Below, piece after piece: positions 1 through 64,000 of a DNA stretch of 64,000 nucleotides (positions are counted from its first letter, which is position 1; each line of letters starts with the position of its first letter). Both the position numbers and the translations under genes were made by a program. The stretch comes from a virus. The notes under the pieces were generated by a model. The model saw only the letters and a list, made by a program, of their open reading frames with translations. It made no database searches and was not told the origin of the DNA. Where the stretch lies: the IMG/VR virus record IMGVR_UViG_3300025133_000040, positions 47,832-111,831 of that record; one strand, written 5' to 3'.

Positions 1-447
1 CTCTCTTTCCGCATTTACTAGATGCGCACGGTTCTTTGTTCTTAAAAATGCAAGGTAGCTTAGGAATGGTTTGACAGGAACGTCTGTCCATCGTAGCTCG
101 GAGATTCCCAAGCGGGTTTTGTTGTGTTGTGCTTGCTCAGCGTCACTGGTAGGGTCAACAAAGTGGCCACTGTTTAACTGACGGATGAACATAGAGCCAC
201 CAACCTTCATAGCACATGCTAGGTCACGGTCCTTAGCCATGATAGGGGTGCTATCTGGATACACTAGGCAATGTAGCACAGGGTTTCCGCTTTCGTCGAA
301 CGTATCGTTCTTACCAACAATCGTATAGACAATGGTCTCTGCCATGTCATCGCCTGCTGCTGCTTCAAATGTTTCAGGCTCTTTAACCGGGCGAAAAATT
401 GCACTATCGGCTTCGTCGTTAAAGGCTCTGTTCGGATTTCTAGCCAT
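1..447 (-). CDS. hypothetical protein (runs off the window edge)
   Basis: ATG at 447 after AGAAAAGAAAG; open frame MARNPNRAFNDEAD... to position 1. Confidence 0.65.
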   Translation of the reverse strand, partial: MARNPNRAFNDEADSAIFRPVKEPETFEAAAGDDMAETIVYTIVGKNDTFDESGNPVLHCLVYPDSTPIMAKDRDLACAMKVGGSMFIRQLNSGHFVDPTSDAEQAQHNKTRLGISELRWTDVPVKPFLSYLAFLRTKNRAHLVNAERE

Positions 448-820
448 TTATATCTTTCTTTCTTTTCTTAGGACTGCGAGTTTGCTTTCTGGACGCCAGC
501 TTATCGCCTCTTGCGTCTACAGGCACACGAGTACCACCATCTGGCATAGGCCCTTCATAAGGCTTACGCAGGTGTTCGGTATTCTCTTGGTTGATTTTGT
601 GCTTTTCGTCTTTACTGAGCTTGTCAGTATTCACGTCGGCCTTGTGGCCTAGCGACTGGGGGATTGTGGTAGATATACTAGCACATTCAGTGTAGTTTCT
701 AGTACATCTTTTCTTACCGCAGGATGGACAGGTAGGTCGAGAGGTGCTCGATTGGGCCATTGGATAGACCCTCTCAAACACTGTCTCGCATTTGTCACAC
801 TCAAAATTATAAGCGGGCAT
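440..820 (-). CDS. FmdB-family zinc-ribbon protein
   Basis: MPAYNFECDKC...CPSCG motif. Confidence 0.8.
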   Translation of the reverse strand: MPAYNFECDKCETVFERVYPMAQSSTSRPTCPSCGKKRCTRNYTECASISTTIPQSLGHKADVNTDKLSKDEKHKINQENTEHLRKPYEGPMPDGGTRVPVDARGDKLASRKQTRSPKKRKKDING

Positions 821-839
821 CTTTATTATACACCAATAC

Positions 840-1349
840 TTAGAGGATTTGTCCTAGTAAATCATAAAATTCCCGAGGGCTTTTAAGGGTTGTGTCCACC
901 CCTTTGCCATCTGCCAGAGCTAGATTAGCTACAGGCCCCATGTTATTGTCTTTGCCAAGTACAATAGAGCCCTTCTCTGTACAAAAGGTAACATCTCTCC
1001 AGGTAGCGCTAACGATGTTGCCCATATTTCTCTTCAAGGCTATTAGGGTATCGTCGTTGTCGGTCCAGTGAATTTCATACCCATCCATCTCATAGGCATA
1101 CTCCAAATCCTCAGTACAAAAACCATCGGGGAACAAATCCACACTCACAATTCGGACTTCGTCATCCGTTGGTGCGGCGTTAATCATTTTGCTCCTACGG
1201 AATTGACGCCACTCTCCTCTGTCTAGGTCATAGCCACTAATCAGGCCGTGATGGTGGTTTTCGGAGTTGTCAGAAGTGACATAGAGCCTACGAACAGCCC
1301 CAGGTTCGGAGCCAGCCTCGTAACGGAATTTAATTACTGTGCCTTGCAT
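840..1349 (-). CDS. WYL-like domain protein
   Basis: IKFRY...RRL...GYDLDRGEWRQFRRSKM matches the WYL pattern. Confidence 0.65.
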   Translation of the reverse strand: MQGTVIKFRYEAGSEPGAVRRLYVTSDNSENHHHGLISGYDLDRGEWRQFRRSKMINAAPTDDEVRIVSVDLFPDGFCTEDLEYAYEMDGYEIHWTDNDDTLIALKRNMGNIVSATWRDVTFCTEKGSIVLGKDNNMGPVANLALADGKGVDTTLKSPREFYDLLGQIL

Positions 1350-1393
1350 GTGGTTTCACCCTATAGAAGAATAACGAACGTGTCATATATTCA

Positions 1394-1421
1394 AGTATAG
1401 GGCAAAACCCACACAAGTCAA
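1394..1421 (-). promoter_or_regulatory. sigma70-like promoter TTGACT-N16-TATACT
   Basis: one of 17 copies of the motif; -35 overlaps the TGA stop of the HNH gene. Confidence 0.75.
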
Positions 1422-2104
1422 GCAATAAAAGCGTTGATTTCGTCCTCTACAGACTCGTCATCGTCGCTTTCAATGTAAGACTCACCAAGGCCAGCAGCCT
1501 CACGAGCCTCAATAATTTGCCTATATCTTTTAGTTAGATGCGGCTCCCACTCTGGTTCAATTTTGTTCCAGGGAGTTAGACCTAAGATATAGTGAGCGGA
1601 ACTAGGAGCCTTGGGCCGATAGCCATTAATTAGACGGAAAGAGGTGTCTATAAGCTTGCTGTCAGCCTTCTCGCTGTTGCACGTACCGCAACATGTAACA
1701 ATATTTGTCCATGTCGTGGGGCTCCCGCGCCTGTTTTGTTCCTTCCATAGCTTACGAGGGACAACATGGTCAAGAGTAAGCATGGCTATGTCAGGATACA
1801 CCTCACCGCAGTACATACAAGTAGACTTATCTCTAATGTAGATATTCTTACGGGAGAATTTAATCTTGCCCTTCCTAGGCTTATACCTAGGAACCACGCC
1901 AACGGCTGGCACAGGGTATTTTCTGCCATGAGTTCCTAGAATGTACTCACTCTTGTAGAAATCAATAACATTAATACCCTTGCTAGGGTCTTCTGAGTAT
2001 TTCCAACTGTCTTTGACAGCTTCCCTCCAGTTGAGCATACCCAAAGAAGTCCAGTCGGCGTTTAAAACTAAACACCTACCATGATTCTTCCTCGTAGTGG
2101 GCAT
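1418..2104 (-). CDS. HNH endonuclease (McrA-like)
   Basis: CLVLNAD, FSRKNIYIRDKSTCMYCG, TLDHVVP, WTNIVTCCGTCNSEK; start moved to MPTTRK. Confidence 0.9.
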   Translation of the reverse strand: MPTTRKNHGRCLVLNADWTSLGMLNWREAVKDSWKYSEDPSKGINVIDFYKSEYILGTHGRKYPVPAVGVVPRYKPRKGKIKFSRKNIYIRDKSTCMYCGEVYPDIAMLTLDHVVPRKLWKEQNRRGSPTTWTNIVTCCGTCNSEKADSKLIDTSFRLINGYRPKAPSSAHYILGLTPWNKIEPEWEPHLTKRYRQIIEAREAAGLGESYIESDDDESVEDEINAFIA

Positions 2105-2828
2105 AACTCGGTTCGCAGATTCTCTGTACGCCATTTTCCAAATCCTCAATACGGTCCACGATTCTCTGAACTAATTCAGAGCGGACAATGTCGTCCTTAG
2201 TCAAGTGAGAAACCCCTACACCCCTCACATCCTGCAATGTCTCAGCCAACCTCAACATACTGCCAGCTACGCCATCATTCAGGTCTGTTTGGTCTGGGTC
2301 TCCTGTGATTACCATTGTACTACCAAATCCGATTCGAGTCAAGGCACTTTTTAGCTGTCCGTAGGAAGCATTTTGAGCCTCGTCAAGGATAATGAAGGAG
2401 TTTTTGAATGTCCTACCCCTCATATTGCCTAGAGTACACACTTCAATGGTCTCTCTATTGAGCAATCTTCTGAAGTCGTCTTCAGTAAGGTAGTTCTTCA
2501 TTTCGTCGTAGATAGGGCGTAAGAACGGCATGGTCTTCTTCTCTAATGTGCCAGGAAGAAAGCCGGTACGTTCATTTTCGATAGTCACAAGAGGACGGGT
2601 AACGATAATCTTCTCGTAGTTACCCTTAGCTAGACCTAGGATAGCTTCTGATGCAGCTATAAAGGTTTTACCAGTGCCAGGGGGGCCTATTGCAAACGTC
2701 ACCTCATTTCGATGTATCGTTTTTAGGTAGGATTTTTGCCCTGGAGTCTTAGCCGTAACTTCCCATTGTTTTAAGTTAAGGCCAGTGTCTTCTCGTTGAC
2801 TTTTTCGTTGTTTTCTGCGTGTTGGCAT
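2076..2828 (-). CDS. phoH: PhoH-like ATPase
   Basis: GPPGTGKT, GFLPG, MRGRTF, ILDEAQN, TGDPDQTD. Confidence 0.95.
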   Translation of the reverse strand: MPTRRKQRKSQREDTGLNLKQWEVTAKTPGQKSYLKTIHRNEVTFAIGPPGTGKTFIAASEAILGLAKGNYEKIIVTRPLVTIENERTGFLPGTLEKKTMPFLRPIYDEMKNYLTEDDFRRLLNRETIEVCTLGNMRGRTFKNSFIILDEAQNASYGQLKSALTRIGFGSTMVITGDPDQTDLNDGVAGSMLRLAETLQDVRGVGVSHLTKDDIVRSELVQRIVDRIEDLENGVQRICEPSYAHYEEESW

Positions 2829-2874
2829 GGGATTGTCTCTCAAGTTAGTAGTAGTATTGTCCATCGCCCTATCC

Positions 2875-5199
2875 TTACACGATACACGCACCTCCTGCGC
2901 AGGCTATCGCCTCTTCTGGTGCTGTGTTGTCTTCCGTTTCAATCATAAGAAGGTAATCTACCTTCTGGAAGCTCTCTTTTAGGTCGCAATATCGTTTCCA
3001 GTTGTACACGTCCTTTAGGCAGTACGTCAGTTTTTTAGTGTCGTCACCAAAATATTTCTTAGCATACTTCTTTGCATTTCTCATAAAGTTTAGTCGCTTT
3101 GCAGCCAACTCAGCTATCTTGTGAAACTCTTCAACAGTTTCAGCATCGCCATCGAACGCATCCTTCCACTGGTCATTCAGGATAAAGTCACAAGCCGCCC
3201 ACAGGTCTTCGTCGAACACCTTTAAGGCGTCCTCAATAAGCCCTGAGGTCCATATAGCAGCGTCACCATACTCTCTCACGATTTCCTTGGAGGTGTACAC
3301 AGCCGTGAACGGTGCCTGTTTGTAGTCCTTGTCGCCTGATTGGGGCAGCAAAGAGATACCGCAAAAGTATTCTCGGTTACCGTAGATAAACTTGGAAACA
3401 TCACCCCATTCATCTGGTTGGACCGTTATAGTATTACTCACATTATGACGTAGCCAGGGTTGTGTACACAGGGATTCCCTTGTGCCTGCCTCAACCCAGT
3501 TTTGCTGAGTGCTTTTAACCAGTTTGAGTAGGTCAACAGCCGCCATTTGGTTTTTAGTCTTCGCTCCGTTAGGAACTTCAATAGGGAAGTAGATAACGTC
3601 GTCTGTTTTATTGGCTGACCACACCGATTCTTCGCACGCCTTAGGGTTCTTCATCTTGAAGAACTGATAAGGGGCTTCGTCTTTGTTGGCTTGCACCAGT
3701 CTCAAGTATCTCTTCGCATGGTGGGGGTGGATGCCTGAGCTAGTACCTAGCACACAACTTGATGTGCCTTCTGGCTTTAAGCATGTAGCACGAGCGGCTT
3801 GGTTGATGCCTATAGCCTTGGCTATCCTCTTGTTTGTGTCAAGCACAACCTGAGCACCCTCTCTTTGAATCTTAGGGTCAAGCACAATGTCGGTCTTCTC
3901 CATTGTACCTGTCATAGAGACACCTAAAAGGGCCTCTCGTCTAAATATAGCTTCCGAAGTAGCCCCCAAGTACGGGAACGAGGTGAACCCAGCTTGGAGA
4001 GTGCCAATAATTGCTGCGGCTTTACAGCGTTCAAGGAAATCTTCTTTGTCTTTGACCGAACCAGAGTTAATGGTACAGAGATTACATCCCTGCCAGCCAG
4101 ACTTGAGGCCAATTTTTCCAAGGTCGCCTGTGTATCCTCCACCTTTGTACTTCTCCATGTAGGCGTCATACTTTGCTTGGTCTACCACGTCGTAGCACCA
4201 GAACTGAATCTCAACACACGGATTAAACAGGGCTTCCTCGTCGTCGGCCCAGACAAACCCAGGCTCACCAAATTGCTTTGTATGCTCAAGCAACGCATTG
4301 AACTGCTCAAAGGAAGTCTTGCCACGAATAAGGATAGCTGAGTTGTTTGAACGAGCACGCTGAGGGTTCTCCTTGCGCCAGTTGCCAGTCTTAGCCCGAG
4401 CCATTTCCAAGTCGTCAGGACTGAAGATAGCAATAGTTGCTGAGCGTCGTACGCCGCCACTTAACACAGCGTCGGAGGTGTGCATACATAAGTCGTAAGC
4501 GTCGATGGGTCGTAAGCGAGTCTGGCCATCTGTGATACAGCGGTCTAGCAGCTCACGAATCTTCTCAAGGGAATTGCGTAGGCCGTCAGGACCAGGAGCT
4601 TTACCAGTACCAGCACTCAGGCGAGCACCTTTTTCTCTAATCTTACTGTAGTCAAATTCTACCTTGCCGCACTTGTCAGGGTCGTATTCAGCAAACTCTT
4701 CCATACCCTCTTGGACACCGAAGTAATTAGTAAGCAAGACACCTAGCGCATCTGACCAGCCCTCAATAGTGTCTGGTATCTCATATGTTTTCACATTAGA
4801 CTGCACGCCTACATAAAATGACGGCAGCTTAGCGACGTGGTGCTTCTGAACACTGAACCCTGCTCCACAACCACATAGCAAGAGCCAAAAGAACTCCTGA
4901 AAGAAACGGGGGCGGTCGCAGTAGCTTGACACGCAATTAAAACAGCGAGCGTGCTTCTTCATCATTGGCTTACCGCCAAACTGCAATGCTCGCTGACTTC
5001 CTAGGACACGTTTCTTGTGGGACATGTCATACGCCCAATTAATATCTTCCTCAATATTAAATTCAGAGTACTTGTCAAGCATCATACTTCGTACTCTGTC
5101 AATGGCTTCCTTCCAAGTCTCTCTTCTGTACTCTTTCTCTATCCACCTTGCGTACTTCGCTGTAAAGGTGTAACTCATTAGCTCTTGTGTTACCGACAT
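2875..5199 (-). CDS. nrdJ: monomeric class II (adenosylcobalamin-dependent) ribonucleoside-triphosphate reductase
   Basis: GGVRRSA, NPCVEI, CNLC, TCLKPEGTSS, C-terminal CAGGAC. Confidence 0.92.
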   Translation of the reverse strand: MSVTQELMSYTFTAKYARWIEKEYRRETWKEAIDRVRSMMLDKYSEFNIEEDINWAYDMSHKKRVLGSQRALQFGGKPMMKKHARCFNCVSSYCDRPRFFQEFFWLLLCGCGAGFSVQKHHVAKLPSFYVGVQSNVKTYEIPDTIEGWSDALGVLLTNYFGVQEGMEEFAEYDPDKCGKVEFDYSKIREKGARLSAGTGKAPGPDGLRNSLEKIRELLDRCITDGQTRLRPIDAYDLCMHTSDAVLSGGVRRSATIAIFSPDDLEMARAKTGNWRKENPQRARSNNSAILIRGKTSFEQFNALLEHTKQFGEPGFVWADDEEALFNPCVEIQFWCYDVVDQAKYDAYMEKYKGGGYTGDLGKIGLKSGWQGCNLCTINSGSVKDKEDFLERCKAAAIIGTLQAGFTSFPYLGATSEAIFRREALLGVSMTGTMEKTDIVLDPKIQREGAQVVLDTNKRIAKAIGINQAARATCLKPEGTSSCVLGTSSGIHPHHAKRYLRLVQANKDEAPYQFFKMKNPKACEESVWSANKTDDVIYFPIEVPNGAKTKNQMAAVDLLKLVKSTQQNWVEAGTRESLCTQPWLRHNVSNTITVQPDEWGDVSKFIYGNREYFCGISLLPQSGDKDYKQAPFTAVYTSKEIVREYGDAAIWTSGLIEDALKVFDEDLWAACDFILNDQWKDAFDGDAETVEEFHKIAELAAKRLNFMRNAKKYAKKYFGDDTKKLTYCLKDVYNWKRYCDLKESFQKVDYLLMIETEDNTAPEEAIACAGGACIV

Positions 5200-5209
5200 T
5201 GTTAATCCG

Positions 5210-5479
5210 TTATGTTGTTTTCTTTGCTTGTTGTTTCTCAGCGTACTTAGATGCTTCCCTGGCTAGTTTGTCAGCGGCCTTGCCCTTAGGTAGTTCGCTC
5301 TTAGCTGCTGACGTTCTTCTTTTGTTTCTGCGGGGCTTGCCTTGATACTTAAGGTAGAAATCTGAGATTGCGCCTGCATCATCAGACCTAAGCACTTTAC
5401 GTTGACCAGTAGGATTTCCTTGAGCATCTTTTACGTACAAAACCAACTCAAAGTTTTTACTATCTTGTTTTTCCTTCAT
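5210..5479 (-). CDS. hypothetical basic protein
   Basis: ORF with GAGAGG RBS. Confidence 0.7.
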   Translation of the reverse strand: MKEKQDSKNFELVLYVKDAQGNPTGQRKVLRSDDAGAISDFYLKYQGKPRRNKRRTSAAKSELPKGKAADKLAREASKYAEKQQAKKTT

Positions 5480-5496
5480 ACTATATCCTCTCTAGA

Positions 5497-5530
5497 TAAA
5501 AAAAGACCCGCCACACGAGATGACGGGTCG
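5497..5530 (-). terminator. intrinsic terminator
   Basis: GACCCGTCA...TGGCGGGTC hairpin followed by T7 on - strand. Confidence 0.8.
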
Positions 5531-5715
5531 TAATTTTTGACAGCGACACAATTAAGTTTTGGACCTTCTGTGATACTGGGTTAAAGTTGCTCAACGGTAG
5601 TTAACACGTTTTTCTTGTCAATGTTTAAGTATCATCACGGTCCAGAGTGTGGGTCGGAGAGGTGTCGCTGTAACGGGCGTTATTGAAAATGCTGCCGCTC
5701 TTTATGTTCCCCGAC
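5531..5715 (-). ncRNA. candidate structured RNA / leader upstream of the nrdJ operon
   Basis: nested helices ACAGCGACAC/GTGTCGCTGT, TGGACC/GGTCCA, GATACT/AGTATC between a TGTATAAT box and a terminator. Confidence 0.55.
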
Positions 5716-5722
5716 TATCTTA

Positions 5723-6319
5723 TTATACACCTGGAAAAGTCATCTCTCGGAATAACATTTTCCCAAATGCTAAGTGTTTAAATATTTCCATAAAAACTAC
5801 GTAATCTTCTGTCTCTGCGGCCTTATGTGGGCGTCCAGCGTGTATCACCTCCACAACACCGGCCTGTCTCATAAGCATTGTACAGTATTCACAGGTAAGG
5901 TTGGTGACATACACCTTGGAGCCCTTAAGGGATGTTCCATTGTAGGCAGCGTTGCAGATACCGTTAGCTTCTGAGTGTACCATCCACTCATACTTAGCCT
6001 TGAGCCTACCTGTTTCATCTCTCATGTTAGGTAAAACAGAATCGTCGAAATCCCTGGGGAAACCATTGTAACCAGTGACTAGCTCTTTGTTATCCCTTAC
6101 GAAGACACAGCCAACTTTTGTTTGAGCGTCATGGCTACGCTTAGCAACGTCAAAGGCCCTACCCATAAAGAAAGTGTCCCAGCAGGGCCTCTCGTGGGGG
6201 ACTTGAAATTCCTTGTATTCCTCAAGGCGTTTTCTAGCTGCGGAGGATAGCTTAGGAGGTCTGCTAACAGCCCTGCCTTGCCATACCCCATCTTCTGTAT
6301 AATATGATTCCCTTGCCAT
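5723..6319 (-). CDS. dCMP deaminase
   Basis: WDTFFM, KVGCV, TGYNGFP, HSEAN, CEYC zinc motif. Confidence 0.92.
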   Translation of the reverse strand: MARESYYTEDGVWQGRAVSRPPKLSSAARKRLEEYKEFQVPHERPCWDTFFMGRAFDVAKRSHDAQTKVGCVFVRDNKELVTGYNGFPRDFDDSVLPNMRDETGRLKAKYEWMVHSEANGICNAAYNGTSLKGSKVYVTNLTCEYCTMLMRQAGVVEVIHAGRPHKAAETEDYVVFMEIFKHLAFGKMLFREMTFPGV

Positions 6320-6349
6320 GTCTAAAGTATAGACTTGGAACCCTTAAAG

Positions 6350-6736
6350 TCAAGCTTGTTTTTCTCTTCTGCGGTATTTATTCCAGAACACCCAACCACC
6401 CACACGTAGGGCTGCCCAGCAAAGAAATGCTTGGAACTTATTGGCGTGATGGCTGCCAGCGATGGCGCACTTATACCAGATACTATCAGCACGATAGCGA
6501 GAAACCTTGCCGGTTTCATAAAGATGGTCGTGAACGACTCCAGCGATGTCAACCTTAGACCATCGCACCACCCCCCGGCCAAACCAGGGGATGCTGCTAT
6601 AATCTGTTGTAAAATTCTCTGGAACTATAATGGTTATTCCGTCTACTTTAACAGCCAAGACACGAAGCAAACGACGCCTGCCGTTGCCTAGTCTTTCTAT
6701 TCGTAGCGGCCCACTGATAAGTTGTGCTTCTTCCAT
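6350..6736 (-). CDS. DUF1353-like phage protein
   Basis: VPENFTTDYSSIP...AGVVHDHLY. Confidence 0.8.
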   Translation of the reverse strand: MEEAQLISGPLRIERLGNGRRRLLRVLAVKVDGITIIVPENFTTDYSSIPWFGRGVVRWSKVDIAGVVHDHLYETGKVSRYRADSIWYKCAIAGSHHANKFQAFLCWAALRVGGWVFWNKYRRREKQA

Positions 6737-6738
6737 GG

Positions 6739-7164
6739 TTAGCTAAATACTTGAAAGGCGTTAAGAATTAGACCAATTACCAAGCCTATAACACTAACAA
6801 CAGAGGTGATACCTACTACGGTAGCGTACATATTAGAAATTCCTAATGTGTTTTTATCTACCTTATCTTCAAGCTCACCCATCTCCTGTCTGTAGTTACT
6901 TTCTACAGACATTTGAAGCTCATATATTTTCTTGACAAAGTCAACACGAAATGCGTTGAGTGCTTCTTGAATTTTTACGGCATCTGCTGTTCTAGCTTTG
7001 GCTTCTTCACGTACAGTAATATCAATCCTCTCCAACTCTTGGAGGATTAACCTTTTATACTCTACGAAATTATCTGCTTTATCGGGCATCGACTTACTTT
7101 CGGGTTGCTTATCTGGTTTTCTAGACATAATATCTGCCCACAAAAAAAATATCGGCAGCCTCAT
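6739..7164 (-). CDS. coiled-coil protein with C-terminal TM helix
   Basis: hydrophobic C-terminus; true start probably MSRKPDK. Confidence 0.65.
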   Translation of the reverse strand: MRLPIFFLWADIMSRKPDKQPESKSMPDKADNFVEYKRLILQELERIDITVREEAKARTADAVKIQEALNAFRVDFVKKIYELQMSVESNYRQEMGELEDKVDKNTLGISNMYATVVGITSVVSVIGLVIGLILNAFQVFS

Positions 7165-7189
7165 ATTTCAGAGACTACCGATACCCATA

Positions 7190-8017
7190 TTAACCTACAG
7201 TCTTAGCGCTGTAATCATCCTGCTCAGGCAATGGCTTACCTGTACGGTAAACTAGCTCGCCAGGAATGGCTAAGGTTGGTGCAGCAGCATTGTCAGTACC
7301 CATCGTGGATGCGTCGTCCGCAACCGTTGGGGCAGTAGAGAATGTACCGCTGTAGATGTTCCAGTAACCAGCACGAATGGCTGTAGCTACACGATTGGTT
7401 CGCATGTGTTCTAGCTTGTGGATAGAACGACGAACGCCGAAGTCACTTGCGCCAGAGCGAAGGACTGTGTTAGACTGACCTGCAAGGGTAGTCGTAACCT
7501 TACGCATAACATAAGCACCAGCCGTCATCGTGGCAAAATTGCCAGCAGCAGCTCGGTACGCCAAGGTTCCTTCACCTAGACCGTCACTAGGAAGGTCAGT
7601 AGTGAAAGTGTTAGTGGTCTCTGCGGTAACCCGCTGAGGACCATGGTAGATACTATTAGTATCTGACACATTGATAATATCACCAACACTTAGAACGTGG
7701 CTTGCCAATGTGTAGACAGAGAAACCGCCAGCGGTTGCAGCAACACTAGTAACAGCCACAGAAGCACCCCACTGAGCAGAACCAACATTGATGCCGCCAA
7801 GTACCAAGGAGCCGTAATGAGGACGACCACGGTCGCCAAAGGGAACGTCGGTCATGCCGATGCTCGTTGTTCCACCAGTACCTAGACCAGTAGCTCGACC
7901 CTTGTTGAGGTCGGTTGTGCTTGCACCTGAGGCTGAGCCTGCGGTGTCATAATAATCGTTGCCTGCGGAAGGATTTACCAACAGGTAAGGGTCGTAAAGA
8001 CCGAAATGGCCACCCAT
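7190..8017 (-). CDS. probable virion structural protein
   Basis: Gly/Ala/Thr/Ser-rich, beta-rich composition. Confidence 0.55.
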   Translation of the reverse strand: MGGHFGLYDPYLLVNPSAGNDYYDTAGSASGASTTDLNKGRATGLGTGGTTSIGMTDVPFGDRGRPHYGSLVLGGINVGSAQWGASVAVTSVAATAGGFSVYTLASHVLSVGDIINVSDTNSIYHGPQRVTAETTNTFTTDLPSDGLGEGTLAYRAAAGNFATMTAGAYVMRKVTTTLAGQSNTVLRSGASDFGVRRSIHKLEHMRTNRVATAIRAGYWNIYSGTFSTAPTVADDASTMGTDNAAAPTLAIPGELVYRTGKPLPEQDDYSAKTVG

Positions 8018-8052
8018 AATACTACTCTTTCTTAAAGTAGTTAATCAAGTTC

Positions 8053-8703
8053 CTAGTGTGTCCTATCTTTTGAGTTCCTGTTCATACTATTATACACCGC
8101 CATTGGCGATTGGAAGTTAATTCCATATATATTAGATGTCTTTACAGTGTCATATTGGTTTGACTTCCAGATTTTCCCGTTAGTTATGCAGGATACTCCG
8201 TACTTTTCCTGCAATTCTAAGGCCCATAGCAGGTTGTCAGAAAAATCGTCAAGAAAATTCCCATTAGACGGGTAGAAATACTCAACCCCCAGGTCGCACG
8301 CAATAGCCGTCACTTCGTAGATGGTCTTACTATCCATGGCGCGATAGTCTAGCATGACCCTGAGGGTAGACCCGTGCTCCTCACACACCTTCCTCTGGGA
8401 CTCTATATCGTCGGCAACCAGCTCAAGTTTGCGGTTGGCCGTCCATACGGTGGGTATGACCAGATTGATGGCGTTGGCCCCTCGCCTAATAGCAGAAAGG
8501 GCTGAGTGGCTACGGACAGACGACTCCAGGGTGTTCACTTCTGCCGCAATATCTATATCTTTTTTGACCACCTCGCGGAACAAAGGGATAAAAAACGGGC
8601 TCGTAAGTACGCTATTGCACCCTAGCTCTATAGACTGGAAGAAGCCCTGTAGGGCATCATCCTCTTTAAGGTCTCTTCCTTTGATTGTTACTTCCTTATA
8701 CAC
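8053..8703 (-). CDS. degenerate deoxyribose-phosphate aldolase (DeoC)-like TIM barrel
   Basis: AIRRGANAINLVI, DDI, LRVMLD, GVEYFYPSNG; catalytic lysines appear absent. Confidence 0.65.
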   Translation of the reverse strand: MYKEVTIKGRDLKEDDALQGFFQSIELGCNSVLTSPFFIPLFREVVKKDIDIAAEVNTLESSVRSHSALSAIRRGANAINLVIPTVWTANRKLELVADDIESQRKVCEEHGSTLRVMLDYRAMDSKTIYEVTAIACDLGVEYFYPSNGNFLDDFSDNLLWALELQEKYGVSCITNGKIWKSNQYDTVKTSNIYGINFQSPMAVYNSMNRNSKDRTH

Positions 8704-9397
8704 TTAGCACTTTCTCCCTAGCCTTGGCTGTAGTCTCATACCCTTCGTCACCGATTACGCCGTCAGCAAAACCATAATAGACCGCCTCTTTAGCGGTGAG
8801 CCACCACTCCTCTTTCAGGTCCATCTTCTTCTGAAGGAACGTCTTAACGGCCTTTTCCCCCATGTTTCTTTCCTTGAAGTATTCACCACCAACGCACACT
8901 CTAACGTAGTTGTCAAGCATAACGTCACAGGTCTTCTTTAGTTGCTCGGCCTCGGTTAGGAACTGCTTAGAGGTTCCAACCATACCTGCGCTACCATGGT
9001 GAATCATAAAAGAACAATTAGGCATCAACAGCCTTGTGTCTGCTGCCTGCATCATAATGCTGCTCATAGAAACAGCCCAGCCATGAGAGATAGACAGGAT
9101 GTGGCAGGTAGAATGGGCAATGGCATCGTATATAGCCATCCCGTAGGGCCACTCACCACCAGTACAACAGAAGTGTACTGTTATGGGTTCACTATCAAAG
9201 GCTTCCAGGTATCTCAGATTCTTTATAAAGACATTAGCCACGCTAAAATCTATACCTGATTCTAAGCTTTCATCGTCGTAAGATTCTGAGTTAACGAATA
9301 TCTCTTTGGAGTCTATATGAATACCTTGATTGTGCATTACTTCCAGCGCCCCGTGCCTCTGGGGTACTGTTCTTTTCTTTACACTAGGTATTGCCAT
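8696..9397 (-). CDS. clpP: ClpP-like protease subunit
   Basis: GGEWPYGMAIYDAI, AVSMSS (Ser), FMIHH (His), LTAKEAVYYGFADGVI. Confidence 0.9.
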   Translation of the reverse strand: MAIPSVKKRTVPQRHGALEVMHNQGIHIDSKEIFVNSESYDDESLESGIDFSVANVFIKNLRYLEAFDSEPITVHFCCTGGEWPYGMAIYDAIAHSTCHILSISHGWAVSMSSIMMQAADTRLLMPNCSFMIHHGSAGMVGTSKQFLTEAEQLKKTCDVMLDNYVRVCVGGEYFKERNMGEKAVKTFLQKKMDLKEEWWLTAKEAVYYGFADGVIGDEGYETTAKAREKVLSV

Positions 9398-9932
9398 TTT
9401 TTACTCCGTCCGTTTCCTTAGTTGTCTCGTCCAACAACCACGGAACAGATGATGGGTCTTGAGCACTGAGCAAGTCAGTGATGCGCTTACGGCTCCTCTT
9501 CTGTTGGTGGGGCTTGGTCTCTAGATTTTTAAAGTGCTCGTCAACTTGCTTGCTAATGCTGCTAAACACCTCACTGGGCTTGAATAGCTTACCTACGGCG
9601 ATTCTCATACGTAAAGGAGACATAACCTCAAAGGACTCGACGCCTAAAGTTTCTGATACAATTTCACAAATCGGATAGCTAATATTAAAGGAGGTATGAC
9701 CCTGCCAAAAATTCATAATATCCATAAGAGCCCTAGGGCCAACGAGAGGTATGACGCCATGGTCACTAATTAGAACTCTGTGTTTTTTACCTACAGGGTG
9801 AGGCCCATCAAGGGGTTCGCCTTCAAATTCGTCGTCAAGTCTATCGTCTGCGTCTGGGTCATAGTCAAACTCTGTGTCGTCAGCAAATGGGCTTGCCCAC
9901 TTCTCCCAAACGATTAGGTTTTTATTTTTCAT
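9384..9932 (-). CDS. hypothetical protein
   Basis: TAATG translational coupling to thyA. Confidence 0.75.
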   Translation of the reverse strand: MKNKNLIVWEKWASPFADDTEFDYDPDADDRLDDEFEGEPLDGPHPVGKKHRVLISDHGVIPLVGPRALMDIMNFWQGHTSFNISYPICEIVSETLGVESFEVMSPLRMRIAVGKLFKPSEVFSSISKQVDEHFKNLETKPHQQKRSRKRITDLLSAQDPSSVPWLLDETTKETDGVKNGNT

Positions 9933-10846
9933 TATACCGCTACCTCTCCGAAGTCAAGTTTAGAGTGAGGATTATAGTCAATTAGTTCCGTCTTGTCGTG
10001 TGTCCAATCAAAGATGCTGAATTGTTTTTCCTCTGGATGCAGCTTCAACTTAGGTAGTTGTCGCGGCTTCCTCTTTAGCTGTTCCTTCGCAACTTCAATC
10101 TGATTCTCATAGATGTGTGCATCACATAGGGTGCCGCTCAGATTTCCAGGCTTAAGCCCCGAGTCCTTACATAGTAGCTCCAATAGGAGCCCGTAACTTG
10201 CGATGTTGAACGGTACGCCCAGCATCATGTCGCATGAACGCTGCGTCCAGTGTAGGCTTAGTTCGCCATCAATGTGTGTTAGTATCCACATAAGGTGGCA
10301 GGGCGGTAGGGCCATAGCCTGAATCTGGCTAGGGTTCCACGCACTCACTACTAGTCGTCGGTCGTCAGGATTGTTTTCTAGTTTGCTTACCACTTGCTTG
10401 AGCTGGTCGATGCCTTTTAACTGGCCGTCACAACCCTCACTATAGACTTCGTTCCATTTGCGCCACTGGTAGCCATAGATGGGTCCAAGGTCATCCACTC
10501 TTTTTTGTATTTTTTTTCTGTTTGGAAACGGGTAGTCAATACCATTATTGATAACATTTAAATCCCCATGAACTATCCTGTCAACCTCTACAGGATTGGC
10601 CCACTCGTCCCATATCTTACACTTGCGTTTCTGATACCAAGACTTAGAGGTGATACCCCCTATGAACCCCTCTAGCTCAACAGCCATGGTTCGGAAGGCA
10701 AGCTTCTTAGTCGTGCAAGCAGGGAAGCCCTCGTGCATCTCATGTGAGAAGAACTGGTTGGGACATACTATGGTCTTACCGGCTCGTGTGTCCTTGGGCT
10801 TACCCTTGGACAGGATATTGTCTACAATGTCAAGATACTGCTGCAT
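9932..10846 (-). CDS. thyA: thymidylate synthase
   Basis: LGPIYGYQWR, MALPPCH, QRSCD, GVPFNIASY, DAHIYENQ. Confidence 0.97.
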   Translation of the reverse strand: MQQYLDIVDNILSKGKPKDTRAGKTIVCPNQFFSHEMHEGFPACTTKKLAFRTMAVELEGFIGGITSKSWYQKRKCKIWDEWANPVEVDRIVHGDLNVINNGIDYPFPNRKKIQKRVDDLGPIYGYQWRKWNEVYSEGCDGQLKGIDQLKQVVSKLENNPDDRRLVVSAWNPSQIQAMALPPCHLMWILTHIDGELSLHWTQRSCDMMLGVPFNIASYGLLLELLCKDSGLKPGNLSGTLCDAHIYENQIEVAKEQLKRKPRQLPKLKLHPEEKQFSIFDWTHDKTELIDYNPHSKLDFGEVAV

Positions 10847-10848
10847 GT

Positions 10849-11319
10849 TTAGTCCTTTGTGTGCTCAGCGTCGTGAGCAAACTTCTTAAGGGTTGACTGG
10901 GCATTGATGACTGGCTGGTGAACCGAAAGGTTCTCAGTATCCTGCCAGCTTACAATTATTTGCCTTACAAAATCCTTGAGGTCTGGCTGCCCTAAGACAA
11001 CGTCAACCAACGTCTTATAGATTACCTCGTTGAACTCGCCATTGGTAACATCAGCCACCAACTGCCCAAGCCTGGAGGCCGTTCTATTCATGTCTTCCTC
11101 AGGACACCACACCACATTAATGCGAGCCTGATGTGACCTATCTACATAGAAGGTTACACCGCATATCATATCCTCAGAGCCTAAACTATTTTGCCCTGCC
11201 TCTTCTGCTGCCTCACCTTGTTCTTCTATGTATTTCTGCACATTGTACTGCTGAACAACCTCGTCTGTAGTGGGAACATCGAATCCAAGTAGGTTATTAA
11301 AAAATCTTTCCCAAGCCAA
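10849..11319 (-). CDS. hypothetical protein
   Basis: AAGGGAG RBS before TTG start. Confidence 0.7.
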   Translation of the reverse strand: MAWERFFNNLLGFDVPTTDEVVQQYNVQKYIEEQGEAAEEAGQNSLGSEDMICGVTFYVDRSHQARINVVWCPEEDMNRTASRLGQLVADVTNGEFNEVIYKTLVDVVLGQPDLKDFVRQIIVSWQDTENLSVHQPVINAQSTLKKFAHDAEHTKD

Positions 11320-11353
11320 AGTACTCTCCCTTATATGTTATACACCTATAAAA

Positions 11354-11854
11354 CTAGCTAATTGACCATAGCTGTAGTAGCTCATCTCGCACTCTTTCTG
11401 GGTGTAGCGTGGAGAAATTAATAAAAACCTCGTCCATTATATGGTCCATGTCATACAGGCAGAGGGTGGCGTTACCGTCACCCCCCGCTGTAATAAGCCT
11501 CTTTGGTGGGTTGTCCTCTACGAATCGTTTAAGCTCTTTAACGGATGCGATGTATAGGTCTGTCACCATGTGAGCCCAGAAATTAGCGGTGGTTGCACCT
11601 AAGCCACTAGGCTTACCTGACTTAGGATTGAAAGTTTCGATTGCTATATTACCACTACGGTTAGCATAAATATCGTACTTGACTTCTGTTGTGAAGCCTT
11701 TGTCCTTATCTATAGTAGAAGTTATATCAAAGAATTTTCTTTTATTTACTGGTCCCTCATTAAGCTCGGACGGGAACCCCGCCTCTTCGTAGAGCTTAAG
11801 CACAGCGTTCTCTGCTGTCTTACCGATTGCTAAATCACGAGTCCACGCCGACAT
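11354..11854 (-). CDS. PD-(D/E)xK nuclease-like protein
   Basis: GKTAE...FD...EVKYD...SGNIAIE. Confidence 0.65.
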   Translation of the reverse strand: MSAWTRDLAIGKTAENAVLKLYEEAGFPSELNEGPVNKRKFFDITSTIDKDKGFTTEVKYDIYANRSGNIAIETFNPKSGKPSGLGATTANFWAHMVTDLYIASVKELKRFVEDNPPKRLITAGGDGNATLCLYDMDHIMDEVFINFSTLHPERVRDELLQLWSIS

Positions 11855-12467
11855 AGGCAGCCAATCCTTTCATTTTTTCTTTTGCTTTTTTAATAGATAG
11901 TCGCACAGCTTCTCTTGTCACCCCTTTTTCACAGGCAATGTCTTGCAATGTCCTATTCTCTATATAGTAATTATAGGCACAACTATGCTGCTTGTCAGTT
12001 AATTTATCGTCGGAAAGCAAAAATTCAACAAACTCCTTGTTCTCCACGTCTTTTGCTGTCTTTGTGGAGTCTTCATCTGGGTCAGCAATTATTGAGAGTA
12101 GCTCTTGAGAGTCTTCTCCGCTCCCCATTAGTGTGTGCAAGGACTTAACCTGTTTCTTATAGGCTCTTTTACGTCTAGTTAGGTATCCACACACAGCATA
12201 CCTTGCCATGGACTTGCGATAGCCTTCTTTGCTGCCTCGCCCGTCAAAGTTCCAATCACTTAACATAATTTGCGTAGTAATGTTTGCCATAGCATCGTCG
12301 TTGCTTAAAATTTCATTCGATGCTTGGTAGCCAAATTCACTTCTCATTGAAATGACTAAGTATCGTGCAATTTTTTGGTATTCATCTAGGCTCAGGTCTA
12401 CTTGACCTTTCTTATCTTCTTTAAAATTATTACCAACGTAGCCTAGTGTAGCAATGTCAAGATTCAT
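11835..12467 (-). CDS. phage RNA polymerase sigma factor (sigma70 region 4)
   Basis: LTDKQ...YYIENRTLQDIACEKGVTREAVRLSIKKA helix-turn-helix. Confidence 0.8.
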   Translation of the reverse strand: MNLDIATLGYVGNNFKEDKKGQVDLSLDEYQKIARYLVISMRSEFGYQASNEILSNDDAMANITTQIMLSDWNFDGRGSKEGYRKSMARYAVCGYLTRRKRAYKKQVKSLHTLMGSGEDSQELLSIIADPDEDSTKTAKDVENKEFVEFLLSDDKLTDKQHSCAYNYYIENRTLQDIACEKGVTREAVRLSIKKAKEKMKGLAAYVGVDS

Positions 12468-12865
12468 TCGTTTCTCCCATAAAATAAAGCGTTACCAACC
12501 ATAATGTCCTGTAAGTCTTGTTTTCCTATGTCCTGTTGTGACACCGTTGCGGTATCAATCAATTGATAGTTGTACTCGTACTCTTCTTCAACGAGTCCAA
12601 AATATATAGCCCAACTAGGGGGGTCGTCCATGTCGTCTATCCACGTAGTTGCATTATCGTCAGATAGAACGTCTAATCTTAACCATTTTCCAGTTGGTCT
12701 TTTAACAGTCATGTCGGTGTCGTAGTACACCGGGAAGTTGTGCAACCCTTTCGGAAGGTGCATGTCTTTCAAAGATATGCCCATCTGCAACTCAAGCGCT
12801 GCCATTCTAATGGCGTTGTTAATTTCCCCTTTGTTGTCGGGGTGAGTCACAATTGCTATAGTCAT
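12464..12865 (-). CDS. hypothetical protein
   Basis: coupled ORF. Confidence 0.65.
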   Translation of the reverse strand: MTIAIVTHPDNKGEINNAIRMAALELQMGISLKDMHLPKGLHNFPVYYDTDMTVKRPTGKWLRLDVLSDDNATTWIDDMDDPPSWAIYFGLVEEEYEYNYQLIDTATVSQQDIGKQDLQDIMVGNALFYGRNE

Positions 12866-13950
12866 TATACAGTAACTCCCATTGAAGTCAATAGGGTTTT
12901 TGCGGTATTTTCCCAGGAGAATCGCCCTGCTGTCACGATTCCTTGGGGGTTGTCTGGCCTATTTTTATAACAGAATCTCATATGTTCGATAAGTTGCTCC
13001 TCTTGGTCGAGGTCAAAGTCCATCCACTCTCCCTGCCCATGGAACCAGATACCATCATAGGCATCTTCTAGGCCATCGCTGGGCTCAATCAAAAAGGAAT
13101 TGTCAGCATCGCAGTACTCAGTATGCGCAGAGTAGTTCGTTGTGATGACTGGCTTACCACACGACATCATTTCAAGTAGCTCCATATTCCAGCCCTCAGC
13201 ACGAGCAGGGAAAACCCCACAGTCTACCGTTGCCATAGCCGCAGCAACGTCTTTATGTCCTTTTACTGCCGGTAAAACATGTATCTTGCTCGCCAAGGAC
13301 AACGTGCTATACTGGTTGAGCCAACCCCTTGTCTGTCCAGGTGTTAGGAATGGGTTGTGAGGCATCATTATGAGCCTTACGTTGTCTGTTTTATTAAACG
13401 CCTTGTCGAAGCACCTGCCAAGTGTGTCGTGCCCCTTGCGCTTCTCCCACTTGCCAATGTTGAAGAAGGTATATTCATCCTCTGGTTTAAACAAGGTCGT
13501 CAGTTCGTCCGTACGGGCCTCTGCGTTGAACACACTACTGTCTACGCCTAAAGGCACAACATCGGCTTTTCTACCTATCTGCTCCTCTATGATTGAGGCA
13601 GCCCAAGAGGAGCACACTGTGAGCCTGTCGGGAAATCCAAGGTGGTGCTTTTCTATATCGTTGAATTTATTCAACTCAAAGATTGGCATGGCAGTATACT
13701 CGCCACGACCTACTCTATTGGCTAGGTCAAACTGGTGCCAGATTTGCAGAGTAGGGGCGTCGTAGTCAAACTCGTTGGCGTTGGCAGCACAGCCGTTAAG
13801 GAAGTCTAGTTCCTCCTTGGTGTCTGCCTGTATGTTCCCCTTGGAGAATAAGGACACCTTGTGGTCTAGCTTGTGAAGGGCGTCGATAATATATTTAGTA
13901 GCAATGCCGTAGCCAGTATTGCTAGTACTTCCCATAAGATTTATATTCAT
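12865..13950 (-). CDS. GT4 glycosyltransferase
   Basis: GKWEKRKG, EGWNMELLEMMSCGKPVI, FSWE. Confidence 0.9.
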   Translation of the reverse strand: MNINLMGSTSNTGYGIATKYIIDALHKLDHKVSLFSKGNIQADTKEELDFLNGCAANANEFDYDAPTLQIWHQFDLANRVGRGEYTAMPIFELNKFNDIEKHHLGFPDRLTVCSSWAASIIEEQIGRKADVVPLGVDSSVFNAEARTDELTTLFKPEDEYTFFNIGKWEKRKGHDTLGRCFDKAFNKTDNVRLIMMPHNPFLTPGQTRGWLNQYSTLSLASKIHVLPAVKGHKDVAAAMATVDCGVFPARAEGWNMELLEMMSCGKPVITTNYSAHTEYCDADNSFLIEPSDGLEDAYDGIWFHGQGEWMDFDLDQEEQLIEHMRFCYKNRPDNPQGIVTAGRFSWENTAKTLLTSMGVTV

Positions 13951-14993
13951 TCCTCGTTCGCCTCGCACATTAGCTTGCTTACTGTTTCATTAAACTCTGA
14001 AAAGTGGGTCGTTCCAATCTCTTCGTAGCCCACAACAGGGCCAGACAGCCTACCCTGTGCCATCAGGTTGACTACAGAACTAACAGGGAACGCTGTAGCC
14101 ATTTGCATAGCGCTGAACCTCTTGTTTGCCACAACATACTTTGACACAAAATTCCTGTCCACATCCACATGGAACACGACCTTATCGTCCTCTTCTGTCC
14201 TTTCAGCGTCTAGTATGTCGCAAACATACTTAGGAGGAATATCAGACTTAATTAATAGAGACATAGCGGCGTGGTGTCCAAGCCATCTGACTGTCTTGTA
14301 CTCGCAGTCCTCAACCCCTTTCTTAAGCATACTGTCAATAGTATGGGAGGCACCACCACTAGTGCGGAAACACTCATACTGTCCCTCTCCCGGCCACGAG
14401 GACGTAACCTTAGCATAGCCGCTCATACCGGGAGCCTTAAGAACCTCCCCTCCTTTTAGTACAACGCAATCGTCTTTATATTCGTTGATAAGCCCATCGG
14501 CAGACCAAGTCCTTTTATAGTTATAAACCTTTCGCTCGTCATACTTAGCAGGAATACCTCCGCACAGCATTACAACCTTTTTAACCGGCTCACCCCTTGG
14601 TAAACCATATAACATTTCAGCCACAATATTAACCCAGCCAGGAGCGAGGCCCTGGTCTGTTGCTGCGATTCCCCCTCTAAGCTTAGCAAACTTATTAATG
14701 TCGGACGACGTTTTTACGTGCCCTCCAAGGTCAACGTAGGGAACACCCTGAGAGATAGCGTCTATAGCCACCTTAAGGTTTTGATGGTACGGCATAGCAG
14801 ACACAACTACCGCAACATCGTTGTGCTCATTTATTTTAAATTCATCATACACTCTAGGGAAGTCTACGTTGGGACCACCGGGATATGATGTGTCCACACC
14901 AACAGTATGATAGCCTAGCTGCTTCAAGGCCCAGCAGATTGCTTGACCCATGTTGCCGTTCGCTCCGTATACTACAATTTTCTTATCTTTCAT
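13947..14993 (-). CDS. saccharopine dehydrogenase / lysine 6-dehydrogenase-like oxidoreductase
   Basis: GANGNMG Rossmann fold, YVDLGG, GLAPG, TWSADGLINEY, YKTVRWLGH. Confidence 0.85.
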   Translation of the reverse strand: MKDKKIVVYGANGNMGQAICWALKQLGYHTVGVDTSYPGGPNVDFPRVYDEFKINEHNDVAVVVSAMPYHQNLKVAIDAISQGVPYVDLGGHVKTSSDINKFAKLRGGIAATDQGLAPGWVNIVAEMLYGLPRGEPVKKVVMLCGGIPAKYDERKVYNYKRTWSADGLINEYKDDCVVLKGGEVLKAPGMSGYAKVTSSWPGEGQYECFRTSGGASHTIDSMLKKGVEDCEYKTVRWLGHHAAMSLLIKSDIPPKYVCDILDAERTEEDDKVVFHVDVDRNFVSKYVVANKRFSAMQMATAFPVSSVVNLMAQGRLSGPVVGYEEIGTTHFSEFNETVSKLMCEANEE

Positions 14994-15345
14994 TGAGTAT
15001 CTCCTTAAACTCTGGGAGGTCGCCGTTCTTTTTAACGCACTCATCTTCGTAGAGGTGCATAAGCCTGCGTCTCATCTCGTCTTCCATGTCTGGGAAGACA
15101 CCAAGAGCGTCGGACAAGCTTGTATAGCCAAGCTTTCCTTCTGGGAAAAATGTTTGAAGCCACAACCGACTAACGAAGTAGTTAAATGCGCCCTTAACCT
15201 TGCCGGAAGGAACGGTCTTAAGAATCTCAGAAATATCTTCAATCCCAGGCTGAGAGCGAGAGCTAATAGCCCCACACCACTGAGATAAGAAACCAATCTG
15301 GTCTTTGATGTGTTGTCTGTCTTTTTTTGGCTCAATGTATGGCAT
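14983..15345 (-). CDS. conserved phage hypothetical protein
   Basis: MPYI...GAFNY...RRLMHLYEDECVKKNGD. Confidence 0.7.
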   Translation of the reverse strand: MPYIEPKKDRQHIKDQIGFLSQWCGAISSRSQPGIEDISEILKTVPSGKVKGAFNYFVSRLWLQTFFPEGKLGYTSLSDALGVFPDMEDEMRRRLMHLYEDECVKKNGDLPEFKEILNER

Positions 15346-15704
15346 TATAATTCCTCCAGTATCTTTCCAAGTTGTTCTTCTTCATCTCTTCGTAATGCCT
15401 CTATGCAGTTTGCACGAGCACAGCTAAGGGCCTTCTGATATAGCTGAGACGACAGGCGTTTAAACTCAACAGTTGTTTTGTAGATTGTTTTTCCGTCTAT
15501 TTTTATATGAATGACTTCGGTACGATTCGTAGACGAGAACACGGTCCTTTTCAACCCAACGCATTTACCACTCTCGCTTTTGGCTACTATTACTTCCTCG
15601 CTTGCGTTTGAAAATTTCCAATCTAGATTGCCAAGAACCATAAAAAATTTACATCTATTAGTTGCCATGCGTAGTCCTAATTTCCCTATAGGTGCCAGAG
15701 GCAC
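15345..15704 (-). CDS. hypothetical protein
   Basis: coupled ORF; start probably MATNRC. Confidence 0.55.
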   Translation of the reverse strand: MPLAPIGKLGLRMATNRCKFFMVLGNLDWKFSNASEEVIVAKSESGKCVGLKRTVFSSTNRTEVIHIKIDGKTIYKTTVEFKRLSSQLYQKALSCARANCIEALRRDEEEQLGKILEEL

Positions 15705-16644
15705 TTTTCATAAACAGTGAATGAGTCAAAGGCTTCGACCCCTTACGAACCTGAACACCGTCAAGCAAGCTGCCATCCGTAATGCCCGTTGATATAAAAG
15801 CACAGTCGCCCCTCACTAGGTCGTTTTCGTTTAAAATCTCTCCGCACTTAACAAACCTTGAACTACCGTCCATCATTCGCTCAACTTCTTCCATCTCAAA
15901 GCCCCCTCCAAGGCACTTAACTGCGGCAGCAGAAATAACAGCCTCAGGTGCGCCGCCGATACCACAGTACAGGTCGATGCCAGAGTTAGGTAGACACGTA
16001 GCGATAGAGGCATTAACATCACAGTCTTGAATAAGTTTAATCCTACAGCCAATTCCCCTTAGTAGTTCAATGCTGTGTCCGTTACGCGGCCTATCAAGCA
16101 TACACACCGTAACTTCATTAACCTGCTTCTTTAGCGCGTCAGCCACCATGGTAGCTACCTCACTAATAGGAAAATCAAGCTGGTGGTACTTGTCGCCTCC
16201 GTACCTGTTGTCAATGTATTTCTTAGTGCGAGGTCCATAGCACATCTTCATTACGTAGTGAGCCTCGGTTGTGTACATCGTGTCAGGGCCAGAGAAAGCC
16301 ATTACAGAACTAGCCTCAGGCCCACCTTTAGAGGTTTGAGTTGTGCCGTCTACAGGGTCTACAGCAATGTCATAGATTTTCTCCCACTGAGAGTCTTTCT
16401 TATTAACATACTTACCAACGCCTCTGTACTCGCCAACCCACTCACCGTCAAAGAGCCCAGGAGCCTCGTCCTTCTTACCCTCACCAATAACAATCTTACC
16501 ACAGATAGGCATACGGTTGAGTCTGTCTCGCATTGCCTCTGTTGCCGCCCCATCTGCCCCGTTCTTATCCCCGCCACCAATGTAGGACGACGCCGCAATA
16601 GCAGCCGCTTCTGTCACCCTAATTAAATCTAACGAAAAATTCAT
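15658..16644 (-). CDS. glpX: class II fructose-1,6-bisphosphatase
   Basis: RVTEAAAIA, IGEGKKDEAP, DIAVDPVDGT, LDRPR, GIGGAPEAV, TGITDG. Confidence 0.95.
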   Translation of the reverse strand: MNFSLDLIRVTEAAAIAASSYIGGGDKNGADGAATEAMRDRLNRMPICGKIVIGEGKKDEAPGLFDGEWVGEYRGVGKYVNKKDSQWEKIYDIAVDPVDGTTQTSKGGPEASSVMAFSGPDTMYTTEAHYVMKMCYGPRTKKYIDNRYGGDKYHQLDFPISEVATMVADALKKQVNEVTVCMLDRPRNGHSIELLRGIGCRIKLIQDCDVNASIATCLPNSGIDLYCGIGGAPEAVISAAAVKCLGGGFEMEEVERMMDGSSRFVKCGEILNENDLVRGDCAFISTGITDGSLLDGVQVRKGSKPLTHSLFMKSASGTYREIRTTHGN

Positions 16645-17172
16645 CTAGCTGTCCTTTTTTCTGCTGTCAATTCCACAGTCCCAACATTGTTTTTGTCCTA
16701 GCTTTAGATTGCGCGTGGATACGTGCAACTCATTACCACACTCACACTTGCAGAGCCACTTGGCTGAGCGGTTGTGGGTTGTATTATACGAACCGTCCTG
16801 TCTTAGTACGGTCAATTTGTTAAACACCTTACCTGTAAGGTCTAGTTTGTTGTGTCCACCCCGGCGACCCCTGTTTGGCCCAGCCCCGCAAGAGAAGTCA
16901 AGGTCGTTATCAGCAATCTTCTGCTTAATAACGCGATGGCTAAGGCCGCTTGCCCTAGCTAGACTGGGAATGGTGCGATACCTCACCCCATCATGCTCTA
17001 CGTCAATGATGCTAGACTTATGTAGCCTGTCTCGGCTAACGATAAGTTCAGGAGGATACTCGTGCTTTATTCTGTCACGAATAACTCGCTTATTTATATA
17101 CGGGTAGTCCTTGTGGATTTGACTAATCGTATTATAAGTTTTACCATTGATTGTAATTGAAAAACGAAACAT
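16645..17172 (-). CDS. homing-endonuclease-associated DNA-binding protein, no nuclease domain seen
   Basis: DLTGKVFNKLTV...WLCKCECGN module. Confidence 0.6.
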   Translation of the reverse strand: MFRFSITINGKTYNTISQIHKDYPYINKRVIRDRIKHEYPPELIVSRDRLHKSSIIDVEHDGVRYRTIPSLARASGLSHRVIKQKIADNDLDFSCGAGPNRGRRGGHNKLDLTGKVFNKLTVLRQDGSYNTTHNRSAKWLCKCECGNELHVSTRNLKLGQKQCWDCGIDSRKKDS

Positions 17173-17212
17173 TAATGCTCACCATATAAGTTATGTGACT
17201 ATCCATACATAA

Positions 17213-17240
17213 AGTATACACGAAAGTGCGACGGAGTCAA
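17213..17240 (-). promoter_or_regulatory. promoter TTGACT-N16-TATACT
   Basis: repeated motif. Confidence 0.75.
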
Positions 17241-17247
17241 GTAGAAA

Positions 17248-17595
17248 TCACCTATTATCTCCATCCCCTTTTAAGGTGCCCTTTTCTTTTCTCTTCTTTA
17301 ATTTATCCAGGTTGTCCCTAAACACGTCGTCCAGATTAACCCCTAGCTCCGTAGCCGTCTGAGCCAGATACCATGCTACGTCTCCCAGCTCGCCAACCAG
17401 GGCCTCCCTCTTGCCTGCCTCAAGGACGCCGTCGCTATCCCTAAGCACCTTCTTTGTCTTGTTGGCTATCTCGCCAGCCTCACCCGCGAGTCCTAGAACG
17501 GTGTAGACTAGTCCACCAATCTCTCCTGCGCCGGGGTAGATTGCTGTTTGCGCTGTCCTGCTTTGGTAGTCTGATGCTTGCATCTGTCTCTCCAT
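17248..17595 (-). CDS. MazG-like nucleotide pyrophosphohydrolase
   Basis: LGLAGEAGE, ELGDVAWY, NLDKL. Confidence 0.9.
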   Translation of the reverse strand: MERQMQASDYQSRTAQTAIYPGAGEIGGLVYTVLGLAGEAGEIANKTKKVLRDSDGVLEAGKREALVGELGDVAWYLAQTATELGVNLDDVFRDNLDKLKKRKEKGTLKGDGDNR

Positions 17596-17646
17596 GTAAA
17601 AAAGGGCCTGTCGGAACAGACCCAGAGGTAAAACGAATAATATGAT

Positions 17647-18237
17647 TTAATAACCAAAGACTTCAAAGTCTTTAGCCCATGTGGTTTTGATATACTCTTT
17701 AACTTCTGGTGTTAATAGCTGGTCGTAGTCTGGACTTGGATTCACATTGTATTGAGGCAGCGAGAAGGTAATGCCCAACTCGTCCCCTATGGCTGTGAGG
17801 TCTTGCTCTAGACTCTCAAATCTAACCCATCTAGTTATGAGGTCTCGTCCTCCATACCTTAGATAGGTGTGCTGGAAGCCCGCTTGGTTGCCTCTAAACT
17901 TAAGGAAGGCTAGGAAGTCTATGTTGGTTGCTATGTTGTGCCAGGGGTGACTTTCGTTTCGCTGACAGTAGCGATAGAACGAGGCTAGCCTAGTGTAGGG
18001 GTTTCTGACAGAGGCGAAGACAATACCAAGACTGCTAAAGTAGTCCCACCCATTCTTAGCTACGAAGTGCTGAGGGTGATAGTGGTCTAGATTGGAGCCT
18101 TGAAAATACAGAATATTATGATGCGGCTCTAGGGCTTTTTTAATGCTGGAGCCACCAGTTTTTTCCATGTGAAAGAACGCTGCTACGTACTTGTTCTTAC
18201 GGTAGTAATCTCTTTTAGTAGCTTTCATACTATCCAT
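17647..18237 (-). CDS. sulfotransferase family 2 protein
   Basis: HMEKTGGSS, VRNPYTRLASFY, RFESL, DFEVFGY; start placed downstream of the terminator. Confidence 0.85.
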   Translation of the reverse strand: MDSMKATKRDYYRKNKYVAAFFHMEKTGGSSIKKALEPHHNILYFQGSNLDHYHPQHFVAKNGWDYFSSLGIVFASVRNPYTRLASFYRYCQRNESHPWHNIATNIDFLAFLKFRGNQAGFQHTYLRYGGRDLITRWVRFESLEQDLTAIGDELGITFSLPQYNVNPSPDYDQLLTPEVKEYIKTTWAKDFEVFGY

Positions 18238-18238
18238 C

Positions 18239-18267
18239 AAAAAAAGTGGACCCCCGAAGGGGTCCAT
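18239..18267 (-). terminator. intrinsic terminator
   Basis: TGGACCCC TTCG GGGGTCCA followed by a T run. Confidence 0.85.
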
Positions 18268-18326
18268 AAAATTTCCCAAGCCACCCTTTGAGTAGAACGT
18301 ATCCCCCAAAGTCACCGTACACAGTA

Positions 18327-18441
18327 CAACTATTACCACCTACCGGCGAAAGTAAGGGTCGAGGGTTCGCCCTGTTATAAGACCACGCTGATAGAACCCG
18401 CAGGTAGCTAGGCGTGCTTAGTACAGACCCTCACATAGTTG
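18327..18441 (-). ncRNA. candidate multiply pseudoknotted RNA in the tRNA-Ile trailer
   Basis: several crossing complementary segments (see findings). Confidence 0.5.
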
Positions 18442-18443
18442 AG

Positions 18444-18517
18444 TAGGTTACCAGGGAGTCGAACCCTGCACATCTGCCTTATAAGAGCAGCCTCCCCAAC
18501 CGGAGGAGCCGTAACCC
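18444..18517 (-). tRNA. tRNA-Ile(UAU)
   Basis: cloverleaf, anticodon loop CTTATAA. Confidence 0.85.
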
Positions 18518-18523
18518 AAAATC

Positions 18524-18826
18524 TTATTCTTCTTCCATCTCTTTAAGTCTTAAGCACTCAGCGACAGGACCATCGTAAAATTCCAAGTCAACGTCCAGGC
18601 TAGAGCACTTGTAGTTGCACATGTCGTCCATAGAAATCAGATAAGGACAATCACCACACCAAAGCTCGCCGCAAACGACTGCGCCCTCAGGCATGTTAAT
18701 GTTCAAAACCTTGTCATAGCACTTCTTACATACGTCATACTCAATTGTCTTGTCCTTGGCTGGACAACGACACTGGCCCATTAGTATTCCACATTGCTTG
18801 CAGACTGTTTTAATGTGTTCAGACAT
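18524..18826 (-). CDS. Cys-rich hypothetical protein
   Basis: multiple CxxC. Confidence 0.6.
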   Translation of the reverse strand: MSEHIKTVCKQCGILMGQCRCPAKDKTIEYDVCKKCYDKVLNINMPEGAVVCGELWCGDCPYLISMDDMCNYKCSSLDVDLEFYDGPVAECLRLKEMEEE

Positions 18827-19034
18827 TAGTCTGCCTATTTCAAAAGATGGACAATGTACATACGATAGCCTTTTTCGTCAACCCTAATTAGGGCGGTGCG
18901 TTGGCTGGCGCTTGGAATAGCCCCTACGGCTTCTCTCTTGGTGTCGTACTCAGCAGTACGAATACCTTTTCCACCGTTGGCTACAGTACGAACTTTGTAC
19001 TTCATCGTTCTTCTCCGGTTAAAATCCTAGTGAG

Positions 19035-19104
19035 TACCAACGGAAGGAATTGAACCTTTCTCACAACGCCTTATGAAAGCGTGCTCCCGCCTCGGGTCGC
19101 TGGT
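19035..19104 (-). tRNA. tRNA-Met/Ile2(CAU), short D-arm
   Basis: loop TTCATAA. Confidence 0.75.
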
Positions 19105-19108
19105 AAAG

Positions 19109-19190
19109 CAGCGGGTGAGGGAATCGAACTCTCGCGCCCTTACGACGACTGTTTTCAAGACAGTTTAGCACGCCAACTGCAATACCCGCT
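19109..19190 (-). tRNA. tRNA-Ser(UGA)
   Basis: loop CTTGAAA, long variable arm. Confidence 0.8.
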
Positions 19191-19194
19191 GTAG

Positions 19195-19265
19195 CTGGCC
19201 CCGAAGGATTTGCACCTTCGCGAAGACATTCAGAGTGTCTCATGCTACTGTTACATCAGGGACCA
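19195..19265 (-). tRNA. tRNA-Gln(CUG)
   Basis: loop CTCTGAA; T-loop TGCAAAT. Confidence 0.85.
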
Positions 19266-19271
19266 GTAAAA

Positions 19272-19832
19272 AAGAGAGCTTTAGCAGTTTATTCTCTCAG
19301 CTTGTGAGGTCAACCTGTTGGTTGACCACTACACGACCTATAACAGCCTTCGCAAGCTTCACCCCTGTCGTTGCAGCTTTAGACCGCACGCAACAGCACG
19401 TTAAATTAGTGGTAGTTGTTCTGGACTTGGTGATTGGTGGTTGCAGCCACCGAACCCCTCATTCGTAAATCTTCAAAGCCTGGGAAGCCAATCCGATTTA
19501 CCCCTTGCGGGCAGCGTCACCAACTTTCGCCGGTAACCGTAGGCACTTCCACCTACCACTATGGTATTTTATTTCCCAGATTCATATTAGCGATGAACCG
19601 ATGACGTACATCAGGAAAACACCCAAAAACTATCGTTCCTTCAAGCAGACACTTGGGATGGCACCCACGCTCTTGCTGTTCAGCTACTAGGTGATTTCTG
19701 TAATGCCACTTACATACTCCACCACGCACCACGACACTGTTAGGGCGATGGTAAGCCCCTCCAACGTACACGCTTTCGTCTATGCTGCAAGCAGCTTGGT
19801 CACCCGTCATACCGAAAGGGTAAACCAGTTTA
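19272..19832 (-). ncRNA. large structured ncRNA, ROOL-like (~560 nt)
   Basis: fills the gap between two tRNAs; many GNRA-capped hairpins; segment GGTGCGTGGTGGAGTATG...TAGCTGAA resembles ROOL as I recall it. Confidence 0.6.
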
Positions 19833-19855
19833 AAGTCCCGACGACAGTGGGACAG

Positions 19856-19924
19856 AGCCTACATCCGGTGTCGAACCGGATAGTCGTCTTTACAAGAGAC
19901 AACGCTGGAGCCGCCAGTGTAGGC
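19856..19924 (-). tRNA. tRNA-Thr(UGU), short D-arm
   Basis: loop CTTGTAA. Confidence 0.8.
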
Positions 19925-20118
19925 TAATTTCGTTCTTCTTCTGGTCGCCAGTGCTCCCAGTTTATTTCAGTCCAACAATCGCTGTAGTCTTCCGTACAGC
20001 GTTCTTCCTCCGTATACTCGTTGTGACAATTAGGACACTCGCCACCGTTCCAGTCTTGTATTATTCCAACCTCGTGCCCGCACCTTGGACAGTCTAGTTC
20101 ATAATCAAATTCTTCCAT
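19924..20118 (-). CDS. small acidic zinc-finger protein
   Basis: CPRC...CPNC; AAGGAAG RBS. Confidence 0.65.
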   Translation of the reverse strand: MEEFDYELDCPRCGHEVGIIQDWNGGECPNCHNEYTEEERCTEDYSDCWTEINWEHWRPEEERN

Positions 20119-20150
20119 GTCACTTCCTTAGGTTTTGCGAAGCAAAACAG

Positions 20151-20217
20151 AGCCTTAGTTCGGAGTCGAACCGAATTAGAAACATTACGAGTGTCTCTGT
20201 CCACCATGGACTAAGGC
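20151..20217 (-). tRNA. tRNA-Thr(CGU), minimal D-arm (67 nt)
   Basis: loop CTCGTAA. Confidence 0.75.
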
Positions 20218-20225
20218 GACGTGAG

Positions 20226-20310
20226 CGGTTGGAACAGGAATCGAACCTGCAAGCCCCCGAAGGACTACTTACTTTCCAAGTAAGGTGCTCTGCCTATTAG
20301 CTACCCAACC
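20226..20310 (-). tRNA. tRNA-Ser(GGA)
   Basis: loop TTGGAAA, long variable arm. Confidence 0.9.
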
Positions 20311-20314
20311 AAAG

Positions 20315-20382
20315 TAGCTCGTGAGGGAGTCGAACCCACGCTATCGGATTAGGAATCCAATGCCCCATCCTCGGGACAAGCT
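20315..20382 (-). tRNA. tRNA-Arg(CCU), short D-arm
   Basis: loop TTCCTAA. Confidence 0.78.
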
Positions 20383-20521
20383 AAATTGCCCACTGTCGTG
20401 GGCTCTATCCACCACCGTGAATAGATAAAACCATTGATGCGTTGAGTCTGTCATACTGCGCATCTTTATACGACTCAACCCACATAAGTGACAGCTTACG
20501 GGTCTGGTTGTCGTGGTTTAG

Positions 20522-20593
20522 TAGGCAATAAAGGAATCGAACCTTTGTTTTCTGCTTGTAAAACAGATGTACTGGCCATTGTACGAATCGCCC
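20522..20593 (-). tRNA. tRNA-Val(UAC)
   Basis: loop TTTACAA. Confidence 0.88.
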
Positions 20594-20636
20594 AGAGGCG
20601 ACAGTCTACGGGACTTACCCTCAACTGTCTATATAT

Positions 20637-20664
20637 AGTATACACCTAAACCGCCTCAAGTCAA
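20637..20664 (-). promoter_or_regulatory. promoter TTGACT-N16-TATACT driving the left tRNA/ncRNA cluster
   Basis: repeated motif directly upstream of tRNA-Val. Confidence 0.8.
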
Positions 20665-20835
20665 GGTGTATTTTGAATATTTTTCATATTCCGTTCTTCT
20701 TATCTGCCGCCCTTTTGGCAGCCTCATAGTTAGTATATGACGCCCAGGTGAAACGACGAGTATCGTTGTCCCAAATCTTCCACGCCACAGTACTGTGAAC
20801 CCCGTCCCAAATATCTTTTACAATATATCTAAGCA

Positions 20836-21462
20836 TTAGTGATACGAAGTCCCTTTGTCGTGGTGGTCTACACTTTCAGGCTCTATGTGCCTCATGTACT
20901 CCACAATGTCATCCAGTAGCATTGGGGTGTACCTTTCAGAGTTAGGACCATGACAGTCCATGCCCACGTCCATCTGCCTGCCACAATCCCTAGTGTAGGT
21001 GCCATGACAGTGACCATATAGGTTGATAGACCCTCGACCTACCTCGTTCCACGACCCCAGAGGATAGTGACCCATGGTAATCAGCTTCTTACCGTGTCTA
21101 AACTCTCGGTATCGTCTGATGGTGGAGAAATGCTTGGTGTGCGCCTCTCCCTTGAACTTACGATTCTCTGGGTCTAGAGTGTCGTCGTGGTTACCTAGTA
21201 ACAGGTGAATCGTACGGCACTTGATTCGCGCACGCATCCCAGGAATGTCCCTCGGACCCATGGCGAAGTCGCCCAGGTGAATCAGGGTATCGCCCTCACC
21301 AACAACGCTGTTGATGTTGTCGATAATGGTGCTATCCATCTCGTCCACAGAAGCGAAGTCTCGGTAGCCCTTATCCCAGGAGGACAAAGCAGGCCCGCTG
21401 ATATTTACATGGCCGAAGTGAGTATCGGCGGTTACAAAGATTTTATTCATTCTATTCTCCAT
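20836..21462 (-). CDS. calcineurin-like metallophosphoesterase
   Basis: DTHFGH, HLGDF, GNHD, GHCH. Confidence 0.9.
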   Translation of the reverse strand: MENRMNKIFVTADTHFGHVNISGPALSSWDKGYRDFASVDEMDSTIIDNINSVVGEGDTLIHLGDFAMGPRDIPGMRARIKCRTIHLLLGNHDDTLDPENRKFKGEAHTKHFSTIRRYREFRHGKKLITMGHYPLGSWNEVGRGSINLYGHCHGTYTRDCGRQMDVGMDCHGPNSERYTPMLLDDIVEYMRHIEPESVDHHDKGTSYH

Positions 21463-22492
21463 GCTTTAAAGCATACTTGTTGCTGATGACCTTGAAAGAC
21501 AGGGGCTTTCCCAATACCTCGTTCCAGCCACCGCCATTAGCTAGGCGAACCACGATTCCTTCAGCGCGACTGCCGTTAGCGTACTTGGTTTCGTCAGCTA
21601 GTTCTAGCAGGCCCTCTAGTGTCCAAGTAGGACACTCCTCGTCTGCTGGGCCTAGGTAGCACAGGTCTACCATGGTAAGCTCATATTCCTCACAGAACTT
21701 TTTGGTCTGACGGTAGTTCAGAGTGTAGTCCTCTTCAATATCGAACACGTTGAATACCCTGAACTCAGGCTCTTTCAAGCCCTCTCGGTTGTTCTGAATA
21801 CCAGGACCAACAATCTCACCCTGTACGACGCAGTTGTCGGGCAGAGCGGCAAGTGAATACTTTAAAGCCATCCTACCGTAGACACCACCGTCAATCTTTA
21901 GCTCCATATTGCGTGAGCAAATACGAAAATGATTGTCTTCCATAATATAGGTAGCAGATGTACCGTCATGCTTAACAGAGATATAGACTTCCTTACCCTG
22001 AATCTTTTCAATGAGAGAAGGTAGGTTCTGAATCCTTTCCTCGTCTGTCTTTGAGACCAAGTGAGTAGGGAAGTGACCAATAGCATCTGCTGACTGAGGT
22101 GCGGGCTTCTCGTACTTGAGCACTTCCAGTGCCTCGGTTACGTCGTCGCCTTCTGTTACTAGAGGTCGCACAGGAACAGTCCAAGTTACTCCCTCGTCCT
22201 CAACTTCTTCTAATCTATCTAGAACAGATAACGGAAAACAAATTCCCTGTGAAACTACACCACGTAGCTTGATTGTCTTGACTCTGAACTGCTTGTTCCG
22301 AAGGAACTCAAACTCTGGTCGCTCTGGAAGGATAGAATCCAACGCCACGTAGACGCAGAGGTCACCCTCTTTGAACTCGCCCTTCTTGGCGACCACGGTC
22401 CAGCCTAGTACCTTGATTAGCTCTAGGCTATCAGCATTGTCATGTGGCAGTACAGAGGCCACCCTTTGAATTGTTGCTAGTTTGTTACTCAT
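21452..22492 (-). CDS. RNA ligase, DRB0094/Rnl5 family
   Basis: N-terminal OB (HDNADSLE, LRGVVSQG), KTDEERIQN, KHDGTS, QGEIVG, EGIV, SFKVISNKY. Confidence 0.9.
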   Translation of the reverse strand: MSNKLATIQRVASVLPHDNADSLELIKVLGWTVVAKKGEFKEGDLCVYVALDSILPERPEFEFLRNKQFRVKTIKLRGVVSQGICFPLSVLDRLEEVEDEGVTWTVPVRPLVTEGDDVTEALEVLKYEKPAPQSADAIGHFPTHLVSKTDEERIQNLPSLIEKIQGKEVYISVKHDGTSATYIMEDNHFRICSRNMELKIDGGVYGRMALKYSLAALPDNCVVQGEIVGPGIQNNREGLKEPEFRVFNVFDIEEDYTLNYRQTKKFCEEYELTMVDLCYLGPADEECPTWTLEGLLELADETKYANGSRAEGIVVRLANGGGWNEVLGKPLSFKVISNKYALKHGE

Positions 22493-22913
22493 ATTCTATT
22501 ACTACCTCAAAATGCGTCATTGTTGGAAAGTTTTCAGGTCGAATTCTCGCACCGACTCCTAGAAGTCCCGTAAGCATACTGTCACGGGGTTCTTCAATGC
22601 CATTGTAGGACTGGTGGATTTGCCTCTCACTCATAATGACTATGTCTTTATGGAAATGTTCTTTGTTGAACGCCCTGATTACTACACGCATTTAATTTCC
22701 CTCAATATACGCAAGCACTCGCTTACGTTTCTGACATATCTCACAATCGCACCAACCACTGTCACCTCTTTCAGTGTGTGGACAGGGATTAGCAACAAGC
22801 TCATAGAGGTCGTAAGCAAATTCGTTCATTCGCATCCTCTTATTGGTCGCCTCTAGCTTTTCCCTTAGTCCCTCAAAGGCTGTTCCCTCGTAAGATATGC
22901 CCATTGTACCACC

Positions 22914-23129
22914 TTATTCCTCGGAGTCAACCGTTTTTGGGTGTAAAATCTGGTCAACAAGTCTTTTTCTTGTCGGCAGGTCGATGTAGGGACTAGTAGC
23001 CGTACTCCTAGCGAGCATCTCTCGGCTAATCTTGTCGTCTCTAACCGTATTGTAGTTGTCCATGCAGCACTTCTTGAACTTCTTCTTACTGCCACACCCA
23101 CACAATGAATTTCTTCCACGTTTTTGCAT
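22914..23129 (-). CDS. SEC-C motif protein
   Basis: GRNSLCGCGSKKKFKKCC. Confidence 0.75.
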   Translation of the reverse strand: MQKRGRNSLCGCGSKKKFKKCCMDNYNTVRDDKISREMLARSTATSPYIDLPTRKRLVDQILHPKTVDSEE

Positions 23130-23136
23130 AGTCTTG

Positions 23137-23691
23137 CTACCTTTGATTGAGTTGGTTTATCTTATTTAAACTAGGGAAGCTCATAGAAGCCGGTGGCTTC
23201 TCATTTTTATACTTAGCCACGAGCACCTTACGTGCTTCAATGTCTTTCAGCGTCTCTTGGAACCTCGCCTCTGATTCCTCTTGCCACTTCTTTCTCTTAG
23301 TAATTTTCTCGGGGCTATAAATCTTACGATATATAGGAAGCTCGTCAATAGACCCGAGAGGTACATAAGCCACTACCCACCAATACATTCCATCCTCGCT
23401 CTCAAGCATCAGAGAATAGCCATCTTCATCACGGCAAAAGTTATGGAACTCATTCCACCTTGTGTAGCTTTGCACCCAGTCACACGCTAGAAGTTCCTCA
23501 ACGGTTTCAAACTCGAAAGTTTCTTTGTTGGACTCACTAACATCTACAAAATTAGGGTAGTGTTTCTTAGCCTTATGCACTGAGCACCTCCTCAATCTTA
23601 CCCCTAATGGAAGACGTAGGCTCCCACTTGCTGTGCATGTTCTTAATGGTTTCAAGAGGCACACCGTGAGAAGTGTGGCCCACACACGCAA
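23137..23691 (-). CDS. hypothetical protein (true start probably near 23580)
   Basis: N-terminal part of the predicted ORF overlaps the kinase gene. Confidence 0.55.
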   Translation of the reverse strand: MRVWATLLTVCLLKPLRTCTASGSLRLPLGVRLRRCSVHKAKKHYPNFVDVSESNKETFEFETVEELLACDWVQSYTRWNEFHNFCRDEDGYSLMLESEDGMYWWVVAYVPLGSIDELPIYRKIYSPEKITKRKKWQEESEARFQETLKDIEARKVLVAKYKNEKPPASMSFPSLNKINQLNQR

Positions 23692-24073
23692 TAGGGTCGT
23701 ACCGCCAAGAGGTATCAGGCTCTAGCACTTCTACCTCGTAGCCGTACTTCTTAGCCAGCAACACGTAGGGCTTGATTTCCTTCCAAGTGATATTGGTGTT
23801 GTCAATAATCACCGTATTCGTAGGGGGTAGCACTTCGTCTACCATATACTCCTCGGCTCGTTCTTTGTTCCAGGCATGAGCCTCACCAATCCTTCGCATG
23901 TTGAAGTCGTAGTGCCCGTCAGGACGTAGCCAGTAGCTATCAGTAGAGCAGACGCGAGACGACCAGTTCATGCTCACCCCTAGTTCGCCAGCAGTCGCAC
24001 GTCTAAACTCGTTCACAGCGGTGCTCTTACCGCTTCCAGGTAAGCCCCTGGCAATAATTAATCGCTTCTTCAT
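23573..24073 (-). CDS. P-loop polynucleotide kinase-like protein (AAA_33 / N4BP2-like)
   Basis: RGLPGSGKST, STD, IIDNTN, HGVP. Confidence 0.85.
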   Translation of the reverse strand: MKKRLIIARGLPGSGKSTAVNEFRRATAGELGVSMNWSSRVCSTDSYWLRPDGHYDFNMRRIGEAHAWNKERAEEYMVDEVLPPTNTVIIDNTNITWKEIKPYVLLAKKYGYEVEVLEPDTSWRYDPIACVGHTSHGVPLETIKNMHSKWEPTSSIRGKIEEVLSA

Positions 24074-24074
24074 T

Positions 24075-25211
24075 TTAGTTTTCCTTATCAGCCTGGGGCT
24101 TTACCATCTTCCAAATGGCCTCGGAGTAATCCTTGCCATCAATTATCATAAACACTAGGTTGCGGTACTTATAGTTGGTCATTCGCTGAGCAATAGCCTT
24201 GCGATTACCCTTATGCTTGGTCACCTCTAAGTACTTCGCCTTGGCCTCGGCCTCGATAGTGTCGTACTCAGCCTGGAAACCATTAGCCATGTCCATAACA
24301 TAAGTATAGAACTCGTCCGGTACTTTGTCAAGCCACTTATTTAAATCTTGGTTGTGCCGAAGCTGTTCCCACACTCTCTTAGGGGTTACGCCCGTCATAA
24401 TCTTGTGCAGCCTACAGTACTCGTCGAACTTAAACTTCATGCGGAAGTTCTTGAGCGTTGGGTAAACCAGGACGTAGCCCTCTTCGTTTTCAGGCTGGTC
24501 CAGAGTCTCCAACTGAGACAAGTAGTTCGCACCTTCTAAGGGCTCGATGGAATTCCAACCAGCCTTCTTAGCCTTCTCGAATAAGTCCCAGCGGTCCTGA
24601 CCGTCCCAGTTTTCAGTGACAGCAAGTAGCCGTAGCTCCTCAGTGTCGCCGTAGTCTAGAACGATGCGGTTCTCTGGGTAGATAATTTCTACCAGATATG
24701 TACATTCGGTGTCACAACCTTCAAGAATCTCGTCGTAGTCACGTAGCATCTCACGACCCTTGTACGCCTGTGGAGACGCAAAGGAACCACGAGTAGCAAT
24801 GTCCCACCGACCCTGCATTGGGCTGAAGAAGACCACGCCTAAGGAACCATCCATCTTTGGGTAAGCCTTGAAGGGCTCAGCATGGATGCGACCTAGGAAT
24901 TCCTGGTACTTCATACCGTACAGGTGCTTGGTCCGGTTACGGATAACTGGAATCTCACCCACGTTGAAGAACTTGGTGAACGGTCGAGCAACAATGTTGT
25001 TGCGGTGGTCTAAGACCAAACCACGACACATCATGGTAGCTTCGTCCCACTTGGCTTCAATCTGAGTGTTCGTTGTGTAGTTATAGATAAAGAGCGTGTC
25101 TTTTGGGTGTTCACGTACGGATACGTAGCCCTGCGATACACGCTCCTGAATCTTTTCTAGTAAGTTGTTTTCAAGTCTCATAACTTCATCCTTATAACCA
25201 GGGCTTCTCAC
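24075..25211 (-). CDS. T4 Rnl1-family RNA ligase
   Basis: CRGLV, RPFTKFFN, KMDGSLG, ATRGSF, EGYV, KFKFDEY. Confidence 0.92.
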   Translation of the reverse strand: MRSPGYKDEVMRLENNLLEKIQERVSQGYVSVREHPKDTLFIYNYTTNTQIEAKWDEATMMCRGLVLDHRNNIVARPFTKFFNVGEIPVIRNRTKHLYGMKYQEFLGRIHAEPFKAYPKMDGSLGVVFFSPMQGRWDIATRGSFASPQAYKGREMLRDYDEILEGCDTECTYLVEIIYPENRIVLDYGDTEELRLLAVTENWDGQDRWDLFEKAKKAGWNSIEPLEGANYLSQLETLDQPENEEGYVLVYPTLKNFRMKFKFDEYCRLHKIMTGVTPKRVWEQLRHNQDLNKWLDKVPDEFYTYVMDMANGFQAEYDTIEAEAKAKYLEVTKHKGNRKAIAQRMTNYKYRNLVFMIIDGKDYSEAIWKMVKPQADKEN

Positions 25212-25554
25212 CCATCTTTACCCGAACATCATTACCTATCTTGCGAGAGTATTCAATCATCTGTTTGGTTCCACGGCTTTTACCGTCCCAAAACGCAACA
25301 GTAGCATCGGCATAGTCTGCCATCTCAATGTTGCGTAGTATTCCAGCCTTCTTTCCTAGGCCATCCCAGTCTGCGGGACATCTCTTGACCGCAATCCCTC
25401 TTTCGTTGGCCCACTTCTCCCCTAGTGTATCTGCCCCTCTAGCACAACCGCAAACTACTTCTGTAACATTGCCGTTTGTGTTGAGGTAATCCATACAACT
25501 AGAAAGATAATCATAGTCTTTAAAATCTCTGGAACCTACTATTGCCACTCGCAT
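25192..25554 (-). CDS. SLOG/YspA-like (DUF2493) protein
   Basis: GSRDF, GCARGAD, AGILRNIEMA, FWDGKSRGT. Confidence 0.88.
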   Translation of the reverse strand: MRVAIVGSRDFKDYDYLSSCMDYLNTNGNVTEVVCGCARGADTLGEKWANERGIAVKRCPADWDGLGKKAGILRNIEMADYADATVAFWDGKSRGTKQMIEYSRKIGNDVRVKMGEKPWL

Positions 25555-25567
25555 AAATGTCCCGCCC

Positions 25568-26155
25568 TTAAAATTGAATCCTGTTCATCTTGTTCTGTTC
25601 TACGTGTGCATCATACAGCGTGTTGTAGTTAAACACCCTGCCAACGTCGTCGTACGCTTGTCTCATTTGATTGGCGCATTTTCTCGGCGTCATCCTGCCA
25701 GTAGCAGTACATAGCCCTGGACATAGGATGCTTTGAATTTCGTTGAAATCCTCGTCAAAACTTAGAGCAGCACGAAATGCTAGGTAGGCATTGATTGTAT
25801 TACTAACATCCTCTGGGACTCTCATAGTTGGAGCACAGATAAGATGAGGTAATGCACAGCCAAGCGTTGGAACAATCATAGCTTCGCCCACTAGAAGCTC
25901 TCCGTTGACAAGAGACCTTAACTCATGTTGTAGTCTAACCTGTAGGTCCGTACCAAAGTAGTTGGTGTACACTTGGTCGATGCCACCGTCCATAAACCCG
26001 AAGGAATTAGCTGGGCTAATCACAGCGTCGGCATCCATGTGTTCGCCTGGGGCAAAAATCTTACCGTGGCTAATGTGTACGTTGTCACAACCTTTGAACG
26101 CTCTCGTCCACTCAGCTACTAGGCTGAGGTTTAAGTCTCTAAGATAAATTTCCAT
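25568..26155 (-). CDS. macrodomain (ADP-ribose binding/processing) protein
   Basis: SPANSFGFMDGGID, APTMRVP, PGLCTATG. Confidence 0.9.
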   Translation of the reverse strand: MEIYLRDLNLSLVAEWTRAFKGCDNVHISHGKIFAPGEHMDADAVISPANSFGFMDGGIDQVYTNYFGTDLQVRLQHELRSLVNGELLVGEAMIVPTLGCALPHLICAPTMRVPEDVSNTINAYLAFRAALSFDEDFNEIQSILCPGLCTATGRMTPRKCANQMRQAYDDVGRVFNYNTLYDAHVEQNKMNRIQF

Positions 26156-27087
26156 TAGTATGATTTGTCCTCTCGGTATCTGTCACTCGAAATTTTAGCA
26201 GTACCATTGTCTTGATACTCTTCCCACTCATCCACCGCTGCGCGAGACACATGCTCAACGATAGCGTCGTTGTTACACATGTACATGCCAGCGCAGGAGA
26301 AGGAGCCAATCTCCAAGACCTTTGTCCTACCGGACTTGGTCCTACAAACATCTAAACTCCACACTCTGTCGGGTGAGTAGTCTAAGCTATCAACCACCCC
26401 TTGAGCGTACTTCCAGGTCTCAGCCTCCTCGCCAAGCTCTGTTCTTGTTGGCCTGTACTTAGACCCAGCGATAACTTTGTCGCCCACCACCACGAACCTG
26501 TATTCTGCCACAACATTTACCGGATAGGTAATGATGCACAACTCGTTATCAGGAACGTCATAGAAACCCAGCGTTTCTAGGTCTCTCTCAAAGTGTTCCT
26601 TCTGTACAGCCTGACCAGTGAAAATCTTATTGCCTGCATCGGGCCTGATGAACACGGTATTAGACTGGCCGAATGTTTTAAAAATGAATTCCTTCTGACG
26701 TAGTAGGTCTCCGTAAGGGAGAATCATATACTCGTCGCCATTAAGTAGTTCGCTCTTGAACTTAGGGTAGTAGTTGACACACCTGAACGCATCCCAGTTA
26801 CAATACACACCAGGAATCCACTTGGCTTCCTTGCGAATCATATCACAGAACTGAATCGACCCACGAATAACTACGCAGTCATCGTCGTCGAAGAAGTCCA
26901 GGTAGTTCTTCTTCATGTTTCTAAACTCGTTGGAGGGGAAGGACGCATACAGAAGACCCTCTTTGAGCTTCTGTTCCTCCTCCTCGTCGAGTGACTTGTA
27001 TATTATATCATACTTCGCCAAGGACGCAAGTAGTTCTGTCTCATTTTCTTCAAATACTAGGCTTTCAATCAACCACTTAGCTTTCAT
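26155..27087 (-). CDS. ATP-grasp protein (DUF4343/R2K-like)
   Basis: FIRPD..KIFTG, EYRFVV, LEIGSFSCAGMY. Confidence 0.8.
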   Translation of the reverse strand: MKAKWLIESLVFEENETELLASLAKYDIIYKSLDEEEEQKLKEGLLYASFPSNEFRNMKKNYLDFFDDDDCVVIRGSIQFCDMIRKEAKWIPGVYCNWDAFRCVNYYPKFKSELLNGDEYMILPYGDLLRQKEFIFKTFGQSNTVFIRPDAGNKIFTGQAVQKEHFERDLETLGFYDVPDNELCIITYPVNVVAEYRFVVVGDKVIAGSKYRPTRTELGEEAETWKYAQGVVDSLDYSPDRVWSLDVCRTKSGRTKVLEIGSFSCAGMYMCNNDAIVEHVSRAAVDEWEEYQDNGTAKISSDRYREDKSY

Positions 27088-27091
27088 CGCG

Positions 27092-27499
27092 TCAGTCCTT
27101 CAAAATTAAATGTCCGAATGTTAAATGAAACGGGAACTTAAGTTCCGACCTGAGCCCTAACTCAGCCCTTATGTCTGAAAGGGTGGGGCAGAACACAGGA
27201 AGCCAAAACATCCCGTCTCGATTCTGTGGGCTACCGTACTCAAACTCTACTGTGTCTCCCTCGTACTTCCCCCAGTGCTGGGGGTACACAGGGCTTTCGT
27301 AAGTCCCCGCCACCAATGTAATGTGCGGCTCTCGCTTGCCAGGGTTTAGTCTGCGCGTCTTGTTCTTTGCCAGCCAATATAGGTGACGATAGTACTTGAG
27401 GATGCTCGGGTCAACCAGGACCAGTGCCCAGGAACGTCCATACGTGATGGTTCCAGTTGTCTTATACATGTTTCTATCCAGAGCATGGTAGTATCTCAA
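27092..27499 (-). CDS. 2H phosphoesterase
   Basis: two HxT motifs (HITL, HLTF). Confidence 0.75.
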   Translation of the reverse strand: MRYYHALDRNMYKTTGTITYGRSWALVLVDPSILKYYRHLYWLAKNKTRRLNPGKREPHITLVAGTYESPVYPQHWGKYEGDTVEFEYGSPQNRDGMFWLPVFCPTLSDIRAELGLRSELKFPFHLTFGHLILKD

Positions 27500-28105
27500 A
27501 GCCCTCTAGTTTAATTTCTCCAGTGGTTTTTACGCGACCACCGTCACAAAAATTGCCTAGCTTATGCCTCGTCATACACTCTTCAAAAGCGGCTCTCACA
27601 CCATTTAGAACCTCCTCGTCTCTTTCTGTTTCCCCATAACAAAATTGCATAACACTATGGATGGCCTGTACCTCGTTATAGTCTAACCCAAACTCAAATT
27701 CGTCTGGAATCTCTGCGTAGTGTCTAGCCATTATGCTTCTTTCACCCCACCTATATGCTCAGGAAACTTCCAAACGTCCATTGCCCAGTCAGTATCGGCA
27801 TACATATGCCCATAATCAAGCCCTGCGTAATCACATATGACCTTGACTGCGTCGATAGCACCCAGGTTGTCGCCCTCAGCAACCAGCTTGTTGCAAATGT
27901 AGACGCCAACCCTAGGGCCGTGCTCTTGTTCTACTATAGTAATGTCACTCATTAGCCATTTTTCCTATATAATATCCCTGCAAGGAGTTGCAAAGTGCCA
28001 CTAAAGAGCAGGCAACACCCGCCCCTGGCATGTCCTCTACAACAATCAGCCCGTACGAAATCATAAAACAATTTAATAGTATCATAAGATATGATGCCGC
28101 AACCA

Positions 28106-28465
28106 TTAGCAGAGTACCTCCATCTCAATATCATTATTATGGTAGTAGGTAATCTCCCACTCAGTCCTAAGCAGGCGGTCGTCGAGCAGTTCAACGCCCC
28201 TTAGTTGAGCGTCGTTAGAGTCTAACAACTCACAGAATTTAGTTACTTCTGACTGCCGACCGACCTTAAACCTGCGTACAGAATGACCCGTAGGCTTCTT
28301 ATCCACAGGACAAATCTCATACAGACTAATGGAAAATTCCTTACCGTTTATAGGGTGAATCACCACGGCATCCCTAACCGCCTCAAACCGCACGAACTCA
28401 TATACGGTGTCATACCTGTCTACAACAAGGTCTCCCGCTACTAAATCACCAATGAATTTAACCAT
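28106..28465 (-). CDS. hypothetical protein
   Basis: coupled ORF. Confidence 0.6.
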   Translation of the reverse strand: MVKFIGDLVAGDLVVDRYDTVYEFVRFEAVRDAVVIHPINGKEFSISLYEICPVDKKPTGHSVRRFKVGRQSEVTKFCELLDSNDAQLRGVELLDDRLLRTEWEITYYHNNDIEMEVLC

Positions 28466-28968
28466 TCATTTGCCTCTTCCTGTGGAACCGCGTTCATGTC
28501 CTCGGCAGGAGGGGTAACGAACCTCCCTAGCCGCCCTAACTTCTTGCCTGCCCCATTCTCGTCAACGTCTCCGACAACGACGATAGGGCGACCTCTTGTG
28601 ATTAGCTTCCAGTAACCTAGGAACGCCTTACCAGGGGTAGAAGTCAGTGCAGCCACGCAAGAGTAGCCCGCATTGATAACCCTGATAGCGTCCCAGACTC
28701 CCTCAACAACGAACAGAGTCTCGGTCTCATAGAAATGTTCAAGCCCCCACAGCATACAGTAGGACTTGTTAGCCTTGTTGATGTAACGACCGCCAATCTC
28801 GTTGCTTCGCAGCTTAGGAGCGGCCCAGTTGTATCGGGAGTATCCTAGGAGTTTGCCGTTTCCCAAGGTTCAGAGAGGAAACCTTACGATTTCCTCCTTC
28901 CAGTCCACCCAGCAGCGGATTCTGTCTGTCAGTCCTCGCTCTGTTAGATGGTCTTTGAAGTTATTCAT
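28441..28968 (-). pseudogene. TOPRIM/primase-like protein with in-frame TGA at 28870-28872
   Basis: MNNFKDHL...RFPL*TLGNGKLLGY in one frame; VEGVWDA and DVD TOPRIM motifs; ATG 6 nt after TATACT. Confidence 0.7.
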
Positions 28969-28974
28969 ACCTAT

Positions 28975-29002
28975 AGTATACACTAAAGCGTGGTGGAGTC
29001 AA
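28975..29002 (-). promoter_or_regulatory. promoter TTGACT-N16-TATACT (probable leaderless transcript)
   Basis: repeated motif. Confidence 0.75.
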
Positions 29003-29064
29003 GCGAATCCATAAAAAAAGCCCAGGAAAACCTGGGCCTCTCCACTTTATTTGCAGTTAAGTGT

Positions 29065-29406
29065 TTAATCGAAATCAGCATCGGGGTTTATTTTAAATCT
29101 AAGGATGCTTGCGTTACACCTGTCGTTATCGTAGACAACACCGATTGCTCCCCAGTTCGACTCGTCTATCCCGCATAGCCCGTTCAGTATCCCCACCAAA
29201 CCAACAGCATCGCCCCCGTTTTTATCCATAACTTGACAGGTGGGGTGGTTGCTGAGTGCTTTAGTGCAAGGGATTCTAATGTCCACAAGGGAGCCTATAG
29301 CCCTTCTGTCTGCACGTACAAGGCTATTGAGATAGTCAACCATCCTCATCGCTAGTTCTTTGTCGAGAGACATTGGTTCTTCCTTATGCGTCGTCGGAAA
29401 TATCAA
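29065..29406 (-). CDS. hypothetical protein
   Basis: ORF followed by a hairpin/T-run; start probably MSLDKE. Confidence 0.6.
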   Translation of the reverse strand: MIFPTTHKEEPMSLDKELAMRMVDYLNSLVRADRRAIGSLVDIRIPCTKALSNHPTCQVMDKNGGDAVGLVGILNGLCGIDESNWGAIGVVYDNDRCNASILRFKINPDADFD

Positions 29407-29604
29407 TCACAATCTTAAGAGGTAGCTCGTCAACTTGACCAAGTAAGAAACCACGAATAGTAGCATCGTCCTTGTCTGCTCTTACAAGCTTGACACTCAT
29501 GCCGTCTTGAAGGTCGAGGATAAAGTCTTTGATTAGCCCCTTGACTTCGTCAATTCCTTCATCGGCCTTAGACATTGTGCCGTGAGCGTGCTGCTCTAGT
29601 CCGT

Positions 29605-30279
29605 CTAATCTTCTACGTAATCTTCCCATGTCGTTTCCTTTTGGTTAGCGTCTGAAGACAAGCCTGCGATACGTTCCTCGTAAGGCATGTGACTCCAATG
29701 ATGTATAAAACCCTTCTCGTTCCTGTGTTTCTTATGGACGTTCCACTTGCTGTCCAACCACCCTACTAAATCTGTGTACTTGTTTTTCTCTAGAAGATTA
29801 TAAGGTGAATGAATTTGGTATCCAATCAGCCTAAGGAAGGATGACTGCTCCCACATGGAACCGTATATATATGTGGTCCATATCTTATCTAGCAACTCTA
29901 AGGTTGCGGCTGTGTTTTTAACTACGAGCACACCAGTATTTGGACACGCTTCGTCGCTTTCTAGTAGCTGATTCACCATGTTAATGGGTTTGCCTGTGAC
30001 TTCAGACGCTATATCTTTTGATAGATTAACTATCACGGCGTCACAGTCCAGCCAAAAAACAGTGTCGAACCCTTCTAGTATCGCTTCTTTTATTAGTGGG
30101 ATTTTTGACCAAGCAGGCTTCCTCCCCTTACTACGACCAGAGAAAGACCCGCCCCTAACGGAGCGGAAGTCGTAGCTATGTCTAAGTGCGTATGTTCGAG
30201 CGACTGGCTCTGTTATGTCTAGAAAACTTAAGTGTTGCTCTCCAGACGCACCCATTAGTAGTAGCTTTTTATCATTCAT
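29605..30279 (-). CDS. GT34 (GMA12/MNN10-like) glycosyltransferase
   Basis: WSKIPLI, FWLDCDAV, NTGV, WEQS. Confidence 0.85.
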   Translation of the reverse strand: MNDKKLLLMGASGEQHLSFLDITEPVARTYALRHSYDFRSVRGGSFSGRSKGRKPAWSKIPLIKEAILEGFDTVFWLDCDAVIVNLSKDIASEVTGKPINMVNQLLESDEACPNTGVLVVKNTAATLELLDKIWTTYIYGSMWEQSSFLRLIGYQIHSPYNLLEKNKYTDLVGWLDSKWNVHKKHRNEKGFIHHWSHMPYEERIAGLSSDANQKETTWEDYVED

Positions 30280-30282
30280 AAG

Positions 30283-30371
30283 CAGTTGGGAAGGGAATTG
30301 AACCCTCAGGACGCTAACGCGCCCAACAGATTAGCAATCTGCCGCACCTCACCAATGTGTGCCGCCCAACT
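30283..30371 (-). tRNA. tRNA-Ser(GCU)
   Basis: loop TTGCTAA, long variable arm. Confidence 0.88.
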
Positions 30372-30477
30372 AAAAATCAACGGTGGTTAACCCGTCTAGG
30401 CCCTCTTCGGGTCGGCCATATGAACCTTTGTATACATCACAGCGTTCCACTTGTGAGAGGTTAGTAGTGTTATCGCA

Positions 30478-31161
30478 CTACTTTTCGAGGGTAGGCTTAA
30501 GCCTAAGCCCCAGGTCGTTCAAGTCAAACAAAACTTGGTCAAGACCAAACTCACTTAGTAAGCCCAGGGTCTTGTAGGTGTTACACATGAAAGCCTTAAG
30601 CAACTCCTCTCGGACTCGCTCAACAGATACTTCCGCAACCTTGGGAGCAAGAGCATAGATAGCCCCATAAACACCGTAAGAAAAATCCATGTCCTTGGTA
30701 ACTGCGAAGCGAATGGCTCGCAGGATACGCAAGTAGTCTTCTTCAAACCGTTCCCTAGGGGTGCCAACACACCGGATGATGCCAGCCTTAAGGTCAGACT
30801 GACCGCCGTGCGGGTCGATGTAACGACCGCTCTCATCCTTAGCGATTGCGTTCATGGTAAAGTCACGACGCGCGAGGTCGTCCTCTAGGGTGCCCATCTC
30901 GACACTCTCTGGGCGACGACCATCGTAGTAGTCCCCGTCCTTACGAGAACACACGAAGTCACAAGCACCCATACCAGGAACCTTGGCTCGGATGGTAAGG
31001 TACTCTTCCTTCTCAAGGAAAATCTCACCGCCTCGCCGCTCAATCTCAGCCTTCATAGCTGCGTAGGAAGGACCGACTACGGTGTAGTCAATGTCCTTGG
31101 ATTTCAGCCCAAGGATTTCGTCCCGTACGTAACCGCCGACTTTGTAGAATTCGATGCTCAT
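30478..31161 (-). CDS. minimal class II tRNA nucleotidyltransferase (CCA-adding enzyme)
   Basis: VGGYVRD, DID, DLARRDFTMNA, EDYLRILRAIRF, ERVREEL. Confidence 0.9.
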   Translation of the reverse strand: MSIEFYKVGGYVRDEILGLKSKDIDYTVVGPSYAAMKAEIERRGGEIFLEKEEYLTIRAKVPGMGACDFVCSRKDGDYYDGRRPESVEMGTLEDDLARRDFTMNAIAKDESGRYIDPHGGQSDLKAGIIRCVGTPRERFEEDYLRILRAIRFAVTKDMDFSYGVYGAIYALAPKVAEVSVERVREELLKAFMCNTYKTLGLLSEFGLDQVLFDLNDLGLRLKPTLEK

Positions 31162-31645
31162 TGTATTACTTCCTCAATCAACCTTAGTCGTTGTCCTGAG
31201 AGGTCTTCAACCCCTATTAAATCTTGCAACTCTAAATCAAAAAGCTCTGGATGTTCTTGAGGGTCAAAGGTAATACTTAGCAGTCTACCATCTTTGTCCC
31301 TTACAATGTCCATGCTACCACCATAGTAAGTATGAAATGACCCACTCCGCACCCCAGAAGCCTAGGCCAGCGGCCCAGCCAAGTAAATGAAAGAGACCAA
31401 ACGCCTCCACCGTATGTCGTAAAGGGCCTTTTTTCTTCTCAGGTTCTTTCCACTTTGCCATCTGCCTCGTCCTCACAATGTTCACATGGTTCTATCCAAC
31501 TATCGTCGCAGGAAGCGTGAGGAACACCCTCTCTACACCAGCCACAAACAACCACCTCTTTTGTGTCCCAGCAAAATGGACACTCGTCTCGTCCTTTTAT
31601 TTTTAATCCAATCATACCTACAGTATACAGTGGATTCTGTTAGAG

Positions 31646-32248
31646 TCAACCCCTGTACCAAAAATATCTTCGGCACTTAGCCTTGGACATGATTATGTCC
31701 GCTCCAATGTCCTTCTCGTGCCACCAAGTGAACGTGTAAGACACGGTCTCGGTCCTTGTCGCTGTCCTGTACTCACTAGAAGGAACACTCTTCCATCTGG
31801 AAACCCATCGCTCTAGGTCTACCCTGACTTGCGCTTTCTTCTTTTCGTCCCACACCATGACGTGATATGGCTGTGCATACTCATAGAGAACCCTCTTGCA
31901 CACCTCGTAGGTATACTCATAGGACTCCCTGTGGTCGTCTAGACGGAAAGGAATGTCGTGTTCGTAGCAGTAGTCATATAGCTGCCACATTTTTTCTTGA
32001 TTATCTAGGTCAAAGTCGAGGCTGTGTTTATTGACACGACCATCGTCTCTGTATTGTTTCTTTCGCTTACGCTTCCACTTCCAACTCTTTTGTGGTGTGG
32101 AAGCTGGAATGTCATCGTAAGTGTGGGGAAGCTGACTCCTGTGTCGCTTGCCTCTGACGTATCGCTTGTACTCAACGTCGCTGTTTGCCTTGCGCTCTGA
32201 CGTAGTCTTCGGCCTACGGTAGCCACCACCATGACGGTGTCGTCTCAT
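31646..32248 (-). CDS. hypothetical basic protein
   Basis: AAGGAG RBS. Confidence 0.7.
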   Translation of the reverse strand: MRRHRHGGGYRRPKTTSERKANSDVEYKRYVRGKRHRSQLPHTYDDIPASTPQKSWKWKRKRKKQYRDDGRVNKHSLDFDLDNQEKMWQLYDYCYEHDIPFRLDDHRESYEYTYEVCKRVLYEYAQPYHVMVWDEKKKAQVRVDLERWVSRWKSVPSSEYRTATRTETVSYTFTWWHEKDIGADIIMSKAKCRRYFWYRG

Positions 32249-32507
32249 AACGGACTCCTTGATTAAAGATTAATAGTGTTACCTAAAAATCATCGGAAGC
32301 CCCTTTGTTAAGTCTTGTCATTGTCTCTTTGCTTTAGTTTTTTCCAGTATCTTTTGTTTTTAATTCTTCTTAGAGCTTTAGCGTGCTCTTTTTGAGACTC
32401 CATCACATCCTCAACACTTTTGTTTTTTAGTATGCTAGGAAGCTTCTTCTTTTCCATGGTTGTTCCTCGAAAATTTTTTTTAAGAGCAAAGCTCCAAAGG
32501 GCTACTT

Positions 32508-32837
32508 TTAGTATTCTGTCTTGCCGCCGTCAACCTGTCCGTCAGAATAACTTTCACCATTGATTATAACCGTGGTGCCAACGTCTTTAATCTGAACAGC
32601 CTTAATCGCAGGCTTCTTCTCAGGAGCAACAGGCTTAGGCTCTGGCTTTGGCTCTGGCTTCACTACATCCACTTGAACCTCAGGAACCACAACTGGCACC
32701 TCGATAGGAGTAATGCTAAGGTTGTACCCAAGCATAGCTGATAGTGCAACTGCTGTGAACCAAGCCGTCTTTGCTTTCTCCCATTGGTCAAAAGCCCAAA
32801 CCTTAATAGTTTCAACCCAATCTTTTTTCTTAGTCAT
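32508..32837 (-). CDS. membrane protein with PEPK repeats
   Basis: TM helix plus KPEPKPEPKP. Confidence 0.65.
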   Translation of the reverse strand: MTKKKDWVETIKVWAFDQWEKAKTAWFTAVALSAMLGYNLSITPIEVPVVVPEVQVDVVKPEPKPEPKPVAPEKKPAIKAVQIKDVGTTVIINGESYSDGQVDGGKTEY

Positions 32838-33074
32838 TTCAGTGAATCTCCAGTATTCTTTCTGTGACCACGAATCATCTTATTGATGTCGGGAACCTCG
32901 TCAATCTCGTTACTACCAACTCCTACAATCTCCCAGCCGCCTACCCAGGAACCATCGTCTTGTTTTATCTTGACGATTCGCCCCATCGAAGCAAAGCCAG
33001 AAGGAATCCACGCTACTTGTTTCATTATACCCGAACCCTCTGGTCGAGTCAAGGTGCATTGTTTGTATTTTTTC

Positions 33075-33599
33075 TTAGCCATAAGTCAACTCAAAAAACT
33101 CTCTCTTTAGGAAGTATGTTTGCTTGTTAGGGAGAAGGACTTTGTCTCGTCTCCATGAGTCTTTTAGTATTGGTATCGCGCTTCTGTGGCATACCCAGAG
33201 GTGTGTGCTTGGTTTATTATCATAGATAGGGACCAGCATAGTCTTACTTCTGTTTAACCGTGTGAAGACGTTGAAGTCTATGTCTGTGAAGCTTACTAGG
33301 GGGCTCACCCAGCACACCAAAGGGTAGTGATGGAGGGCTTTTATAACGGTGGCAACGCGACTCCAATAGGGGTTGCGATGGGTCATTACTAGCTCAGAGT
33401 GCCAGTGGAGAGAGTGTCTCTCAGCGTACTCAATTATGCCCGGCAGATTCTTCTTGCCGACCTTCCTCTGTCGCCCTACCGCACCTGTTAAGATGAGCTT
33501 GTTCGTCATTCTTTTGTTGGCTCTATCATAGAAATTATCATAAGTAGCTAGTGAAGGAGTCGAACCTTCCAACCAAGTTTCGTAAACTCGGTGCCCCAT
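33075..33599 (-). CDS. degenerate GT34-like protein
   Basis: YAERHSL...NPYWSRV...VCWVSP; DxD missing. Confidence 0.45.
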   Translation of the reverse strand: MGHRVYETWLEGSTPSLATYDNFYDRANKRMTNKLILTGAVGRQRKVGKKNLPGIIEYAERHSLHWHSELVMTHRNPYWSRVATVIKALHHYPLVCWVSPLVSFTDIDFNVFTRLNRSKTMLVPIYDNKPSTHLWVCHRSAIPILKDSWRRDKVLLPNKQTYFLKREFFELTYG

Positions 33600-33613
33600 C
33601 CCGAGGACCAGCC
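33545..33613 (-). tRNA. tRNA-Arg(ACG), short D-arm
   Basis: loop TTACGAA. Confidence 0.78.
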
Positions 33614-33664
33614 ATAGAGAGGGCTATGCCGCCCCCTCGTTGTACCGATTTTCAAGTCGATACG

Positions 33665-33889
33665 CTATCTTCTTCGCCACCTGCCAAACAACCTGTTGTT
33701 AGGCTTCTTGGCCACAGGCTTAGGAGTTGGCTTTTTCACTTCTGGCTTCACTACGACCTCTTCCACTACAGGTGGGGCGAACTCATAGCTGACATTAACT
33801 ACTGGGTTCATGTCGTACGAAACCGGAGACATGTCATATGCTAGTCCGACCGCAACTAGTACGGCGACAACATTAATTATCTTATACAC
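33665..33889 (-). CDS. small secreted/membrane protein
   Basis: signal-like N-terminus, basic C-terminus. Confidence 0.6.
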   Translation of the reverse strand: MYKIINVVAVLVAVGLAYDMSPVSYDMNPVVNVSYEFAPPVVEEVVVKPEVKKPTPKPVAKKPNNRLFGRWRRR

Positions 33890-33890
33890 T

Positions 33891-34868
33891 TTACGCCTCG
33901 CTTAGCTCAAGGACACGGTTAGCCGTGTCATACACTAGCTCCCTGTTGTATCCTCTCACAGAAGCAACAACATAACCGCCCCCACCATTAATCATAGACT
34001 GAGAAATCTTAGGGCGAACAAAGAACGAGCCATCAGGTTGCTCGTGCCTCTTAGGTCCACCGTTCCATTCTCCCCAGCTATTCTGAATTAAAAATAGAGG
34101 TCCACCGTATTTTTGGTGAGCGTAATCCGTATCGTCTACACCAATCCAAGCCATAGCGTGATTCCACCCGCCCCCTCGCTCGCACAAGCCGTCCTCATTA
34201 CGAGTTGACCTAAATCCGTAGCCAGAACACATAGGAATACCAAAACCCATAGCTAAGGCATCAATAGCCTCGTCCATAGACTTGACATTAAACACACGCA
34301 TTGCCTTGTTCGTTGCCGCAATCTTATTAAGCCAAGCTGGGGTGCTTGAGCCTCCCCAGTTATGACCGATACGACTGTTGTAACGACTCAAGTCAACAGA
34401 ATTTCTTCCGTCTTCATACTTGTCACGGACCAGGAATCCACCTGGACCTTTTTGTGAGACGTACATAGCCAAACGCGAACAGTTCGCACCTTGACCACGA
34501 TGCCCACGGTAACCGTAAATGTTTTCCGTAGCAAATCGCCCCTTGTACGTGGTCTCACCAAACATAGCGTCGATACAATAGTCCATCATACCGCCGTTAC
34601 GAGTAGCGTGACTCACGCAGTCACCCGTCGTCTGACTCTCATAACCGCCGAAGTCGGGGTCTAGAGTCAACGCTGCCTTATATGGCAATGACAATCGCCC
34701 CTTACCACGACCCTTGGCACCTGGAAAGGCGTCATAGAATCGTGGGGTAACCGTTCTCATAGCAGCATAAGACGCTGTATCATGTATAACCCCTTTGAAA
34801 CCACCATCATAAATGTCTAGTAGTTGCTTTGGCGTAGGGGCGAAGTCATAATCTATGAAATTTGGCAT
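33891..34868 (-). CDS. papain-like (C1) cysteine peptidase
   Basis: QTTGDCVSH (Cys), WNHAM (His), QNSWG (Asn). Confidence 0.85.
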   Translation of the reverse strand: MPNFIDYDFAPTPKQLLDIYDGGFKGVIHDTASYAAMRTVTPRFYDAFPGAKGRGKGRLSLPYKAALTLDPDFGGYESQTTGDCVSHATRNGGMMDYCIDAMFGETTYKGRFATENIYGYRGHRGQGANCSRLAMYVSQKGPGGFLVRDKYEDGRNSVDLSRYNSRIGHNWGGSSTPAWLNKIAATNKAMRVFNVKSMDEAIDALAMGFGIPMCSGYGFRSTRNEDGLCERGGGWNHAMAWIGVDDTDYAHQKYGGPLFLIQNSWGEWNGGPKRHEQPDGSFFVRPKISQSMINGGGGYVVASVRGYNRELVYDTANRVLELSEA

Positions 34869-34871
34869 GGG

Positions 34872-35231
34872 TTACGCTGTTGCTCCAAAATCATAATCAA
34901 CTGCGGGAGTCATAGCGGCCACGCCTTCATCATAAAGGGCAGACAACTCTTCTTCGCTCTTAGTTGCGGCCTTGTCAATCATGGCCTGAGCAGCGCGCTT
35001 TACGTTTCTACGACCGCGAACACCCATCGTCTTACGAACGTGAATCCGCAAACCAACCTGCTGTAGGCGAGAGGGGTTACCTGCTGCCTGCACAAAGTTA
35101 TTTCGATTCTCTTGGCAACCCTGGATAAGTTCCATAATCACCTCGATGATAGCCATAATACCAGTAATACTACCGTAGCCACCTTCGTTACAATCTTCAC
35201 AAACTTCTTCTGCAAATGCTTCAATACTCAT
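34872..35231 (-). CDS. hypothetical protein
   Basis: start MSIEAF after GGAG. Confidence 0.65.
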   Translation of the reverse strand: MSIEAFAEEVCEDCNEGGYGSITGIMAIIEVIMELIQGCQENRNNFVQAAGNPSRLQQVGLRIHVRKTMGVRGRRNVKRAAQAMIDKAATKSEEELSALYDEGVAAMTPAVDYDFGATA

Positions 35232-35232
35232 T

Positions 35233-35979
35233 TTACTTCTCCAAAACTTCGACAACTTGTTTAAAGGCTGCAACGTGACCGTCGAGGTCAGACGCTTTCA
35301 AGCCCTGTTCTTTAAAAGCCTTACCTAGTCCAGGCCAGAATCCTGCCCACGATTTAAGTGCGGCACTAGGAAGGGCAGTAGCAACTCGCACCTTCGCTTC
35401 ATTTACCATTGTTGCTGCGTCCCATGCTTCTGGGTTCGCTTCAACTTCTTGGCAGATATTAGCATAAACATCTGCAACCTTACCCTTAAACGTCAGCCCA
35501 GCCTCGTCAACCTTAGTTAAAGCAGCGGTAATCTTTTGCTTAAAGGCGTTGCTTGGGTTTGGGTTGGGGTTGGGGTTTGGATTGGGGTTTGGATTAGGAT
35601 TGGGGTTGGGAGACGGACCAGAACCTAAAACCTCAATAGTAGCAAAGTGCTCATTATATTGAATGTTTTTCTTAAGGTCTGGAACACTGGTGCCATCGGG
35701 CTTCCAGTCTGGGTCAACCTTAACGTCAACCGAGATTGTAGTAAGCCTAATCTCGTACTTACCGGGAGGAGCCCAAACGTGAAGGCCCCTGCCGCTATCT
35801 ACCACAATCTTTACTGCCGGACTAGGCACATTCCAAATATAAACATCAGCCTCAGCTTGTGCCTCGACAATGATAGGCTTATGCGCATCAACCTTGTCTG
35901 GGGCACTAATTTGCGCACTCACCGGCACTGAAACCAGCATCATAATAGAAGCCAATAGTCCGATAGTCCACTTTTTCAT
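35233..35979 (-). CDS. secreted protein with (PN)n linker
   Basis: signal peptide, PKD-like domain, PSPNPNPN linker. Confidence 0.75.
   Translation of the reverse strand: MKKWTIGLLASIMMLVSVPVSAQISAPDKVDAHKPIIVEAQAEADVYIWNVPSPAVKIVVDSGRGLHVWAPPGKYEIRLTTISVDVKVDPDWKPDGTSVPDLKKNIQYNEHFATIEVLGSGPSPNPNPNPNPNPNPNPNPNPSNAFKQKITAALTKVDEAGLTFKGKVADVYANICQEVEANPEAWDAATMVNEAKVRVATALPSAALKSWAGFWPGLGKAFKEQGLKASDLDGHVAAFKQVVEVLEK
35554..35612. repeat. 6-bp imperfect tandem repeat encoding (Pro-Asn)~10
   Basis: GGGTTT/GGGTTG/GGATTG units. Confidence 0.9.
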
Positions 35980-36072
35980 AGTTATCTCCTAGTTACGTAG
36001 CGGCACAACAATCCGTCCTAGCTCGCTACCATTTTCACAAACCCGCTGCTCCTAACAGCGGACATTAATTAA

Positions 36073-36145
36073 GAGAGGAAGGACGGAATCGAACCGTTTG
36101 ACATTGGAGTTGCAATCCAACGCCCCGCCACGAGGCATTAGTCTC
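36073..36145 (-). pseudogene. tRNA-Cys(GCA) with broken acceptor stem
   Basis: good D, anticodon (TTGCAAC) and T arms; 5' acceptor strand is the end of the upstream CDS. Confidence 0.65.
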
Positions 36146-36710
36146 CGACCTCTGATACTACCTTATCATACCCCTTAAACTTAGTTTGCAGGCCCCTTTT
36201 GGCTGCCACAACATTTTCAAGGTCGAAAAGCGTGAGTTTTCCCTTATATACACCCATATTCTGTTTTATGCAGTCTGGGAAACACATTTTCGTTTCTTTC
36301 GTCCTCTCGCAGAGAAGACCAATCATCTGAGCCCACTGGTGTTCGTTGTTTAGTCTTTTGGCCTTGTGCATTACGTAGCCACGAACATCTGCGTCATCAT
36401 CAAGTATAACGCCAACAAGGGCAGAGGTCAAGGTGGAATCGTAAAATTCTGAAAGGACTCCGTCTAGGATGTTGCTTGCCCATAAAAAATCTTTAGCCCA
36501 TAATTTATATATTGTATCACCTCTAGCAAAAAGCTCTCTACGGTATATAATGTTGCGAGTCTTATATCCAGTTCCCCATGGTTCCGGCCCCTTCTTAGTA
36601 ACTAGTCTCGCTGTTTCTTCGTAGCGGAACGTCTCGTAGCCGTGAGCGGCCAACATCATCACAATTGGAATGAACTTGTCGTCATTTGTGGTGAGGCTTG
36701 GTCTTCGCAT
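36138..36710 (-). CDS. protein-kinase-like (APH-type fold) protein
   Basis: IYKLW, GYVM, DCIKQN (DxxxxN), LFDLE. Confidence 0.55.
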   Translation of the reverse strand: MRRPSLTTNDDKFIPIVMMLAAHGYETFRYEETARLVTKKGPEPWGTGYKTRNIIYRRELFARGDTIYKLWAKDFLWASNILDGVLSEFYDSTLTSALVGVILDDDADVRGYVMHKAKRLNNEHQWAQMIGLLCERTKETKMCFPDCIKQNMGVYKGKLTLFDLENVVAAKRGLQTKFKGYDKVVSEVGD

Positions 36711-36964
36711 CTAGAAACGCCTTATATTTAGCCCGGTAGACTTGAAACGCATCGTCTTTTGATGTATGTTTAGAACATCTTAATGTAAGACGGCTGATTG
36801 CTGGTTGGCAGCAGCAAGTTCCATCCCCTAAAGTGTGTTGGCAAACGGGCTTGAATTCTTCTATTAGTTGTTTTATTGTCTTGCCTGTGTCTGTCATCTC
36901 ATTTTGTAAAAAAAATTTTTTGACGATTTGGTTTAAACGGCTACTTTTAGAGCTTCGCTCTTAA

Positions 36965-37228
36965 ATAAAAAGGCGAATCGTCTGACATTCGTCTAGGCTT
37001 TTCAGCCTTCCCCACCATTACGTGAATGTGGCAATTACTCACCACCCAAAGATGCACTAACCCGACTATCACTAGGTCGCTCACGCCCTAAGTCTGTTTA
37101 GCTTGCACGCATTGTGGTACAAGCGGCCTAAGCCTCCCACAAGGAGCGATTGTGCCCTGAACTTGTCCTCTAGGTGCTACGCACCCAGCGTCAGACTATA
37201 TAGCCAGGGTTCTGTAAATTCGTCTCAT
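36965..37228 (-). ncRNA. candidate independently transcribed structured RNA (~265 nt)
   Basis: own promoter, many hairpins, terminal hairpin plus T run, no ORF. Confidence 0.65.
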
Positions 37229-37234
37229 GTCTAA

Positions 37235-37262
37235 AGTATACACTAGAACGGGCTGGAGTCAA
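37235..37262 (-). promoter_or_regulatory. promoter TTGACT-N16-TATACT
   Basis: repeated motif. Confidence 0.8.
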
Positions 37263-37272
37263 CCTTATTCCA

Positions 37273-37298
37273 TAAAAAAAGCCACCTTTCGGTGACTT
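37273..37298 (-). terminator. terminator of the main tRNA array
   Basis: AAGTCACC GAAA GGTGGCTT followed by a T run. Confidence 0.8.
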
Positions 37299-37301
37299 AA
37301 G

Positions 37302-37374
37302 AGCAGTTAGAGGGAGTCGAACCCGTCGTCTAAGCATCGGCAATGCCTTGTAATGACCGTTATACGATAACTGC
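37302..37374 (-). tRNA. tRNA-Gly(GCC)
   Basis: loop TTGCCGA. Confidence 0.85.
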
Positions 37375-37378
37375 TTAG

Positions 37379-37449
37379 TAGGCCATAATGGAATCGAACC
37401 ATCGTCATCTGCACGTCAAGCAGATATTCTACCATTGAAATAATGGCCC
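37379..37449 (-). tRNA. tRNA-Val(GAC)
   Basis: loop TTGACGT. Confidence 0.88.
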
Positions 37450-37453
37450 AAAG

Positions 37454-37525
37454 TGCGACTGCTCGGTACTGCCCCGAGTTCTCTGAGTTGGAAGCCCAGC
37501 GTTCTACTATTTCTACTACAATCGC
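37454..37525 (-). tRNA. tRNA-Gly(UCC)
   Basis: loop CTTCCAA; atypical T-loop GGCAGTA. Confidence 0.8.
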
Positions 37526-37537
37526 GTGGTTAATCTT

Positions 37538-37684
37538 TTATCTAGCTCTATATGTCGTAGTTTCACCACAAGACCGACACCTGAAAAACGTCCTAAACTC
37601 AGACGACGGCGAAATGTCAACCATGTTAAAAGAATTACAGTCCTTGCAGACCGGAATAAACTTTCTTAGCAGTTTATAAAACAT
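37538..37684 (-). CDS. 48-aa zinc-ribbon protein (missing from the ORF track)
   Basis: AAGGAAAG RBS; MFYKLLRKFIPVCKDC...CRSCGETTTYRAR. Confidence 0.65.
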   Translation of the reverse strand: MFYKLLRKFIPVCKDCNSFNMVDISPSSEFRTFFRCRSCGETTTYRAR

Positions 37685-37702
37685 ATCTTTCCTTTCCTTA
37701 AG

Positions 37703-37774
37703 TGGGTCGCCGGGGAGTCGAACCCCGTCCTATTTCGTTAAGAGCGAAAAATGCAACCATTACACCTGCAACCC
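37703..37774 (-). tRNA. tRNA-Lys(CUU)
   Basis: loop CTCTTAA. Confidence 0.88.
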
Positions 37775-37778
37775 AAAG

Positions 37779-37849
37779 AGCCTCTGACTGGAATCGAACC
37801 AGTGTTTTCTCGATACCAACGAGATGCACTACCATTGTACTACAGAGGC
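37779..37849 (-). tRNA. tRNA-Thr(GGU)
   Basis: loop TTGGTAT. Confidence 0.9.
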
Positions 37850-37854
37850 TTAAG

Positions 37855-37926
37855 TACCCCGCCTCGGAATCGAACCGAGTCCTAACTGGTTAAAAGCCAG
37901 CAATGCTACCATGACACTCACAGGGC
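37855..37926 (-). tRNA. tRNA-Lys(UUU)
   Basis: loop CTTTTAA. Confidence 0.88.
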
Positions 37927-37932
37927 AAAATA

Positions 37933-38769
37933 AAAAGGGTCAATGAGACTATAATCACCATGAGTAATCTTTTGTTGTCGTACTCACAACGTCCGTTGGA
38001 CGATTTACGCCTCCGAAGAGAACTCCTGCCAGGGAGTCGATTAACAACGTGTCCACCTACCAAGTAGGTAATCACTCGCGACTGCAATATTTAAGAGCCT
38101 GCGTTAGCTCTATCTAAACAACTACTCAACCGCATCCATTAACTCTGCCTTGCGAGCAGTTCAACTCCGCTAGGAGTTTAGTCGCTTTCCTCGATTAACT
38201 TGATTGACCTTGCGAGTCGCCCAAGTCAGTATTACCCCGAAGGGCTACCGAATTAAGTCGCTTTCGTTGTCTAGTGTGTCAGGACTTTTGCTTTGGTTAA
38301 AAATACAGGAATCGAACCCATACAGATTGTTTGATACAACAATTGCCCTACCGTTAGGCTAATTTTCATTTGGCGAGAGACGTGCTGACACAGTTGCTCC
38401 ATATCCTTTTGGGATGCAGAATACAACACGCCTCTCTGTACAGAGTCTTGCGGACTCTTATACCGTAGTTCAAGAGAAGGTGTGCCCCCTCTCTCTCATA
38501 CTACCACATCCCACTTGTTTGCAGCTTGCAGAATGTAGTTACTGTTCCTTCCTCAGAAGTAAACTGTTAAATCCCTATCCCAGGCTATCACCTCTGGGAA
38601 GTAGTCGATAGTGTTACCCTCGTGCTACTTTCAGGCAGTCGTTCTTCCTATTGCCCATTACAGGACAACAAGGAAAGGTCAGCTTGAATGAATGGACTCT
38701 TACGAGCGACAGCTTGCCACGCTGCCTTTGGGGAGATTGCTCTCCTTACCCTAATGACTTCATACAGCC
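37933..38769 (-). ncRNA. GOLLD-like giant RNA (~840 nt)
   Basis: lies in a tRNA array; GTGTTGTATT..CAAAAGG..AGCAACTG segment, CTCGCAAG hairpins, 3' TAGTCTCA, embedded tRNA-like element. Confidence 0.75.
38294..38368 (-). ncRNA. tRNA-like element embedded in the GOLLD-like RNA
   Basis: D and T arms, encoded CCA, non-canonical anticodon loop TGTATCAA. Confidence 0.65.
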
Positions 38770-38772
38770 AAG

Positions 38773-38840
38773 TGGAGGTACAGGAAATCGAATCCTGCTA
38801 TCTTCTCTGCCAGAGAAAAATCTTGCCCACAAGCACCCCC
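38773..38840 (-). tRNA. tRNA-Ala(GGC), short D-arm
   Basis: loop CTGGCAG, G3:U70. Confidence 0.8.
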
Positions 38841-38910
38841 GTATCACTGATTCGTCCAGGCTGGCTCAGTGAAAGCCTTTTTAAATTCAACCGCCGCTGG
38901 CGGTGAACAG

Positions 38911-38983
38911 TGGACACAAAGGGAATCGAACCCTACACAACCGCATTGCAAGTGCAGTTCGCCCCCTTGGAACATGTGCGCCC
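38911..38983 (-). tRNA. tRNA-Ala(UGC)
   Basis: loop CTTGCAA, G3:U70. Confidence 0.88.
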
Positions 38984-39361
38984 TTAGTTTAGCACCCTGT
39001 CCAGCCACCAGTGCCAGTCAGGAAACTCTTCGTATAACTCGTATCTACACAGTATTCGCTCTCGAATATCTGTGTTCCACATTGCTACAGTAACGTCCAT
39101 CCAGTGCTTTCCAACAGCGTAGCCGTTGTACTTGTCGCCTGTCTGTTGGAATAACCCGAGTCTGAGGTCTCCCTCGCCACGAGATTCCCAGAGGAACATC
39201 GCAACCGCAGCGTCGTCGGAAAAGTCTAACACCTCAGACTCACCAGCGAAGTACTGGTAAATAGGCTGTATCCTTCTCCATTTCGTTGACGGCTTCGCCA
39301 TCAACTCAACAACTTCTATGCCCGCAGGCACAATCAACCTCAGAGACAGACCACGCTTCAC
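38984..39361 (-). CDS. hypothetical protein
   Basis: start probably MAKPST. Confidence 0.6.
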   Translation of the reverse strand: MKRGLSLRLIVPAGIEVVELMAKPSTKWRRIQPIYQYFAGESEVLDFSDDAAVAMFLWESRGEGDLRLGLFQQTGDKYNGYAVGKHWMDVTVAMWNTDIRERILCRYELYEEFPDWHWWLDRVLN

Positions 39362-39788
39362 GCCTTCCTAGCTTGATAACTTCATTGATTTTCTCAGACT
39401 CTACGATGCAACAAGCCATAAACCAAGCCTGAAACGCACCTTCGTCGTCCTTGAAAGCATATGCCATCTTAGCACACCGCTTAGCAAAGGCTTGAACATC
39501 ATCTGTTCTCGCTGAAAAATCTGTCTCTGTCAGCAACTCAATCATTGCTCCACCTTTATTCGGTGAAGAGTTGTCGCTGTGAATATATGTCTCTATAAGT
39601 CCAGGCATTAGGCCACCTTAAATCCAATCGTGATATTCCCGCTTTCCTGTGTACCCGCTGTATTCCCAATTGCATGTCAAGCACTTCTCCCAGTCGCCAG
39701 AGCTATCACGCTCGTGCTCGGAGTCGATACATTGCTGCATCGTTGTCTCTTCACAGTTTTCGCAGTATCGTTCATCATAATACATAAG

Positions 39789-39859
39789 TAGTCTTCCAGG
39801 GAGTCGAACCCCGCCAATCACCTTATCAGGGTGAGTCGCTCAACCAGAGCGCGAAGACC
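39789..39859 (-). tRNA. tRNA-Ile(GAU)
   Basis: loop CTGATAA. Confidence 0.85.
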
Positions 39860-39860
39860 A

Positions 39861-39948
39861 TGGGGGAAGGCTGGGGATTTGAACCCACATTCTCCCATAT
39901 GATAGCTTGTATCACAGGGCGCATTAACCACATATGCTATGCCCGACC
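39861..39948 (-). ncRNA. tRNA-like element with elongated anticodon arm
   Basis: canonical D and T arms, ~10-bp anticodon-arm helix, encoded CCA. Confidence 0.65.
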
Positions 39949-39953
39949 AAAAG

Positions 39954-40026
39954 GGTGATATGAGGGGGTTGAACCCTACTCTTCCTCGTTCACAGCGAGG
40001 CGTGCGACCGCTACACTAATACCACC
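39954..40026 (-). tRNA. tRNA-His(GUG)
   Basis: loop CTGTGAA, G-1:C73. Confidence 0.9.
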
Positions 40027-40032
40027 ATAAAG

Positions 40033-40102
40033 CAGGCTGTTGAGGAGTCGAACCCCATTCATTCGGGTTGGAACCGAAGACCTCTCCCAGGAGGAACAGC
40101 CT
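40033..40102 (-). tRNA. tRNA-Trp(CCA), short D-arm
   Basis: loop TTCCAAC. Confidence 0.8.
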
Positions 40103-40112
40103 GTGATACTTC

Positions 40113-40469
40113 CTAATTAGGAAGCACTAATTTGTTTCCTGGTACAGCGATTTGAGGCTTCTCAAACACCATAGCCAAGTACATCTCTTCAATTTCTTCA
40201 ATTGGTTTTCCGCTTTGCAGGACGTGCTCAGTGGAAATGTCAATTCTATCTTCTTCTGTCCTCAACAGAGGAAACGGCTTAGCGAGCGCCGGTCCCTGCT
40301 CTGTCTCAATGAACTGATAAGCATACTTAAGCCTTATCCGTCCCTGTGTTTTACCACCGTCGTCCACGCCAATAATGTCGTGCCCAGCTAGTGTCTTGAC
40401 ATATACTAAACTGTTTTCAACTTCAGTATAACTAGGCTTCTTTACTTGCGTATCCTCTGGCATCTGCAC
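40113..40469 (-). CDS. hypothetical protein (possibly Sm-like phage fold)
   Basis: VKTLAGHDIIG ... IAVP C-terminus. Confidence 0.6.
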   Translation of the reverse strand: MQMPEDTQVKKPSYTEVENSLVYVKTLAGHDIIGVDDGGKTQGRIRLKYAYQFIETEQGPALAKPFPLLRTEEDRIDISTEHVLQSGKPIEEIEEMYLAMVFEKPQIAVPGNKLVLPN

Positions 40470-40603
40470 TTCCTTTGTCGTAATCGACCTGTGATGTATC
40501 CTGTTAGTCCAATGCCACTAGCGAAGCTTAGTAACATAATTTCAAAAAACCCACCACAAATACATGATAGTAACATTAGTTAAAGTCCTTGTGTTGAGCT
40601 TAG

Positions 40604-40675
40604 TAGCGCGACGGGGAATTGAACCCCGGTCTCAAGGTTGAAAACCTAGTATCCTAACCACTAGACGACCGCGCC
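40604..40675 (-). tRNA. tRNA-Glu(UUC)
   Basis: loop TTTTCAA. Confidence 0.9.
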
Positions 40676-40686
40676 TTACTTCTTTA

Positions 40687-40714
40687 ATTATACACCTAAG
40701 TCGGCTGGAGTCAA
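40687..40714 (-). promoter_or_regulatory. promoter TTGACT-N16-TATAAT inside the 3' end of a CDS
   Basis: -10 box formed by GTA-TAA-T of the upstream gene. Confidence 0.8.
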
Positions 40715-40930
40715 GTCTTCACTTAAAAGAATTTTCTTAACTGCGTCGGCCAACTCAAGGCCCGTCTCTTTTCTCTCAGCATCCTCCGCAAGCAACTCAC
40801 CCTTAAGGTGACCATCACAATAACACTCGTAAGCAAACTCGCTGTAGTCCTTTGGTTGAGTCATAAGCTCCTTACCAAACACCCCATGAGTAAGACCCGT
40901 CATCGTATAGCTTAGCTTCTGCTTCTTCAT
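40688..40930 (-). CDS. hypothetical protein
   Basis: start MKKQKL after AAGGGAAAG. Confidence 0.6.
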   Translation of the reverse strand: MKKQKLSYTMTGLTHGVFGKELMTQPKDYSEFAYECYCDGHLKGELLAEDAERKETGLELADAVKKILLSEDLTPADLGV

Positions 40931-40955
40931 TGCTTTCCCTTTCCTGTGCCTCAAG

Positions 40956-41027
40956 TAACCCATCTCAGAATCGAACTGAGTCTTAAAGGTTCAAAACCTC
41001 GCGTGCGAACCATTACACTAATGGGTA
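40956..41027 (-). tRNA. tRNA-Gln(UUG)
   Basis: loop TTTTGAA. Confidence 0.85.
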
Positions 41028-41040
41028 GTAATGCTACAAG

Positions 41041-41114
41041 TAAGAGCGGTGGGAATCGAACCCACACTATACGGAATTTAAACCCGCTCCCTCTTCCATT
41101 TGGGGCACGCTCTC
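41041..41114 (-). tRNA. tRNA-Leu(UAA), short variable loop
   Basis: loop TTTAAAT. Confidence 0.8.
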
Positions 41115-41115
41115 A

Positions 41116-41185
41116 TGGCAGTCGCAAATGGTCTCTCACCACTATCTCCCCTGGCCTGGGGCATTTTGCTTTAAACTACACGACT
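41116..41185 (-). ncRNA. tRNA-like element with 6-nt AGGCCA loop
   Basis: full acceptor stem, G73-CCA, T-loop TGAGAGA. Confidence 0.6.
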
Positions 41186-41189
41186 AAAG

Positions 41190-41261
41190 TAGGGACAGTT
41201 GGACTCGCACCAACAACCTCTGGCTTTTGAAACCAGTGCTCTACTATTTGGCTATGCCCCC
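41190..41261 (-). tRNA. tRNA-Leu(CAA), short variable loop
   Basis: loop TTCAAAA. Confidence 0.82.
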
Positions 41262-41266
41262 TTAAG

Positions 41267-41338
41267 TAGTGACGGCGGGACTCGCACCCGCAACCTCCTG
41301 TTCCTAAAACAGGTGCTCTACTATTTGGCTACGTCACC
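41267..41338 (-). tRNA. tRNA-Leu(UAG), short variable loop
   Basis: loop TTTAGGA. Confidence 0.82.
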
Positions 41339-41345
41339 ATAATTA

Positions 41346-41415
41346 TAACACTACAGGATTCGAGACCTGCACCTCCTCCGCTCATGGAGACGAACCTCAA
41401 TTAGTCTAAGTGCCA
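41346..41415 (-). pseudogene. degenerate tRNA-Leu(GAG)-like
   Basis: 6-nt loop ATGAGC, 8-nt T-loop. Confidence 0.5.
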
Positions 41416-41420
41416 TAAAG

Positions 41421-41492
41421 CTGCCGCTGCGGGAGTTGCACCCACATTTCCCTGATGTTTGTCAGGTTGCCCTACTGTTGGACGAAGCGACA
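41421..41492 (-). ncRNA. tRNA-like element with unreadable anticodon loop (CAAACA)
   Basis: intact acceptor, D and T stems. Confidence 0.6.
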
Positions 41493-41496
41493 TCAA

Positions 41497-41608
41497 AGCA
41501 ACTCTGTACCATCCCAACATACGCTTTCGCAAGACAGACTACAGGAAGGTGGTAAGCCGTATCCTGCGTACTTTTCATCTCATCACGCCGTATGCGGGCA
41601 AAGCCGCA
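41497..41608 (-). ncRNA. candidate ~112-nt rod-shaped RNA
   Basis: long irregular hairpin filling the gap between tRNAs. Confidence 0.55.
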
Positions 41609-41610
41609 AG

Positions 41611-41683
41611 CTCTCAGTCCAGGTAACGCTCCTGGCAACATCTGGTTAACAGCCAGCGCCGTTCACTTGCTCGGTCACTGAGA
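41611..41683 (-). tRNA. tRNA-Asn(GUU)
   Basis: loop CTGTTAA; atypical T-loop AGCGTTA. Confidence 0.8.
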
Positions 41684-41737
41684 GTGTTGTGTCATGCTTG
41701 TTCTTAAAGTATAACACGGTTTCAGTTGGGGTCAACC

Positions 41738-42697
41738 CTAATCTTGAGGATATGTCCAACAATTTTCACATGGTGTTCCCTTTAGGTCTTTGGAAAGCAT
41801 TGCCTTCCTCAAATCCTGGTACTTCTGGCTATGCCAAGCCTCCATAAATGTCACTTCGTTTAAATCACCCATATCAAACTCATGGGTATGATTGAAACAA
41901 CAACCAGACATTTTACCGTCCCATGTGATTCTCGCCTCCCTAAAGAGAGCGAAGCATAAATCGGTCGTAAACGGTGCCCCGTAGCGACCAAAGTTTCCGA
42001 TGACGGGCTTCTTACCCATCGCCTCCATCTGTTCTAAATTAAGACCCGCCTGAGAGTACAAAGGAAGCCAGTAGTGCTCGTCCACATAGGGCCTCAGCTC
42101 TGCCACACTCTCTTCCATCTTCTCAAACTGCTCACCGTCATAGCGGATACTAGACAGGTACAAGCCACAGTCAGCCCCAAGTTCTTCTCGTACAGCGTAT
42201 GCGTCCTTAATGTTCTGGACCACTATATGAAAGTTTTTACCTGGAACTCTAGCCATTTCCTCAAACTGTTCTTCGTCTGAGCTGTTGAAACTAAACTTCA
42301 GACTGTCAAGTCCAGCCTCCATGCACTTTCTAACTGTTTCTTTCTTAGCTAACCGTCCGTTGGTTGTTAAGAATACATATGGGAACTTACAAACATTCTT
42401 AGCGTAATCAATTGCTTCCGGCAACCACTTACACAAGAATGACTCCCCTAGGAAAAACAACCCAATCTCTTCTACTCCGCTATCCCTTGCGTCTTTAACA
42501 GCCTTCTTAAAAAACTCTTTGTCCATTTCTGATTGCTCTCGCAACTTCAATGCCGTAGCGCAAAAGCTACATCGAAAATCACAATGAGCAGTAAGCTCGA
42601 TTTTCAAGGCGTGTGGACAAGGAGGCGTAACTGATTGACACTCTTCTGGAATTACCGTCACATTGTCAATTTTATCAGTGATTGTTCTTTTTTCCAC
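41738..42697 (-). CDS. radical SAM protein with SPASM/twitch domain
   Basis: CDFRCSFC, LGE, TTNG; C-terminal C...ITWDGKMSGCC...PCENC. Confidence 0.9.
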   Translation of the reverse strand: MEKRTITDKIDNVTVIPEECQSVTPPCPHALKIELTAHCDFRCSFCATALKLREQSEMDKEFFKKAVKDARDSGVEEIGLFFLGESFLCKWLPEAIDYAKNVCKFPYVFLTTNGRLAKKETVRKCMEAGLDSLKFSFNSSDEEQFEEMARVPGKNFHIVVQNIKDAYAVREELGADCGLYLSSIRYDGEQFEKMEESVAELRPYVDEHYWLPLYSQAGLNLEQMEAMGKKPVIGNFGRYGAPFTTDLCFALFREARITWDGKMSGCCFNHTHEFDMGDLNEVTFMEAWHSQKYQDLRKAMLSKDLKGTPCENCWTYPQD

Positions 42698-42710
42698 GCT
42701 TAGTTCCTTA

Positions 42711-42980
42711 TTATTCGTCGAGTTCCGATACTATAATACATTTATTAGTATCTGTATATTCCGAACCCGCAGTCATTGCTCCAGGCCCTTCAACTCCGCT
42801 GTAGTAATAGCTTTGATTAATGGCACTAATGCCATTTGATACGTTTTCTAGCTCGTTAAGCATAGCAGTACGAACACTTGTCAAACCTGTCACTAACCCC
42901 GCCACCAATATGCCGCTAAGCATAATATATTCAGCAGAAATAATCCCGCCGATTTCATCGTTCCATAGTCTTTGTAGCAT
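42711..42980 (-). CDS. Flp/type IVb pilin-like protein (planctomycete type)
   Basis: LWNDEIG/GIISAEY prepilin pattern, hydrophobic helix, INQSYYYSG. Confidence 0.8.
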   Translation of the reverse strand: MLQRLWNDEIGGIISAEYIMLSGILVAGLVTGLTSVRTAMLNELENVSNGISAINQSYYYSGVEGPGAMTAGSEYTDTNKCIIVSELDE

Positions 42981-43014
42981 GACTTATGTCTCTCTATATT
43001 AATAATTAATTGCA

Positions 43015-43086
43015 AGTTTGACCGCAGGAATCGAACCTGCCCCTCCTACTACGAGCAGGCGTGCTACCACCATACACTTGGTCGCA
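43015..43086 (-). pseudogene. degenerate tRNA
   Basis: T and D arms present, 5-nt anticodon loop, mismatched acceptor. Confidence 0.55.
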
Positions 43087-43087
43087 G

Positions 43088-43159
43088 TAGGGTATCGGAG
43101 AGTCGAACTCCGCGCTCCCTGCTCCCAAAGCAGGTGTCACACCCCGCGACTTATACCCT
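43088..43159 (-). tRNA. tRNA-Pro(UGG)
   Basis: loop TTTGGGA. Confidence 0.85.
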
Positions 43160-43163
43160 AGAC

Positions 43164-43421
43164 TTATCTTTTACTAACAGATGGGCCATAAACCCCTCCG
43201 CTAATCCTCCAAAGTTTCTTAGCCTTTCTTAAGGAGGTAGCAAATTCATCAGCTTCTTCCTTTGTTGGAAAAGCTTCTACTTCTTTATTTAGTTCTCCAA
43301 GAACCCCATAATTACAAAACCAAATCGACCCCCAAGTTACATACCAAAGTTGAATTGCTTCAACCGTGTGTGTTTCATTGGAGACCAAGGTCTCAATCTT
43401 TTTCTTCTTAAACGGCCACAT
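43164..43421 (-). CDS. hypothetical protein
   Basis: start MWPFKK after AGGAAAGAAAGG. Confidence 0.6.
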   Translation of the reverse strand: MWPFKKKKIETLVSNETHTVEAIQLWYVTWGSIWFCNYGVLGELNKEVEAFPTKEEADEFATSLRKAKKLWRISGGVYGPSVSKR

Positions 43422-43470
43422 AGCAACCTTTCTTTCCTGTTTCAAATTCCTAGGTGAGCAAAGCTCACAG

Positions 43471-43555
43471 TGAGAAGTAAGGGAATCGAACCCCCTGCCG
43501 CCACCGCACATATTAATGGCCAGTGGGCTACAACCACCGATGCGGAATACCTCTC
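43471..43555 (-). tRNA. tRNA-Tyr(GUA) lacking a D-arm
   Basis: loop TTGTAGC, 10-nt D-replacement loop, large variable arm. Confidence 0.75.
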
Positions 43556-43692
43556 ATGTTTTGCCAATAGTTACCGTCCACGGTTCTCTAGTAACTATTT
43601 ATTCCTGATGATTCAGAGCAACCCGAACCAGCTCTCAGCCTTTATCAGCGAACTTTCATAACTACCTACCGTCAGCAGTTATTACAAGCAAG

Positions 43693-43765
43693 CCACCTAG
43701 ACGGGAGTCGAACCCGCAACGCTCCGGTAGACAACCGGACCCCATTACCGTATGGGCTCTAGGCG
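43693..43765 (-). tRNA. tRNA-Asp(GUC)
   Basis: loop TTGTCTA, G73. Confidence 0.85.
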
Positions 43766-43789
43766 AAATAAGTGAGCGTTAGCTCACAG

Positions 43790-43861
43790 TAGGCAACCAG
43801 GGAATCGAACCCCATCCGATGCGTCCGAAGCGCATTGTGCTATCCATCACACCCGTCACCC
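43790..43861 (-). tRNA. tRNA-Arg(UCG)
   Basis: loop CTTCGGA. Confidence 0.88.
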
Positions 43862-43865
43862 AAAG

Positions 43866-43938
43866 TGGTGCCCTAGGGAATCGAACCCTACTACGCCGAA
43901 CTTCAACCGGCTGCCGTCACCAGATTAGCTAGGACACC
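43866..43938 (-). tRNA. tRNA-Phe(GAA)
   Basis: loop TTGAAGT. Confidence 0.88.
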
Positions 43939-44543
43939 ATAATATTCATGTTCAAACTTACCCATGACCATTACTGTCCTCTTGCAAGGACTTGTAATGT
44001 TCTTTACTCTTTTTCTGCCAAAAGGACACTTGGCCTACCGCAATCGGAAAGAAGTCATAGACTTCAACCAAGTTCTCGTAGGTAAAATGGGCATATGAAG
44101 GAAACTCACTACCCATAGGTCTGTAGACCCCGCCGTGTTCCTCAACATACTCAAAAATACAGCTATCATCAGGTCTCACTAAGTATCTCGCCTTCATTGG
44201 ATGGTCTCACCCTCATGCCCAGTAATTGCAGGCATAAACGCTCTTGCAAGCTCAGCTCGCCGTTCTGCCCAATCATCTTTAGACTTGCTAAAAACAGCCA
44301 TTAAGCTATCTGCACACTCCAAAGCCAACTCAAACGCATCTACTGAACCATCGCTCATACATATTTTCCTTTTATGTTATAGCTAAGGCACCTTCGTTAG
44401 GGTGCTAAAATGAAAAAAGCGTCACCAATTATGCTGCGCGGAGGTCCGTACCCTTATCGGCCCCATTATCATTACCATGATAAAAGGCGAGACGTTCGGG
44501 TTTTTGGGCCAACGGCCATAAATTGATTAAAGTATTCATAGAG

Positions 44544-44615
44544 CATCCGGTAGGGGAGTCGAACCCCTGTCCGCTGATAGAGAATCAGCTATCCTAGCCA
44601 CTAGACGAACCGGAC
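44544..44615 (-). tRNA. tRNA-Glu(CUC)
   Basis: loop TTCTCTA. Confidence 0.9.
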
Positions 44616-44652
44616 AAAAGTGAGGAGAAGCTTTCTTCTCCTGACTATTATA

Positions 44653-44680
44653 AGTATACACCCAAAACGCCTGGAGTCAA
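44653..44680 (-). promoter_or_regulatory. promoter TTGACT-N16-TATACT heading the main tRNA array
   Basis: repeated motif; -35 overlaps the TGA of the RimI-like gene. Confidence 0.8.
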
Positions 44681-45114
44681 CTATAATTCAGAAAAACTTT
44701 TTCACGAACCATTGGATAGTAGTCCCCAGTAACGCCAGTAGCCCTAAATCCCATCTTTTTAAGGAACAACTGACCCCTTAAATTATCGTCCCGAACCTCA
44801 AATTCGATACGATTGCGACTAGGACGAAACTTTGCCAACATTTTATCCATCATTCTTGTGCCAACCTTCCGGCGGCGAAAATCCTCATGGACAGCAAATG
44901 TTATCATATAATACTTTTCTTTCATAAGCTCGTAAAGCATATAGCCAGCAAGCTCATCATTTAATGTCGCAACCAGTCCGATACAGTTCCTTCTTTTAAG
45001 TATGTCGGTAAATTCCTGTCGCGTCATAGGGTCGTCAAAACACATCCACTCCGTCTGAGAAACCCAATCCATATCCGCTGCAATCATCCACCTCATAAAA
45101 AACTTGTCGGTCAT
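44677..45114 (-). CDS. RimI-like GNAT acetyltransferase
   Basis: RWMI..DM, RNCIGLVA, AVHEDFRRRKVG, EVRDDN..QLFLKKMGF. Confidence 0.85.
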   Translation of the reverse strand: MTDKFFMRWMIAADMDWVSQTEWMCFDDPMTRQEFTDILKRRNCIGLVATLNDELAGYMLYELMKEKYYMITFAVHEDFRRRKVGTRMMDKMLAKFRPSRNRIEFEVRDDNLRGQLFLKKMGFRATGVTGDYYPMVREKVFLNYS

Positions 45115-45155
45115 CGTTGCTTGTCTCCATGATTATACAGGTAATCCAGCTAGGG

Positions 45156-45740
45156 TCAAGGGAGTATTCTCACTTTTCCCAAATCAATTTGCTTTTGAAT
45201 GTATGCCGCCTCTTTTCCCCAGTTGTGCCCCCTGGACCCAACCCCGCTTTTTGGGTAGTAGTGCTTGAACTGCCCCTTATACCCCTCCACGTAGTCAAAC
45301 CCAGTGATATAAAAGGGCCTATCTAACACATCACAGAAGTACCCTATAGCTAATACACCTACAGAGCACCACTCCTTGCTTGGTTGGTTTATTCCTACTG
45401 CCTCACCAATTTTCTGACAGAACCCCGAACCCACATGTACGTATTTTTTATTATAGATGTTTCGTACGTTCTTAGCTCGTCCGTTCATAGACGCTGTGCC
45501 GCTACAATATGTGACAAAATTTATTACCTTTTTCAGGTCTGGAGCCTTACACCAATGAACGTCGTGGGTCGAGCGACGACAAAAGTAGTCAACTCGCTCG
45601 CCGCAGTCCCTCTCGAAACCCTTAACAACATAGTTGTTCATGCGAGACACAACACCAAAGGAATCAATCACCTCTCCCTTTCTCTTGTCTTTCAGGGTGG
45701 AGCCGTTACCAACTAGAATAAGCGTCTTTGAATAACTCAT
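45156..45740 (-). CDS. GT29 sialyltransferase-like protein
   Basis: LVGNG...GEVIDSF..VSRMN (sialylmotif L-like), SVG, GFD, HYY, H.W..E. Confidence 0.75.
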   Translation of the reverse strand: MSYSKTLILVGNGSTLKDKRKGEVIDSFGVVSRMNNYVVKGFERDCGERVDYFCRRSTHDVHWCKAPDLKKVINFVTYCSGTASMNGRAKNVRNIYNKKYVHVGSGFCQKIGEAVGINQPSKEWCSVGVLAIGYFCDVLDRPFYITGFDYVEGYKGQFKHYYPKSGVGSRGHNWGKEAAYIQKQIDLGKVRILP

Positions 45741-46455
45741 AATCCTCTCTTGTGTCTATTGACGGGAATTTCTCTGATACAATACATTTTATACTGAGCC
45801 CTTCTTCCATCCAGTGTAATTGCTCTAGGTTTTCTTCATAGGCTGCACTATATTCAAGAGGAGGGCCTAGTCGTTGTATCTCTTTCAATGTTGAGTACTT
45901 GAATCCGTAAATTCCGCTATGAATCCACCTAGATTCTGCGTTGTATGGAATTGGGGCACGAGAGAAATACATGGCCTCATCGTCACAATCCATAACCACT
46001 TTGACCATATTGGGGTTAGTGTGGTCTGAGTCGCTATCTAGATAGGCTAGGGTGGCTATTTGAGGTAGTAGGGGCTCATCGTGACTTAGTGTGCTAACAA
46101 TCCAATTGAGGTACTTCTCACCCTGCTCAGGCTTAAGGATGCAATCCCCCTGGACGTTGATGACAATATCATCGTCTTGGAGATTAAGTGTCCTTACGGC
46201 CTCAATCACGCGAGATGTTCCTGAGTCATGCGTGTAGGTCATTACACAATTACCGTCAAAGGCTTTAACAGCGTGGTCTATTTCTACGTCTTCAGTAGCC
46301 ACAAACACATACTTAGACTTAAAGCCCTTTACACCCTCGTATGCGTGTTGAATTAGGGGTTTACCCGTTTCTGCCAAGAGCATCTTGCCTGACAGTCTCT
46401 TGCTGTTCAACCTTGCCGGGAGCACTACTATTGTCCACGGATTCCTTCTTCTCAT
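45706..46455 (-). CDS. kdsB: 3-deoxy-manno-octulosonate cytidylyltransferase
   Basis: PARLNSKRLSGKML, SGTSR, NVQGD, YFSRAPIP, ENLEQL. Confidence 0.9.
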   Translation of the reverse strand: MRRRNPWTIVVLPARLNSKRLSGKMLLAETGKPLIQHAYEGVKGFKSKYVFVATEDVEIDHAVKAFDGNCVMTYTHDSGTSRVIEAVRTLNLQDDDIVINVQGDCILKPEQGEKYLNWIVSTLSHDEPLLPQIATLAYLDSDSDHTNPNMVKVVMDCDDEAMYFSRAPIPYNAESRWIHSGIYGFKYSTLKEIQRLGPPLEYSAAYEENLEQLHWMEEGLSIKCIVSEKFPSIDTREDYELFKDAYSSW

Positions 46456-46819
46456 TCTTCATTCCTCCGAAAGTTAATCTTTCAATATCATTTGGGTCCA
46501 AGTCATTCGTCCAATAAACCTCAAGACACTGACAATCTGTACTTGCCTCAAACTTATGGAAGACGCCTGGAGGGACATCTGTAAACTGCCCCGCTTCCAG
46601 CACAGTTACATCTTCACCTGCCTCCCTATAGATTATAACACGAAGTGAACCTGAAATCAAGAAGAATCTGTTCCATTTTTGATTGTGGCAATGTTGGGAG
46701 CAAAATCCACCTTCTTTGATTTTAAGGTAATGTACCTCTGATTGGGGGCCACAGAAGATGCACTGGGTATGACCCCAGAATTTGGACTGGATGGCACCAG
46801 CTAGTGTTTTATGGCTCAT
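46361..46819 (-). CDS. cupin-domain protein (sugar isomerase-like)
   Basis: KFWG, CSQHCH, VPPGVFHKF. Confidence 0.8.
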   Translation of the reverse strand: MSHKTLAGAIQSKFWGHTQCIFCGPQSEVHYLKIKEGGFCSQHCHNQKWNRFFLISGSLRVIIYREAGEDVTVLEAGQFTDVPPGVFHKFEASTDCQCLEVYWTNDLDPNDIERLTFGGMKNEKKESVDNSSAPGKVEQQETVRQDALGRNG

Positions 46820-46821
46820 TC

Positions 46822-47376
46822 TTACTTCCTCTCTGCAACAATACGAATAATACAAGGGTCTTCACTTGCAATTGCTGAAAAGCCATTTCTTTCTGACAGG
46901 TAAGTTACATTATAGTTTCTACTTATAAGCTTTTCTAAGAATCGTTGACAATTAATCAAGCGACGATAGTGGGTGGTATCAGGAACTTCACCTTTGTCAG
47001 ACCTCATTTCAGCAAATAGCCGTCCTCGACACCAGCCCAATAGCAAGTCTTCTGAGTCTGAATCCATTGCGTGGAACCCAAAACGACAATACAGCACGTC
47101 TGGGGAGCCATTAGTTAAAATATACTGTTCCGCTGTAAACCTTAAAAAAGAAGCACAGCCCATTCCATTCGGCTTATTAGACGGGTCCACCCCCTTTATG
47201 GATGAGCAGTAGTTAGAAAGTACATATGTGTCCCTACCGTCTCCGCAGCACATATCGACGACCTTTTTGCCCTTAAGTATGTCTGCATAGTTTGACACAA
47301 CCCACTTAGCAAATCCGCTAGGCTCTTTAGGTTTGTGGGTCTTATAGTACTCAACCCAATACTCATTGCTGTGCAT
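46822..47376 (-). CDS. class I SAM-dependent methyltransferase
   Basis: DMCCGDGRD, YCRFGFHA. Confidence 0.8.
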   Translation of the reverse strand: MHSNEYWVEYYKTHKPKEPSGFAKWVVSNYADILKGKKVVDMCCGDGRDTYVLSNYCSSIKGVDPSNKPNGMGCASFLRFTAEQYILTNGSPDVLYCRFGFHAMDSDSEDLLLGWCRGRLFAEMRSDKGEVPDTTHYRRLINCQRFLEKLISRNYNVTYLSERNGFSAIASEDPCIIRIVAERK

Positions 47377-47875
47377 GATGTCCCTTTTTAGGTGTCTTCC
47401 AGTCTAATCCATACAGCCTATCAAAGTAGGCTGTCGGACACGAAACAGTGTTAAATGTTCTGCCGCAAAAATCTACAGTCCCAAATTCATCTAGTTGCCA
47501 CTGAGGAATACTGTATTTCATACATTGATACTTCTCGTTTTTTAACTCAAACATATAAATATCCATAGGGATTTTATCAGCGACAATTGTTAAAATCTCT
47601 TTAGTCTGCCTAACTAATTGATAAGAGGTCTCTTTAATGGCTTGTACTATTTTGTCTGCGTCGTCGTGGAAAATAGCAACATCTATATCTAGGTCGTGCG
47701 AAATAAATTTTTTATCGCGACAGGCTGCCAAGGCCGTTCCAAACACCAGCCAATGTTGCACCTCACAGCTATCGAACAGTTCCGACACGCCTAGTAAAAA
47801 CCTTGAAGCGTCCTTGTGGTTTAGCTCATTGTTTCTTTGATATACTTTAATCTTTTGCCTAAGTGCCTTGTCCAT
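47363..47875 (-). CDS. LicD-family nucleotidyltransferase
   Basis: GTALAACRD..ISHDLDIDV, YGLDWKTP. Confidence 0.85.
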   Translation of the reverse strand: MDKALRQKIKVYQRNNELNHKDASRFLLGVSELFDSCEVQHWLVFGTALAACRDKKFISHDLDIDVAIFHDDADKIVQAIKETSYQLVRQTKEILTIVADKIPMDIYMFELKNEKYQCMKYSIPQWQLDEFGTVDFCGRTFNTVSCPTAYFDRLYGLDWKTPKKGHHAQQ

Positions 47876-48711
47876 TATACCGCTCCGCTACTCCAATGTG
47901 TTCCTTTGTTGTGCTTAATATATGGAGCAAATGACCCATGCGCAACAACATGGCCCGTAGGGGTTGGTTTTTTAACCACGTCTCTCGCGTTGTGTTTACC
48001 GTCTTTAAGAACCTCCCACAACATCCAGGCTTCGTCCCATCTCTCGTACTTACGAAATTCACCGCTGGCGAATCGTCCTTGCATCTCTGATATGATTTCG
48101 CTGTGCGCTTTAAATACCCAAAAGCCAGTTTCCGTGCCTACCTTAGCCCTACGACGTGTCGGACCCATATGATACAACATATCATGTTCCCCAAGCTGGT
48201 CTATGATAAATTGTTCTGGTAGCGGCTTTTTAAACACTATGTCGGTGTCCATCCACACTATAACATCCGAAGCAGAAAGCATTGAGGCGGCATAAACAGA
48301 GACAAATTTCCTGTGCCATTGAGATGCCCGTCTTCTCATACCTCCAGCGGGACATCCTTTTCTGTGTCCTTCATGGGGGGCCTTCTTATTATAGGGGCAC
48401 TTGCAGACGAACTCACCCCCTAAGGCTTTAGGTATGATGTCTTTGTTGGCGTCAAGCCAATTAGTAAGGATGCCGCTTTTCATAATGTCAAGATATAGAC
48501 CACAATCACTCCACGGGTTACCACTGTATATCTCCTCAAGAAAGTCGTGGTCGCCCTCATAGTAAATGTCTAATTGAGACCCCCAGGCGTGCTTAGCCCA
48601 ACTCTCAAGGCATGTCCGTCCTGTTGCTTCATACAGTTGTTTGTTCATTGATGTAATGTATGTTATATTAGACATAGTCTCTAATCCTTTGCCACGGCAG
48701 ACCCTCACCAA
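47875..48711 (-). CDS. GT-A fold glycosyltransferase-like protein
   Basis: HRKF, VWMDTD, ETGF, HNKG. Confidence 0.7.
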   Translation of the reverse strand: MVRVCRGKGLETMSNITYITSMNKQLYEATGRTCLESWAKHAWGSQLDIYYEGDHDFLEEIYSGNPWSDCGLYLDIMKSGILTNWLDANKDIIPKALGGEFVCKCPYNKKAPHEGHRKGCPAGGMRRRASQWHRKFVSVYAASMLSASDVIVWMDTDIVFKKPLPEQFIIDQLGEHDMLYHMGPTRRRAKVGTETGFWVFKAHSEIISEMQGRFASGEFRKYERWDEAWMLWEVLKDGKHNARDVVKKPTPTGHVVAHGSFAPYIKHNKGTHWSSGAV

Positions 48712-49513
48712 ACTCTTTTATTGTATATTGAATGTCGGCTATACGAGCCAGCATGGGTTGCCTGTCAAACGTAATCGGCTCAATAGTGTCAAGTATATCG
48801 TGCTGATAGTAGTCGTAGCAAATACAAGCCTTGTCCGTTACGACACAAGGAACACCTTGGACTATCGAATCTATGGCTGCGTTGCTGCTTTTAGTTATTG
48901 TGGACCACGCATTATTAAGTGCCTTGCTTATCTCCTTAATGTTTAGTCCGTTAATACCTTTAGGAACTGAAGGTGCCATGGGATGTGCTTTGAAGTATAC
49001 CTTCTTCTTTGTTTCTCTGGATATTAACCTTCCCCATTCAACATACTCTTTCATAAAAGATTGTGGCTTAGCCTTTAAGAACCCGTTTGGGTTCTGCCCT
49101 AGCACTAAAATATTGCCACCTTCAGTCCTCCATGGTTTAACGTCGATGTCAAACGATTCAAGCCTATCGTAGTTTTCTTTTATTTCTCCAAAATTAGCAA
49201 AGTTTTTAAATCCGTTCAACCCAAGAACCCAGTACGTTTCCCTTTCCTTGTTTATGTATCCAACATCTATAATTCCGTAGGGCTTGTTCTCCCCCTTACA
49301 TATATTAGCTATTGTCTTACGAGCAGCGGCCCAAGCTACTCCGCTCACAACGGGCGCTCCAGTCATAATAACTGCGTCGTATTTTTTTATGTGACCTAGC
49401 TGGGTAATAGGAACTATAGTGGCGCTGTCTGTCTTGTTGATTCCAGACTCTAAATGCTCAATAAGCTTATTATTTTTTGTGCTTGGTTTTGTGTTGAATA
49501 TAGCAACCTTCAT
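48668..49513 (-). CDS. capsule/glycan-related GT-B-like protein
   Basis: FKAHP, SSNAAIDSIVQGVP, QYTIKEF. Confidence 0.6.
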   Translation of the reverse strand: MKVAIFNTKPSTKNNKLIEHLESGINKTDSATIVPITQLGHIKKYDAVIMTGAPVVSGVAWAAARKTIANICKGENKPYGIIDVGYINKERETYWVLGLNGFKNFANFGEIKENYDRLESFDIDVKPWRTEGGNILVLGQNPNGFLKAKPQSFMKEYVEWGRLISRETKKKVYFKAHPMAPSVPKGINGLNIKEISKALNNAWSTITKSSNAAIDSIVQGVPCVVTDKACICYDYYQHDILDTIEPITFDRQPMLARIADIQYTIKEFGEGLPWQRIRDYV

Positions 49514-50196
49514 CAGTAGTCCATCCCTATGTCTCTTGCTGCCTCACGCCACTCGTCGGCGTAGTCACAGTCCTTGTAATCGTCGAACCAAGGACCGCCC
49601 TGAGTGTAGTGGATGACCTTTGGTTGTTCCTCTGGCTTGTCGTACTCGCCCTCAAGCCAGTTATAGGTCAATGGTAGCTCACCTATCTCAGAGTCGTCCA
49701 GATGGGCAAACCTGTGAAGCTCAGAAGGTGTTGCCAGATTGACACGATTGACGTGTAGGGCCTTGTTGGAGGGATGACCACAGTTCCACAGAACGCATGA
49801 GGACCAGTTCTTTCGAGGGTATGACACTTGCTTCTGACCGTCCATCTTAATACTCTGACGAGGTGTGTAGTCGTGCTTGACTACATGAACGGCTTTTCTG
49901 TCGTCGGCGTAGTCAAATATCTCTTCAATGTTACAATTGAATAAAAAGTCACAGTCGCAGAACAAAGCGTGCCCGTTGAACTTCATCGACCAGGGGACCA
50001 GGAAACGAGTGTAGGTAAACTCCACAGAGCAAGGCTCACTTCTGGGCCTGTAGTACACCCCCATCTTACGTAGCACTTCTTGCTTAAGTGGGTGTATCCT
50101 TACCGAATTGGGGGATATGTGCCTGTGAATAGAGTTGACACATACTCGATATGCGTCCTCTTCTCTGCTGTCCCAGCCAATAAATACATCAAACAT
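49513..50196 (-). CDS. glycosyltransferase (GT8-like)
   Basis: FIGWDSRE, EFTYTRFLVP, FCDCDF, RKNWSS, HYTQGGPWF. Confidence 0.88.
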   Translation of the reverse strand: MFDVFIGWDSREEDAYRVCVNSIHRHISPNSVRIHPLKQEVLRKMGVYYRPRSEPCSVEFTYTRFLVPWSMKFNGHALFCDCDFLFNCNIEEIFDYADDRKAVHVVKHDYTPRQSIKMDGQKQVSYPRKNWSSCVLWNCGHPSNKALHVNRVNLATPSELHRFAHLDDSEIGELPLTYNWLEGEYDKPEEQPKVIHYTQGGPWFDDYKDCDYADEWREAARDIGMDY

Positions 50197-50224
50197 ATTA
50201 TAAGTTTCCTGTTGTGAGTATGTA

Positions 50225-50252
50225 TAAAAAAAGCCCCTCGATTGAGGGGCTG
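50225..50252 (-). terminator. tmRNA terminator
   Basis: AGCCCCTC AATC GAGGGGCT followed by a T run. Confidence 0.85.
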
Positions 50253-50254
50253 AG

Positions 50255-50606
50255 TGGAGATGCGGGGAGTCGAACCCCGGTTCTGCATTGAAACCACATA
50301 AACATTCTACGTGCATAGTAACTACTTTTTAGGTCGAGTAACCAGACCGATACGTCTTTCCGTAAGTCAAACCGCTCTTAAGCGGCCAAAGCAGCATCAA
50401 AACTGGATGCACTGACTACGCTGACCTGCGCAGTTGAGGTTCCGTTAAAGCTACGGAAGGAACTCTTTTTGGAAGGCGAACCAACCAAAGCAACATCAAA
50501 GCTGTTGTTAGCATTTAAAATTGTAAACGATTTTTTACGTGGCCCTTCGTTCAACCACGGCACGCTACTTACACTTTATCCAACCAGTCGATACCATTTC
50601 ATCCCC
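50255..50606 (-). ncRNA. ssrA: tmRNA
   Basis: 5' GGGGATGAAATGGTATCGAC, 3' GGTTCGACTCCCCGCATCTCCA, G3:U, tag frame ending ALAA*. Confidence 0.95.
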
Positions 50607-50617
50607 GGTCTACTTAA

Positions 50618-51262
50618 TTATACACCTTTCATCCCAAATATTTTATCATAATCTAAAAATCTCCAATCTCCGAAGGCTGGAATGTCCTTTGGCTCATCTT
50701 CGTTAACGCCTTCAATGTAAAATTTTGCCTCCTGCCAACTGCCGAAAAACATTTCGTGGCTCAGTCCGAGCCCCCAAAGGAAGTTCGGAACCCCTCGCTT
50801 GCCTTGCTTGCACACCAAAATGACAGGTTTCTTCTCAAGTGAAGCGTACGTCAATTCGGTATTTGTACCTGACGAGTGTACGTCAGTGTCAATATGGACG
50901 ATGCAGAAGTTGCAAAGGTCAATGAGGTGTAGGTCGGCCCTGACTACCTGTTTAGATAGTCTTTCGACTTCATCCCACTTGCTTAATCCTTTTAGATAAT
51001 TAATGTGCTCGTAGTAATTGTCATTCTCCTCTAGGGAGTCTACAATCGGGTTGTCGCAAGGGTTGAGAACACCAATACCCAAATTCCAGAGGAAATCAGA
51101 CATGTCTTCTCGCCACCCAACGCCACGGTCCTCTACGAAGTCCATAGGCCCAGCTAGGTAGCACATTGAGCCACCGAGCCTATTTGTCTTTTTCCTCACC
51201 TTGTCTTGTCCTGCTTGCCAAGCTAATAACTCTTGTGCGTCCATTAAAACCATCCATCCCAA
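50618..51262 (-). CDS. nucleoside 2-deoxyribosyltransferase-like protein
   Basis: YLAGPMD, WRE, LNPC, D, SGTNTEL, KPV. Confidence 0.75.
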   Translation of the reverse strand: MGWMVLMDAQELLAWQAGQDKVRKKTNRLGGSMCYLAGPMDFVEDRGVGWREDMSDFLWNLGIGVLNPCDNPIVDSLEENDNYYEHINYLKGLSKWDEVERLSKQVVRADLHLIDLCNFCIVHIDTDVHSSGTNTELTYASLEKKPVILVCKQGKRGVPNFLWGLGLSHEMFFGSWQEAKFYIEGVNEDEPKDIPAFGDWRFLDYDKIFGMKGV

Positions 51263-51604
51263 AAATAAACAAATCCCATGTTATCCCCACCTTCACGAGG
51301 GGTCCAGTCCCGAAGCTCTCTCATGCCTATCCAGAGACCGTATATGAAGCAGACTACTATTACTTCGCCCATGGCATCTTCACCAACCTTTCAGCGTCGT
51401 CGCAAAGAATTAGTTCGTCTTCCTTAAAGGGTATATAACTAGTATAGGGGTCAACCGTATTGGAGTCAAGCCCCCCGTACGAGGTAACTTCCAACCACCA
51501 ATCGTAGGCGGGTTCGGTTGACTTGTAGGCACTGTGAATCTCATAGACCTCAAAGTGCCCAGCGTCCAACTCTTTTCTAATGTGTACTTCGTCACCAATG
51601 TTCA

Positions 51605-52186
51605 TCATCCTACCACCGCCTTAACCTGTTGAAGGAAGCCTACTGTCTCGCCTACCAAACTTCTTTTATAAACCATAAGATACGATGGGTGCCAGATTGG
51701 GATATGACACATTTCCCATCCCCATATACCCTTCAGGTCATAGCACTTACCAACGTGCTCACCCATAACGATGCTTTGAACGCCCATCACCTCTTTGGTT
51801 GCCACACCACCCATGGTAACTATCACTGTAGGTTTAACGCTCATAATCTCCTCCTTGAGCCAGTTGTGGTGCTGAGCCACCTCTTCTTTCGTAGGGGGCC
51901 TGTTGGCCCGTCCGAAGCCTCCCTTGGTTGGACGGGCTTTGACTACGTTTGTTATGTAACAGTCCTCTCTCGCAAGCCCTGCGCGTTCTAAGAGCGTATT
52001 TAGGAGTTGACCGGCCTTTCCTTGGAATGGGAGTCCGCAAGCGTCCTCGTCTTTTCCAGGTGCTTCGCCCAAAAGCATGATTTTAGCATCTTCTGGGCCG
52101 TCACCGAAGACCAGTCGCTTAGCACCGTCGATTAGGAGTTCAGGTTGCTCTGAATACTTCTTATTGATTTCAGTGAGCGAGGTCAT
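51605..52186 (-). CDS. family 4 uracil-DNA glycosylase
   Basis: GEAPGKDED, PFQGKAG, YITNVVKARP, HPSY. Confidence 0.92.
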   Translation of the reverse strand: MTSLTEINKKYSEQPELLIDGAKRLVFGDGPEDAKIMLLGEAPGKDEDACGLPFQGKAGQLLNTLLERAGLAREDCYITNVVKARPTKGGFGRANRPPTKEEVAQHHNWLKEEIMSVKPTVIVTMGGVATKEVMGVQSIVMGEHVGKCYDLKGIWGWEMCHIPIWHPSYLMVYKRSLVGETVGFLQQVKAVVG

Positions 52187-52378
52187 ATTTCACATTCTCC
52201 CAGGCTGATTCGGCTAGAGTTTTGGCGTCCTCAACAGGAGGAGATACCGACTCAAGCCCACTGTGATACCTCTCAGCGGCCCACGCCGCAATAAACGTGG
52301 TTATGTACTGATTGACGAACTTGTCTTTTCTCGCCTGTTTCTCCCTGTCCCTGTCTCGCTGCCACTGTAGTTCTTCTT

Positions 52379-52786
52379 TCATAAGGGCTTCGCCCCTTTC
52401 TTAATCAATTGAATCTTATGCGGTCTGCGATATAAGGTTGTGGAGGTCGATGGCCCCTCTGGACCCATGTAGACGAACGCACCACCAAACTCACCAGAGA
52501 CCGTAATGCCATCCTCGTGGACCTCACGGACCTTGACTATGCCCTTAACGCCCATTGTGATTTCCTCACCTGTCTCAGTGTCAATATGGACTGGTCCTGT
52601 GCTCTGTAAGACCTTAATCACGTCTCCAGGTCTCAATGTTCGCCATTCGACTGCTTTACCTGTAACACGCCTTAAGAATTTTGGTTTAAAGTAGAATTTT
52701 TCCCCACATTCTACACATTTCTTCCTTCTAGCGCCGCTATTTAGCGTTCCACACTTATCACACTTCTTTTTTCCCTGATTACCCAT
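52379..52786 (-). CDS. zinc-ribbon hypothetical protein
   Basis: CDKC...CVEC. Confidence 0.65.
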   Translation of the reverse strand: MGNQGKKKCDKCGTLNSGARRKKCVECGEKFYFKPKFLRRVTGKAVEWRTLRPGDVIKVLQSTGPVHIDTETGEEITMGVKGIVKVREVHEDGITVSGEFGGAFVYMGPEGPSTSTTLYRRPHKIQLIKKGAKPL

Positions 52787-53162
52787 ACCCCATCGCTTTC
52801 ATTGCTTTGTTAAACGCCTTAGCCTGTGCCGTTGGCGTGTGAGTCTCTTCCCAGTTGATTACATCGACCTCATTGTCGCGTGCTCGCAACTTCATCGCGT
52901 CTTTAAGGTGCCCCATAGCCGTATTAAAATCAACTCTATCTTTTGGGGCAGCAGAACAGAAACAGTTCTCTCTTACTTGAGGTAAAAGAAATAATAGCTT
53001 TAACCACCCTACAGGAGTCGCCTGTGTTTGCTCTAGGTTCCAGTAGTCGTCGCTGTCCACCAGAATGTCGGATGCCGATAGGATTGGTACTTCGTCTGGT
53101 ATCATTGTGCTCCTTCCTTATGCCTCAATTATAAACCAATATCGCCTGGAGTCAAGGGCCTC

Positions 53163-53555
53163 TTACAAATAAACCATTGACACGCTATCGCATGTGGATT
53201 TACTGACGTGCTGTGGGAGGTCTCTGACTAAGTTCCTTATGCTGTCTATGTGTTTCTGAGTAACGTCACAAATGATACCATGCTCTTGCCTCTCAGAGAA
53301 ATATTCAAGAAATTTAAGCCTATCCTCTTGCATGTGAAGTGTCTGATGACATTCACTACATAGAATATCGCACTTAGCTATTTCAGTCATTAGTCGCTCA
53401 AATGGCACATCACAACCGCCGATGTTAAAACTCTTTTCCCTCTTAATTCTATGATGAAATGTTAGCTTGTCGGGGTCGTCACACAGACAGTACTTGCACT
53501 TACTATGGGCCTTGATGTTCATGTAGGCATATTTACATTGTGTTCGTCTAGTCAA
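53163..53555 (-). CDS. HNH endonuclease
   Basis: CKYC, LTFHH, EIAKCDILCSECH. Confidence 0.8.
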   Translation of the reverse strand: MTRRTQCKYAYMNIKAHSKCKYCLCDDPDKLTFHHRIKREKSFNIGGCDVPFERLMTEIAKCDILCSECHQTLHMQEDRLKFLEYFSERQEHGIICDVTQKHIDSIRNLVRDLPQHVSKSTCDSVSMVYL

Positions 53556-54430
53556 GCGAGCACCCTTCCTTTCGAGGTTCTTTTAATTAAGTCTTTCCTT
53601 AAAAGATATGGTTCAATTTGTTCTGTGATAGTCTCAGGTGCCAGCCCAGTTTCCGCGACTAGTGTTTTCAGGCCAATCGGGGTTCCAGCGTATTCTTTTA
53701 ATACATCTAAGTACTGCCGGTCTTGAGGCGTCGTACCATCTGGATGAATCTCTGCCAGCTTCAAAGCGTCAGCAACCGCACCAACGCTCACCTCCTCTTT
53801 AGGGAACACGTAGTCACCTACCCACTTCAAACGTGCCAGAGCGATGCGTGGGGTGCCTCTACTCGTCTTTGCTAGGTAATCAGCACTAGCAGAGGTCACA
53901 GTCAATCCCATCTTCGCACCAGCAAGTTTTATCAGATAAGATAGTTCGTCGGTGTTATACAGAGACAGGTGGTATTTCAAAGTAAATCTATCATACAATG
54001 GAGGTGCCAGTGCTCCTGCCTCGGTCGTCGCCCCAATCAACGTGAAGGGCTCAAGGTCGATGCTCATTTCGCCGTCACCCCCAATGTCAAACCTAAAATC
54101 CTCCATAGCGGGGTAGAGAAACTCCTGCACAAGTGTGGTGCAACGGTGTATTTCATCAATGAACAAAATATTATTGCCAGCCCGAGCCAAATAAGGCAGC
54201 AGACTTTTGATTGAGCGAAGATTGGCACCATTCGCAATGATAAGCTCTTGGCCCATTTCATTAGCAATCGCCTGAGCCACGGTCGTCTTACCAGTGCCAG
54301 GAGGTCCATCGGCTAAAATGTGTGGTAACATTTCGCCCCTCCCTTTTGCTGCCGCAATAGAGATGTTTAATCTCTGCTTGATATTGTCTTGTCCTACAAT
54401 ATCTTCTAGCTTCGTTGGTCGCAGACTCAT
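53552..54430 (-). CDS. ruvB: Holliday junction branch migration helicase RuvB
   Basis: LRPTKL, GPPGTGKTT, LFIDEIHR, LYPAMED, GATT, RGTPR, EPYL, RTSKGR. Confidence 0.95.
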   Translation of the reverse strand: MSLRPTKLEDIVGQDNIKQRLNISIAAAKGRGEMLPHILADGPPGTGKTTVAQAIANEMGQELIIANGANLRSIKSLLPYLARAGNNILFIDEIHRCTTLVQEFLYPAMEDFRFDIGGDGEMSIDLEPFTLIGATTEAGALAPPLYDRFTLKYHLSLYNTDELSYLIKLAGAKMGLTVTSASADYLAKTSRGTPRIALARLKWVGDYVFPKEEVSVGAVADALKLAEIHPDGTTPQDRQYLDVLKEYAGTPIGLKTLVAETGLAPETITEQIEPYLLRKDLIKRTSKGRVLA

Positions 54431-54831
54431 TACAACTCAATCCTCTTCAAGGTCTTCTGAATCAACTCAGTACGATTAACGTCCCTATTCTCTGCATAAG
54501 CCTTTAGCAAAGGACTACGAACCTCACTCACGCTATAACCCATCTTCTTAAAAAACTTAAGGGCCTTGACAATCGCTGGACTACTAATGTCATCCGAATG
54601 TACGACCTTTTGCCGCGAGAGAGGCTTAGCCTGTCCTGGCGACTGACTGGTGGCAAACTGGGGGGTCACTTTGCATTTGTTGATTTCTGCTAAGTGGTGC
54701 ATAGCATTACAGCAACAAAACCCAACGCCCGCAATTCTAACTTCTTCATAATCAAACTTATACAAAGCGTCACACGTCGGGCAGTTGTACCCGAAGGTGA
54801 CTGATACGCTTTTAGGTTTTAGTTTGCTCAT
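54430..54831 (-). CDS. zinc-ribbon protein fused to a RuvA domain III-like helical bundle
   Basis: CPTC/CCC N-terminus; ALKFFKKMGYSVSEV...TELIQKTLK; TAATG-coupled to ruvB. Confidence 0.65.
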   Translation of the reverse strand: MSKLKPKSVSVTFGYNCPTCDALYKFDYEEVRIAGVGFCCCNAMHHLAEINKCKVTPQFATSQSPGQAKPLSRQKVVHSDDISSPAIVKALKFFKKMGYSVSEVRSPLLKAYAENRDVNRTELIQKTLKRIEL

Positions 54832-55236
54832 TCATTTTACTCTGGTCAAAGAGAAAGTGTAGTTCGACAATAGGTATCGACGTGGAAAGATACACCCTCT
54901 TAAAGGTTGCATCGTCCCCACACATAAGAGTGGGCCATTTCTTTTCGGCCTCGTCTGCCAACTCCCTTAACTGACTTGGGGTTGTATATACCTTGATAAC
55001 TTGGTCAACTCTTCCGTCCATCCTTTTCCTCGCGTTGCTTGATGATTCGAGCACGCTGCTTAACAGCACCCTCGCCTTCCCCTAGACGGGCGTCTAGTGA
55101 GTCCAGTTGTTGCTTAGGAGACAATGACTGCCATGCCTCTAGTCGCTCTTGACAGTCTCGCTGTCGTCGTTGTTTGTTGTGTTTTAAGTTGGCTTGTCCT
55201 GCCATTGTACAACACCTTTCGTTGGAGTCAAGGGGC

Positions 55237-55608
55237 CTAGCCCCCGAAGAATGGAAATAACCAGTAGTGGTAGATTGAGCAGATGCCTAGCCCCGCCCAC
55301 GGCACCAAAGCGAACGTGAGCAGTTTTTCACAGCATGTGTCTAGCTTTTCATCCTCGTTAAATTTTGTTTGACAATATTTTTCTGCCCAGTTAAATGGAT
55401 TAGATAAATAGTTTTTGATGGCACCCGCCACAAGAACTAAGCCAAAAATTTCTAACTGGGTTGGTTGTATGCTAAACACAGGAGCGACGAACCATTCCCA
55501 TGCGTAGTAAAACATATAAGAATATGCAAACGGAGCATAGACAAACACTACTAGAGCAAAAATTAAAGTAAAAAGAGATTTCATAGTTTTGTTTCCTAAT
55601 TGATACAA
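55237..55608 (-). CDS. membrane protein
   Basis: three hydrophobic segments. Confidence 0.65.
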   Translation of the reverse strand: MYQLGNKTMKSLFTLIFALVVFVYAPFAYSYMFYYAWEWFVAPVFSIQPTQLEIFGLVLVAGAIKNYLSNPFNWAEKYCQTKFNEDEKLDTCCEKLLTFALVPWAGLGICSIYHYWLFPFFGG

Positions 55609-55890
55609 ACTGAGTTGATTGGATGGTCGTTTTTGTAATCCTCTAGACTAGGACAATCTTCGTCGTCTTCGTCGTAGAAGTATTCGTAATTATCTTTCAT
55701 GCTGTCGGGGCTAGTAAAGTCGCGGTCTCTAAAGTGTCCGACAGATGGCTCCCACGACACCTCTCTAAACGAGTTACCCTCTGGGTCAATACCGTAGACT
55801 ACGGTGTGCTCCAATGCCTCTGGGTTTTCTTTTACTAATAGATTTAAGTGTTCAAGGTATTCTTTTAATTTCATCGTAGACTTTCTTTGT

Positions 55891-55922
55891 AAAAAAGAGC
55901 GGGGACCGGAGTCCCCACCCCC
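55891..55922 (-). terminator. terminator after rIIB
   Basis: GGGGAC TCCG GTCCCC hairpin followed by a T run. Confidence 0.75.
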
Positions 55923-55931
55923 AGGAGATTC

Positions 55932-56894
55932 CTAGCCTTCGCCGTCTTTAACGACACGCTTAGTACGAGCGGCATATAGGTCGATGACTCCAGTCTGCAA
56001 GCCCTCACCGACTGGTGGCGACTCAATAGCACCAAACGACTCGACGATGGCACCCACGTCCCAGAACCCGTCGTCCTCAACGACTGACTCTTGAGGTAGC
56101 TCACGGTGTGGGTCGCTCAAATCCTCGCCGTACGCCTGCTCTAGCTCTTGTGAGCCGTAATGTTCCCCCACGACCTCGTACCAACAGCTTCGCATCTTAT
56201 TAGCACCAGAATCAGAGGGGATGCTGACTACATCTTCTGGTTTAATTACGCAGAGCATTACGTGCCCAGTCTCGCCGTCTCTGTAGTTGGACACACTGAT
56301 TGCGTAGTCCAGACTGCCAGTATGATAGCCAAACGAGCAAAGCTTCTGACGGTCGTCGTCCACCTCGTTGCGATTAAAGGGCTCAACATAGCCACCGACA
56401 CTATTGTCAACCCTCCCGGTGTACCAGTCCGTATAGTCCTCTCTCACGCCTTTGTAGCCAACAAAACAACCGTTGTCTAGGATGGGCATGTTGTTACGGA
56501 CGAGGAAGGAAAACAGACTATCAACCGCCCAGCTTGATGGGTTTAGATTGTATAATCTATCAATGAATTTCATCAAGCCGACAACCGGCAGCCCCTTCCT
56601 TTGGAACCGTTGAATGGTCGCGGCAGCATCGTTGTTTAGCTCCCTGCCATCAAAGTAGACTACCCCATCTTCGAGTAGTACCTTCCCCTCAGTGTAGGTA
56701 GCCAGCTTAACCGCCTTAGCACCCTCGATATTCGAGAGTGTTTTGGCGATGCTGTACTCGACAGGCCCAAGGTGCAACTCCTCTTTGACCTTTTCATAAG
56801 AGGGGTGAGAGGGGTCGAAGTAGAACGTCTCCCCCTCCAATGGATAAAACAGAGAAACTTGTTGACCACTTAATGTTGGGATACAATTTAGCAT
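55932..56894 (-). CDS. rIIB: rIIB-like protein
   Basis: LNPS, GCFVGYKGVREDYTD, CSFGYH, PEDVVSIPSD, KMRSC.YEV. Confidence 0.88.
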   Translation of the reverse strand: MLNCIPTLSGQQVSLFYPLEGETFYFDPSHPSYEKVKEELHLGPVEYSIAKTLSNIEGAKAVKLATYTEGKVLLEDGVVYFDGRELNNDAAATIQRFQRKGLPVVGLMKFIDRLYNLNPSSWAVDSLFSFLVRNNMPILDNGCFVGYKGVREDYTDWYTGRVDNSVGGYVEPFNRNEVDDDRQKLCSFGYHTGSLDYAISVSNYRDGETGHVMLCVIKPEDVVSIPSDSGANKMRSCWYEVVGEHYGSQELEQAYGEDLSDPHRELPQESVVEDDGFWDVGAIVESFGAIESPPVGEGLQTGVIDLYAARTKRVVKDGEG

Positions 56895-59035
56895 TTTGCA
56901 CTCTCCTGAGAATCTACTAACTTGATGTATTCGGATACAGCGTCGAACGTACGACTGCTTGGATAGCCTTTGCCTAGCAACGAGAACATAGGATACTTCT
57001 CGTTGACTCCCTCTTCCATCCCAGTGAGGTCTGTTAGGACTTCTGGGTCGAAGCGGTGATTAAACTGATACGCTGCGGTTTGCAACGTGATGACAGTGTC
57101 AGAGAACTTTTGTCTATTCTCATTGACTTCTAGTACGGCGTCGAAAAAATCTGACGCTGGACTGTCTTTGCCAAGGTTAAGCCCCTTAGCAAATTTTACC
57201 ATTTCATCTAGCGACCGATAGTTGCTCGCCGTATGAACGTGATTGATAGCACCTTGCAGGTCTCGGTCCTTGACCGCAGCATCAATCTGAATAGTGGCCC
57301 ACTCGTGGAACAACGTCCAGTTGTCGTCCTCGGCCAATTTCTTAGCCTTGGCTACAGTGATGCCGTAGACAGTTGGCACGTTAATGCCAGCGGTCTTGAG
57401 GTCTCGGACGTTCCTGACTACTCTTGCGGGATGACCAGTACCAACCACTTCGTAGTTGTTGATGACTACGTACACTCCACCCTCGTCAGTGTCAAGCTCA
57501 CTCTGGTCCCACCAATCAGCCCTTCGCTGAACCCCGTAAGGGGCGTGAGAACCAGCGTTGAGGTCCAACGTACGAGCGGCAACTTTATTTCGCTCATAAG
57601 TTCTCTTTGGAGGGGCGGGAACATCGCTCACGTTGAACGTGTGTTCGTCGCCATACCCAATCGCGGCTTGAAAATTACTGAGTTCGCTATCGGTCCCACG
57701 GACCAAGTAAATCTTATCAGTCATATTCTCGTCACGGATTGCCCTCATGCAAGCAGAGAAACCACCCTTCTTAGTGTCGTACGTGACAAAGTGCATAGTC
57801 CTATCTCTTTCGAGATTAATCTCTTGCACATTATCCTTACGTAAGGGGTGGATTCTGCGAGACCAGCGTCCAGCCTTTCGGAACTCCCAGATTTCTAGAC
57901 CGTCGATGCCCTTAATCTTATCAACCAAGACAGTGGTCTCGTGGATTGAGATACCGTTCCACTTAGCTGGCAACGAGCCTAGCACACTGTAGAGGAACTT
58001 GTACTCGCCATACTTCATTTCCTGATAAAGCAAACGTGCCGCCCAAAGGTTTTTACACGCCTTAAGTTTATCATTGATAATGTCAGTTAGTTCCTCAAGG
58101 ATAGCTGACAGTCGTTGGCGAATAGCCTTGACCGTGTAAGGACGATACTGTAGAGCCTCACGACCGTATCCAAACAACACCTCTCCTGGCCCAAAGTCTA
58201 GCACTAGACCTTGGTCTAAGAGAATCTGGTAGTTGTTCTTAGCGTTCTTGCCGCCGTAGTAGTCGTCTGGGTCATACCCTTCGTCGCCAAAGAACGTGTG
58301 GTCGATTGGGTACTCAACCTGAGCCATTACAGCAAGAGACTCGTTACCCTCGCCTCGCAAGCCCCAACCTTTGCCCTCAAGGACAAACTCGTGCTCGTTG
58401 ACTCCAACGTCGTCGTTGACTACGATGGGACGATACTTAAATGGTCGCAGAGCGACTCTGACTGCCTTCTTAAAGGCTAGAAAGTCCTTTTCTTTGACAG
58501 GAATAGAGACCTCAAACCCGTTGGGCTCGTCGGTCTTGAATGTTCCCTGCGGAATCAACTTGGGGTCGCCCTTGTCGTCCTTCGCATTGCAGTACACATG
58601 CTTCTCACCGTTGTGGTAAGATGTGGCAGTAAAAATGTCACTGTAAGCAAACGGAGACTTAGAGCCGATGCCCATACAACCAGTGATTGCACGACCGTTG
58701 ACCTCATTGGTCTTGTTTTTGTCGGACGCACCAAATGTCTGATACATTTTGCGCATCTTTTCGTCGGACATACCAGTTCCAAAGTCCCGAATCTTAAGAA
58801 CGGGGGAACTATAGGTAGGTAGAGTAATCTCTACAGGTCTCTCTTGTCCTGCCTCAGCATGACTATCGCTGGCGTTGTTACACAACTCACGAATGATAGC
58901 TCGTGGAGCATCCTTGTACGGACCATCGGCAAGCAAAGACATAAACTCTGCTGAGCCCGATACGTTGTAAGCGATTGGTTCGTCTGACCCGATGGTCGTA
59001 AAATTCCGATTACCTTGATTCAACTGCATTGTCAT
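56888..59035 (-). CDS. rIIA: rIIA-like protein (GHKL ATPase N-terminus)
   Basis: IRELCNNASDSH, IRDFGTGMS, GIGSKSPFAY; adjacent to rIIB. Confidence 0.9.
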   Translation of the reverse strand: MTMQLNQGNRNFTTIGSDEPIAYNVSGSAEFMSLLADGPYKDAPRAIIRELCNNASDSHAEAGQERPVEITLPTYSSPVLKIRDFGTGMSDEKMRKMYQTFGASDKNKTNEVNGRAITGCMGIGSKSPFAYSDIFTATSYHNGEKHVYCNAKDDKGDPKLIPQGTFKTDEPNGFEVSIPVKEKDFLAFKKAVRVALRPFKYRPIVVNDDVGVNEHEFVLEGKGWGLRGEGNESLAVMAQVEYPIDHTFFGDEGYDPDDYYGGKNAKNNYQILLDQGLVLDFGPGEVLFGYGREALQYRPYTVKAIRQRLSAILEELTDIINDKLKACKNLWAARLLYQEMKYGEYKFLYSVLGSLPAKWNGISIHETTVLVDKIKGIDGLEIWEFRKAGRWSRRIHPLRKDNVQEINLERDRTMHFVTYDTKKGGFSACMRAIRDENMTDKIYLVRGTDSELSNFQAAIGYGDEHTFNVSDVPAPPKRTYERNKVAARTLDLNAGSHAPYGVQRRADWWDQSELDTDEGGVYVVINNYEVVGTGHPARVVRNVRDLKTAGINVPTVYGITVAKAKKLAEDDNWTLFHEWATIQIDAAVKDRDLQGAINHVHTASNYRSLDEMVKFAKGLNLGKDSPASDFFDAVLEVNENRQKFSDTVITLQTAAYQFNHRFDPEVLTDLTGMEEGVNEKYPMFSLLGKGYPSSRTFDAVSEYIKLVDSQESAKC

Positions 59036-59097
59036 TCTCCTGGTCTGACAACCTAATTTCTGGGCAACCACCGTTGGTTGCTCCCTTGTATGTCTCT

Positions 59098-59125
59098 ATT
59101 GTACCACGAGTCCAGATGGGGTCAA
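59098..59125 (-). promoter_or_regulatory. promoter TTGACC-N16-TACAAT for rIIA
   Basis: repeated motif. Confidence 0.75.
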
Positions 59126-60054
59126 CCCTCATTCTCGACTTTTGTCAATTTCTTTATCTATCTCAAAAATTACCGACAGGGGAATGTCGTACCGACTTCG
59201 TAGTGCCCTGATGATGGTGTGTAGGTCGTTGTTGGCCGCTATTGCACCTCTGTAAGACTCCTCGATAGCGTACAGTTGCTCCCATGTGGTCTTGGTTTCA
59301 ATCTCTGGATAGTCGGCAGCGATGCTAAGGGCGATGCCTTTAATTCTATCAGCAAGTTTCGCCTTGTGTCTAGCTGCGTCGGTAGCGTCGTTTATTAGCT
59401 CTCTGATTCTCGCACTCATATCTTAACAGTCTCTCCGAGTGACAGGATTAATTTCTGTTGGTGAATTGCATTGCCTTCCTTGTTCCAAATCCTAAGCACG
59501 CCACCACCGTAGTATAGCTCGATACAATAAACTAAGTCGCCTGCTTTATGTAGGCCAATATCTACCTTCAACGTGCAGTTGTAGTATTGAATACTTTCTT
59601 CGCCGGTAAATTCGCCCTCTTCCCAACTAAATAGTTGTTCTTCCATAACTTGCCTTCCATTTCTTAAATGATACAATTAATTCCATCGTACCTTCGATGC
59701 CAAAGACTACGTCCAGTCTAAGACCTGGGTTTTTGCTTTCAAAATCTACGACCTTACCGATGTAAAATTCTTTGTTCGTACAGTCGTTGGATTGGTAGAT
59801 GGCGACGATTTTGTAGTCGTCAGACTCTTGATGTATGTCGTCGCAAAATCTAAAAGTGTTTTTAGGTCTACTCATGCGACTCCCCTACGAGCTTCTGCCC
59901 CCAACACAAACAACAGAAGATAGCAGACGTTAGTACTAGCTGTACGACGTTGCCGATGCTAAGCCTCTCAAATGTGAAATACAAATTAGAGACAAGGGTG
60001 AAGCTAACACCACAAGCCAACGTCAGTACGCTCAGTGCGTTGTGTGCGAAAAAT

Positions 60055-60675
60055 TTACCCGACATGTGCTTTTGCCCTTTCGGAGTACTCAGTCCAAATC
60101 TCTAAGTCAAATAACGCAGGAGTGGTGCCCTCTGGCACTCGACTAAGAAACTCCTGCTCCAACTCTAGGTATCGTCTACCACTCGGTCGGTTCTTTAATG
60201 TTTTAACTAAATCAAACTCAACACCCTGGTGATGCAACCACTTGAGAATGTGAGTGTCCAACGCTGCGTGCTGCACATTGTGCTGACTACACATAACGAA
60301 GAACCTCGCAGTTTTGTTGCCGATGCCGTGGATGGTCTCAAGCTGAGCCACCGTGACAGTGCGAAGGTCGAAACCAGATGCCATCAACTCGTGGATAGCT
60401 CGACCCTTCATCTTGTGAGGGGTGATGCCAAATTCTTTAAGAAGAATTGACAGTGCCAACTGACTACCGATGGTTGCCGTTTCCAGCGAGGAAAACGGGG
60501 TCCAGTCACCAGTCATGCGGTTCCATAAAGAATCTTTGACAAGTTTAAGCATCTTGTCAACGGCAGGTGCCATTCGGTCAGACGGTTTGCCGATTGCGGC
60601 AATACAGAAGATGGCTAGTTCTTCTAGCTCAGCGTCGGTCCAGTCCGTTCGGACGATGTTCTTTGGGTCAATCAC
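60055..60675 (-). CDS. HhH DNA glycosylase-like protein (Ogg/EndoIII superfamily)
   Basis: IHGIGNKTARFF, ALDTHILKWL, YLELE. Confidence 0.8.
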   Translation of the reverse strand: MIDPKNIVRTDWTDAELEELAIFCIAAIGKPSDRMAPAVDKMLKLVKDSLWNRMTGDWTPFSSLETATIGSQLALSILLKEFGITPHKMKGRAIHELMASGFDLRTVTVAQLETIHGIGNKTARFFVMCSQHNVQHAALDTHILKWLHHQGVEFDLVKTLKNRPSGRRYLELEQEFLSRVPEGTTPALFDLEIWTEYSERAKAHVG

Positions 60676-61553
60676 TTGGTTTCTCCTGTGGGTAATTAAA
60701 ATAAGAAGGTGCAGGGTAGCCTTATCCCCTGTTTTACGGGACGTTCTTTAACTTTTCCGCAACTTTCGTTGCTCTCCCGTAGCACTGACCTTCTCTCTTA
60801 TGCCCCAATTGTACCACAACACCAGATGGAGTCAAGCTATCTGATGCCTTTTTTATCCAAATCTTTTCGGAGCTTATCCATTTCCATGTTCTGTATCAAT
60901 CCGTACCCTTTGATGAACCCACCCACAAAGGGGGTCGTAAGGAACCCTAAAACGAATCCCAGTGCAATCATAGGGGATACTAAAATCACTAATAGAATTT
61001 TCATGCTGCTTCGTCCTTTAACTTATGATACAATTCAAATGCCTTCTCTTTGGTATCGCCGGGAAGGACGTTGACTTCGATGCCGTTGAATGAGAAGAAA
61101 ACAACTACGTCATTTTCCTCAGCCAGTTCAGACGCATACTTACACGCCCACGATAGGTTTCTACCGTTCTGGACAAAAAATTCTTCTCGTCTCATTTAGT
61201 AGTTGCCCTATTTGCGTGTACCATAATACCAATAGCGTGCGTCCCAACGCTCTTACTATGAACAGGGTAAACGCTAGTACGTCCAAACACATCCCGAAGG
61301 TCGGCGGTCAATTTCTTAACAAGGTCAAAAACCCCGAATGTCCACTCGCTATTGGCACCTGGGAGTTTAATCGACAAGGTATGCTGACTACCTTCTTCCT
61401 TAATACCTCCGTAGATATTATACAAGTCGAGGCACATCTTATCCGCTAGTTTTTGACAGCTATCTTTTACTGTTTCCTCAAGATAGTCACGCACTTCAAC
61501 CTCTACGGGACTACCAACGACTACCCTGTTTCTTGACTTGTCGTATCTTGCAC

Positions 61554-62312
61554 TCATGCGATTTCTCCGTCTTTGTCTAGTGATAAATGGGACAATTCAT
61601 CTAAGCAAATAAACTGTGTCCCGTCAACAACGTCTACTCTGTCCTGATGGAAGTGTCCATACACCCATAGCTTTGGCTGATGAACCTCAAACATATTCTG
61701 TAATAGATTTTGTGTGAGCGTGGTGAATGTGTCTGGTTCCAACCCGAAGTTCCGCAGAACCGCTGGATTACCAATTAATTTCGCAATAGAATTAGGGCAA
61801 GTGTGAGTCAACATAATATCGGGCTTAGCCTCTTCATACGCATCCAGAGCACGTCCTGCGTCTCTGTATGACAACTGTTCTTCCATCCACCATCCCGCCT
61901 GATTAGCCACTCGCCACTCGTAGTCGATTGAGTACGCCCCTCGGCAGTAGAAGAACTGCACACCGCCCACACTAGTCAGACCGTAGTCTCCTAAATTGTA
62001 TGGGCAATCTTTAATAATGTCGTAGTTATCATGGTTCCCCCCAAAGAAGGCATGACAAAGCGGGTCGAGCTTATTCAGTTCGGAGTAGTCAAACCCCATA
62101 TCACCTATCTGCACACTATGTTCAGCAGCACCAGCGACATTCAGGTAGTTTCGCCCTCTGTTTCTTTGGTGGTTGCTGCCACGACCGATGAAACCGTGAA
62201 CGTCCCCGATGATGCGAAGATGGTCTTTCACTATGACTCCGATGTTCCAGAGGATATGTCGTGGGGTACGATACCCCGATGCTTCATTGTGATGGAGTTT
62301 ATTCGCCCCCAA
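61554..62312 (-). CDS. metallophosphoesterase
   Basis: GDVHG, GDMG, GNHD, THTCP, GHFH. Confidence 0.88.
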   Translation of the reverse strand: MGANKLHHNEASGYRTPRHILWNIGVIVKDHLRIIGDVHGFIGRGSNHQRNRGRNYLNVAGAAEHSVQIGDMGFDYSELNKLDPLCHAFFGGNHDNYDIIKDCPYNLGDYGLTSVGGVQFFYCRGAYSIDYEWRVANQAGWWMEEQLSYRDAGRALDAYEEAKPDIMLTHTCPNSIAKLIGNPAVLRNFGLEPDTFTTLTQNLLQNMFEVHQPKLWVYGHFHQDRVDVVDGTQFICLDELSHLSLDKDGEIA

Positions 62313-63999
62313 TGTTCTTGGCGAATTTCCTGTGCTATGCTGGTAGCGTCTTGGAATGACATGGCTCGAATACTAACGTATTGGGCCTCGTCTGTATCTT
62401 CTGTAAGATATTCAATCTCATACTCGTTCATCGTCGGTTTTCCTCCCACCTAATAGAACCATCGAGGTAAGCAACCCACTCACCCTCGTCAGAAAAATCC
62501 CAGCCCTCTTTCTCACGTAGGTCTGCCAAGTCGGTGTATGTATTATCTAATACAGTATCCTCCTGGGTAAAACCTATCAGTCGTTCTAGCCTCTCGGCTT
62601 GTCGAACGGTTAAGGTCAGCACGACCTTATTTCTATTGACAACTTTAGCGGTACTCATGCGTCTGCTGCTCCTTGTTTGTTTCGTCTGTCTATGCTTCCA
62701 TTGTACCACAGGTTGGGACGGGGTCAAGCCTCAAGTGCGTCAACTCTCTCACTCAACGAGAGCAAGTGGGCATATATCGCGGCCTCGCCAACCATTTTTG
62801 ACTCAGCGTTAAGAACTTCGTTCTCGGTCGCCAGTGCCTTGTTCTTCCCCCGAAGCCTAGCGTTCTCGGCGTATGCCTCGATACGCAATCTCTCTGCCCT
62901 GTCTCTTAGGTCGGTGAGTATCTCTACCTTAGCCAACAGCTTGTCGTGCTCGTCAGCTATTTTCTCCAAGGTTCTCGCCGTGTCGTTTCGGAACTGCTGT
63001 TCGCTGTGAACCCTAAACCACTTGGCAACATTAAATAGTATTTGCGTGTTTGTTAATTGTTCCATAGATTTAAACCCCTATTGAATCCCTCAGTTCTCGT
63101 TCTCGGCTCTGTAAAGCCGCCAACATCCCACCCGTAGCATTAAGCCCACCAAGTCGTTGAAGTGTTTCTAATCCCAGCAGCACCTCGATTGCCTCCTCAG
63201 CGGACATAAAAATTTCTACGTCCAGCTTGTTTACCTTCTTAAATTCTGTGCGACTCATGTAAATTATCCTTTAGATTGTGATAGAAGCGTAGTCTATAAC
63301 GCTATGAAATCGGAACAACCCCTCATTCCCCCTGTCGTTATACGTCCTGACAACGTCAAAAATACTAGGACGACTAACATCACAAGGGACGTACACACCG
63401 GAATAAGTGCCTTTTGCCCTGTCTACAGAGGTAACTCGAATAAGAAACGTCAAGTTACTATCTTTGACAAAATATAACTTACCTAGCTTAATCTGACTTT
63501 CCATGTGTTTCCCTTTGGTGATGGTACTTTTCAACGGTCAGCCCGTATTAGGGACTTCCTGTAACTCTGCTAGGAGTCAGTGTCGTTAATTCGTTGTTGA
63601 TTTTCCCGATTGTGTCTTTGCTATAACTAGATTATAAGGTAATAACTGATGGAGTCAAGCCTAAACGCCCCAATGATTCTCATTTATTTCGTCTCTTACC
63701 CTACAACTCTCTACTGCCTCATCGACTACCTTCTGCTCATTGTCAGATAGCATCCTCTCGATAGTCACTTTAGATTTCTCAGAGATTTTAGCCCACATCT
63801 TATGGTGTTCAACGTGGAAGTCTTTCCAGGGGATGTCGCTCGCCATCCACTCTGTAGCGGCAATAAGGTGCTGCATAGTCACGTAGTGCGTATAGCAATC
63901 AGCAACTAAATCTTGTATTTCAATATCGCTATATGGTTCCTCTTCATCTATTTCGGGAATGTCTAATTCTACGATAACTTTAACTTTCATGTTATTCAC
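62231..63999 (-). other. run of small hypothetical early-type genes
   Basis: tightly packed 60-115 aa ORFs with promoter copies at 62700-62727 and 63631-63658. Confidence 0.6.
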
Positions 64000-64000
64000 C

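What the first reader, a model, noticed from the sequence alone, without database searches (positions are those of the whole stretch)
18327..44540. Phage RNA hub: tRNA arrays used as a scaffold for two giant RNAs plus many unassigned structured RNAs
Seen: almost every ORF-free gap between tRNAs is filled end to end by a densely base-paired sequence (18327-18441, 19272-19832, 20386-20519, 30380-30475, 37933-38769, 41497-41608, 43560-43690, 44415-44540). One more such RNA has its own promoter (36965-37228). The same genome segment encodes two RNA ligases, a PNK-like kinase, a 2H phosphoesterase, a CCA enzyme and a tmRNA. Known: GOLLD and ROOL occur in phage tRNA clusters and have no established function. 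Inference: tRNA punctuation releases a set of ncRNAs that work together as an RNA-based system, for example a decoy against anticodon nucleases or an RNA scaffold. This is my best candidate for an undescribed system here.
Basis: partly seen in the sequence, partly recalled or inferred. Interest (0 to 1): 0.88.

Follow-up and report, generated by a model that had tools for sequence, protein, structure and literature searches.

The report
New large RNA beside GOLLD in phage
A marine phage's tRNA gene island carries one known giant RNA (GOLLD) and a second, conserved and intricately folded 580-nt RNA that matches no described family (it is not ROOL), while the many small "structured RNAs" claimed between the tRNAs are ordinary spacers, leaders, trailers, missed tRNAs or tRNA mimics.

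Summary
Partly confirmed. The window is part of a 112-kb IMG/VR marine phage contig. Its genes, all on the minus strand, include at least 32 CCA-less tRNA genes, a tmRNA, a CCA-adding enzyme and RNA-repair genes.

- **GOLLD:** 37943-38436 is a bona fide GOLLD (Rfam, 171 bits). The full unit is about 37933-38771. A tRNA mimic precedes it and a tRNA-like insert lies inside it. All of this is known biology.
- **The 580-nt RNA is not ROOL:** 19266-19854 gives no Rfam match even at E<=10, although the ROOL model finds its positive control at 130 bits.
- **It is a real conserved structured RNA:**
  - It is 77% identical to a copy in a second phage lineage.
  - 34 of 175 predicted pairs changed on both sides and kept pairing, against 1-10 in slid controls.
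  - Two pseudoknots covary, there is no conserved ORF, and tRNAs or tRNA-like elements abut it at both ends in every lineage.
  - Contigs from four metatranscriptome libraries contain it.
- **The small gaps:** six elements fold no better than coding segments of the same window (p=0.16). None is conserved in the relative. Only 20386-20519 stands out (z -4.6).
- **No co-operating "RNA hub":** the relative lineage has the 580-nt RNA but no GOLLD.

The scan had noted this RNA before, but only in this same genome.

The parts
19266..19854 (-). New ~580-nt ornate RNA. About 25 helices, several multistem junctions, at least 2 covarying pseudoknots, a 5' hairpin (19835-19853) and a 3' hairpin plus U-run (19274-19298).
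   Evidence: Homologs at 77% (G006 lineage) and 97% (L103). Covariation. No Rfam family matches. Not coding. Present in RNA-library contigs.
19855..19924 (-). tRNA-Thr(UGU), CCA-less, directly 5' of the new RNA. A tRNA-Thr(UGU) or tRNA-Thr(UGU)-like element lies upstream of the RNA in all three lineages: directly 5' of it in the window and L103, and separated from it by a 115-nt tRNA-like piece in G006.
19194..19265 (-). tRNA-Gln(CUG), starting at the first base after the new RNA's annotated 3' end (19266), two bases after its U-run. In G006 a tRNA-Met(CAU) is in this place, and in L103 a 5'-truncated tRNA-Met remnant.
19499..19549 (-). A core block of the new RNA (GGAAGUGCCUACGG followed by two GNRA hairpins), recovered on its own, without the neighbouring parts of the RNA, in several RNA-library contigs.
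   Evidence: contigs of 442-583 nt match only this block, at about 82-86% identity
37933..38771 (-). GOLLD RNA. The Rfam-modelled 3' domain is 37943-38436 and the less conserved 5' domain runs to about 38771.
   Evidence: 171.1 bits, E 2.6e-46. Fold z -3.3. RNA-library contigs cover 38019-38732.
38294..38368 (-). tRNA-like insert in the GOLLD linker, with an abnormal anticodon loop. It is the only tRNA-shaped element here with an encoded CCA.
38772..38840 (-). Non-decoding tRNA mimic directly 5' of GOLLD. It folds into a cloverleaf with an 8-bp 'anticodon' stem and a 3-nt loop, and ends N73-C-U like the real tRNAs.
20386..20519 (-). 134-nt spacer between tRNA-Val(UAC) and tRNA-Arg(CCU). It is the only small gap with an outstanding fold (three hairpin units) and may be a small stable RNA. 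Its sequence is not conserved in G006.
   Evidence: z -4.64, 0 of 200 shuffles fold as well; -4.66; no similarity to the G006 spacer of the same size
20637..20664 (-). Promoter (TTGACT-16-TATACT) of the operon tRNA-Val ... 580-nt RNA ... tRNA-Ile. It is one of 14 near-identical promoters in the window.
18247..18441 (-). 3' trailer after tRNA-Ile(UAU), ending in a strong intrinsic terminator (18247-18266). It contains the claimed element 18327-18441.
   Evidence: z -1.7 for the whole trailer
36965..37262 (-). Separate transcription unit: promoter 37235-37262, then about 265 nt of non-coding sequence with a weak terminator-like end. It is either an sRNA or a long 5' leader of ORF 36682-36897. 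Function unassigned.
   Evidence: z -1.8; no Rfam hit, no RNase P; no counterpart in G006
37279..37298 (-). Intrinsic terminator closing the GOLLD-containing tRNA operon, which starts at the promoter at 40687-40714.
41339..41735 (-). Promoter (41708-41735) plus a ~360-nt leader ahead of tRNA-Leu(UAG). It contains the claimed element 41497-41608 and shows no unusual folding.
   Evidence: z -0.41
43471..43556 (-). tRNA-Tyr(GUA) with a long variable arm, missed by ARAGORN. It bounds the claimed element 43560-43690.
   Evidence: aligns to the G006 tRNA-Tyr
20836..31161 (-). RNA repair and tRNA maturation gene block: metallophosphatase, PHA02142-type RNA ligase, AAA_33 kinase, Rnl1, SLOG (YAcAr), Macro, R2K ATP-grasp, 2H phosphoesterase and CCA-adding enzyme.

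Best explanation
The region is a large phage tRNA island. It is organised as several sigma-70-type promoter-to-terminator operons that mix CCA-less tRNA genes, tRNA mimics and small (often zinc-ribbon) ORFs.

Two large ornate RNAs are carried as cargo in these operons.
- One is GOLLD, a known family.
- The other is a previously undescribed ~580-nt RNA class at 19266-19854.

Shown:
- The 580-nt RNA is conserved, folds into a complex covariation-supported structure with pseudoknots, does not code for protein, and matches no Rfam family, including ROOL.
- It occurs in contigs assembled from RNA libraries.

Inferred:
- Host RNase Z or RNase P cleavage at the abutting tRNAs releases both large RNAs as discrete stable molecules. 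The phage's own CCA-adding enzyme then completes the tRNAs.
- By analogy with GOLLD and ROOL, the new RNA acts in trans during infection, possibly as a self-assembling RNA-only particle.

The remaining small gaps are ordinary operon furniture: a leader, a trailer with terminator, spacers, missed tRNAs and tRNA mimics. They are not a set of co-operating ncRNAs.
For: GOLLD:
- 171 bits.

Conservation of the 580-nt RNA:
- 77% identity over 590 nt to phage G006 (E 2e-120). The neighbouring metallophosphatase is only 52% identical at protein level, and the adjacent spacers cannot be aligned.

Structure:
- RNAalifold gives 175 pairs, of which 34 changed on both sides and kept pairing.
- In one search, 95.6% of cells are paired, against 39-48% when the partners are slid. 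The covariation score is 0.324 against 0.06-0.11, and 0 of 500 shuffles reach it.
- Of 70 variable pairs, 55 keep pairing.
- One hairpin (19307-19328) is wholly replaced by a different hairpin in the 97% relative L103.
- Two loop-to-strand pseudoknots carry 1 and 2 covarying pairs.

Not coding:
- The 83-aa ORF is absent from the other lineage, and substitutions fall 24/21/23 over the three codon phases.

Not a known family:
- No Rfam match at E<=10.
- The ROOL model scores 130 bits on its positive control, plasmid pMP118. nhmmer and blastn find no similarity between the two RNAs.

tRNA context:
- tRNAs flank the RNA directly in all three lineages.
- No decoding tRNA gene encodes CCA, and the phage has a CCA-adding enzyme.
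- Promoters and terminators define the operons.

RNA libraries:
- Contigs from four metatranscriptome libraries (three studies) match 19275-19735 at 84-100% identity and GOLLD at 38019-38732.

Small gaps:
-, and no conservation.
Against: - The depth of comparison is shallow. There are effectively two lineages plus near-identical variants, so covariation rests on few independent events. No R-scape-type statistic is possible.
- Four conserved-block scans of IMG/VR, one metagenome scan, one scan of species genomes, and a covariance model run on 78 other phage loci found no further members.
- The RNA libraries were chosen because they hold this sequence, they are contigs and not reads, and DNA carry-over cannot be excluded. 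Ends, strand and abundance were therefore not observed.
- Processing by RNase P and RNase Z, and any trans-acting or multimeric function, are inferences by analogy.
- 20386-20519 (z -4.6) and 36965-37228 (own promoter) could still be real small RNAs.
Confidence: 0.8

Rival explanations
1. The tRNA arrays scaffold a coordinated multi-RNA system: GOLLD, ROOL and seven or more small structured RNAs are released by tRNA punctuation and work together, for example as decoys against anticodon nucleases.
For: - Both large RNAs are flanked by tRNAs.
- RNA-repair genes typical of counter-defence against anticodon nucleases are adjacent.
- Two non-decoding tRNA mimics exist.
- One small spacer folds unusually well.
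Against: - The small gaps are not more structured than coding controls, and none is conserved in G006.
- ROOL is absent.
- GOLLD and the 580-nt RNA do not co-occur in the G006 lineage.
- The slot of the 580-nt RNA is empty in L116 and holds a 279-aa ORF in L117. It behaves as exchangeable cargo, not as part of a fixed system.
Confidence: 0.07
2. The 580-nt RNA is a highly divergent ROOL, the same family beyond the reach of the Rfam model.
For: - Its length (~580 nt) is the same as the ROOL average of 581 nt (PMC5737381).
- It has the same kind of context, a phage tRNA island.
- It has many junctions and pseudoknots.
- ROOL has few highly conserved nucleotides (PMC5737381), so sequence models may miss distant members.
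Against: - No cmscan match at E<=10 with permissive filters on a 701-nt slice or in the whole contig. The same model gives 130 bits on a true ROOL.
- nhmmer with --max at E<=100 finds nothing between the two RNAs.
- The ROOL consensus has a long helix closing the 5' and 3' ends and a central variable linker. The new RNA has only a weak four-pair A-U contact between its ends (AAAA with UUUU) and not a long closing helix, and its centre is its most conserved part.
Confidence: 0.08
3. The 580-nt element is not a functional RNA. It is decayed tRNA-array spacer or selfish filler that is conserved only because the two phages are closely related.
For: - Only two lineages are known.
- The slot is variable among relatives.
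- The fold z-score of the single sequence is modest (-2.5).
Against: - At 77% identity it is as well conserved as the flanking tRNAs, while the neighbouring intergenic sequence cannot be aligned.
- Runs of up to 51 identical bases alternate with stems that changed on both strands.
- Pairing is kept in 79% of the variable pairs.
- Related sequences turn up in RNA libraries from vent, sediment and other samples.
Confidence: 0.05

Closest known systems
ROOL RNA (Rfam RF03087; Weinberg et al. 2017, PMC5737381; cryo-EM octameric nanocage, Kretsch et al. 2025, PMC12286853)
   Same: About 580 nt, non-coding, many multistem junctions and pseudoknots, located in phage tRNA islands, function unknown.
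   Different: - No match to the ROOL covariance model, and no sequence similarity to a verified ROOL.
- Different overall architecture: only a weak four-pair A-U contact between its ends instead of a long terminal closing helix, and a conserved centre where ROOL has a variable linker.
- Found in marine phages and not in Bacillota or rumen phages.
GOLLD RNA (Rfam RF02032; Weinberg et al. 2009; 14-mer nanocage, PMC12286853)
   Same: The element at 37933-38771 is a member. It lies next to tRNAs and carries a tRNA-like insert in its linker, as described for other GOLLDs. The new 580-nt RNA shares GOLLD's genomic habit: it is embedded in a tRNA operon and abutted by tRNAs.
   Different: The 580-nt RNA has no similarity to GOLLD. 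The G006 lineage carries the 580-nt RNA without GOLLD.
Phage T4 tRNA-cluster stable RNAs (species 1 and 2, rnaC/rnaD), from my own knowledge of the T4 literature
   Same: Small (~140 nt) stable RNAs of unknown function, co-transcribed with phage tRNAs and cut out by tRNA processing. This is the best analogy for the 134-nt spacer 20386-20519.
   Different: No sequence relation was tested or is expected. Stability of the 20386-20519 RNA has not been shown.
Phage tRNA repair and supply modules (T4 Pnkp plus Rnl1 against the PrrC anticodon nuclease; the RNA-repair gene neighbourhoods catalogued by Burroughs and Aravind), from my own knowledge
   Same: Rnl1-type ligase, kinase, phosphatase, 2H phosphoesterase, Macro, SLOG, R2K ATP-grasp and CCA-adding enzyme lie next to a large tRNA set.
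   Different: This concerns the proteins. Nothing ties the large RNAs to the repair function.

Membership tests
GOLLD (RF02032), for 37933-38771 | Match to the conserved 3' domain covariance model above the gathering score | tested here: met
   171.1 bits against 150, all 416 model positions matched
GOLLD (RF02032), for 37933-38771 | Variable 5' domain giving a total length of about 800 nt, next to tRNAs, with an optional tRNA in the linker | tested here: met
   ~840 nt between a tRNA mimic (38772-38840) and tRNA-Lys (37926). tRNA-like insert at 38294-38368.
GOLLD | Homo-14-mer nanocage assembly | not testable with these tools
   Needs cryo-EM or native gels
ROOL (RF03087), for 19266-19854 | Match to the ROOL covariance model | tested here: not met
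   No match at E<=10. The positive control scores 130.4 bits.
ROOL (RF03087), for 19266-19854 | Architecture: long 5'/3' closing helix, central variable linker, conserved blocks such as GGAUAC, ACAAUAGACG and GGGUGAAAGUUGG | tested here: not met
   Consensus compared with the structure: only a weak four-pair AAAA/UUUU contact joins the ends, not a long closing helix, and the centre is the most conserved part. No nhmmer or blastn similarity.
ROOL | Length ~580 nt, phage tRNA-island context | tested here: met
   589 nt, flanked by tRNA-Thr and tRNA-Gln
Structured non-coding RNA (generic), for 19266-19854 | Compensatory base changes beyond controls, and no conserved reading frame | tested here: met
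   Caveat: effectively only two lineages.
RNase P RNA, for 36965-37228 (suggested by another first-stage note) | Match to any Rfam RNase P model | tested here: not met
   No match at E<=10. A circularly permuted form would escape these models, so this is inconclusive for that specific idea.

The most novel reading that the evidence does not exclude
The 580-nt RNA founds a third class of large 'ornate' phage RNAs of tRNA islands, alongside GOLLD and ROOL. Like them, it assembles on its own into a symmetric multimeric particle after being cut out of a tRNA operon by the tRNA-processing enzymes. A conserved invariant loop pair (GUGGCA with UGCCAU) and two hairpin loops that contain 4-nt palindromes (UGCA, ACGU) would be the candidate contacts between or within chains.
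Probability: 0.3. Interest if true: 0.85.

Novelty: new variant of a known kind. Interest (0 to 1): 0.66.

Why it matters
Very few large, intricately folded bacterial or phage RNAs without a known function are known (GOLLD, ROOL, OLE, raiA, HEARO). Two of them, both from phage tRNA islands, were recently found to form RNA-only nanocages.

An independent third family in the same genomic niche, in one phage next to GOLLD, would show that phage tRNA operons are a recurrent home for such RNAs.

It would also offer a compact new target for cryo-EM and for genetics. The natural comparison set is already at hand: phages with the RNA, with an empty slot, and with a protein gene in the slot.

The negative result matters too. 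Apparent 'dense pairing' in short inter-tRNA gaps, as read by eye, is not above the coding background in this genome.

Tried and rejected
**ROOL**
- Rejected by cmscan with a positive control.
- Sampling 120 Clostridia genomes for a ROOL example found none. One earlier attempt failed on the server.

**Search for more family members**
- Four exact or degenerate block scans of IMG/VR returned only the G006-lineage contigs.
- The single metagenome scan added a 97% and a 99% variant and one chance hit (L105, coding).
- The scan of species genomes gave three chance hits in coding DNA.
- nhmmer over all fetched loci found nothing new.
- A covariance model of the domain 19407-19561 over 78 phage loci plus the ROOL locus found nothing new.
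Their contigs (up to 252 kb) could not be inspected.

**Phage database**
- Nothing similar in the 50,697 GenBank phage records.

**Read laying**
- Almost no contigs lay on the ~17 kb of protein genes between the two RNAs.
- This cannot be used as evidence. The runs were chosen by the RNA, most contigs come from relatives whose coding DNA would fall below the 80% likeness limit, and a part without cover proves nothing.
- No contig bridged an RNA-tRNA boundary, and no ends could be read from contigs.

**RNase P idea for 36965-37228**
- No Rfam support, no counterpart in G006, fold z -1.8. A permuted form could not be tested with the tools available.

**ORFs in the claimed gaps**
- The 59-aa frame over 41497-41608 looks spurious, and no PHROG matches it.
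- Two other inter-tRNA gaps that are conserved in G006 (37538-37684, about 39618-39790) turned out to be small CxxC zinc-ribbon protein genes, not RNAs.
- An apparent 860-nt gap in G006 is a 251-aa ORF.

Full report
**Source and layout.** The window is bases 47832-111831 of a 111,831-bp IMG/VR viral contig, estimated 74% complete. All genes in 17-46 kb run on the minus strand. ARAGORN finds 30 tRNA-type genes. Rfam adds one at 37454-37525, which folds as tRNA-Gly(UCC). Alignment with a related phage shows two more that ARAGORN missed: tRNA-Tyr at 43471-43556 and tRNA-Cys(GCA) at 36077-36146.

No decoding tRNA gene encodes CCA. Each ends N73-C-U, and adjacent tRNAs are only 3-5 nt apart. The phage encodes a CCA-adding enzyme at 30478-31161.

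Fourteen near-identical promoters (cTTGACTCCAg...GTGTATACT) lie on the minus strand. Together with intrinsic terminators at 18247-18266 and 37279-37298, they divide the island into operons that mix tRNAs, small ORFs and non-coding stretches.

**Proteins.**
- PHA02142-type RNA ligase (21452-22492)
- Rnl1 (24075-25211)
- AAA_33 kinase (23573-24073)
- metallophosphatase (20836-21462)
- Macro domain protein
- SLOG (YAcAr) protein
- R2K ATP-grasp protein
- a likely 2H phosphoesterase (27092-27499; HITL and HLTF motifs; 2H-SAK E 2e-4, below the curated cut-off)

This is a recognisable phage RNA-repair and tRNA-maturation set. That statement rests on established knowledge of T4 Pnkp/Rnl1 and related systems.

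**GOLLD.** Rfam places GOLLD at 37943-38436 with 171 bits against a gathering score of 150. The unit runs from about 38771 to 37933, just ahead of tRNA-Lys(UUU).
- Directly 5' of it lies a 69-nt element (38772-38840). It folds into a clean cloverleaf but has an 8-bp 'anticodon' stem with a 3-nt loop. It is therefore a non-decoding tRNA mimic.
- Inside the linker sits a second tRNA-like element (38294-38368). It is the only one with an encoded CCA.
- Location next to tRNAs and tRNAs inside the linker are already described for GOLLD (PMC12286853).

**The second large RNA.** The stretch 19266-19854 was proposed to be ROOL. It is not.
- cmscan of the island at E<=1, of a 701-nt slice at E<=10 with permissive filters, and of the whole contig with the ROOL model all give nothing.
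- As a positive control, the same model finds the published ROOL of Ligilactobacillus salivarius plasmid pMP118 at 130 bits.
- nhmmer and blastn find no similarity between that ROOL and this RNA.
- The ROOL consensus has a long helix closing its 5' and 3' ends and a central variable linker. The present RNA has only a weak four-pair A-U contact between its ends, not a long closing helix, and is most conserved in its centre.

**Conservation.** A related phage (G006, IMGVR_UViG_3300025133_000038, 119 kb) was found through a neighbouring protein and compared whole.
- The RNA is 77% identical over 590 nt (E 2e-120).
- The adjoining metallophosphatase is 52% identical as protein, and the neighbouring spacers cannot be aligned.
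- Further copies are a 97% variant on a 13-kb metagenome contig (L103) and 99% variants of the G006 form (L102, L104).

**Structure.**
- RNAalifold on the five sequences predicts 175 pairs in about 25 helices. In 34 of these pairs both sides changed and pairing was kept.
- The controlled count gives 95.6% of cells paired, against 39-48% when partners are slid by 1-3 columns.
- The same count shows 34 doubly changed pairs against 1-10 in the slid controls, and a covariation score of 0.324 against 0.06-0.11. No shuffle out of 500 reaches these values.
- Of the 70 variable pairs, 55 keep pairing.
- In the 97% relative, one hairpin (19307-19328) is replaced wholesale by a different hairpin.
- Two loop-to-strand pseudoknots carry covarying pairs: columns 11-15 with 75-79, and 103-107 with 123-127. 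An invariant loop pair, GUGGCA with UGCCAU, could form a third contact.
- The 83-aa frame in the window copy is absent from the other lineage. Substitutions are spread evenly over the codon phases, 24/21/23.
- The caveat is depth. There are effectively two lineages, so the changes are few independent events.

**tRNA context of the new RNA.**
- In the window it starts right after tRNA-Thr(UGU), and tRNA-Gln(CUG) begins at the first base after its annotated 3' end, two bases after its U-run.
- In G006 the order is tRNA-Thr(UGU), a 115-nt tRNA-like piece, the RNA, then tRNA-Met(CAU) and tRNA-Gln(CUG).
- In L103 a tRNA-Thr(UGU)-like gene precedes it, and a 5'-truncated tRNA-Met remnant follows its 3' hairpin and U8 run.
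- More distant relatives, reached through the metallophosphatase, show the same slot empty (L116: Thr(UGU) and Gln(CUG) 5 nt apart) or filled by a 279-aa ORF (L117).
- The RNA therefore behaves as exchangeable cargo of a tRNA array.
- That tRNA processing releases it is an inference from this layout. So is the release of GOLLD.

**RNA libraries.**
- The index of public runs lists near-complete copies in marine metagenomes, and partial matches in four metatranscriptome libraries from three studies: hydrothermal vent, 'outdoor', and two marine sediment.
- Laying their contigs shows pieces 84-100% identical to 19275-19735. One 152-nt contig has no difference at all. Longer contigs (442-583 nt) match only the block 19499-19549.
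- Pieces also lie on GOLLD at 38019-38732.
- This shows that relatives of both RNAs are present in RNA libraries.
- It does not show ends, strand or abundance. The runs were chosen by this very sequence.

**The small gaps.** Fold z-scores are listed under the observation check. Coding segments of the same window average z -1.00 (sd 1.15), so the six small gaps (mean -1.74) are not distinguishable from them (p=0.16).

| Element | What it is |
|---|---|
| 18327-18441 | Part of the trailer between the last tRNA of an operon and its terminator |
| 41497-41608 | Inside a 360-nt leader downstream of a promoter; leader z -0.4 |
| 43560-43690 | Between tRNA-Asp and the missed tRNA-Tyr |
| 30380-30475 | Shows no structure |
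| 36965-37228 | Has its own promoter and a weak terminator-like end; no Rfam match (RNase P included) and no counterpart in G006 |
| 20386-20519 | The only outlier (z -4.6); no sequence counterpart in G006 |

36965-37228 may be an sRNA or a long leader. 20386-20519 may be a small stable RNA like the T4 species 1 and 2 RNAs, which is an analogy from memory.

**System or not.**
- G006 keeps the 580-nt RNA, Rnl1, the kinase, the phosphatase and the CCA enzyme. It lacks GOLLD, the second ligase, Macro, R2K and the radical-SAM gene.
- Nothing links the RNAs functionally to each other or to the repair genes beyond being neighbours.

**Verdict.**
- The finding's core observation is half right. There are two large RNAs in tRNA operons. 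One is known, and the other is real but misnamed and apparently new.
- Its extension to many small RNAs and to a coordinated 'hub' is not supported.
- Other first-stage notes on this same genome (e1-6047125, e1-6047137) also called the RNA 'ROOL-like'. The scan holds no look-alike in any other genome.

Noticed in passing
window 18443-44615 (all tRNA genes): None of the ~32 decoding tRNA genes encodes CCA. Every one ends N73-C-U, and neighbouring tRNAs are 3-5 nt apart. This fits obligatory RNase Z processing plus the phage's own CCA-adding enzyme.
   Followed up: partly
window 38772-38840 (-): tRNA mimic with a perfect cloverleaf but an 8-bp 'anticodon' stem and a 3-nt loop, placed exactly at the 5' end of GOLLD. 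It is possibly a pure processing signal.
   Followed up: partly
window 36965-37262 (-): Stand-alone unit with a consensus promoter. Another first-stage note proposes a circularly permuted RNase P RNA (ACAGAACCCUGGCU ... AUAGUCGGGUU can pair like P4). There is no Rfam RNase P match at E<=10 and no homolog in the related phage. A permuted form could not be tested.
   Followed up: partly
window minus strand: 1421, 6353, 12891, 17240, 20664, 29002, 31649, 37262, 40714, 41735, 44680, 45159, 53155, 63658: Fourteen near-identical extended promoters (cTTGACTCCAg-N-GTGTATACT/TATAAT). The related phage G006 has only two matches to the core pattern.
   Followed up: partly
window 37538-37684, ~39618-39790, 19924-20118, 18524-18826 (-): Small CxxC...CxxC zinc-ribbon ORFs are scattered among the tRNAs. 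The first two are conserved in G006 with a coding pattern of substitution.
   Followed up: partly
L116:12383-12530 and L117:12339-13409: The slot between tRNA-Thr(UGU) and tRNA-Met/Gln(CUG) is empty in one relative and holds a 279-aa ORF in another. It looks like an insertion hot spot within the tRNA array.
   Followed up: partly
window 17643-18268, 21460-22692 versus L103: A ~96% identical relative (L103) lacks the sulfotransferase gene and the PHA02142-type RNA ligase and has different flanking tRNAs. This is fine-scale mosaicism in the island.
   Followed up: no
window 35552-35611: Six short contigs of one vent metatranscriptome (X13) pile up here at 80-85% identity, on both strands, inside ORF 35233-35979 (no Pfam family). 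Unexplained.
   Followed up: no
window 17647-18339: The long frame of the sulfotransferase ORF runs across the strong terminator at 18247-18266. The real start is probably downstream of it (the Pfam match begins at residue 44).
   Followed up: no

Follow-up and report, generated by a model that had tools for sequence, protein, structure and literature searches.

A structured non-coding RNA of about 588 nucleotides in a phage tRNA operon probably represents a family outside Rfam

What fills the gap between the genes for tRNA-Thr and tRNA-Gln in an uncultured, tRNA-rich phage, and does it belong to an RNA class that is already described? To our knowledge, only a handful of non-coding RNA classes from bacteria or phages exceed 500 nt (OLE, GOLLD, ROOL and HEARO). 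The gap lies in the window analysed here, a stretch of 64,000 nucleotides (positions 47,832 to 111,831) from a 111,831-base IMG/VR virus record (IMGVR_UViG_3300025133_000040) that is ~74% complete and has a G+C content of 46%; the nearest cultured phages reach at most 34% identity in the DnaE-type polymerase. A first-pass annotation, made from the letters of the window, had placed a ~560-nt structured RNA at 19272-19832, between the two tRNAs, and had likened it to ROOL, with a new class as the fallback. ROOL RNAs measure ~500-660 nt, come from phages and prophages, in many cases next to tRNA islands, and lack an ORF; they contain many hairpins and pseudoknots together with a poorly conserved internal region, and they can be highly abundant (PMC12286853; PMC5643018). 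The evidence set out below indicates that the structured RNA is real, in a slightly longer unit (19266-19854, minus strand), and that this unit is probably the gene for a ~588-nt structured non-coding RNA of tRNA-rich marine phages whose family lies outside Rfam.

In the tRNA-rich stretch around the element every gene lies on the minus strand. The RNA unit (589 nt) takes up the whole gap between tRNA-Thr(UGU), directly upstream at 19855-19924, and tRNA-Gln(CUG), directly downstream at 19194-19265, both on the minus strand and both called by ARAGORN (the latter also by the Rfam tRNA model at 49 bits). No spacer separates the element from its neighbour on the 5′ side, and 1-2 nt do so on the 3′ side. 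Upstream of the operon, a promoter-like site (TTGACT-16-TATACT; 20637-20664, minus strand) agrees with the consensus at 10 of 12 positions, a consensus match only, and downstream there is a strong intrinsic terminator (18247-18266, minus strand) with an 8-bp GC-rich stem followed by T7. Since these two signals bracket eight tRNAs, three small ORFs and the RNA element, the element seems to belong to a tRNA operon. A long sulfotransferase-like ORF (17647-18339) reaches into the terminator with its 5′ end; since the database protein has 206 aa, the true start of the ORF is probably downstream of the terminator. Among 5.8 billion proteins, only three are related to this flanking protein, and the identical protein occurs on six contigs.

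Several other features of the phage concern RNA metabolism or large RNAs. At 20836-22492 (minus strand), 1-2.6 kb upstream of the RNA, the phage encodes a metallophosphoesterase together with an RNA ligase that has a PHA02142-type OB-fold domain, so that RNA-repair genes adjoin the tRNA operon. The annotation's claim that the same phage carries GOLLD was borne out by a full-length Rfam match in another tRNA cluster (37943-38436, minus strand, 171 bits), with a tRNA-like insert at 38294-38368. A phage-encoded tmRNA was found at 50252-50606 (minus strand, 119 bits with Rfam). Upstream of the window, the DnaE-type DNA polymerase (phrog_405) is split into two ORFs ~1 kb apart (G000:C1:32900-34585 and 35657-37561, minus strand); an intron, intein or homing endonuclease gene may lie between them.

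A full-length homologue of the element was identified in IMG/VR contig 3300025122_000042 (L026; 2982-3558, minus strand, 577 nt), which was reached through the 30-nt flank of a diverged relative from the marine metagenome run X8 that matched in IMG/VR. The two copies are 77% identical over their full length (nhmmer E 9e-101). The L026 copy, too, is set in a tRNA array, with neighbours unlike the window's tRNAs: tRNA-Met(CAU) lies directly downstream, and upstream there is a tRNA-like element (L026:3562-3642, minus strand) with a good T-arm, GUAGGUUCGAUUCCUGC, and an acceptor 3′ strand, which ends 3 nt before the RNA homologue. This tRNA-like element was missed by ARAGORN, and its sole Rfam match is a weak, 16-bit tRNA-Sec-like one. 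Outside the RNA, the DNA of the two phages aligns only in scattered genes at 65-89% identity, and the homology between the two copies begins and ends at the tRNA borders. The 41.7-kb L026 record yielded no GOLLD, an uninformative result for a 13%-complete fragment.

Further relatives came from metagenomes. A near relative in run X8, ~96-99% identical, retains the RNA with borders at 19268 and 19860, although 30 nt have taken the place of the downstream tRNA-Ser and tRNA-Gln, and 81 nt that of the upstream tRNA-Thr and small ORF. The diverged X8 relative differs at 60 positions with 11 gaps over 19267-19632, and has window positions 19689-19772 swapped for 83 other letters; its homology stops exactly at 19267 and 19854, and its flanks are unlike those of the window. 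A 260-nt contig of run X13, alignable over 19358-19400 only, represents a third lineage. Further searches returned no additional copies within their scope. The 589-nt query had no match among INPHARED phages with blastn in distant mode, and the RNA was absent from the IMG/VR relatives of the nearby RNA ligase (L002-L015, at most 40% identity) by nhmmer and blastn, as well as by BLAST on five full records and by a covariance model of the core (R1). Among the sequences reached, R1 found only the window and L026 copies. An exact 22-mer from the variable domain and a 30-mer of the X13 relative each gave 0 matches in IMG/VR. The core patterns GAAA-N10-CTGCCCGCAAGGG and TTAYCCCTTGCGGGCAGY, with or without the GNRA loop, gave only chance matches in coding DNA or a terminator across IMG/VR, JGI metagenomes and GTDB genomes; these patterns are too narrow, since L026 reads CUC-GAAA-GAG at the hairpin concerned.

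Folded as a single sequence, the element scores z -2.5. RNAalifold applied to the pair gave 152 base pairs, 28 of which are changed on both sides yet still paired; two full-length sequences (window and L026) were compared, and the covariation therefore represents one pairwise comparison. Because the consensus fold is fitted to both sequences, controls were run. In 100 column-class shuffles the consensus energy was -103.9±7.0, as against -156.1 observed (z -7.4), and the number of double changes was 8.5±3.1 with a maximum of 15, as against 28. The plus strand gave a weaker signal (z -4.8, 17 doubles). With the variable blocks removed, the 481 well-aligned columns that were left (82% identity) contained 14 doubles versus 3.6±1.8 in shuffles (maximum 10), with an energy z of -5.1; 31 of the pairs in these columns occur as G-U in one copy or both, in keeping with the minus strand. 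In cross-prediction, where a fold derived from one sequence was tested on the other, 21-23 doubles were obtained, compared with 4-14 when partners were slid by 1-3 columns. The element thus has a conserved multi-domain secondary structure backed by compensatory changes between two sequences. Many helices in the invariant blocks carry no covariation signal, and the fold there is a predicted one. The first-pass annotation had named the lack of an Rfam match together with the lack of covariation as telling against its reading; the Rfam match is indeed absent, and covariation is present.

In alignment columns (column = 19855 minus the window coordinate; all parts on the minus strand), the consensus fold runs from 5′ hairpins through a variable domain, a three-way-junction block and a core with GNRA hairpins to a 3′ domain. 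The 5′ hairpin H1 (columns 2-20, 19835-19853) has an invariant stem and a 9-nt loop, ACUGUCGUC. A candidate pseudoknot partner for the loop sequence UCGUC (columns 11-15) is GACGA (columns 75-79, 19776-19780): the two read UCGUC/GACGA in the window and UCAUC/GAUGA in L026, with one double change (G13>A with C77>U). An alternative pseudoknot between the H1 loop and columns 484-490, 7 bp long in the window, is broken in L026 and was rejected. Outside the element, the hairpin GCCCACGACAGUGGGC (20388-20403, minus strand) contains an 11-nt exact complement of the H1 loop; a pairing between the two was also discarded, as the hairpin has no counterpart in the 14-kb L026 locus and the loop change is compensated inside the RNA. 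Hairpin H2 (columns 28-58, 19797-19827; GGUUUACCC/GGGUGACC) follows, with pair 29-57 changing from G-C to A-U.

The variable domain (columns 82-165, 19690-19773) consists of two hairpin arms whose sequence has been rewritten; columns 83-165 are 41% identical between the copies, each of which still folds into stems at the same columns. Within it, a hairpin with the invariant loop GUGGCA (columns 146-151, 19704-19709) has all four of its stem pairs changed on both sides around the identical loop. The next hairpin (columns 178-211, 19644-19677) exposes the invariant loop UGCCAU (columns 192-197, 19658-19663) and has two covarying pairs, 186-203 (C-G to U-A) and 188-201 (U-A to A-U). The loops GUGGCA and UGCCAU are fully complementary and invariant in both copies, which makes them a candidate kissing interaction, one that carries no covariation and whose match arises in ~5% of loop shuffles. 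The most conserved block (19563-19640) combines a GAUA-loop hairpin (columns 215-230) with a three-way junction (columns 232-292); over columns 214-296 the two phages show ~5 differences or gaps.

The core domain (19407-19561) is closed by a long-range helix (columns 294-305/437-448) with three double changes (297-445, 298-444 and 304-438). It contains a GAAA-tetraloop hairpin (columns 318-339, 19516-19537; GUUACCGGC-GAAA-GUUGGUGAC), supported by two double and four single compensatory changes around an invariant loop, and the GNRA hairpin CCC-GCAA-GGG (columns 344-353, 19502-19511), which in L026 becomes CUC-GAAA-GAG by a double change that leaves the loop a GNRA. The segments 354-360/384-390 and 366-370/374-378 have one double change each (359-385 and 367-377). 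A further hairpin (columns 404-419, 19436-19451) has the invariant loop CUGCAA, which includes the self-complementary UGCA and might be a contact site.

Downstream of the core, a hairpin domain (columns 454-494, 19361-19401) has one pair changed on both sides (469-481) and several single changes. The 3′ domain (columns 497-556, 19299-19358) shows indels in metagenome contigs and carries a replaceable terminal hairpin, GGUCAACC-AACA-GGUUGACC (19308-19327), which gives way to the GNRA-capped CUCC-GAGA-GGAG in L026. An internal promoter-like site (19286-19313) was dismissed, being located inside this replaceable hairpin and not conserved in L026. In helix 497-505/548-556 the pair 499-554 changes from C-G to U-A, so that for the hairpin GCUU-GCGA-AGGC (19346-19357) covariation favours another partner (column 499 with column 554). 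At the 3′ end (19267-19298), a GAGAG...CUCUC stem or closing-helix strand precedes an invariant U6 tract; CUCUUUUUUA in this region is invariant. Columns 60, 71, 561 and 577 change together from G-C to A-U, and because they do so, a 5′-3′ closing helix and two local hairpins are indistinguishable. The best-supported helices are 294-305/437-448, 318-339, CCC-GCAA-GGG, 354-360/384-390 with 366-370/374-378, 178-211, 497-505/548-556 and H2. All five hairpins listed in the first-pass annotation are present on the minus strand, and four of the five are retained in L026 through compensatory change or a substitute hairpin.

The close fit between the element and its tRNA neighbours raises the question of whether the RNA has a function once released. 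A cis-acting part of the tRNA operon, for instance a scaffold for processing, a spacer controlling which tRNA matures first, or an attenuator or terminator of transcription, would account for an element that abuts tRNAs on both sides in two phages and whose 3′ stem and invariant U6 tract resemble a weak terminator. However, the 589-nt multi-domain fold, the 90-nt invariant blocks and the long-range helix exceed what any known spacer or attenuator needs, the unit is intact in the near relative that lacks the downstream tRNAs, and the RNA is conserved while the flanking tRNAs differ between phages. We consider a purely cis-acting role quite unlikely; it and the ribozyme reading discussed below are the main rivals to a free structured RNA.

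RNase P and the tRNA 3′-end nucleases have established roles in the maturation of tRNA ends, and the arrangement suggests how a free RNA could be made. Transcription from the promoter-like site near 20664 would take in both the tRNAs and this RNA; judging from position, 3′ processing of tRNA-Thr would leave the 5′ end of the RNA, and RNase P cleavage at the 5′ end of tRNA-Gln would leave its 3′ end. Where the tRNA is absent, as in the near relative of run X8, the invariant stem and U6 may define or protect the 3′ end.

Large ribozymes typically share the size, GNRA tetraloops, (candidate) pseudoknot and invariant unpaired junction stretches seen here, and the genes for the OB-fold RNA ligase and the metallophosphoesterase are 1-8 kb away, as might suit a ribozyme or RNA-processing RNA, be it one with self-cleavage at the borders or one whose targets are tRNAs or host RNAs during infection. 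Against this, no Rfam model of a group I or group II intron, RNase P or any ribozyme matched the element at E≤10, no catalytic-core motif was recognised, and tRNA processing is a sufficient explanation for the borders. A ribozyme is, in our assessment, distinctly unlikely.

The resemblance to ROOL, from which the question started, was examined with covariance models. Across the gap between tRNA-Thr and tRNA-Gln, none of the 4227 models of Rfam 15 reached its gathering score; with permissive filters and E≤10, the sole extra match in the 801 bases around the element was to a human lncRNA model (14 bits), and both copies of the RNA gave only noise-level matches to eukaryotic models (14 and 12 bits) that differed between the copies. 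The ROOL model (RF03087; 574 positions, gathering score 99.1 bits) had no match at E≤10 on the window copy, on the L026 homologue or on the whole 112-kb virus record. As a positive control, the same tool and mode were applied to the gap between LSL_1884 and LSL_1886 of Ligilactobacillus salivarius pMP118, where the published ROOL of strain UCC118 is located (PMC5643018). There the lncRNA scored 130.4 bits (E 2e-28), and since the same search recovers a true ROOL at this score, the negative result for the element is meaningful. The GOLLD model (RF02032), likewise, had no match at E≤10 at the element, in the window copy or in L026, and it is functional here, as it found the phage's real GOLLD; the element has no sequence similarity to that GOLLD. 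Neither Rfam 15 nor the literature searched contained a further large phage RNA class that would take in the element, and a description elsewhere is possible.

A very divergent member of the ROOL family would be in keeping with the size (589 nt versus 574 model positions), the phage origin and the tRNA-island setting (PMC12286853), and a 7-nt AGUAGCU in the element resembles AGUAGCC of the ROOL consensus. The likeness claimed by the first-pass annotation thus stands for size and tRNA context and fails for the covariance model. Phage origin and tRNA islands are common to ROOL and GOLLD, and are not diagnostic. The segment that had been likened to ROOL, GGTGCGTGGTGGAGTATG, falls where the RNA is least conserved, in the variable domain; its sequence is largely different in L026, and the same block is replaced in a metagenome contig. 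Like ROOL, the element (589 and 577 nt) has no conserved ORF and is flanked by tRNAs in two IMG/VR contigs; unlike ROOL, which comes from the rumen or from Lactobacillales, it is marine, and its conserved blocks are different ones. Membership of ROOL is accordingly very improbable, and the conservation, covariation and exact unit borders favour the annotation's fallback of a new class.

That the gap encodes an 83-aa protein, or a decayed pseudogene of one, has a probability close to nil: the window copy does contain an ATG-started frame of 83 codons on the minus strand (19559-19810), which the annotation had already judged not credible, but it has no Pfam match, it is interrupted by 7 stops in L026, a metagenome relative has a 2-nt deletion and an 84-to-83-nt replacement inside it, substitutions between the two copies show no codon periodicity over the three phases (51/40/47 in the whole element, 24/22/22 within the ORF), and no frame is open in both copies. 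Taken together, these results describe a discrete, conserved, structured and non-coding unit, the ends of which coincide in two phages with those of tRNAs or tRNA-like elements.

Metatranscriptome contigs offer a hint that RNAs of this kind are expressed. Run X19, from a hydrothermal vent, contains a 152-nt contig (depth 10) that is identical to the window over 19410-19558 (149 nt, the core domain only). This core piece is the sole identical cover of a 2.4-kb stretch, in which the uncovered parts are not evidence of silence. A second X19 contig, 515 nt long and with a depth of 234, shares only 19515-19550 and the adjacent CCCTTGCGGGCAG (columns 305-354, core hairpins) with the element. The shared piece spans contig positions 320-355 and RNA positions 305-340, and this matching distance from the end fits a homologous RNA of similar build. 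The 515-nt contig is probably a distant, very highly expressed member of the family from another phage. Both are assembled contigs of one RNA library that give neither strand nor transcript ends, DNA carry-over is possible, and they are to be read as a hint of expression.

How the RNA might act can be considered by comparison with the large phage RNAs that it resembles in kind. ROOL is a homo-octameric nanocage held together by conserved kissing loops, and self-association has been demonstrated for both GOLLD and ROOL (PMC12286853). The structured RNA described here would presumably accumulate as a stable species during infection, and by analogy with GOLLD and ROOL its likeliest mode of action, which we suggest with low confidence, would be in trans through its folded three-dimensional shape. 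With similarly low confidence, it could associate with itself through its conserved loops, GUGGCA with UGCCAU and the UGCA-containing CUGCAA. The more far-reaching idea that it forms a third class of ornate phage RNA, with an RNA-only quaternary assembly made through the GUGGCA/UGCCAU and UGCA loops and produced alongside GOLLD, is rather doubtful; if it were true, the tRNA operons of a single phage would supply it with two distinct RNA cages or scaffolds.

The element is like GOLLD in being a large ornate phage RNA next to tRNAs, of a type known from marine metagenomes, and both have GNRA-capped hairpins and candidate loop-loop contacts. Many GOLLD members exceed 800 nt, whereas the element has 589 nt and no embedded tRNA. 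GOLLD has a universally conserved 3′ domain. We rate the element as a new family within a known kind, the large ornate phage RNAs beside tRNAs. An IMG/VR-wide screen also predicted RNAs from uncultured viral contigs by conservation and covariation, with many candidates near tRNAs, and reported motifs of 29-151 nt in at least three IMG/VR regions (PMC10690425); a 589-nt unit seen in only two retrievable IMG/VR records would not have been reported whole.

The compact definition of the RNA, with exact ends, a conserved core and a replaceable variable domain, makes in vitro work straightforward. For OLE, GOLLD and ROOL, whose biological roles are still open, RNA-only assemblies without precedent have recently been demonstrated. 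The new class, being of tractable size, would allow an independent test of whether self-assembly is a common theme. It would be a further, unrelated class in the same niche, set within phage tRNA operons and delimited by the sites of tRNA processing, and its co-occurrence with GOLLD in one genome is notable. The shared niche and this co-occurrence suggest that large folded RNAs are more than two isolated curiosities, and that they recur as modules of the toolkit with which tRNA-rich phages serve translation and RNA metabolism.

Follow-up and report, generated by a model that had tools for sequence, protein, structure and literature searches.

A phage RNA gene beside a tRNA array that probably encodes a circularly permuted, minimal RNase P RNA of bacterial type

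What is the short RNA that a tRNA-rich marine phage encodes beside one of its tRNA arrays? The window, which is the whole stretch of DNA that was analysed, comprises the 3′-terminal 64 kb of an IMG/VR viral record of 111.8 kb; its minus strand carries all genes, among them 30 tRNA genes, one tmRNA and one GOLLD RNA, and the sequencing runs that contain the phage come from marine metagenomes. The RNA gene extends from about 37228 to 36967 on the minus strand (about 262 nt), is flanked by a phage promoter motif and a U-run, and adjoins the tRNA array, with the GOLLD gene lying about 700 nt upstream. A preliminary description of the locus had presented it as an independently promoted RNA of unknown class, and had stated that it was not RNase P. 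The features around the gene are as follows.

37374-37301, minus strand: tRNA-Gly gene, immediately before the terminator/promoter region of the RNA gene
37298-37279, minus strand: clean terminator of the tRNA-Gly gene
37262-37235, minus strand: promoter, with the -35 box TTGACT at 37262-37257, a 16-nt spacer ending in TAGTG and the -10 box TATACT at 37240-37235
36682-36897: downstream ORF of 71 aa
36138-36710: downstream ORF of 190 aa, with no relative among viral contigs and two relatives in a protein collection

In a consensus scan the promoter TTGACT-16-TATACT matched at 10 of 12 positions, and transcription is predicted to start near 37228. The longer motif TTGACT-N11-TAGTGTATACT was found in 10 copies on the gene strand of the window against 0.19 expected, indicating that the promoter is not a stray consensus match. 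Three of the copies precede tRNA clusters, at 20.6, 40.7 and 44.6 kb, and a near-identical one at 28975-29002, itself preceded by a terminator, lies in front of a protein gene. At the other end of the gene, the hairpin before U5 is weak and was unflagged in a terminator scan. The sequence just downstream of the U-run differs among strains, both in strain contigs and in marine runs, which places a module boundary there. The predicted transcript ends coincide with the site of a terminal helix, H1, that covaries between phages. An ORF check revealed no substantial ORF across the RNA stretch; the ORF of 10 codons that had been described is present, starting at 37227 (minus strand, read directly in the sequence), as are both copies of AGACGAAT (37225-37218 and 36994-36987, minus strand) and ATTCGCCT at 36978-36971 before T5. 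These data bear out the earlier view of a stand-alone, structured, non-coding RNA with its own promoter. The single-sequence fold was unremarkable (z = -1.8); the structural evidence rests on covariation.

Relatives were gathered by way of the split DNA polymerase, which gave 80 related viral contigs. The only BLAST match to the RNA among them was in the closest relative, a phage of 126 kb (G002), with 82% identity over the 5′ part; the DNA polymerases of G002 and the window phage (G000) are 63% identical. Alignment of the two RNAs revealed three conserved blocks and no conservation upstream of ACAGAA. In G002 the RNA lies about 2.4 kb from a region of 28 tRNAs, in a gene neighbourhood unlike that of the window, and has two insertions, a hairpin of about 75 nt in place of the stub listed below and about 135 nt between P17 and the P16 3′ strand. 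A metagenome pattern scan yielded two near-identical copies and one chance match. The copy in contig L100 is one letter off the window copy, with the loop GUAA changed to GCAA, and the copy in contig L098, which the contig end cuts, has a two-hairpin version of the first hairpin (P3). Contigs from the marine runs, all of them DNA, carried the same two variants, the change of GUAA to GCAA in runs X9 and X11 and the two-hairpin P3 allele in X11. Two covariance models, R1 for the 3′ block and R2 for the 5′ block, were applied to 50 and 46 records of related phages, respectively, and detected G000 and G002 only. Fifty related phages are without the RNA, one of them with 28 tRNAs, and canonical RNase P RNA was not found in those records either. 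No match was obtained when the RNA was compared by blastn with 50,697 phage records, and a radical-SAM neighbour protein led to a distant phage (G001) that has no copy of the RNA. The RNA family is rare, with two phage lineages so far.

The architecture of the RNA emerged when the helices that both phages retain despite both-sided changes were enumerated blindly. This revealed that GUCUGACG, which follows a segment resembling CR-V of RNase P RNA, pairs with UGUCAGAC, which follows AGACGAAUG, a segment resembling J18/2; the G002 counterparts are GACUAACG and UGUUAGUC. When this helix is taken as P2, the rest of an RNase P mapping follows. About five helices outside the model also showed one both-sided change in the same enumeration. 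Of the 68 pairs in the RNase P-type model, 45 are identical in G000 and G002, 6 differ on one side, 16 differ on both sides but still pair, and 1 is mismatched. Eleven of the 13 helix segments have one compensatory change or more. In a control with the partners slid by 1-3 nt, 0-2 pairs were compensatory and about 48 were broken. Covariation, which the preliminary description had proposed as a check, is thus found in 16 of the 68 pairs, in a comparison of two independent sequences, where one both-sided change by itself is weak support for a helix. The elements assigned by this mapping, from 5′ to 3′, are listed below.

37218-37224, minus strand: H1 5′ strand GACGAAU, pairing with 36978-36972; a new terminal clamp helix
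37215-37202, minus strand: J2/4 ACAGAA (37215-37210) and P4 3′ strand CCCUGGCU (37209-37202), the CR-V equivalent, moved to the 5′ end
37197-37201, minus strand: linker AUAUA, 5 nt replacing P1 and the native ends and joining the P4 3′ strand to the P2 5′ strand
37189-37196, minus strand: P2 5′ strand GUCUGACG, pairing with 36987-36980 and crossing P4 as a pseudoknot
37170-37188, minus strand: P3 hairpin CUGGGUGC-GUA-GCACCUAG, of varying length between strains and longer in G002
37155-37170, minus strand: CR-I equivalent, J3/4 and P4 5′ strand GAGGACAAGUUCAGGG (consensus GAGGAAAGUCCGG), with the bulged U at 37161
37154-37152 with 37108-37106, minus strand: P5, CAC/GUG (G002 CAU/AUG), one both-sided change
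37149-37145 with 37081-37077, minus strand: P6 pseudoknot, UCGCU with AGCGA in the P17 loop (G002 UUGCU/AGCAA), one both-sided change
37141-37137 with 37117-37113, minus strand: P7-like helix UGUGG/CCACA (G002 CGUGG/CCACG), one both-sided change
within 37106-37154, minus strand: stub GGC-UUAG-GCC of 3 bp, with the P7-like helix a remnant of the specificity domain (S-domain)
region 37056-37105, minus strand: J5/15 CAA and P15 GCUA/UAGU (P15 at 37102-37099 with 37059-37056; G002 GCCA/UGGC), one both-sided change in P15
within 37056-37105, minus strand: internal loop AACAG in the P15-P17 region
37094-37091 with 37067-37064, minus strand: P16, GACU/AGUC (G002 GACC/GGUC), one both-sided change
37090-37073, minus strand: P17, whose loop contains the P6 3′ strand
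37063-37060, minus strand: GGGU, the CCA-binding motif of L15/16, in CGGGUU (consensus CGGGUa)
37045-37028, minus strand: hairpin Hb, GUAA loop, two both-sided changes; GCAA in L100 and in runs X9 and X11, so that GNRA is kept
37026-37011, minus strand: hairpin Hc, GUAAUG loop, one both-sided change
37008-36995, minus strand: hairpin Hd, taken as P18, GAAA loop, four both-sided changes
36980-36994, minus strand, including the P2 3′ strand: J18/2 AGACGAAUG, which with the preceding U of the P18 3′ strand reads UAGACGAAUG (consensus CCuAGAugAAUG; G002 CAGAUUAAUG)
36987-36980, minus strand: P2 3′ strand UGUCAGAC, directly after J18/2
36978-36967, minus strand: H1 3′ strand AUUCGCC (36978-36972; G002 CUUAGUC) and U5 (36971-36967)

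The helices of the core differed in how they varied. P2 (8 bp) has two both-sided changes and none broken. H1 (7 bp) reads GACUAAG/CUUAGUC in G002, with two both-sided changes, and has one A·C mismatch in the window phage. P4 is invariant between the phages, as expected for an active site, and both CR-I and CR-V lie inside invariant blocks of 20 nt. The CR-V segment (Rfam consensus ACAGAACCCGGCUUA) pairs with 37163-37155; its J2/4 part in the window matches the consensus ACAGAA, and its P4 3′ strand is CCCUGGCU against the consensus CCCGGCU. An additional A in the P4 5′ strand pairs with an additional U in the 3′ strand and lengthens the helix by one pair; the bulged U stays on the CR-I side. 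P3 contributed one one-sided change to the formal count; in addition, the second P3 hairpin of L098 (GAAGC-GUA-GCUUC compared with GGUGC-GUA-GCACC) appears to stay paired through two both-sided changes, a comparison made by eye and outside that count. Taken as a whole, the natural variation affects the length of P3, one GNRA loop, which stays GNRA, and the S-domain stub and P16/P17, where insertions occur; it sits where RNase P tolerates change.

Five helices had been listed in the preliminary description. All of them are literally present as complementary pairs, and comparison with G002 supported two, CTGGGTGC/GCACCTAG, which is P3, and AGGCT-GAAA-AGCCT, which is P18; the other three, GCTTGTAC/GTGCAAGC, CTCC/GGAG and CGAC/GTCG, are unconserved in G002 and clash with covarying helices. 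Its proposal of alternative closing and terminator structures fared better. The H1 3′ strand can alternatively pair with J18/2 (36993-36987) to form a terminator-like hairpin, and both pairings of the 3′ ATTCGCC are retained in G002, with both-sided changes.

For comparison with bacterial type-A RNase P RNA, E. coli rnpB from RefSeq was displayed against the consensus and structure line of Rfam family RF00010. The joints of the phage RNA matched the consensus in five places, GAGGACAAGUUCAGGG against GAGGAAAGUCCGG, GCAAGCUAAACAG against GCAAggccAAAUAG, CGGGUU against CGGGUa, CCUAGACGAAUG against CCuAGAugAAUG and ACAGAACCCUGGCU against ACAGAACCCGGCU. About 49 of the 54 consensus-conserved nucleotides in the joints of the catalytic domain (C-domain) were identical in a manual tally by eye, each beside the expected helix. 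P4 forms between GAGGACAAGUUCAGGG and CCCUGGCU over 8 bp with U37161 bulged, flanked by J3/4 (GAGGAAAG) and by J2/4 ACAGAA. The core pseudoknot is present, in that P2 crosses P4 and P3 lies directly between the P2 5′ strand and CR-I. J5/15, with its conserved adenosines A248/A249, and the P15-P16 loop with GGU have their counterparts in GCAAGCUAAACAG and CGGGUU by the covarying P15/P16. The P6 pseudoknot between J5/7 and the P17 loop, a hallmark of type A, was found with one both-sided change, weak evidence by itself. Finally, the expected series of a GNRA-capped P18, J18/2 (AGAnnAAUG) and the P2 3′ strand is represented by AGGCU-GAAA-AGCCU, the overlapping UAGACGAAUG and UGUCAGAC. Another assignment, with AUAGUCGGG as the P4 5′ strand, was rejected because an A-to-G change in G002 has a compensating partner in P16 but would have none under that assignment; the segment is the P16 3′ strand with GGU.

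The phage RNA therefore shares with type A (RF00010, E. coli M1 RNA) P2, P3, P4, P5, P6, P15-P17 and a GNRA-capped P18, the joints CR-I, J5/15 (CR-IV), L15/16 GGU, J18/2 and CR-V, and the P2/P4 and P6 pseudoknots. It differs in several respects. The canonical order closed by P1 was not found, since the P2 5′ strand comes after J2/4 and the 3′ strand of P4; the RNA is rotated and P1-less, and a new helix, H1, closes its ends. Of the specificity domain, P7-P14 with CR-II and CR-III, all but the 5-bp P7-like helix and the 3-bp stub at 37141-37113 is missing (P8-P14 and CR-II/III are gone). Furthermore, there is an inserted C in J3/4, C70 is replaced by U, P4 has gained its extra pair, and two extra hairpins stand near P18 where type A has P18 alone. 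At about 262 nt the phage RNA is shorter than type A (about 380 nt); it is virus-encoded and is missed by the covariance model of the family. By eye, and for tRNA-Gly alone, we also noted that this tRNA of the window phage apparently has no encoded CCA, yet the RNA keeps the GGU motif.

Rfam scans of the RNA region and of G002 detected no family at gathering thresholds or at E ≤ 10, so the search by cmscan that had been proposed did not recognise the RNA. The RNase P covariance models (bacterial A and B, archaeal and type T) likewise gave no match at E ≤ 10 in the window region and G002, and RF00010 found nothing over both full phage records. This failure is expected from the permutation and the loss of about 170 nt, and it means that family membership rests on the manual mapping. 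When the RNA was de-permuted and aligned to the E. coli C-domain, the score reached z = 4.9 and was equalled by 0 of 300 dinucleotide shuffles, compared with z = 2.2 in the native order.

From one strand of P2 to the other the elements follow the canonical order, and the one displaced segment, J2/4 with the 3′ strand of P4, has moved to the front. The break in the chain falls between J2/4 and the P2 3′ strand, in the variable 5′ part of J2/4, and H1 clamps the ends. As mapped from sequence, the RNA is an exact circular permutation of the catalytic domain, and both of its break-points fall where the structure tolerates them. Natural permutation of RNAs is usually explained by a tandem duplication that is later trimmed, and such an origin would fit the repeat of the 8-mer AGACGAAU, which forms J18/2 at one end and the H1 5′ strand at the other. 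The G002 copies have since diverged from each other (GGACUAAG and AGAUUAAU), and both are still able to pair with the 3′ strand. The statement that the class was unknown and not RNase P no longer holds on this mapping, because in rotated order its helices and joints can be matched one by one to those of the type-A catalytic domain. We consider it very probable that the RNA is homologous to RNase P RNA with a rotated topology. As an explanation of the locus as a whole, a phage gene for a rearranged, minimal RNase P RNA is probable, and its catalytic activity in tRNA 5′ maturation has a slightly better than even chance.

The main rival is that the RNA derives from RNase P and does not cleave, acting as a decoy that sequesters host RnpA or pre-tRNAs and so shifts tRNA processing during infection. 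The RnpA-binding regions of bacterial enzymes are P2/P3, J18/2 and J2/4, and all of these are retained in the phage RNA. Such a decoy would also suit the unusual core (its J3/4 has gained a C and its P4 is longer), the missing S-domain, and a phage without an RnpA gene of its own (the RnpA family PF00825 was absent from the records of both the window phage and G002). However, the active-site joints (J3/4, J5/15, GGU, J2/4 and the bulged U) were found to be as strictly conserved as the protein-binding parts, which argues against a decoy, since a decoy would not need invariant blocks of 20 nt. We regard this reading as unlikely.

Less probable still is an unrelated, phage-specific structured RNA whose likeness to RNase P is due to chance or convergence. 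The lack of a covariance-model match to any RNase P family and the restriction to two diverged members would be in keeping with it, as would the company of other enigmatic phage RNAs, including GOLLD. It would have to account, however, for five consensus joints that stand beside the right covarying helices and in the right cyclic order, with the P2/P4 and P6 pseudoknots included, and for the rise in alignment z from 2.2 to 4.9 upon de-permuting, and we consider it improbable.

The alternative pairings of the 3′ strand, kept in both phages, and the weak hairpin before U5, unflagged as a terminator, could also be read as a cis-acting leader or attenuator, in which the alternative 3′ hairpin would control read-through into the ORFs of 71 and 190 aa. 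The RNA is kept, however, while the downstream genes differ in the window phage, L100 and G002, and it is a closed unit bounded by H1 with the conservation pattern of a ribozyme core, so that this reading is very doubtful. A decayed or embedded protein gene, of which the window copy would be the remnant, is hardly credible: in G002 an open frame of 98 aa (98-103 codons) does span a large part of the RNA, with a good Shine-Dalgarno sequence (GGGAGG, 7 nt from the AUG) and a weak PHROG match (E = 6e-4), but it falls mostly within G002-specific insertions, no such frame exists in the window, L100 or L098, the shared blocks lie in different frames, and the substitutions are compensatory in helices rather than synonymous. 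A group I intron (RF00028), raised by the P7-like CUGGCUA/UAGUCG and the internal ORF of G002, was rejected; no P1-P6 elements, conservation upstream of ACAGAA, interrupted gene, exon context or cmscan match was found.

For a rearranged RNase P RNA encoded by the phage, the following mechanism can be proposed. The RNA would be transcribed from the same type of promoter as the phage tRNA clusters, and the local hairpin GACGAAU...AUUCGCC with U5 would end transcription. The identical 5′ 8-mer could then capture the 3′ strand to form H1, which would free J18/2 and the P2 3′ strand and allow the P2/P4 core to assemble. A single transcript would, we infer, function without cleavage or circularisation. 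The RNA would recruit the RnpA protein of the host, a borrowing proposed because the phage encodes none, and together they may cut the 5′ leaders of the approximately 30 pre-tRNAs of the phage and of its putative tRNA-like RNAs. The S-domain of RNase P binds the T-loop of tRNA; without that domain the T-loop would not be read, which could suit putative aberrant tRNA-like RNAs. The most likely role would be that of the catalytic RNA which, with host RnpA, carries out 5′ maturation of the roughly 30 phage tRNAs. A more specific proposal, which we hold to be evenly balanced, is a working viral RNase P ribozyme that lacks the S-domain, frees 5′ processing from T-loop recognition and captures host RnpA, and that would serve the tRNA arrays and putative tRNA-like RNAs, including one embedded in GOLLD.

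How does this architecture compare with known systems? The Pace and Harris laboratories reportedly engineered circularly permuted RNase P RNAs for cross-linking in the 1990s. In those RNAs, as in the phage RNA, the native ends are joined, new ends are opened and the fold is retained; they are full-length laboratory constructs, whereas the phage RNA is natural, lacks the S-domain and has its own clamp helix. Natural permutations are documented for two-piece tmRNA, group II introns, hammerhead, twister, SRP and rRNA (PMC10085705), and like the phage RNA these encode the same three-dimensional core in rotated order. That survey of natural RNA permutations, from 2023, omits RNase P (PMC10085705). 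An RNase P RNA without the S-domain, type T, has been reported to be catalytically active (PMC7191817). Type T of the Thermoproteaceae, including Pyrobaculum, resembles the phage RNA in the missing S-domain, but it is archaeal, has the normal order with P1 and works with archaeal proteins, whereas the phage RNA is of bacterial type, permuted and phage-borne. Assignment to the type-T family itself (RF02357) was rejected, as there was no cmscan match, the joints follow the bacterial consensus and the loss of the S-domain is all that is shared. GOLLD and ROOL are likewise structured phage RNAs in or beside tRNA arrays; they have no likeness in sequence or structure to the phage RNA, which has identifiable ribozyme ancestry.

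In full-text literature searches, neither an RNase P RNA encoded by a phage nor a naturally permuted RNase P came to light. A search of phage records with E. coli rnpB gave eight matches. Of these we inspected one, MW495066.1 ('Microcystis phage MaAM05'), in which murJ, fliM, secDF and smc accompany a canonical rnpB (251.8 bits), gene content that identifies it as a fragment of a bacterial chromosome. The other matches included a Salmonella record that is a bacterial scaffold by its title, and Acinetobacter and human-faecal 'Bacteriophage sp.' contigs. Pattern scans for the permuted form returned 5 and 19 matches in viral contigs, all inside protein-coding genes, and 2 matches in genome contigs, both in one MAG and without a model match; no other permuted form emerged from the viral, metagenome and genome collections scanned. 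The preliminary description had held that a match to a known family would remove the novelty of the RNA. The superfamily is indeed a known one, but the architecture is without natural precedent in the literature searched.

RNase P RNA is one of two universal ribozymes, and the order of its segments has been treated as fixed in nature. On the literature searched, a natural permutation, a bacterial-type form without the S-domain and a viral copy would each be the first of its kind. The RNA would also offer a small natural catalytic core, about 240 nt long, to studies of structure and mechanism, and it illustrates that rearranged ribozymes are invisible to standard covariance-model annotation. 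For the biology of tRNA-rich phages, it suggests that they may take over the maturation of tRNAs besides their supply, which would tie this RNA to other tRNA-linked RNAs such as GOLLD.

Strain contigs keep the RNase P-like RNA gene and differ directly past its U-run, and the genes 3′ of it are not the same in L100, a metagenome contig with a near-identical copy, and in the marine sequencing runs X9 and X11. The point of divergence lies here:

window ~36963-36968 and L100 ~6530: module boundary

A recombination or module boundary thus coincides with the RNA's 3′ end.

The diverged homologue in the related phage G002 was found to be threaded by a possible coding sequence:

L095 (a stretch of G002) 1203-1496, minus strand: candidate 98-aa open frame

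Most of this frame lies in insertions specific to G002. GGGAGG stands 7 nt upstream of its AUG, and its PHROG matches are weak (E = 6e-4) and to families of unknown function.

Further RNA features were located on the minus strand of the window:

36075-36155 (approximate), minus strand: tRNA-shaped sequence; its T-arm, GACGG-TTCGATT-CCGTC, is clear
37454-37525, minus strand: tRNA (Rfam, 38.1 bits), absent from the ARAGORN list
37943-38436, minus strand: GOLLD RNA (RF02032, 171 bits)

The tRNA-shaped sequence overlaps the end of a 190-aa ORF and received no call at threshold from ARAGORN or Rfam; a GCA (Cys) anticodon could be present in a loop. GOLLD precedes the RNase P-like gene by ~700 nt and contains a tRNA-like insert found by ARAGORN (38294-38368), whose anticodon loop is abnormal.

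Counting revealed a recurrent phage promoter motif:

window 6326-53155, minus strand: 10 sites of TTGACT-N11-(T/G)(A/G)GTGTATACT

The 10 copies on the gene strand compare with 0.19 expected in the window. Those at 20637, 40687 and 44653 precede tRNA clusters, and the copy at 28975 precedes a protein gene.

Searching phage records with E. coli rnpB led to GenBank MW495066.1 (273,876 bp), titled 'Microcystis phage MaAM05, complete genome', which holds a canonical RNase P RNA (RF00010, 251.8 bits) that the record does not annotate. Its gene content includes murJ, fliM, secDF, glyS, smc and fabI, and it looks like bacterial chromosome DNA rather than phage.

Two sets of protein genes were also mapped in the source phage:

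L013 12900-17561 (G000:C1, the phage's own contig, 32900-37561), minus strand: DNA polymerase (phrog_405), split over two ORFs
window 21452-25211, minus strand: two RNA ligase genes, one T4 Rnl1-like (PF09511), one PF09414/PHA02142-type

The polymerase ORFs encode 634 and 561 aa and are separated by ~1 kb. Alongside both ligase genes the phage has tRNA arrays, tmRNA, GOLLD and the RNase P-like RNA, which together suggest a broad tRNA maintenance toolkit.

What the first reader, a model, noticed from the sequence alone, without database searches (positions are those of the whole stretch)
37933..38769. GOLLD-like giant RNA carrying a non-decoding tRNA-like insert
Seen: ~840 nt without a real ORF between tRNA-Ala and tRNA-Lys, rich in GNRA/UUCG hairpins. 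A GTGTCAG/CTGACAC helix brackets an internal cloverleaf (38294-38368) with encoded CCA, an AU-rich acceptor and an abnormal anticodon loop. Known: GOLLD often embeds a tRNA in its variable region. Here the insert cannot plausibly decode, which suggests a processing or docking role.
Basis: partly seen in the sequence, partly recalled or inferred. Interest (0 to 1): 0.72.

Follow-up and report, generated by a model that had tools for sequence, protein, structure and literature searches.

The report
GOLLD phage RNA with pseudo-tRNA insert
This gene-free stretch of a marine phage encodes a full member of the known GOLLD family of giant cage-forming RNAs, and the tRNA-shaped piece in its central linker looks unable to work as a tRNA; the layout is already described and is new here only in detail.

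Summary
On the minus strand, 37943-38771 is a genuine GOLLD RNA. Rfam RF02032 matches 37943-38436 at 171.1 bits (cut-off 150) over the full model. It lies between an atypical tRNA-Ala(GGC) and tRNA-Lys(UUU) in a phage tRNA array.

It is the conserved GOLLD helix that closes the variable linker, and it takes about 20 mutually complementary forms in other GOLLDs.

Inside the linker, 38294-38368 folds as a cloverleaf (Rfam tRNA 48.9 bits) with canonical D and T loops. Four features set it apart from a working tRNA:
- Its acceptor stem has no G-C pair.
- Its anticodon loop has 8 nt (or a 6-bp stem with a 6-nt loop).
- It reads ACCA, fused to the conserved AAAGCAAAAGUC.
- All 29 other tRNAs of the window have 7-nt loops, 2-5 acceptor G-C pairs, no CCA and an N73-C-U trailer.

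Three DNA data sets carry the identical sequence. About 15 other GOLLD lineages carry similar non-canonical inserts.

I read it as a tethered, non-decoding tRNA-shaped module. Its role is inferred, not shown.

tRNAs and a pseudo-tRNA in this linker are already published, and this scan has noted the same layout in at least 44 other genomes. Verdict: new member of a known kind, with modest interest.

The parts
37943..38771 (-). Whole GOLLD RNA, about 829 nt and 46% G+C, from just after tRNA-Ala(GGC) to 16 nt before tRNA-Lys(UUU).
   Evidence: The Rfam hit sets the 3' end at 37943. The 5' limit is inferred from the flanking tRNA at 38772-38840 and from the cover by related RNA-library contigs, which reaches about 38752.
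38437..38771 (-). GOLLD 5' domain, the variable half, which the Rfam model does not cover.
   Evidence: The stretch is ORF-free and rich in GNRA hairpins. Contigs 85-95% identical to it, from a marine-sediment RNA library, cover 38360-38752. Homology to other 5' domains was not tested.
37943..38436 (-). Conserved GOLLD region matched by Rfam RF02032: the hairpin before the linker, the linker, and the 3' domain.
   Evidence: cmscan gives 171.1 bits against a gathering score of 150, E = 2.6e-46, model positions 1-416 of 416, not truncated.
38375..38436 (-). Hairpin just 5' of the linker (GAGAGGCGUG...CACGUCUCUC). Its internal loop carries the 5' strand of the linker-closing helix.
   Evidence: It aligns to Rfam model positions 1-62 with posterior probabilities near 1.
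38385..38392 (-). 5' strand of the linker-closing helix (RNA UGUGUCAG).
   Evidence: It is an exact complement of 38275-38282 and pairs in the minimum-energy fold. The equivalent helix is fully paired in 67 of 200 motif sites examined, against 11 for a control 6-mer, in 20 different sequence forms, a few probably chance.
38369..38374 (-). 6-nt spacer (GCCAAA) between the hairpin and the tRNA-like insert.
   Evidence: Read directly from the sequence.
38294..38368 (-). tRNA-shaped insert in the GOLLD linker. It has an all-A-U/G-U acceptor, canonical D loop (AACGGUA) and T loop (UUCGAUU), and an ACCA tail.
   Evidence: ARAGORN calls it 'tRNA-??? (at)'. Rfam tRNA gives 48.9 bits. It has 36% G+C and no acceptor G-C pair, against a median of 56% and 2-5 pairs for the window's 29 tRNAs. 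It is at most 63% identical to any tRNA of the window.
38331..38338 (-). Abnormal anticodon loop UGUAUCAA: 8 nt on the 5-bp stem AUUGU/ACAAU, or 6 nt (GUAUCA) if the flanking U-A pair forms.
   Evidence: The Rfam alignment shows one inserted base after position 32. RNAfold predicts a 6-bp stem with a 6-nt loop. Among 303 control tRNAs from the same loci, 302 have 7-nt loops.
38283..38294 (-). Conserved GOLLD motif AAAGCAAAAGUC. Its first A is also the last A of the insert's CCA.
   Evidence: It aligns to Rfam model positions about 129-140. The motif was used as the anchor to retrieve other GOLLDs.
38275..38282 (-). 3' strand of the linker-closing helix (RNA CUGACACA).
   Evidence: It is complementary to 38385-38392, and the helix covaries across the family.
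38772..38840 (-). Flanking atypical tRNA-Ala(GGC), 69 nt with a short D arm and G3-U70. It probably defines the GOLLD 5' end.
   Evidence: ARAGORN calls it at -ps95 and Rfam tRNA gives 18.4 bits, below the cut-off. It is followed by A-C-U, like the 29 other tRNAs.
37854..37926 (-). Flanking tRNA-Lys(UUU), 16 nt after the GOLLD 3' end. It probably defines that end through RNase P cleavage.
   Evidence: ARAGORN and Rfam at 42.4 bits both call it. The processing role is inferred.

Best explanation
The region is a complete GOLLD RNA of a marine phage. It is made as part of a long tRNA-array transcript. Its ends are probably cut out by the normal trimming of the neighbouring tRNAs, tRNA-Ala(GGC) upstream and tRNA-Lys(UUU) downstream.

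As in solved GOLLDs, the 5' and 3' domains should build a multimeric RNA cage whose variable J13/15 linker points inward. Here a conserved 8-bp helix closes that linker. The linker holds a tRNA-shaped module that keeps the tRNA body (D arm, T arm, elbow and anticodon stem) but not what a decoder needs.

I read the module as a tethered, non-decoding tRNA look-alike that stays covalently part of GOLLD, one copy per subunit inside the cage. Its job would be to offer a tRNA shape to some tRNA-binding partner, or to serve as structural filling.

Shown here: GOLLD identity, the helix and its covariation, the abnormal features of the insert, and the recurrence of such inserts in other GOLLD lineages. 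Inferred: co-transcription, end formation, cage assembly, non-release, and any partner.
For: GOLLD identity:
- Rfam gives 171.1 bits over the full model.

Linker-closing helix:
- It is 8 bp here.
- In other GOLLDs the same helix appears as GGCGAU/AUCGCC, GGCAAU/AUUGCC, CCUACU/AGUAGG, GGGGAA/UUUCCC, GUUCCA/UGGAAC, CCUGAA/UUCAGG and others: 20 forms in the scan, a few probably chance. 67 sites are fully paired, against 11 for a control 6-mer.

The insert differs from working tRNAs:
- Its loop is 8 or 6 nt, and the acceptor has no G-C pair.
- The acceptor stem does not form in the thermodynamic fold.
- It has 36% G+C, against 42-64% for the window's tRNAs.
- It reads A-CCA, whereas all 29 window tRNAs read N73-C-U and none encodes CCA.
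- It is not a recent copy of any tRNA in the window (at most 63% identity).
- The identical sequence occurs in three DNA data sets.

Census of other GOLLDs:
- Inserts were examined in GOLLDs verified by Rfam or recognised by their flanks, giving 28 distinct inserts in about 15 lineages.
- Loops that are not 7 nt occur in 4 of 15 lineages, against 1 of 303 control tRNAs from the same loci (p = 1.6e-5).
- Acceptors with at most one G-C pair occur in 5 of 15 lineages, against 1 of 303 (p = 7e-7).
- Acceptors with fewer than 7 pairs occur in 10 of 15 lineages, against 37 of 303.
- A34 anticodons (AGG, AAG, AUG, AUU, ACU) are common among the inserts.
- One scaffold lineage (acceptor GAUUUUU) carries UCU, UAU, GUG, CUC, AGG, AAG, GAC and a 4-base loop. 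The anticodon is therefore not conserved while the stems stay paired.

Transcription unit:
- No sigma-70-like promoter is found in 37600-39400. The first minus-strand terminator lies at 37653-37638, after the next tRNAs.

Literature:
- The linker faces the cage interior, and tRNAs are sometimes present in it (PMC12286853).
- A pseudo-tRNA inside a Mycobacterium GOLLD gave no separate signal on Northern blots (PMC6582537).
- An embedded tRNA in J13/15 has been proposed to be held back from maturation (PMC12990946).
Against: - No expression or end-mapping data exist for this locus. Only contigs could be laid, and the RNA-library contigs come from 85-95% relatives that do not cover the insert.
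- The acceptor stem here is complete (7 of 7 pairs) with an ACCA tail and a canonical elbow. RNase P recognition and release of the insert are therefore not excluded.
- 8-nt anticodon loops can decode in a few natural and suppressor tRNAs (my own knowledge: yeast mitochondrial tRNA-Thr1 and the suf frameshift suppressors).
- The census inserts were found through a pattern that requires a T loop within 30 nt of the GOLLD motif, and most were then called by ARAGORN. The conservation of the T arm and the cloverleaf covariation are therefore partly built in by selection.
- No close relative of this particular insert was found, so purifying selection on it cannot be measured directly.
Confidence: 0.6

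Rival explanations
1. Processing site. The insert is recognised by RNase P at its 5' side, and perhaps by a 3' endonuclease. GOLLD would then be nicked or split into a 5' and a 3' piece. The pieces would stay together through the 8-bp linker-closing helix and the 10-bp outer stem of the preceding hairpin.
For: - The acceptor here has a full 7 pairs, an A73 discriminator and an encoded CCA, with canonical D and T loops that form the elbow RNase P reads.
- The helices flanking the linker could hold the two halves together.
- About half of the other GOLLD inserts also carry CCA just before the conserved motif.
Against: - The acceptor is the least conserved helix of the inserts (87% of cells paired, against 97-99% for the other arms).
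- It is truncated or mispaired in several lineages (L035, L041, L183, L193), so processing cannot be the general role.
- The acceptor here is so weak that it does not form in the predicted fold.
- The final A of the CCA is part of the invariant AAAGCAAAAGUC, which a 3' cut would destroy.
- A published Northern blot found no separate pseudo-tRNA species for a Mycobacterium GOLLD (PMC6582537).
Confidence: 0.15
2. Decaying passenger. A once-functional tRNA landed in, or was captured by, the tolerant variable linker and is now eroding neutrally, with no role of its own.
For: - The linker is the most variable part of GOLLD, and most GOLLDs hold no tRNA there. Only 2 of the 80 loci found with the motif alone had one, and many of those loci are not GOLLDs.
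- The abnormal loop and the A-U-only acceptor are what decay would produce.
- Anticodons differ freely among related inserts.
Against: - All four arms still pair here, and the D and T loops are canonical (Rfam 48.9 bits, mid-range for this phage's own tRNAs).
- In related inserts the stems change by compensatory pairs rather than breaking: 94.5% of cells are paired and 19 of 21 pairs change on both sides (with the selection caveat).
- A-U-rich acceptors recur in independent lineages, which looks like a shared property rather than random damage.
Confidence: 0.15
3. Real tRNA held in storage. The insert is a working tRNA with an expanded anticodon loop. Read with the extra base before U33, the anticodon is AUC; alternatively it could be a four-base decoder. 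The tRNA would be released from GOLLD when needed.
For: - The cloverleaf, elbow, 7-bp acceptor, A73 and CCA are all present.
- An 'inhibited storage' idea for tRNAs embedded in GOLLD has been published (PMC12990946).
- 8-nt loops decode in rare known cases (my own knowledge).
Against: - There is no U33 in the normal place. A34 is very unusual in bacterial decoders except with ACG.
- The phage already has tRNA-Asp(GUC) for GAY codons.
- The acceptor has no G-C pair, against 2-5 in all 29 tRNAs of the phage.
- The 3' trailer differs from the phage's uniform N73-C-U.
- Only 1 of the 303 control tRNAs has a loop that is not 7 nt.
- No identity set for any amino acid is recognisable, and the nearest tRNAs are only 69% identical and of mixed types.
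Confidence: 0.07

Closest known systems
GOLLD RNA (Rfam RF02032). Solved cages: env-38 14-mer (PDB 9MEE) and Streptococcus agalactiae 12-mer (PDB 9L0R), as listed in PMC12990946 and PMC12286853.
   Same: - The covariance model matches in full, above Rfam's cut-off.
- The 3' domain motifs are conserved, including AAAGCAAAAGUC.
- The linker-closing helix is present.
- The total length (about 830 nt) is close to that of env-38 (833 nt).
- The RNA is encoded by a phage inside a tRNA array.
   Different: - The sequence is not close to any GOLLD retrieved here (no blastn match beyond 70 nt).
- The 5' domain was not compared with known ones.
- The host is unknown (marine metagenome).
- Multimerisation is not tested.
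GOLLDs with a tRNA or pseudo-tRNA in the J13/15 linker: Mycobacterium aubagnense pseudo-tRNA (PMC6582537), Mycolicibacterium tRNA-Phe (Morgado 2020, as cited in PMC12990946), and 'tRNAs sometimes present in the linker' (PMC12286853).
   Same: - A cloverleaf sits in the same place, abutting the conserved motif.
- It is not a normal decoder.
- The mycobacterial-type provirus GOLLDs retrieved here (L090, L094, L096-L098) also have a U-NNNNNN-A loop of 8 nt, or a 6-bp stem with a 6-nt loop. Their relative L084 has a 7-nt loop instead.
   Different: - The insert here has a complete 7-pair acceptor with ACCA but not one G-C pair.
- Its loop sequence (UGUAUCAA) is unrelated to the mycobacterial one.
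- It is only 60-69% identical to other inserts, so it is a separate lineage.
Tethered tRNA-like elements in other large RNAs: plant-virus 3' tRNA-like structures and the mascRNA element of MALAT1 (from my own knowledge, not tested here).
   Same: A tRNA-shaped fold is built into a larger RNA and read by tRNA-processing or tRNA-binding factors rather than used for decoding.
   Different: Those elements lie at the 3' end and are either aminoacylated or cleaved off. This one is internal, closed by a helix, and predicted to face the inside of an RNA cage.

Membership tests
GOLLD RNA (RF02032) | The covariance-model score reaches Rfam's gathering cut-off of 150 bits. | tested here: met
   171.1 bits, E = 2.6e-46, model positions 1-416 of 416, not truncated.
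GOLLD RNA (RF02032) | The conserved motif AAAGCAAAAGUC lies at the 3' end of the variable linker, followed by a strand that pairs back to the segment just 5' of GCAC in the preceding hairpin. | tested here: met
   The motif is at 38283-38294. The helix pairs 38385-38392 with 38275-38282 (8 bp). The same helix covaries in other GOLLDs.
GOLLD RNA (RF02032) | A large, less conserved structured 5' domain precedes the conserved 3' region. | tested here: inconclusive
   335 ORF-free nt with GNRA hairpins lie at 38437-38771, and related contigs from an RNA library cover 38360-38752. No model of the 5' domain was available. Mapping the relatives' differences onto the minimum-energy fold gave a mixed result.
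GOLLD RNA (RF02032) | Phage or prophage context, usually next to tRNA genes. | tested here: met
   The source is a virus record of 111.8 kb. The window holds 30 ARAGORN calls, including the insert, plus a tmRNA. tRNAs directly flank the GOLLD.
GOLLD RNA (RF02032) | Self-assembly into a closed homo-oligomeric cage. | not testable with these tools
   This needs in vitro transcription followed by native gels or cryo-EM.
Functional (decoding) tRNA | A cloverleaf with conserved D-loop GG and T-loop UUCRA, which form the elbow. | tested here: met
   Rfam tRNA gives 48.9 bits against a cut-off of 29. The D loop is AACGGUA, the T loop is UUCGAUU, and G53-C61 is present.
Functional (decoding) tRNA | A 7-nt anticodon loop with U33 before the anticodon and a purine at position 37. 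| tested here: not met
   The loop is UGUAUCAA (8 nt) on a 5-bp stem, or GUAUCA (6 nt) on a 6-bp stem. All 29 window tRNAs and 302 of 303 control tRNAs have 7-nt loops.
Functional (decoding) tRNA | A stable acceptor stem and the 3'-end context shared by the genome's other tRNAs. | tested here: not met
   The stem has 7 pairs but no G-C pair, and it is absent from the minimum-energy fold. The window's tRNAs have 2-5 G-C pairs. The insert is followed by A-CCA fused to the GOLLD motif, whereas all 29 tRNAs read N73-C-U and none encodes CCA.
Functional (decoding) tRNA | Release as a free molecule of about 75 nt, aminoacylation, and use on the ribosome. | not testable with these tools
   No raw RNA reads of this phage were available. 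The one RNA library holds only diverged relatives as contigs, and they do not cover the insert.

The most novel reading that the evidence does not exclude
GOLLD linker inserts may be a distinct class of tethered tRNA mimics under selection, not stray tRNAs. They would share an A-U-rich or open acceptor, a conserved body and elbow, and a fast-changing, often non-canonical anticodon loop. The cage would then display up to 14 copies to a tRNA-binding partner. One example would be bait for host anticodon nucleases or other tRNA-directed defence enzymes, with loop changes tracking the host enzyme.
Probability: 0.15. Interest if true: 0.75.

Novelty: new member of a known kind. Interest (0 to 1): 0.3.

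Why it matters
The function of GOLLD is still unknown, even though its cage structures have been solved. The tRNA-shaped inserts in the inward-facing linker are one of the few clues to what the cage handles.

This locus adds a clean, independently re-sequenced example from a marine phage. The insert keeps the tRNA body but differs in every checkable respect from the 29 working tRNAs encoded beside it.

The small census made here suggests that such inserts are mostly look-alikes rather than stored tRNAs. That argues against a simple 'tRNA storage' role and can be tested in vitro.

The locus itself does not change what is known. The layout is published, and this scan has already noted it in at least 44 other genomes.

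Tried and rejected
Searches for close relatives of this GOLLD, needed to measure selection on the insert:
- blastn against phage GenBank records gave only a 57-nt match.
- blastn against all 200 or so fetched loci gave only a 70-nt match.
- An exact 22-mer from the linker flank found nothing in viral or metagenome contigs.
- A neighbouring protein found no relative in viral contigs.

Filters for telling real GOLLDs from chance motif hits:
- A sequence-only nhmmer profile of the 3' domain was too insensitive.
- A crude motif filter also failed.
- I used Rfam through the genome search instead. In large genomes that search scored only 21 candidates per genome, so its negatives there are weak.
- Most hits of the T-loop-plus-motif pattern in genome contigs are chance matches in coding DNA.

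Docking test:
- I looked for perfect 5- and 6-nt complements of each insert's anticodon loop elsewhere in its own GOLLD.
- Hits were no more frequent than for loops swapped between loci, and they fell at no conserved position.

5' domain:
- I mapped the differences seen in related RNA-library contigs onto the minimum-energy fold of the 5' domain.
- The result mixed pair-keeping and pair-breaking changes. The difference list was incomplete and the fold is unreliable.

Origin of the insert:
- No tRNA type stands out. The best matches are 69% identical and include Arg, Glu, His and others.

RNA library X10:
- Its contigs do not cover 38318-38356. This may only mean that the relatives' linkers differ, so I draw no conclusion on processing.

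Two papers (Weinberg 2009 and Morgado 2020) could not be read in the held library. What I say of them comes from papers that cite them.
Full report
**What is there**

The window is part of an IMG/VR virus record of 111.8 kb, estimated 74% complete. Nearly all ORFs of 150 aa or more lie on the minus strand. ARAGORN finds 30 tRNA-type genes on that strand. Rfam at gathering thresholds finds one GOLLD, one tmRNA and 23 tRNAs, and nothing else.

The GOLLD match (RF02032) covers 37943-38436 on the minus strand. It scores 171.1 bits against a cut-off of 150, with E = 2.6e-46. It spans model positions 1-416 of 416 without truncation. No ORF over 65 aa overlaps the stretch.

The Rfam model covers only the hairpin before the linker, the linker and the conserved 3' domain. 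The variable 5' domain must therefore lie upstream, at 38437-38771.

Directly upstream, 38772-38840 folds as a cloverleaf. Rfam scores it at only 18.4 bits. ARAGORN calls it tRNA-Ala(GGC) once its threshold is lowered by 5%. It has G3-U70 and the same A-C-U trailer as the phage's other tRNAs, so I take it as a real but atypical tRNA.

Downstream, tRNA-Lys(UUU) starts 16 nt after the end of the GOLLD match. The GOLLD is thus about 829 nt, close to the 833 nt of the solved env-38 GOLLD (PMC12990946).

No sigma-70-like promoter is seen in 37600-39400. The first minus-strand terminator-like site lies at 37653-37638, after three more tRNAs. I therefore infer co-transcription with the array and release of GOLLD by trimming of the flanking tRNAs.

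**The bracketing helix**

In RNA sense they read UGUGUCAG and CUGACACA, 8 bp, and they pair in the minimum-energy fold.

The 5' strand sits in the internal loop of the hairpin that opens the Rfam model, just before the conserved GCAC. The 3' strand follows the conserved AAAGCAAAAGUC.

I looked at the same two places in other GOLLDs. Of 200 motif sites in the fetched loci, 67 have a perfect 6-bp helix there, against 11 for a control 6-mer. The helix occurs in 20 different sequence forms, a few of which are probably chance. Examples are GGCGAU/AUCGCC, GGCAAU/AUUGCC, CCUACU/AGUAGG, GGGGAA/UUUCCC, GUUCCA/UGGAAC and CCUGAA/UUCAGG.

So the helix is a conserved, covarying GOLLD feature that closes the variable linker. 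It is not something special to this locus. The published structures place this linker (J13/15) inside the cage (PMC12286853, PMC12990946).

**The insert**

In RNA sense, 38294-38368 reads as follows:
- acceptor UGAAAAU
- UA
- D arm GCCU-AACGGUA-GGGC
- A
- anticodon stem AUUGU, loop UGUAUCAA, stem ACAAU
- CUGU
- T arm AUGGG-UUCGAUU-CCUGU
- acceptor AUUUUUA
- ACCA

Rfam's tRNA model gives 48.9 bits, which is mid-range for this phage's tRNAs. The alignment shows one inserted base in the anticodon loop. ARAGORN reports 'tRNA-???' with a two-base anticodon, meaning a 6-bp stem and a 6-nt loop. RNAfold predicts the same, and it does not form the acceptor stem at all.

The last A of the CCA is the first A of the invariant AAAGCAAAAGUC. 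On the 5' side only six bases (GCCAAA) separate the insert from the preceding hairpin.

Compared with the 29 other tRNAs of the window, the insert is an outlier in every feature I could check:

| Feature | Insert | 29 window tRNAs |
|---|---|---|
| Anticodon loop | 8 or 6 nt | always 7 nt |
| Acceptor G-C pairs | 0 | 2-5 |
| G+C content | 36% | 42-64% (median 56%) |
| After the acceptor | A-CCA | N73-C-U in all 29; no CCA |

The insert is at most 63% identical to any tRNA of the window. It is at most 69% identical to any of 303 tRNAs from the other loci. It is therefore not a recent local copy, and no amino-acid type can be assigned.

**Is the odd loop an assembly error?**

Contigs from a 2017 marine metagenome (X1) and from two 2022 samples (X4, X6) match with no difference. 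X6 is not flagged as a possible source, and its contig covers 38131-38522. The sequence is therefore reproducible.

A marine-sediment RNA library (X10) holds contigs 85-95% identical to 37979-38267 and to 38360-38752. This suggests that related GOLLDs are transcribed, although DNA carry-over cannot be excluded. These contigs do not cover the insert, so they say nothing about its processing.

**Other GOLLDs with inserts**

I scanned viral, genome and metagenome contigs for a T-loop pattern within 30 nt of the GOLLD motif. Real GOLLDs were confirmed with Rfam or recognised by their flanks. This gave 28 distinct inserts in about 15 lineages. Many are non-canonical.

- **Loop length.** 8- or 6-nt loops occur in the window, in L193/L207 (UAUAUUAA), in the mycobacterial-type provirus group L090, L094 and L096-L098 (UAUUGGAA), and in L195.
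- **Missing U33.** L180 and L194 lack U33.
- **A34 anticodons.** AGG, AAG, AUG, AUU and ACU all occur.
- **Acceptor stems.** L035, L041, L183 and L193 have truncated or mispaired acceptors.
- **A-U-rich acceptors.** These occur in many lineages.

At lineage level, against the 303 control tRNAs from the same loci:

| Feature | Insert lineages | Control tRNAs | p |
|---|---|---|---|
| Loop not 7 nt | 4 of 15 | 1 of 303 | 1.6e-5 |
| At most one acceptor G-C pair | 5 of 15 | 1 of 303 | 7e-7 |
| Fewer than 7 acceptor pairs | 10 of 15 | 37 of 303 | 3e-6 |

One GOLLD lineage has a constant acceptor (GAUUUUU...) but carries UCU, UAU, GUG, CUC, AGG, AAG, GAC and a four-base loop. Its stems stay paired throughout.

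Across 26 inserts the cloverleaf is 94.5% paired, and 19 of 21 pairs change on both sides. The acceptor is the least well kept helix, at 87%.

There is a caveat. The inserts were selected through a T-loop pattern, and most were called by ARAGORN. Cloverleaf covariation is therefore partly built in.

In an unselected sample of 80 motif hits, many of them not GOLLDs, only two had a tRNA in the linker.

**Mechanism**

The best-supported reading is a tethered, non-decoding tRNA-shaped module. What is shown is the following:
- the GOLLD identity;
- the position of the insert in the inward-facing linker;
- the intact tRNA body and elbow;
- the abnormal loop and acceptor;
- the contrast with the phage's own tRNAs;
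- the recurrence of such look-alikes in other GOLLDs.

Cage assembly is inferred from the family structures in PMC12286853. That the module stays attached is inferred from its fusion to the invariant motif. It is also consistent with the published failure to detect a separate pseudo-tRNA in Mycobacterium aubagnense (PMC6582537). What the module binds is unknown.

A test for base-pairing between insert loops and the rest of each GOLLD was negative. Three rivals remain:
- RNase P nicking, plausible here because the acceptor and CCA are complete;
- neutral decay of a passenger tRNA;
- a stored real tRNA with an expanded loop.

**Comparison with what is known, and novelty**

tRNAs in the GOLLD linker are mentioned in PMC12286853. 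A pseudo-tRNA inside GOLLD is described in PMC6582537. An embedded tRNA-Phe in J13/15, with a 'storage' idea, is in PMC12990946.

This scan's own notes list 49 earlier findings of GOLLD with a tRNA-like linker insert in at least 44 genomes. None is from DNA resembling this window.

The locus is therefore a new member of a known kind. Its particular loop and its all-A-U acceptor with ACCA are details. The more general idea, that these inserts form a selected class of tRNA mimics, is not excluded and would be interesting. It rests here on a small and partly biased census.

Noticed in passing
window 38772-38840 (-): An atypical 69-nt tRNA-Ala(GGC) with a short D arm and G3-U70. Default ARAGORN misses it and it scores below Rfam's cut-off (18.4 bits). 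ARAGORN calls it at -ps95. It carries the same A-C-U trailer as the other tRNAs and abuts the GOLLD 5' end.
   Followed up: partly
window, all 29 ARAGORN tRNAs (18443-44615, -): Every tRNA is followed by N73-C-T and none encodes CCA. This uniform 3' signature suggests one dedicated 3'-end maturation route. The GOLLD insert alone reads A-CCA.
   Followed up: partly
window 37454-37525 (-): Rfam tRNA match of 38.1 bits that ARAGORN does not call. Its T loop is unusual (GGGGCAGUACCGAG).
   Followed up: no
window 50252-50606 (-): A phage-encoded tmRNA (Rfam RF00023, 119.2 bits, full model).
   Followed up: no
window 1-64000: The Rfam gathering-level scan shows no ROOL and no RNase P RNA. Other first-reader notes on this genome propose a ROOL-like RNA at 19272-19832 and an RNase P-like RNA at 36970-37262.
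   Followed up: no
window 41738-42697 (-) and 45156-46455 (-): A radical SAM/SPASM protein gene lies inside the tRNA array. A cytidylyltransferase gene and a sialyltransferase-like gene lie next to it.
   Followed up: no
L201:855-926 (+); L195:2595-2669 (-); L183 around 5000-5100 (+): Other GOLLD linker inserts show further oddities. One has a UUA (ochre) anticodon, one has an 8-nt loop AUUUCAGA, and one is a tRNA body with no acceptor stem.
   Followed up: partly
L180, L196, L205 (same GOLLD lineage): These nearly identical inserts differ in the anticodon loop (UAGUGGA against AUAGGGA), as if by a shift of one base. They also carry 14 extra nt between the CCA and the GOLLD motif.
   Followed up: no
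run X10 laid on window 37979-38752: A marine-sediment RNA library holds several 85-95% relatives of both GOLLD domains. One contig skips 38156-38224 (69 nt) in the 3' domain.
   Followed up: no
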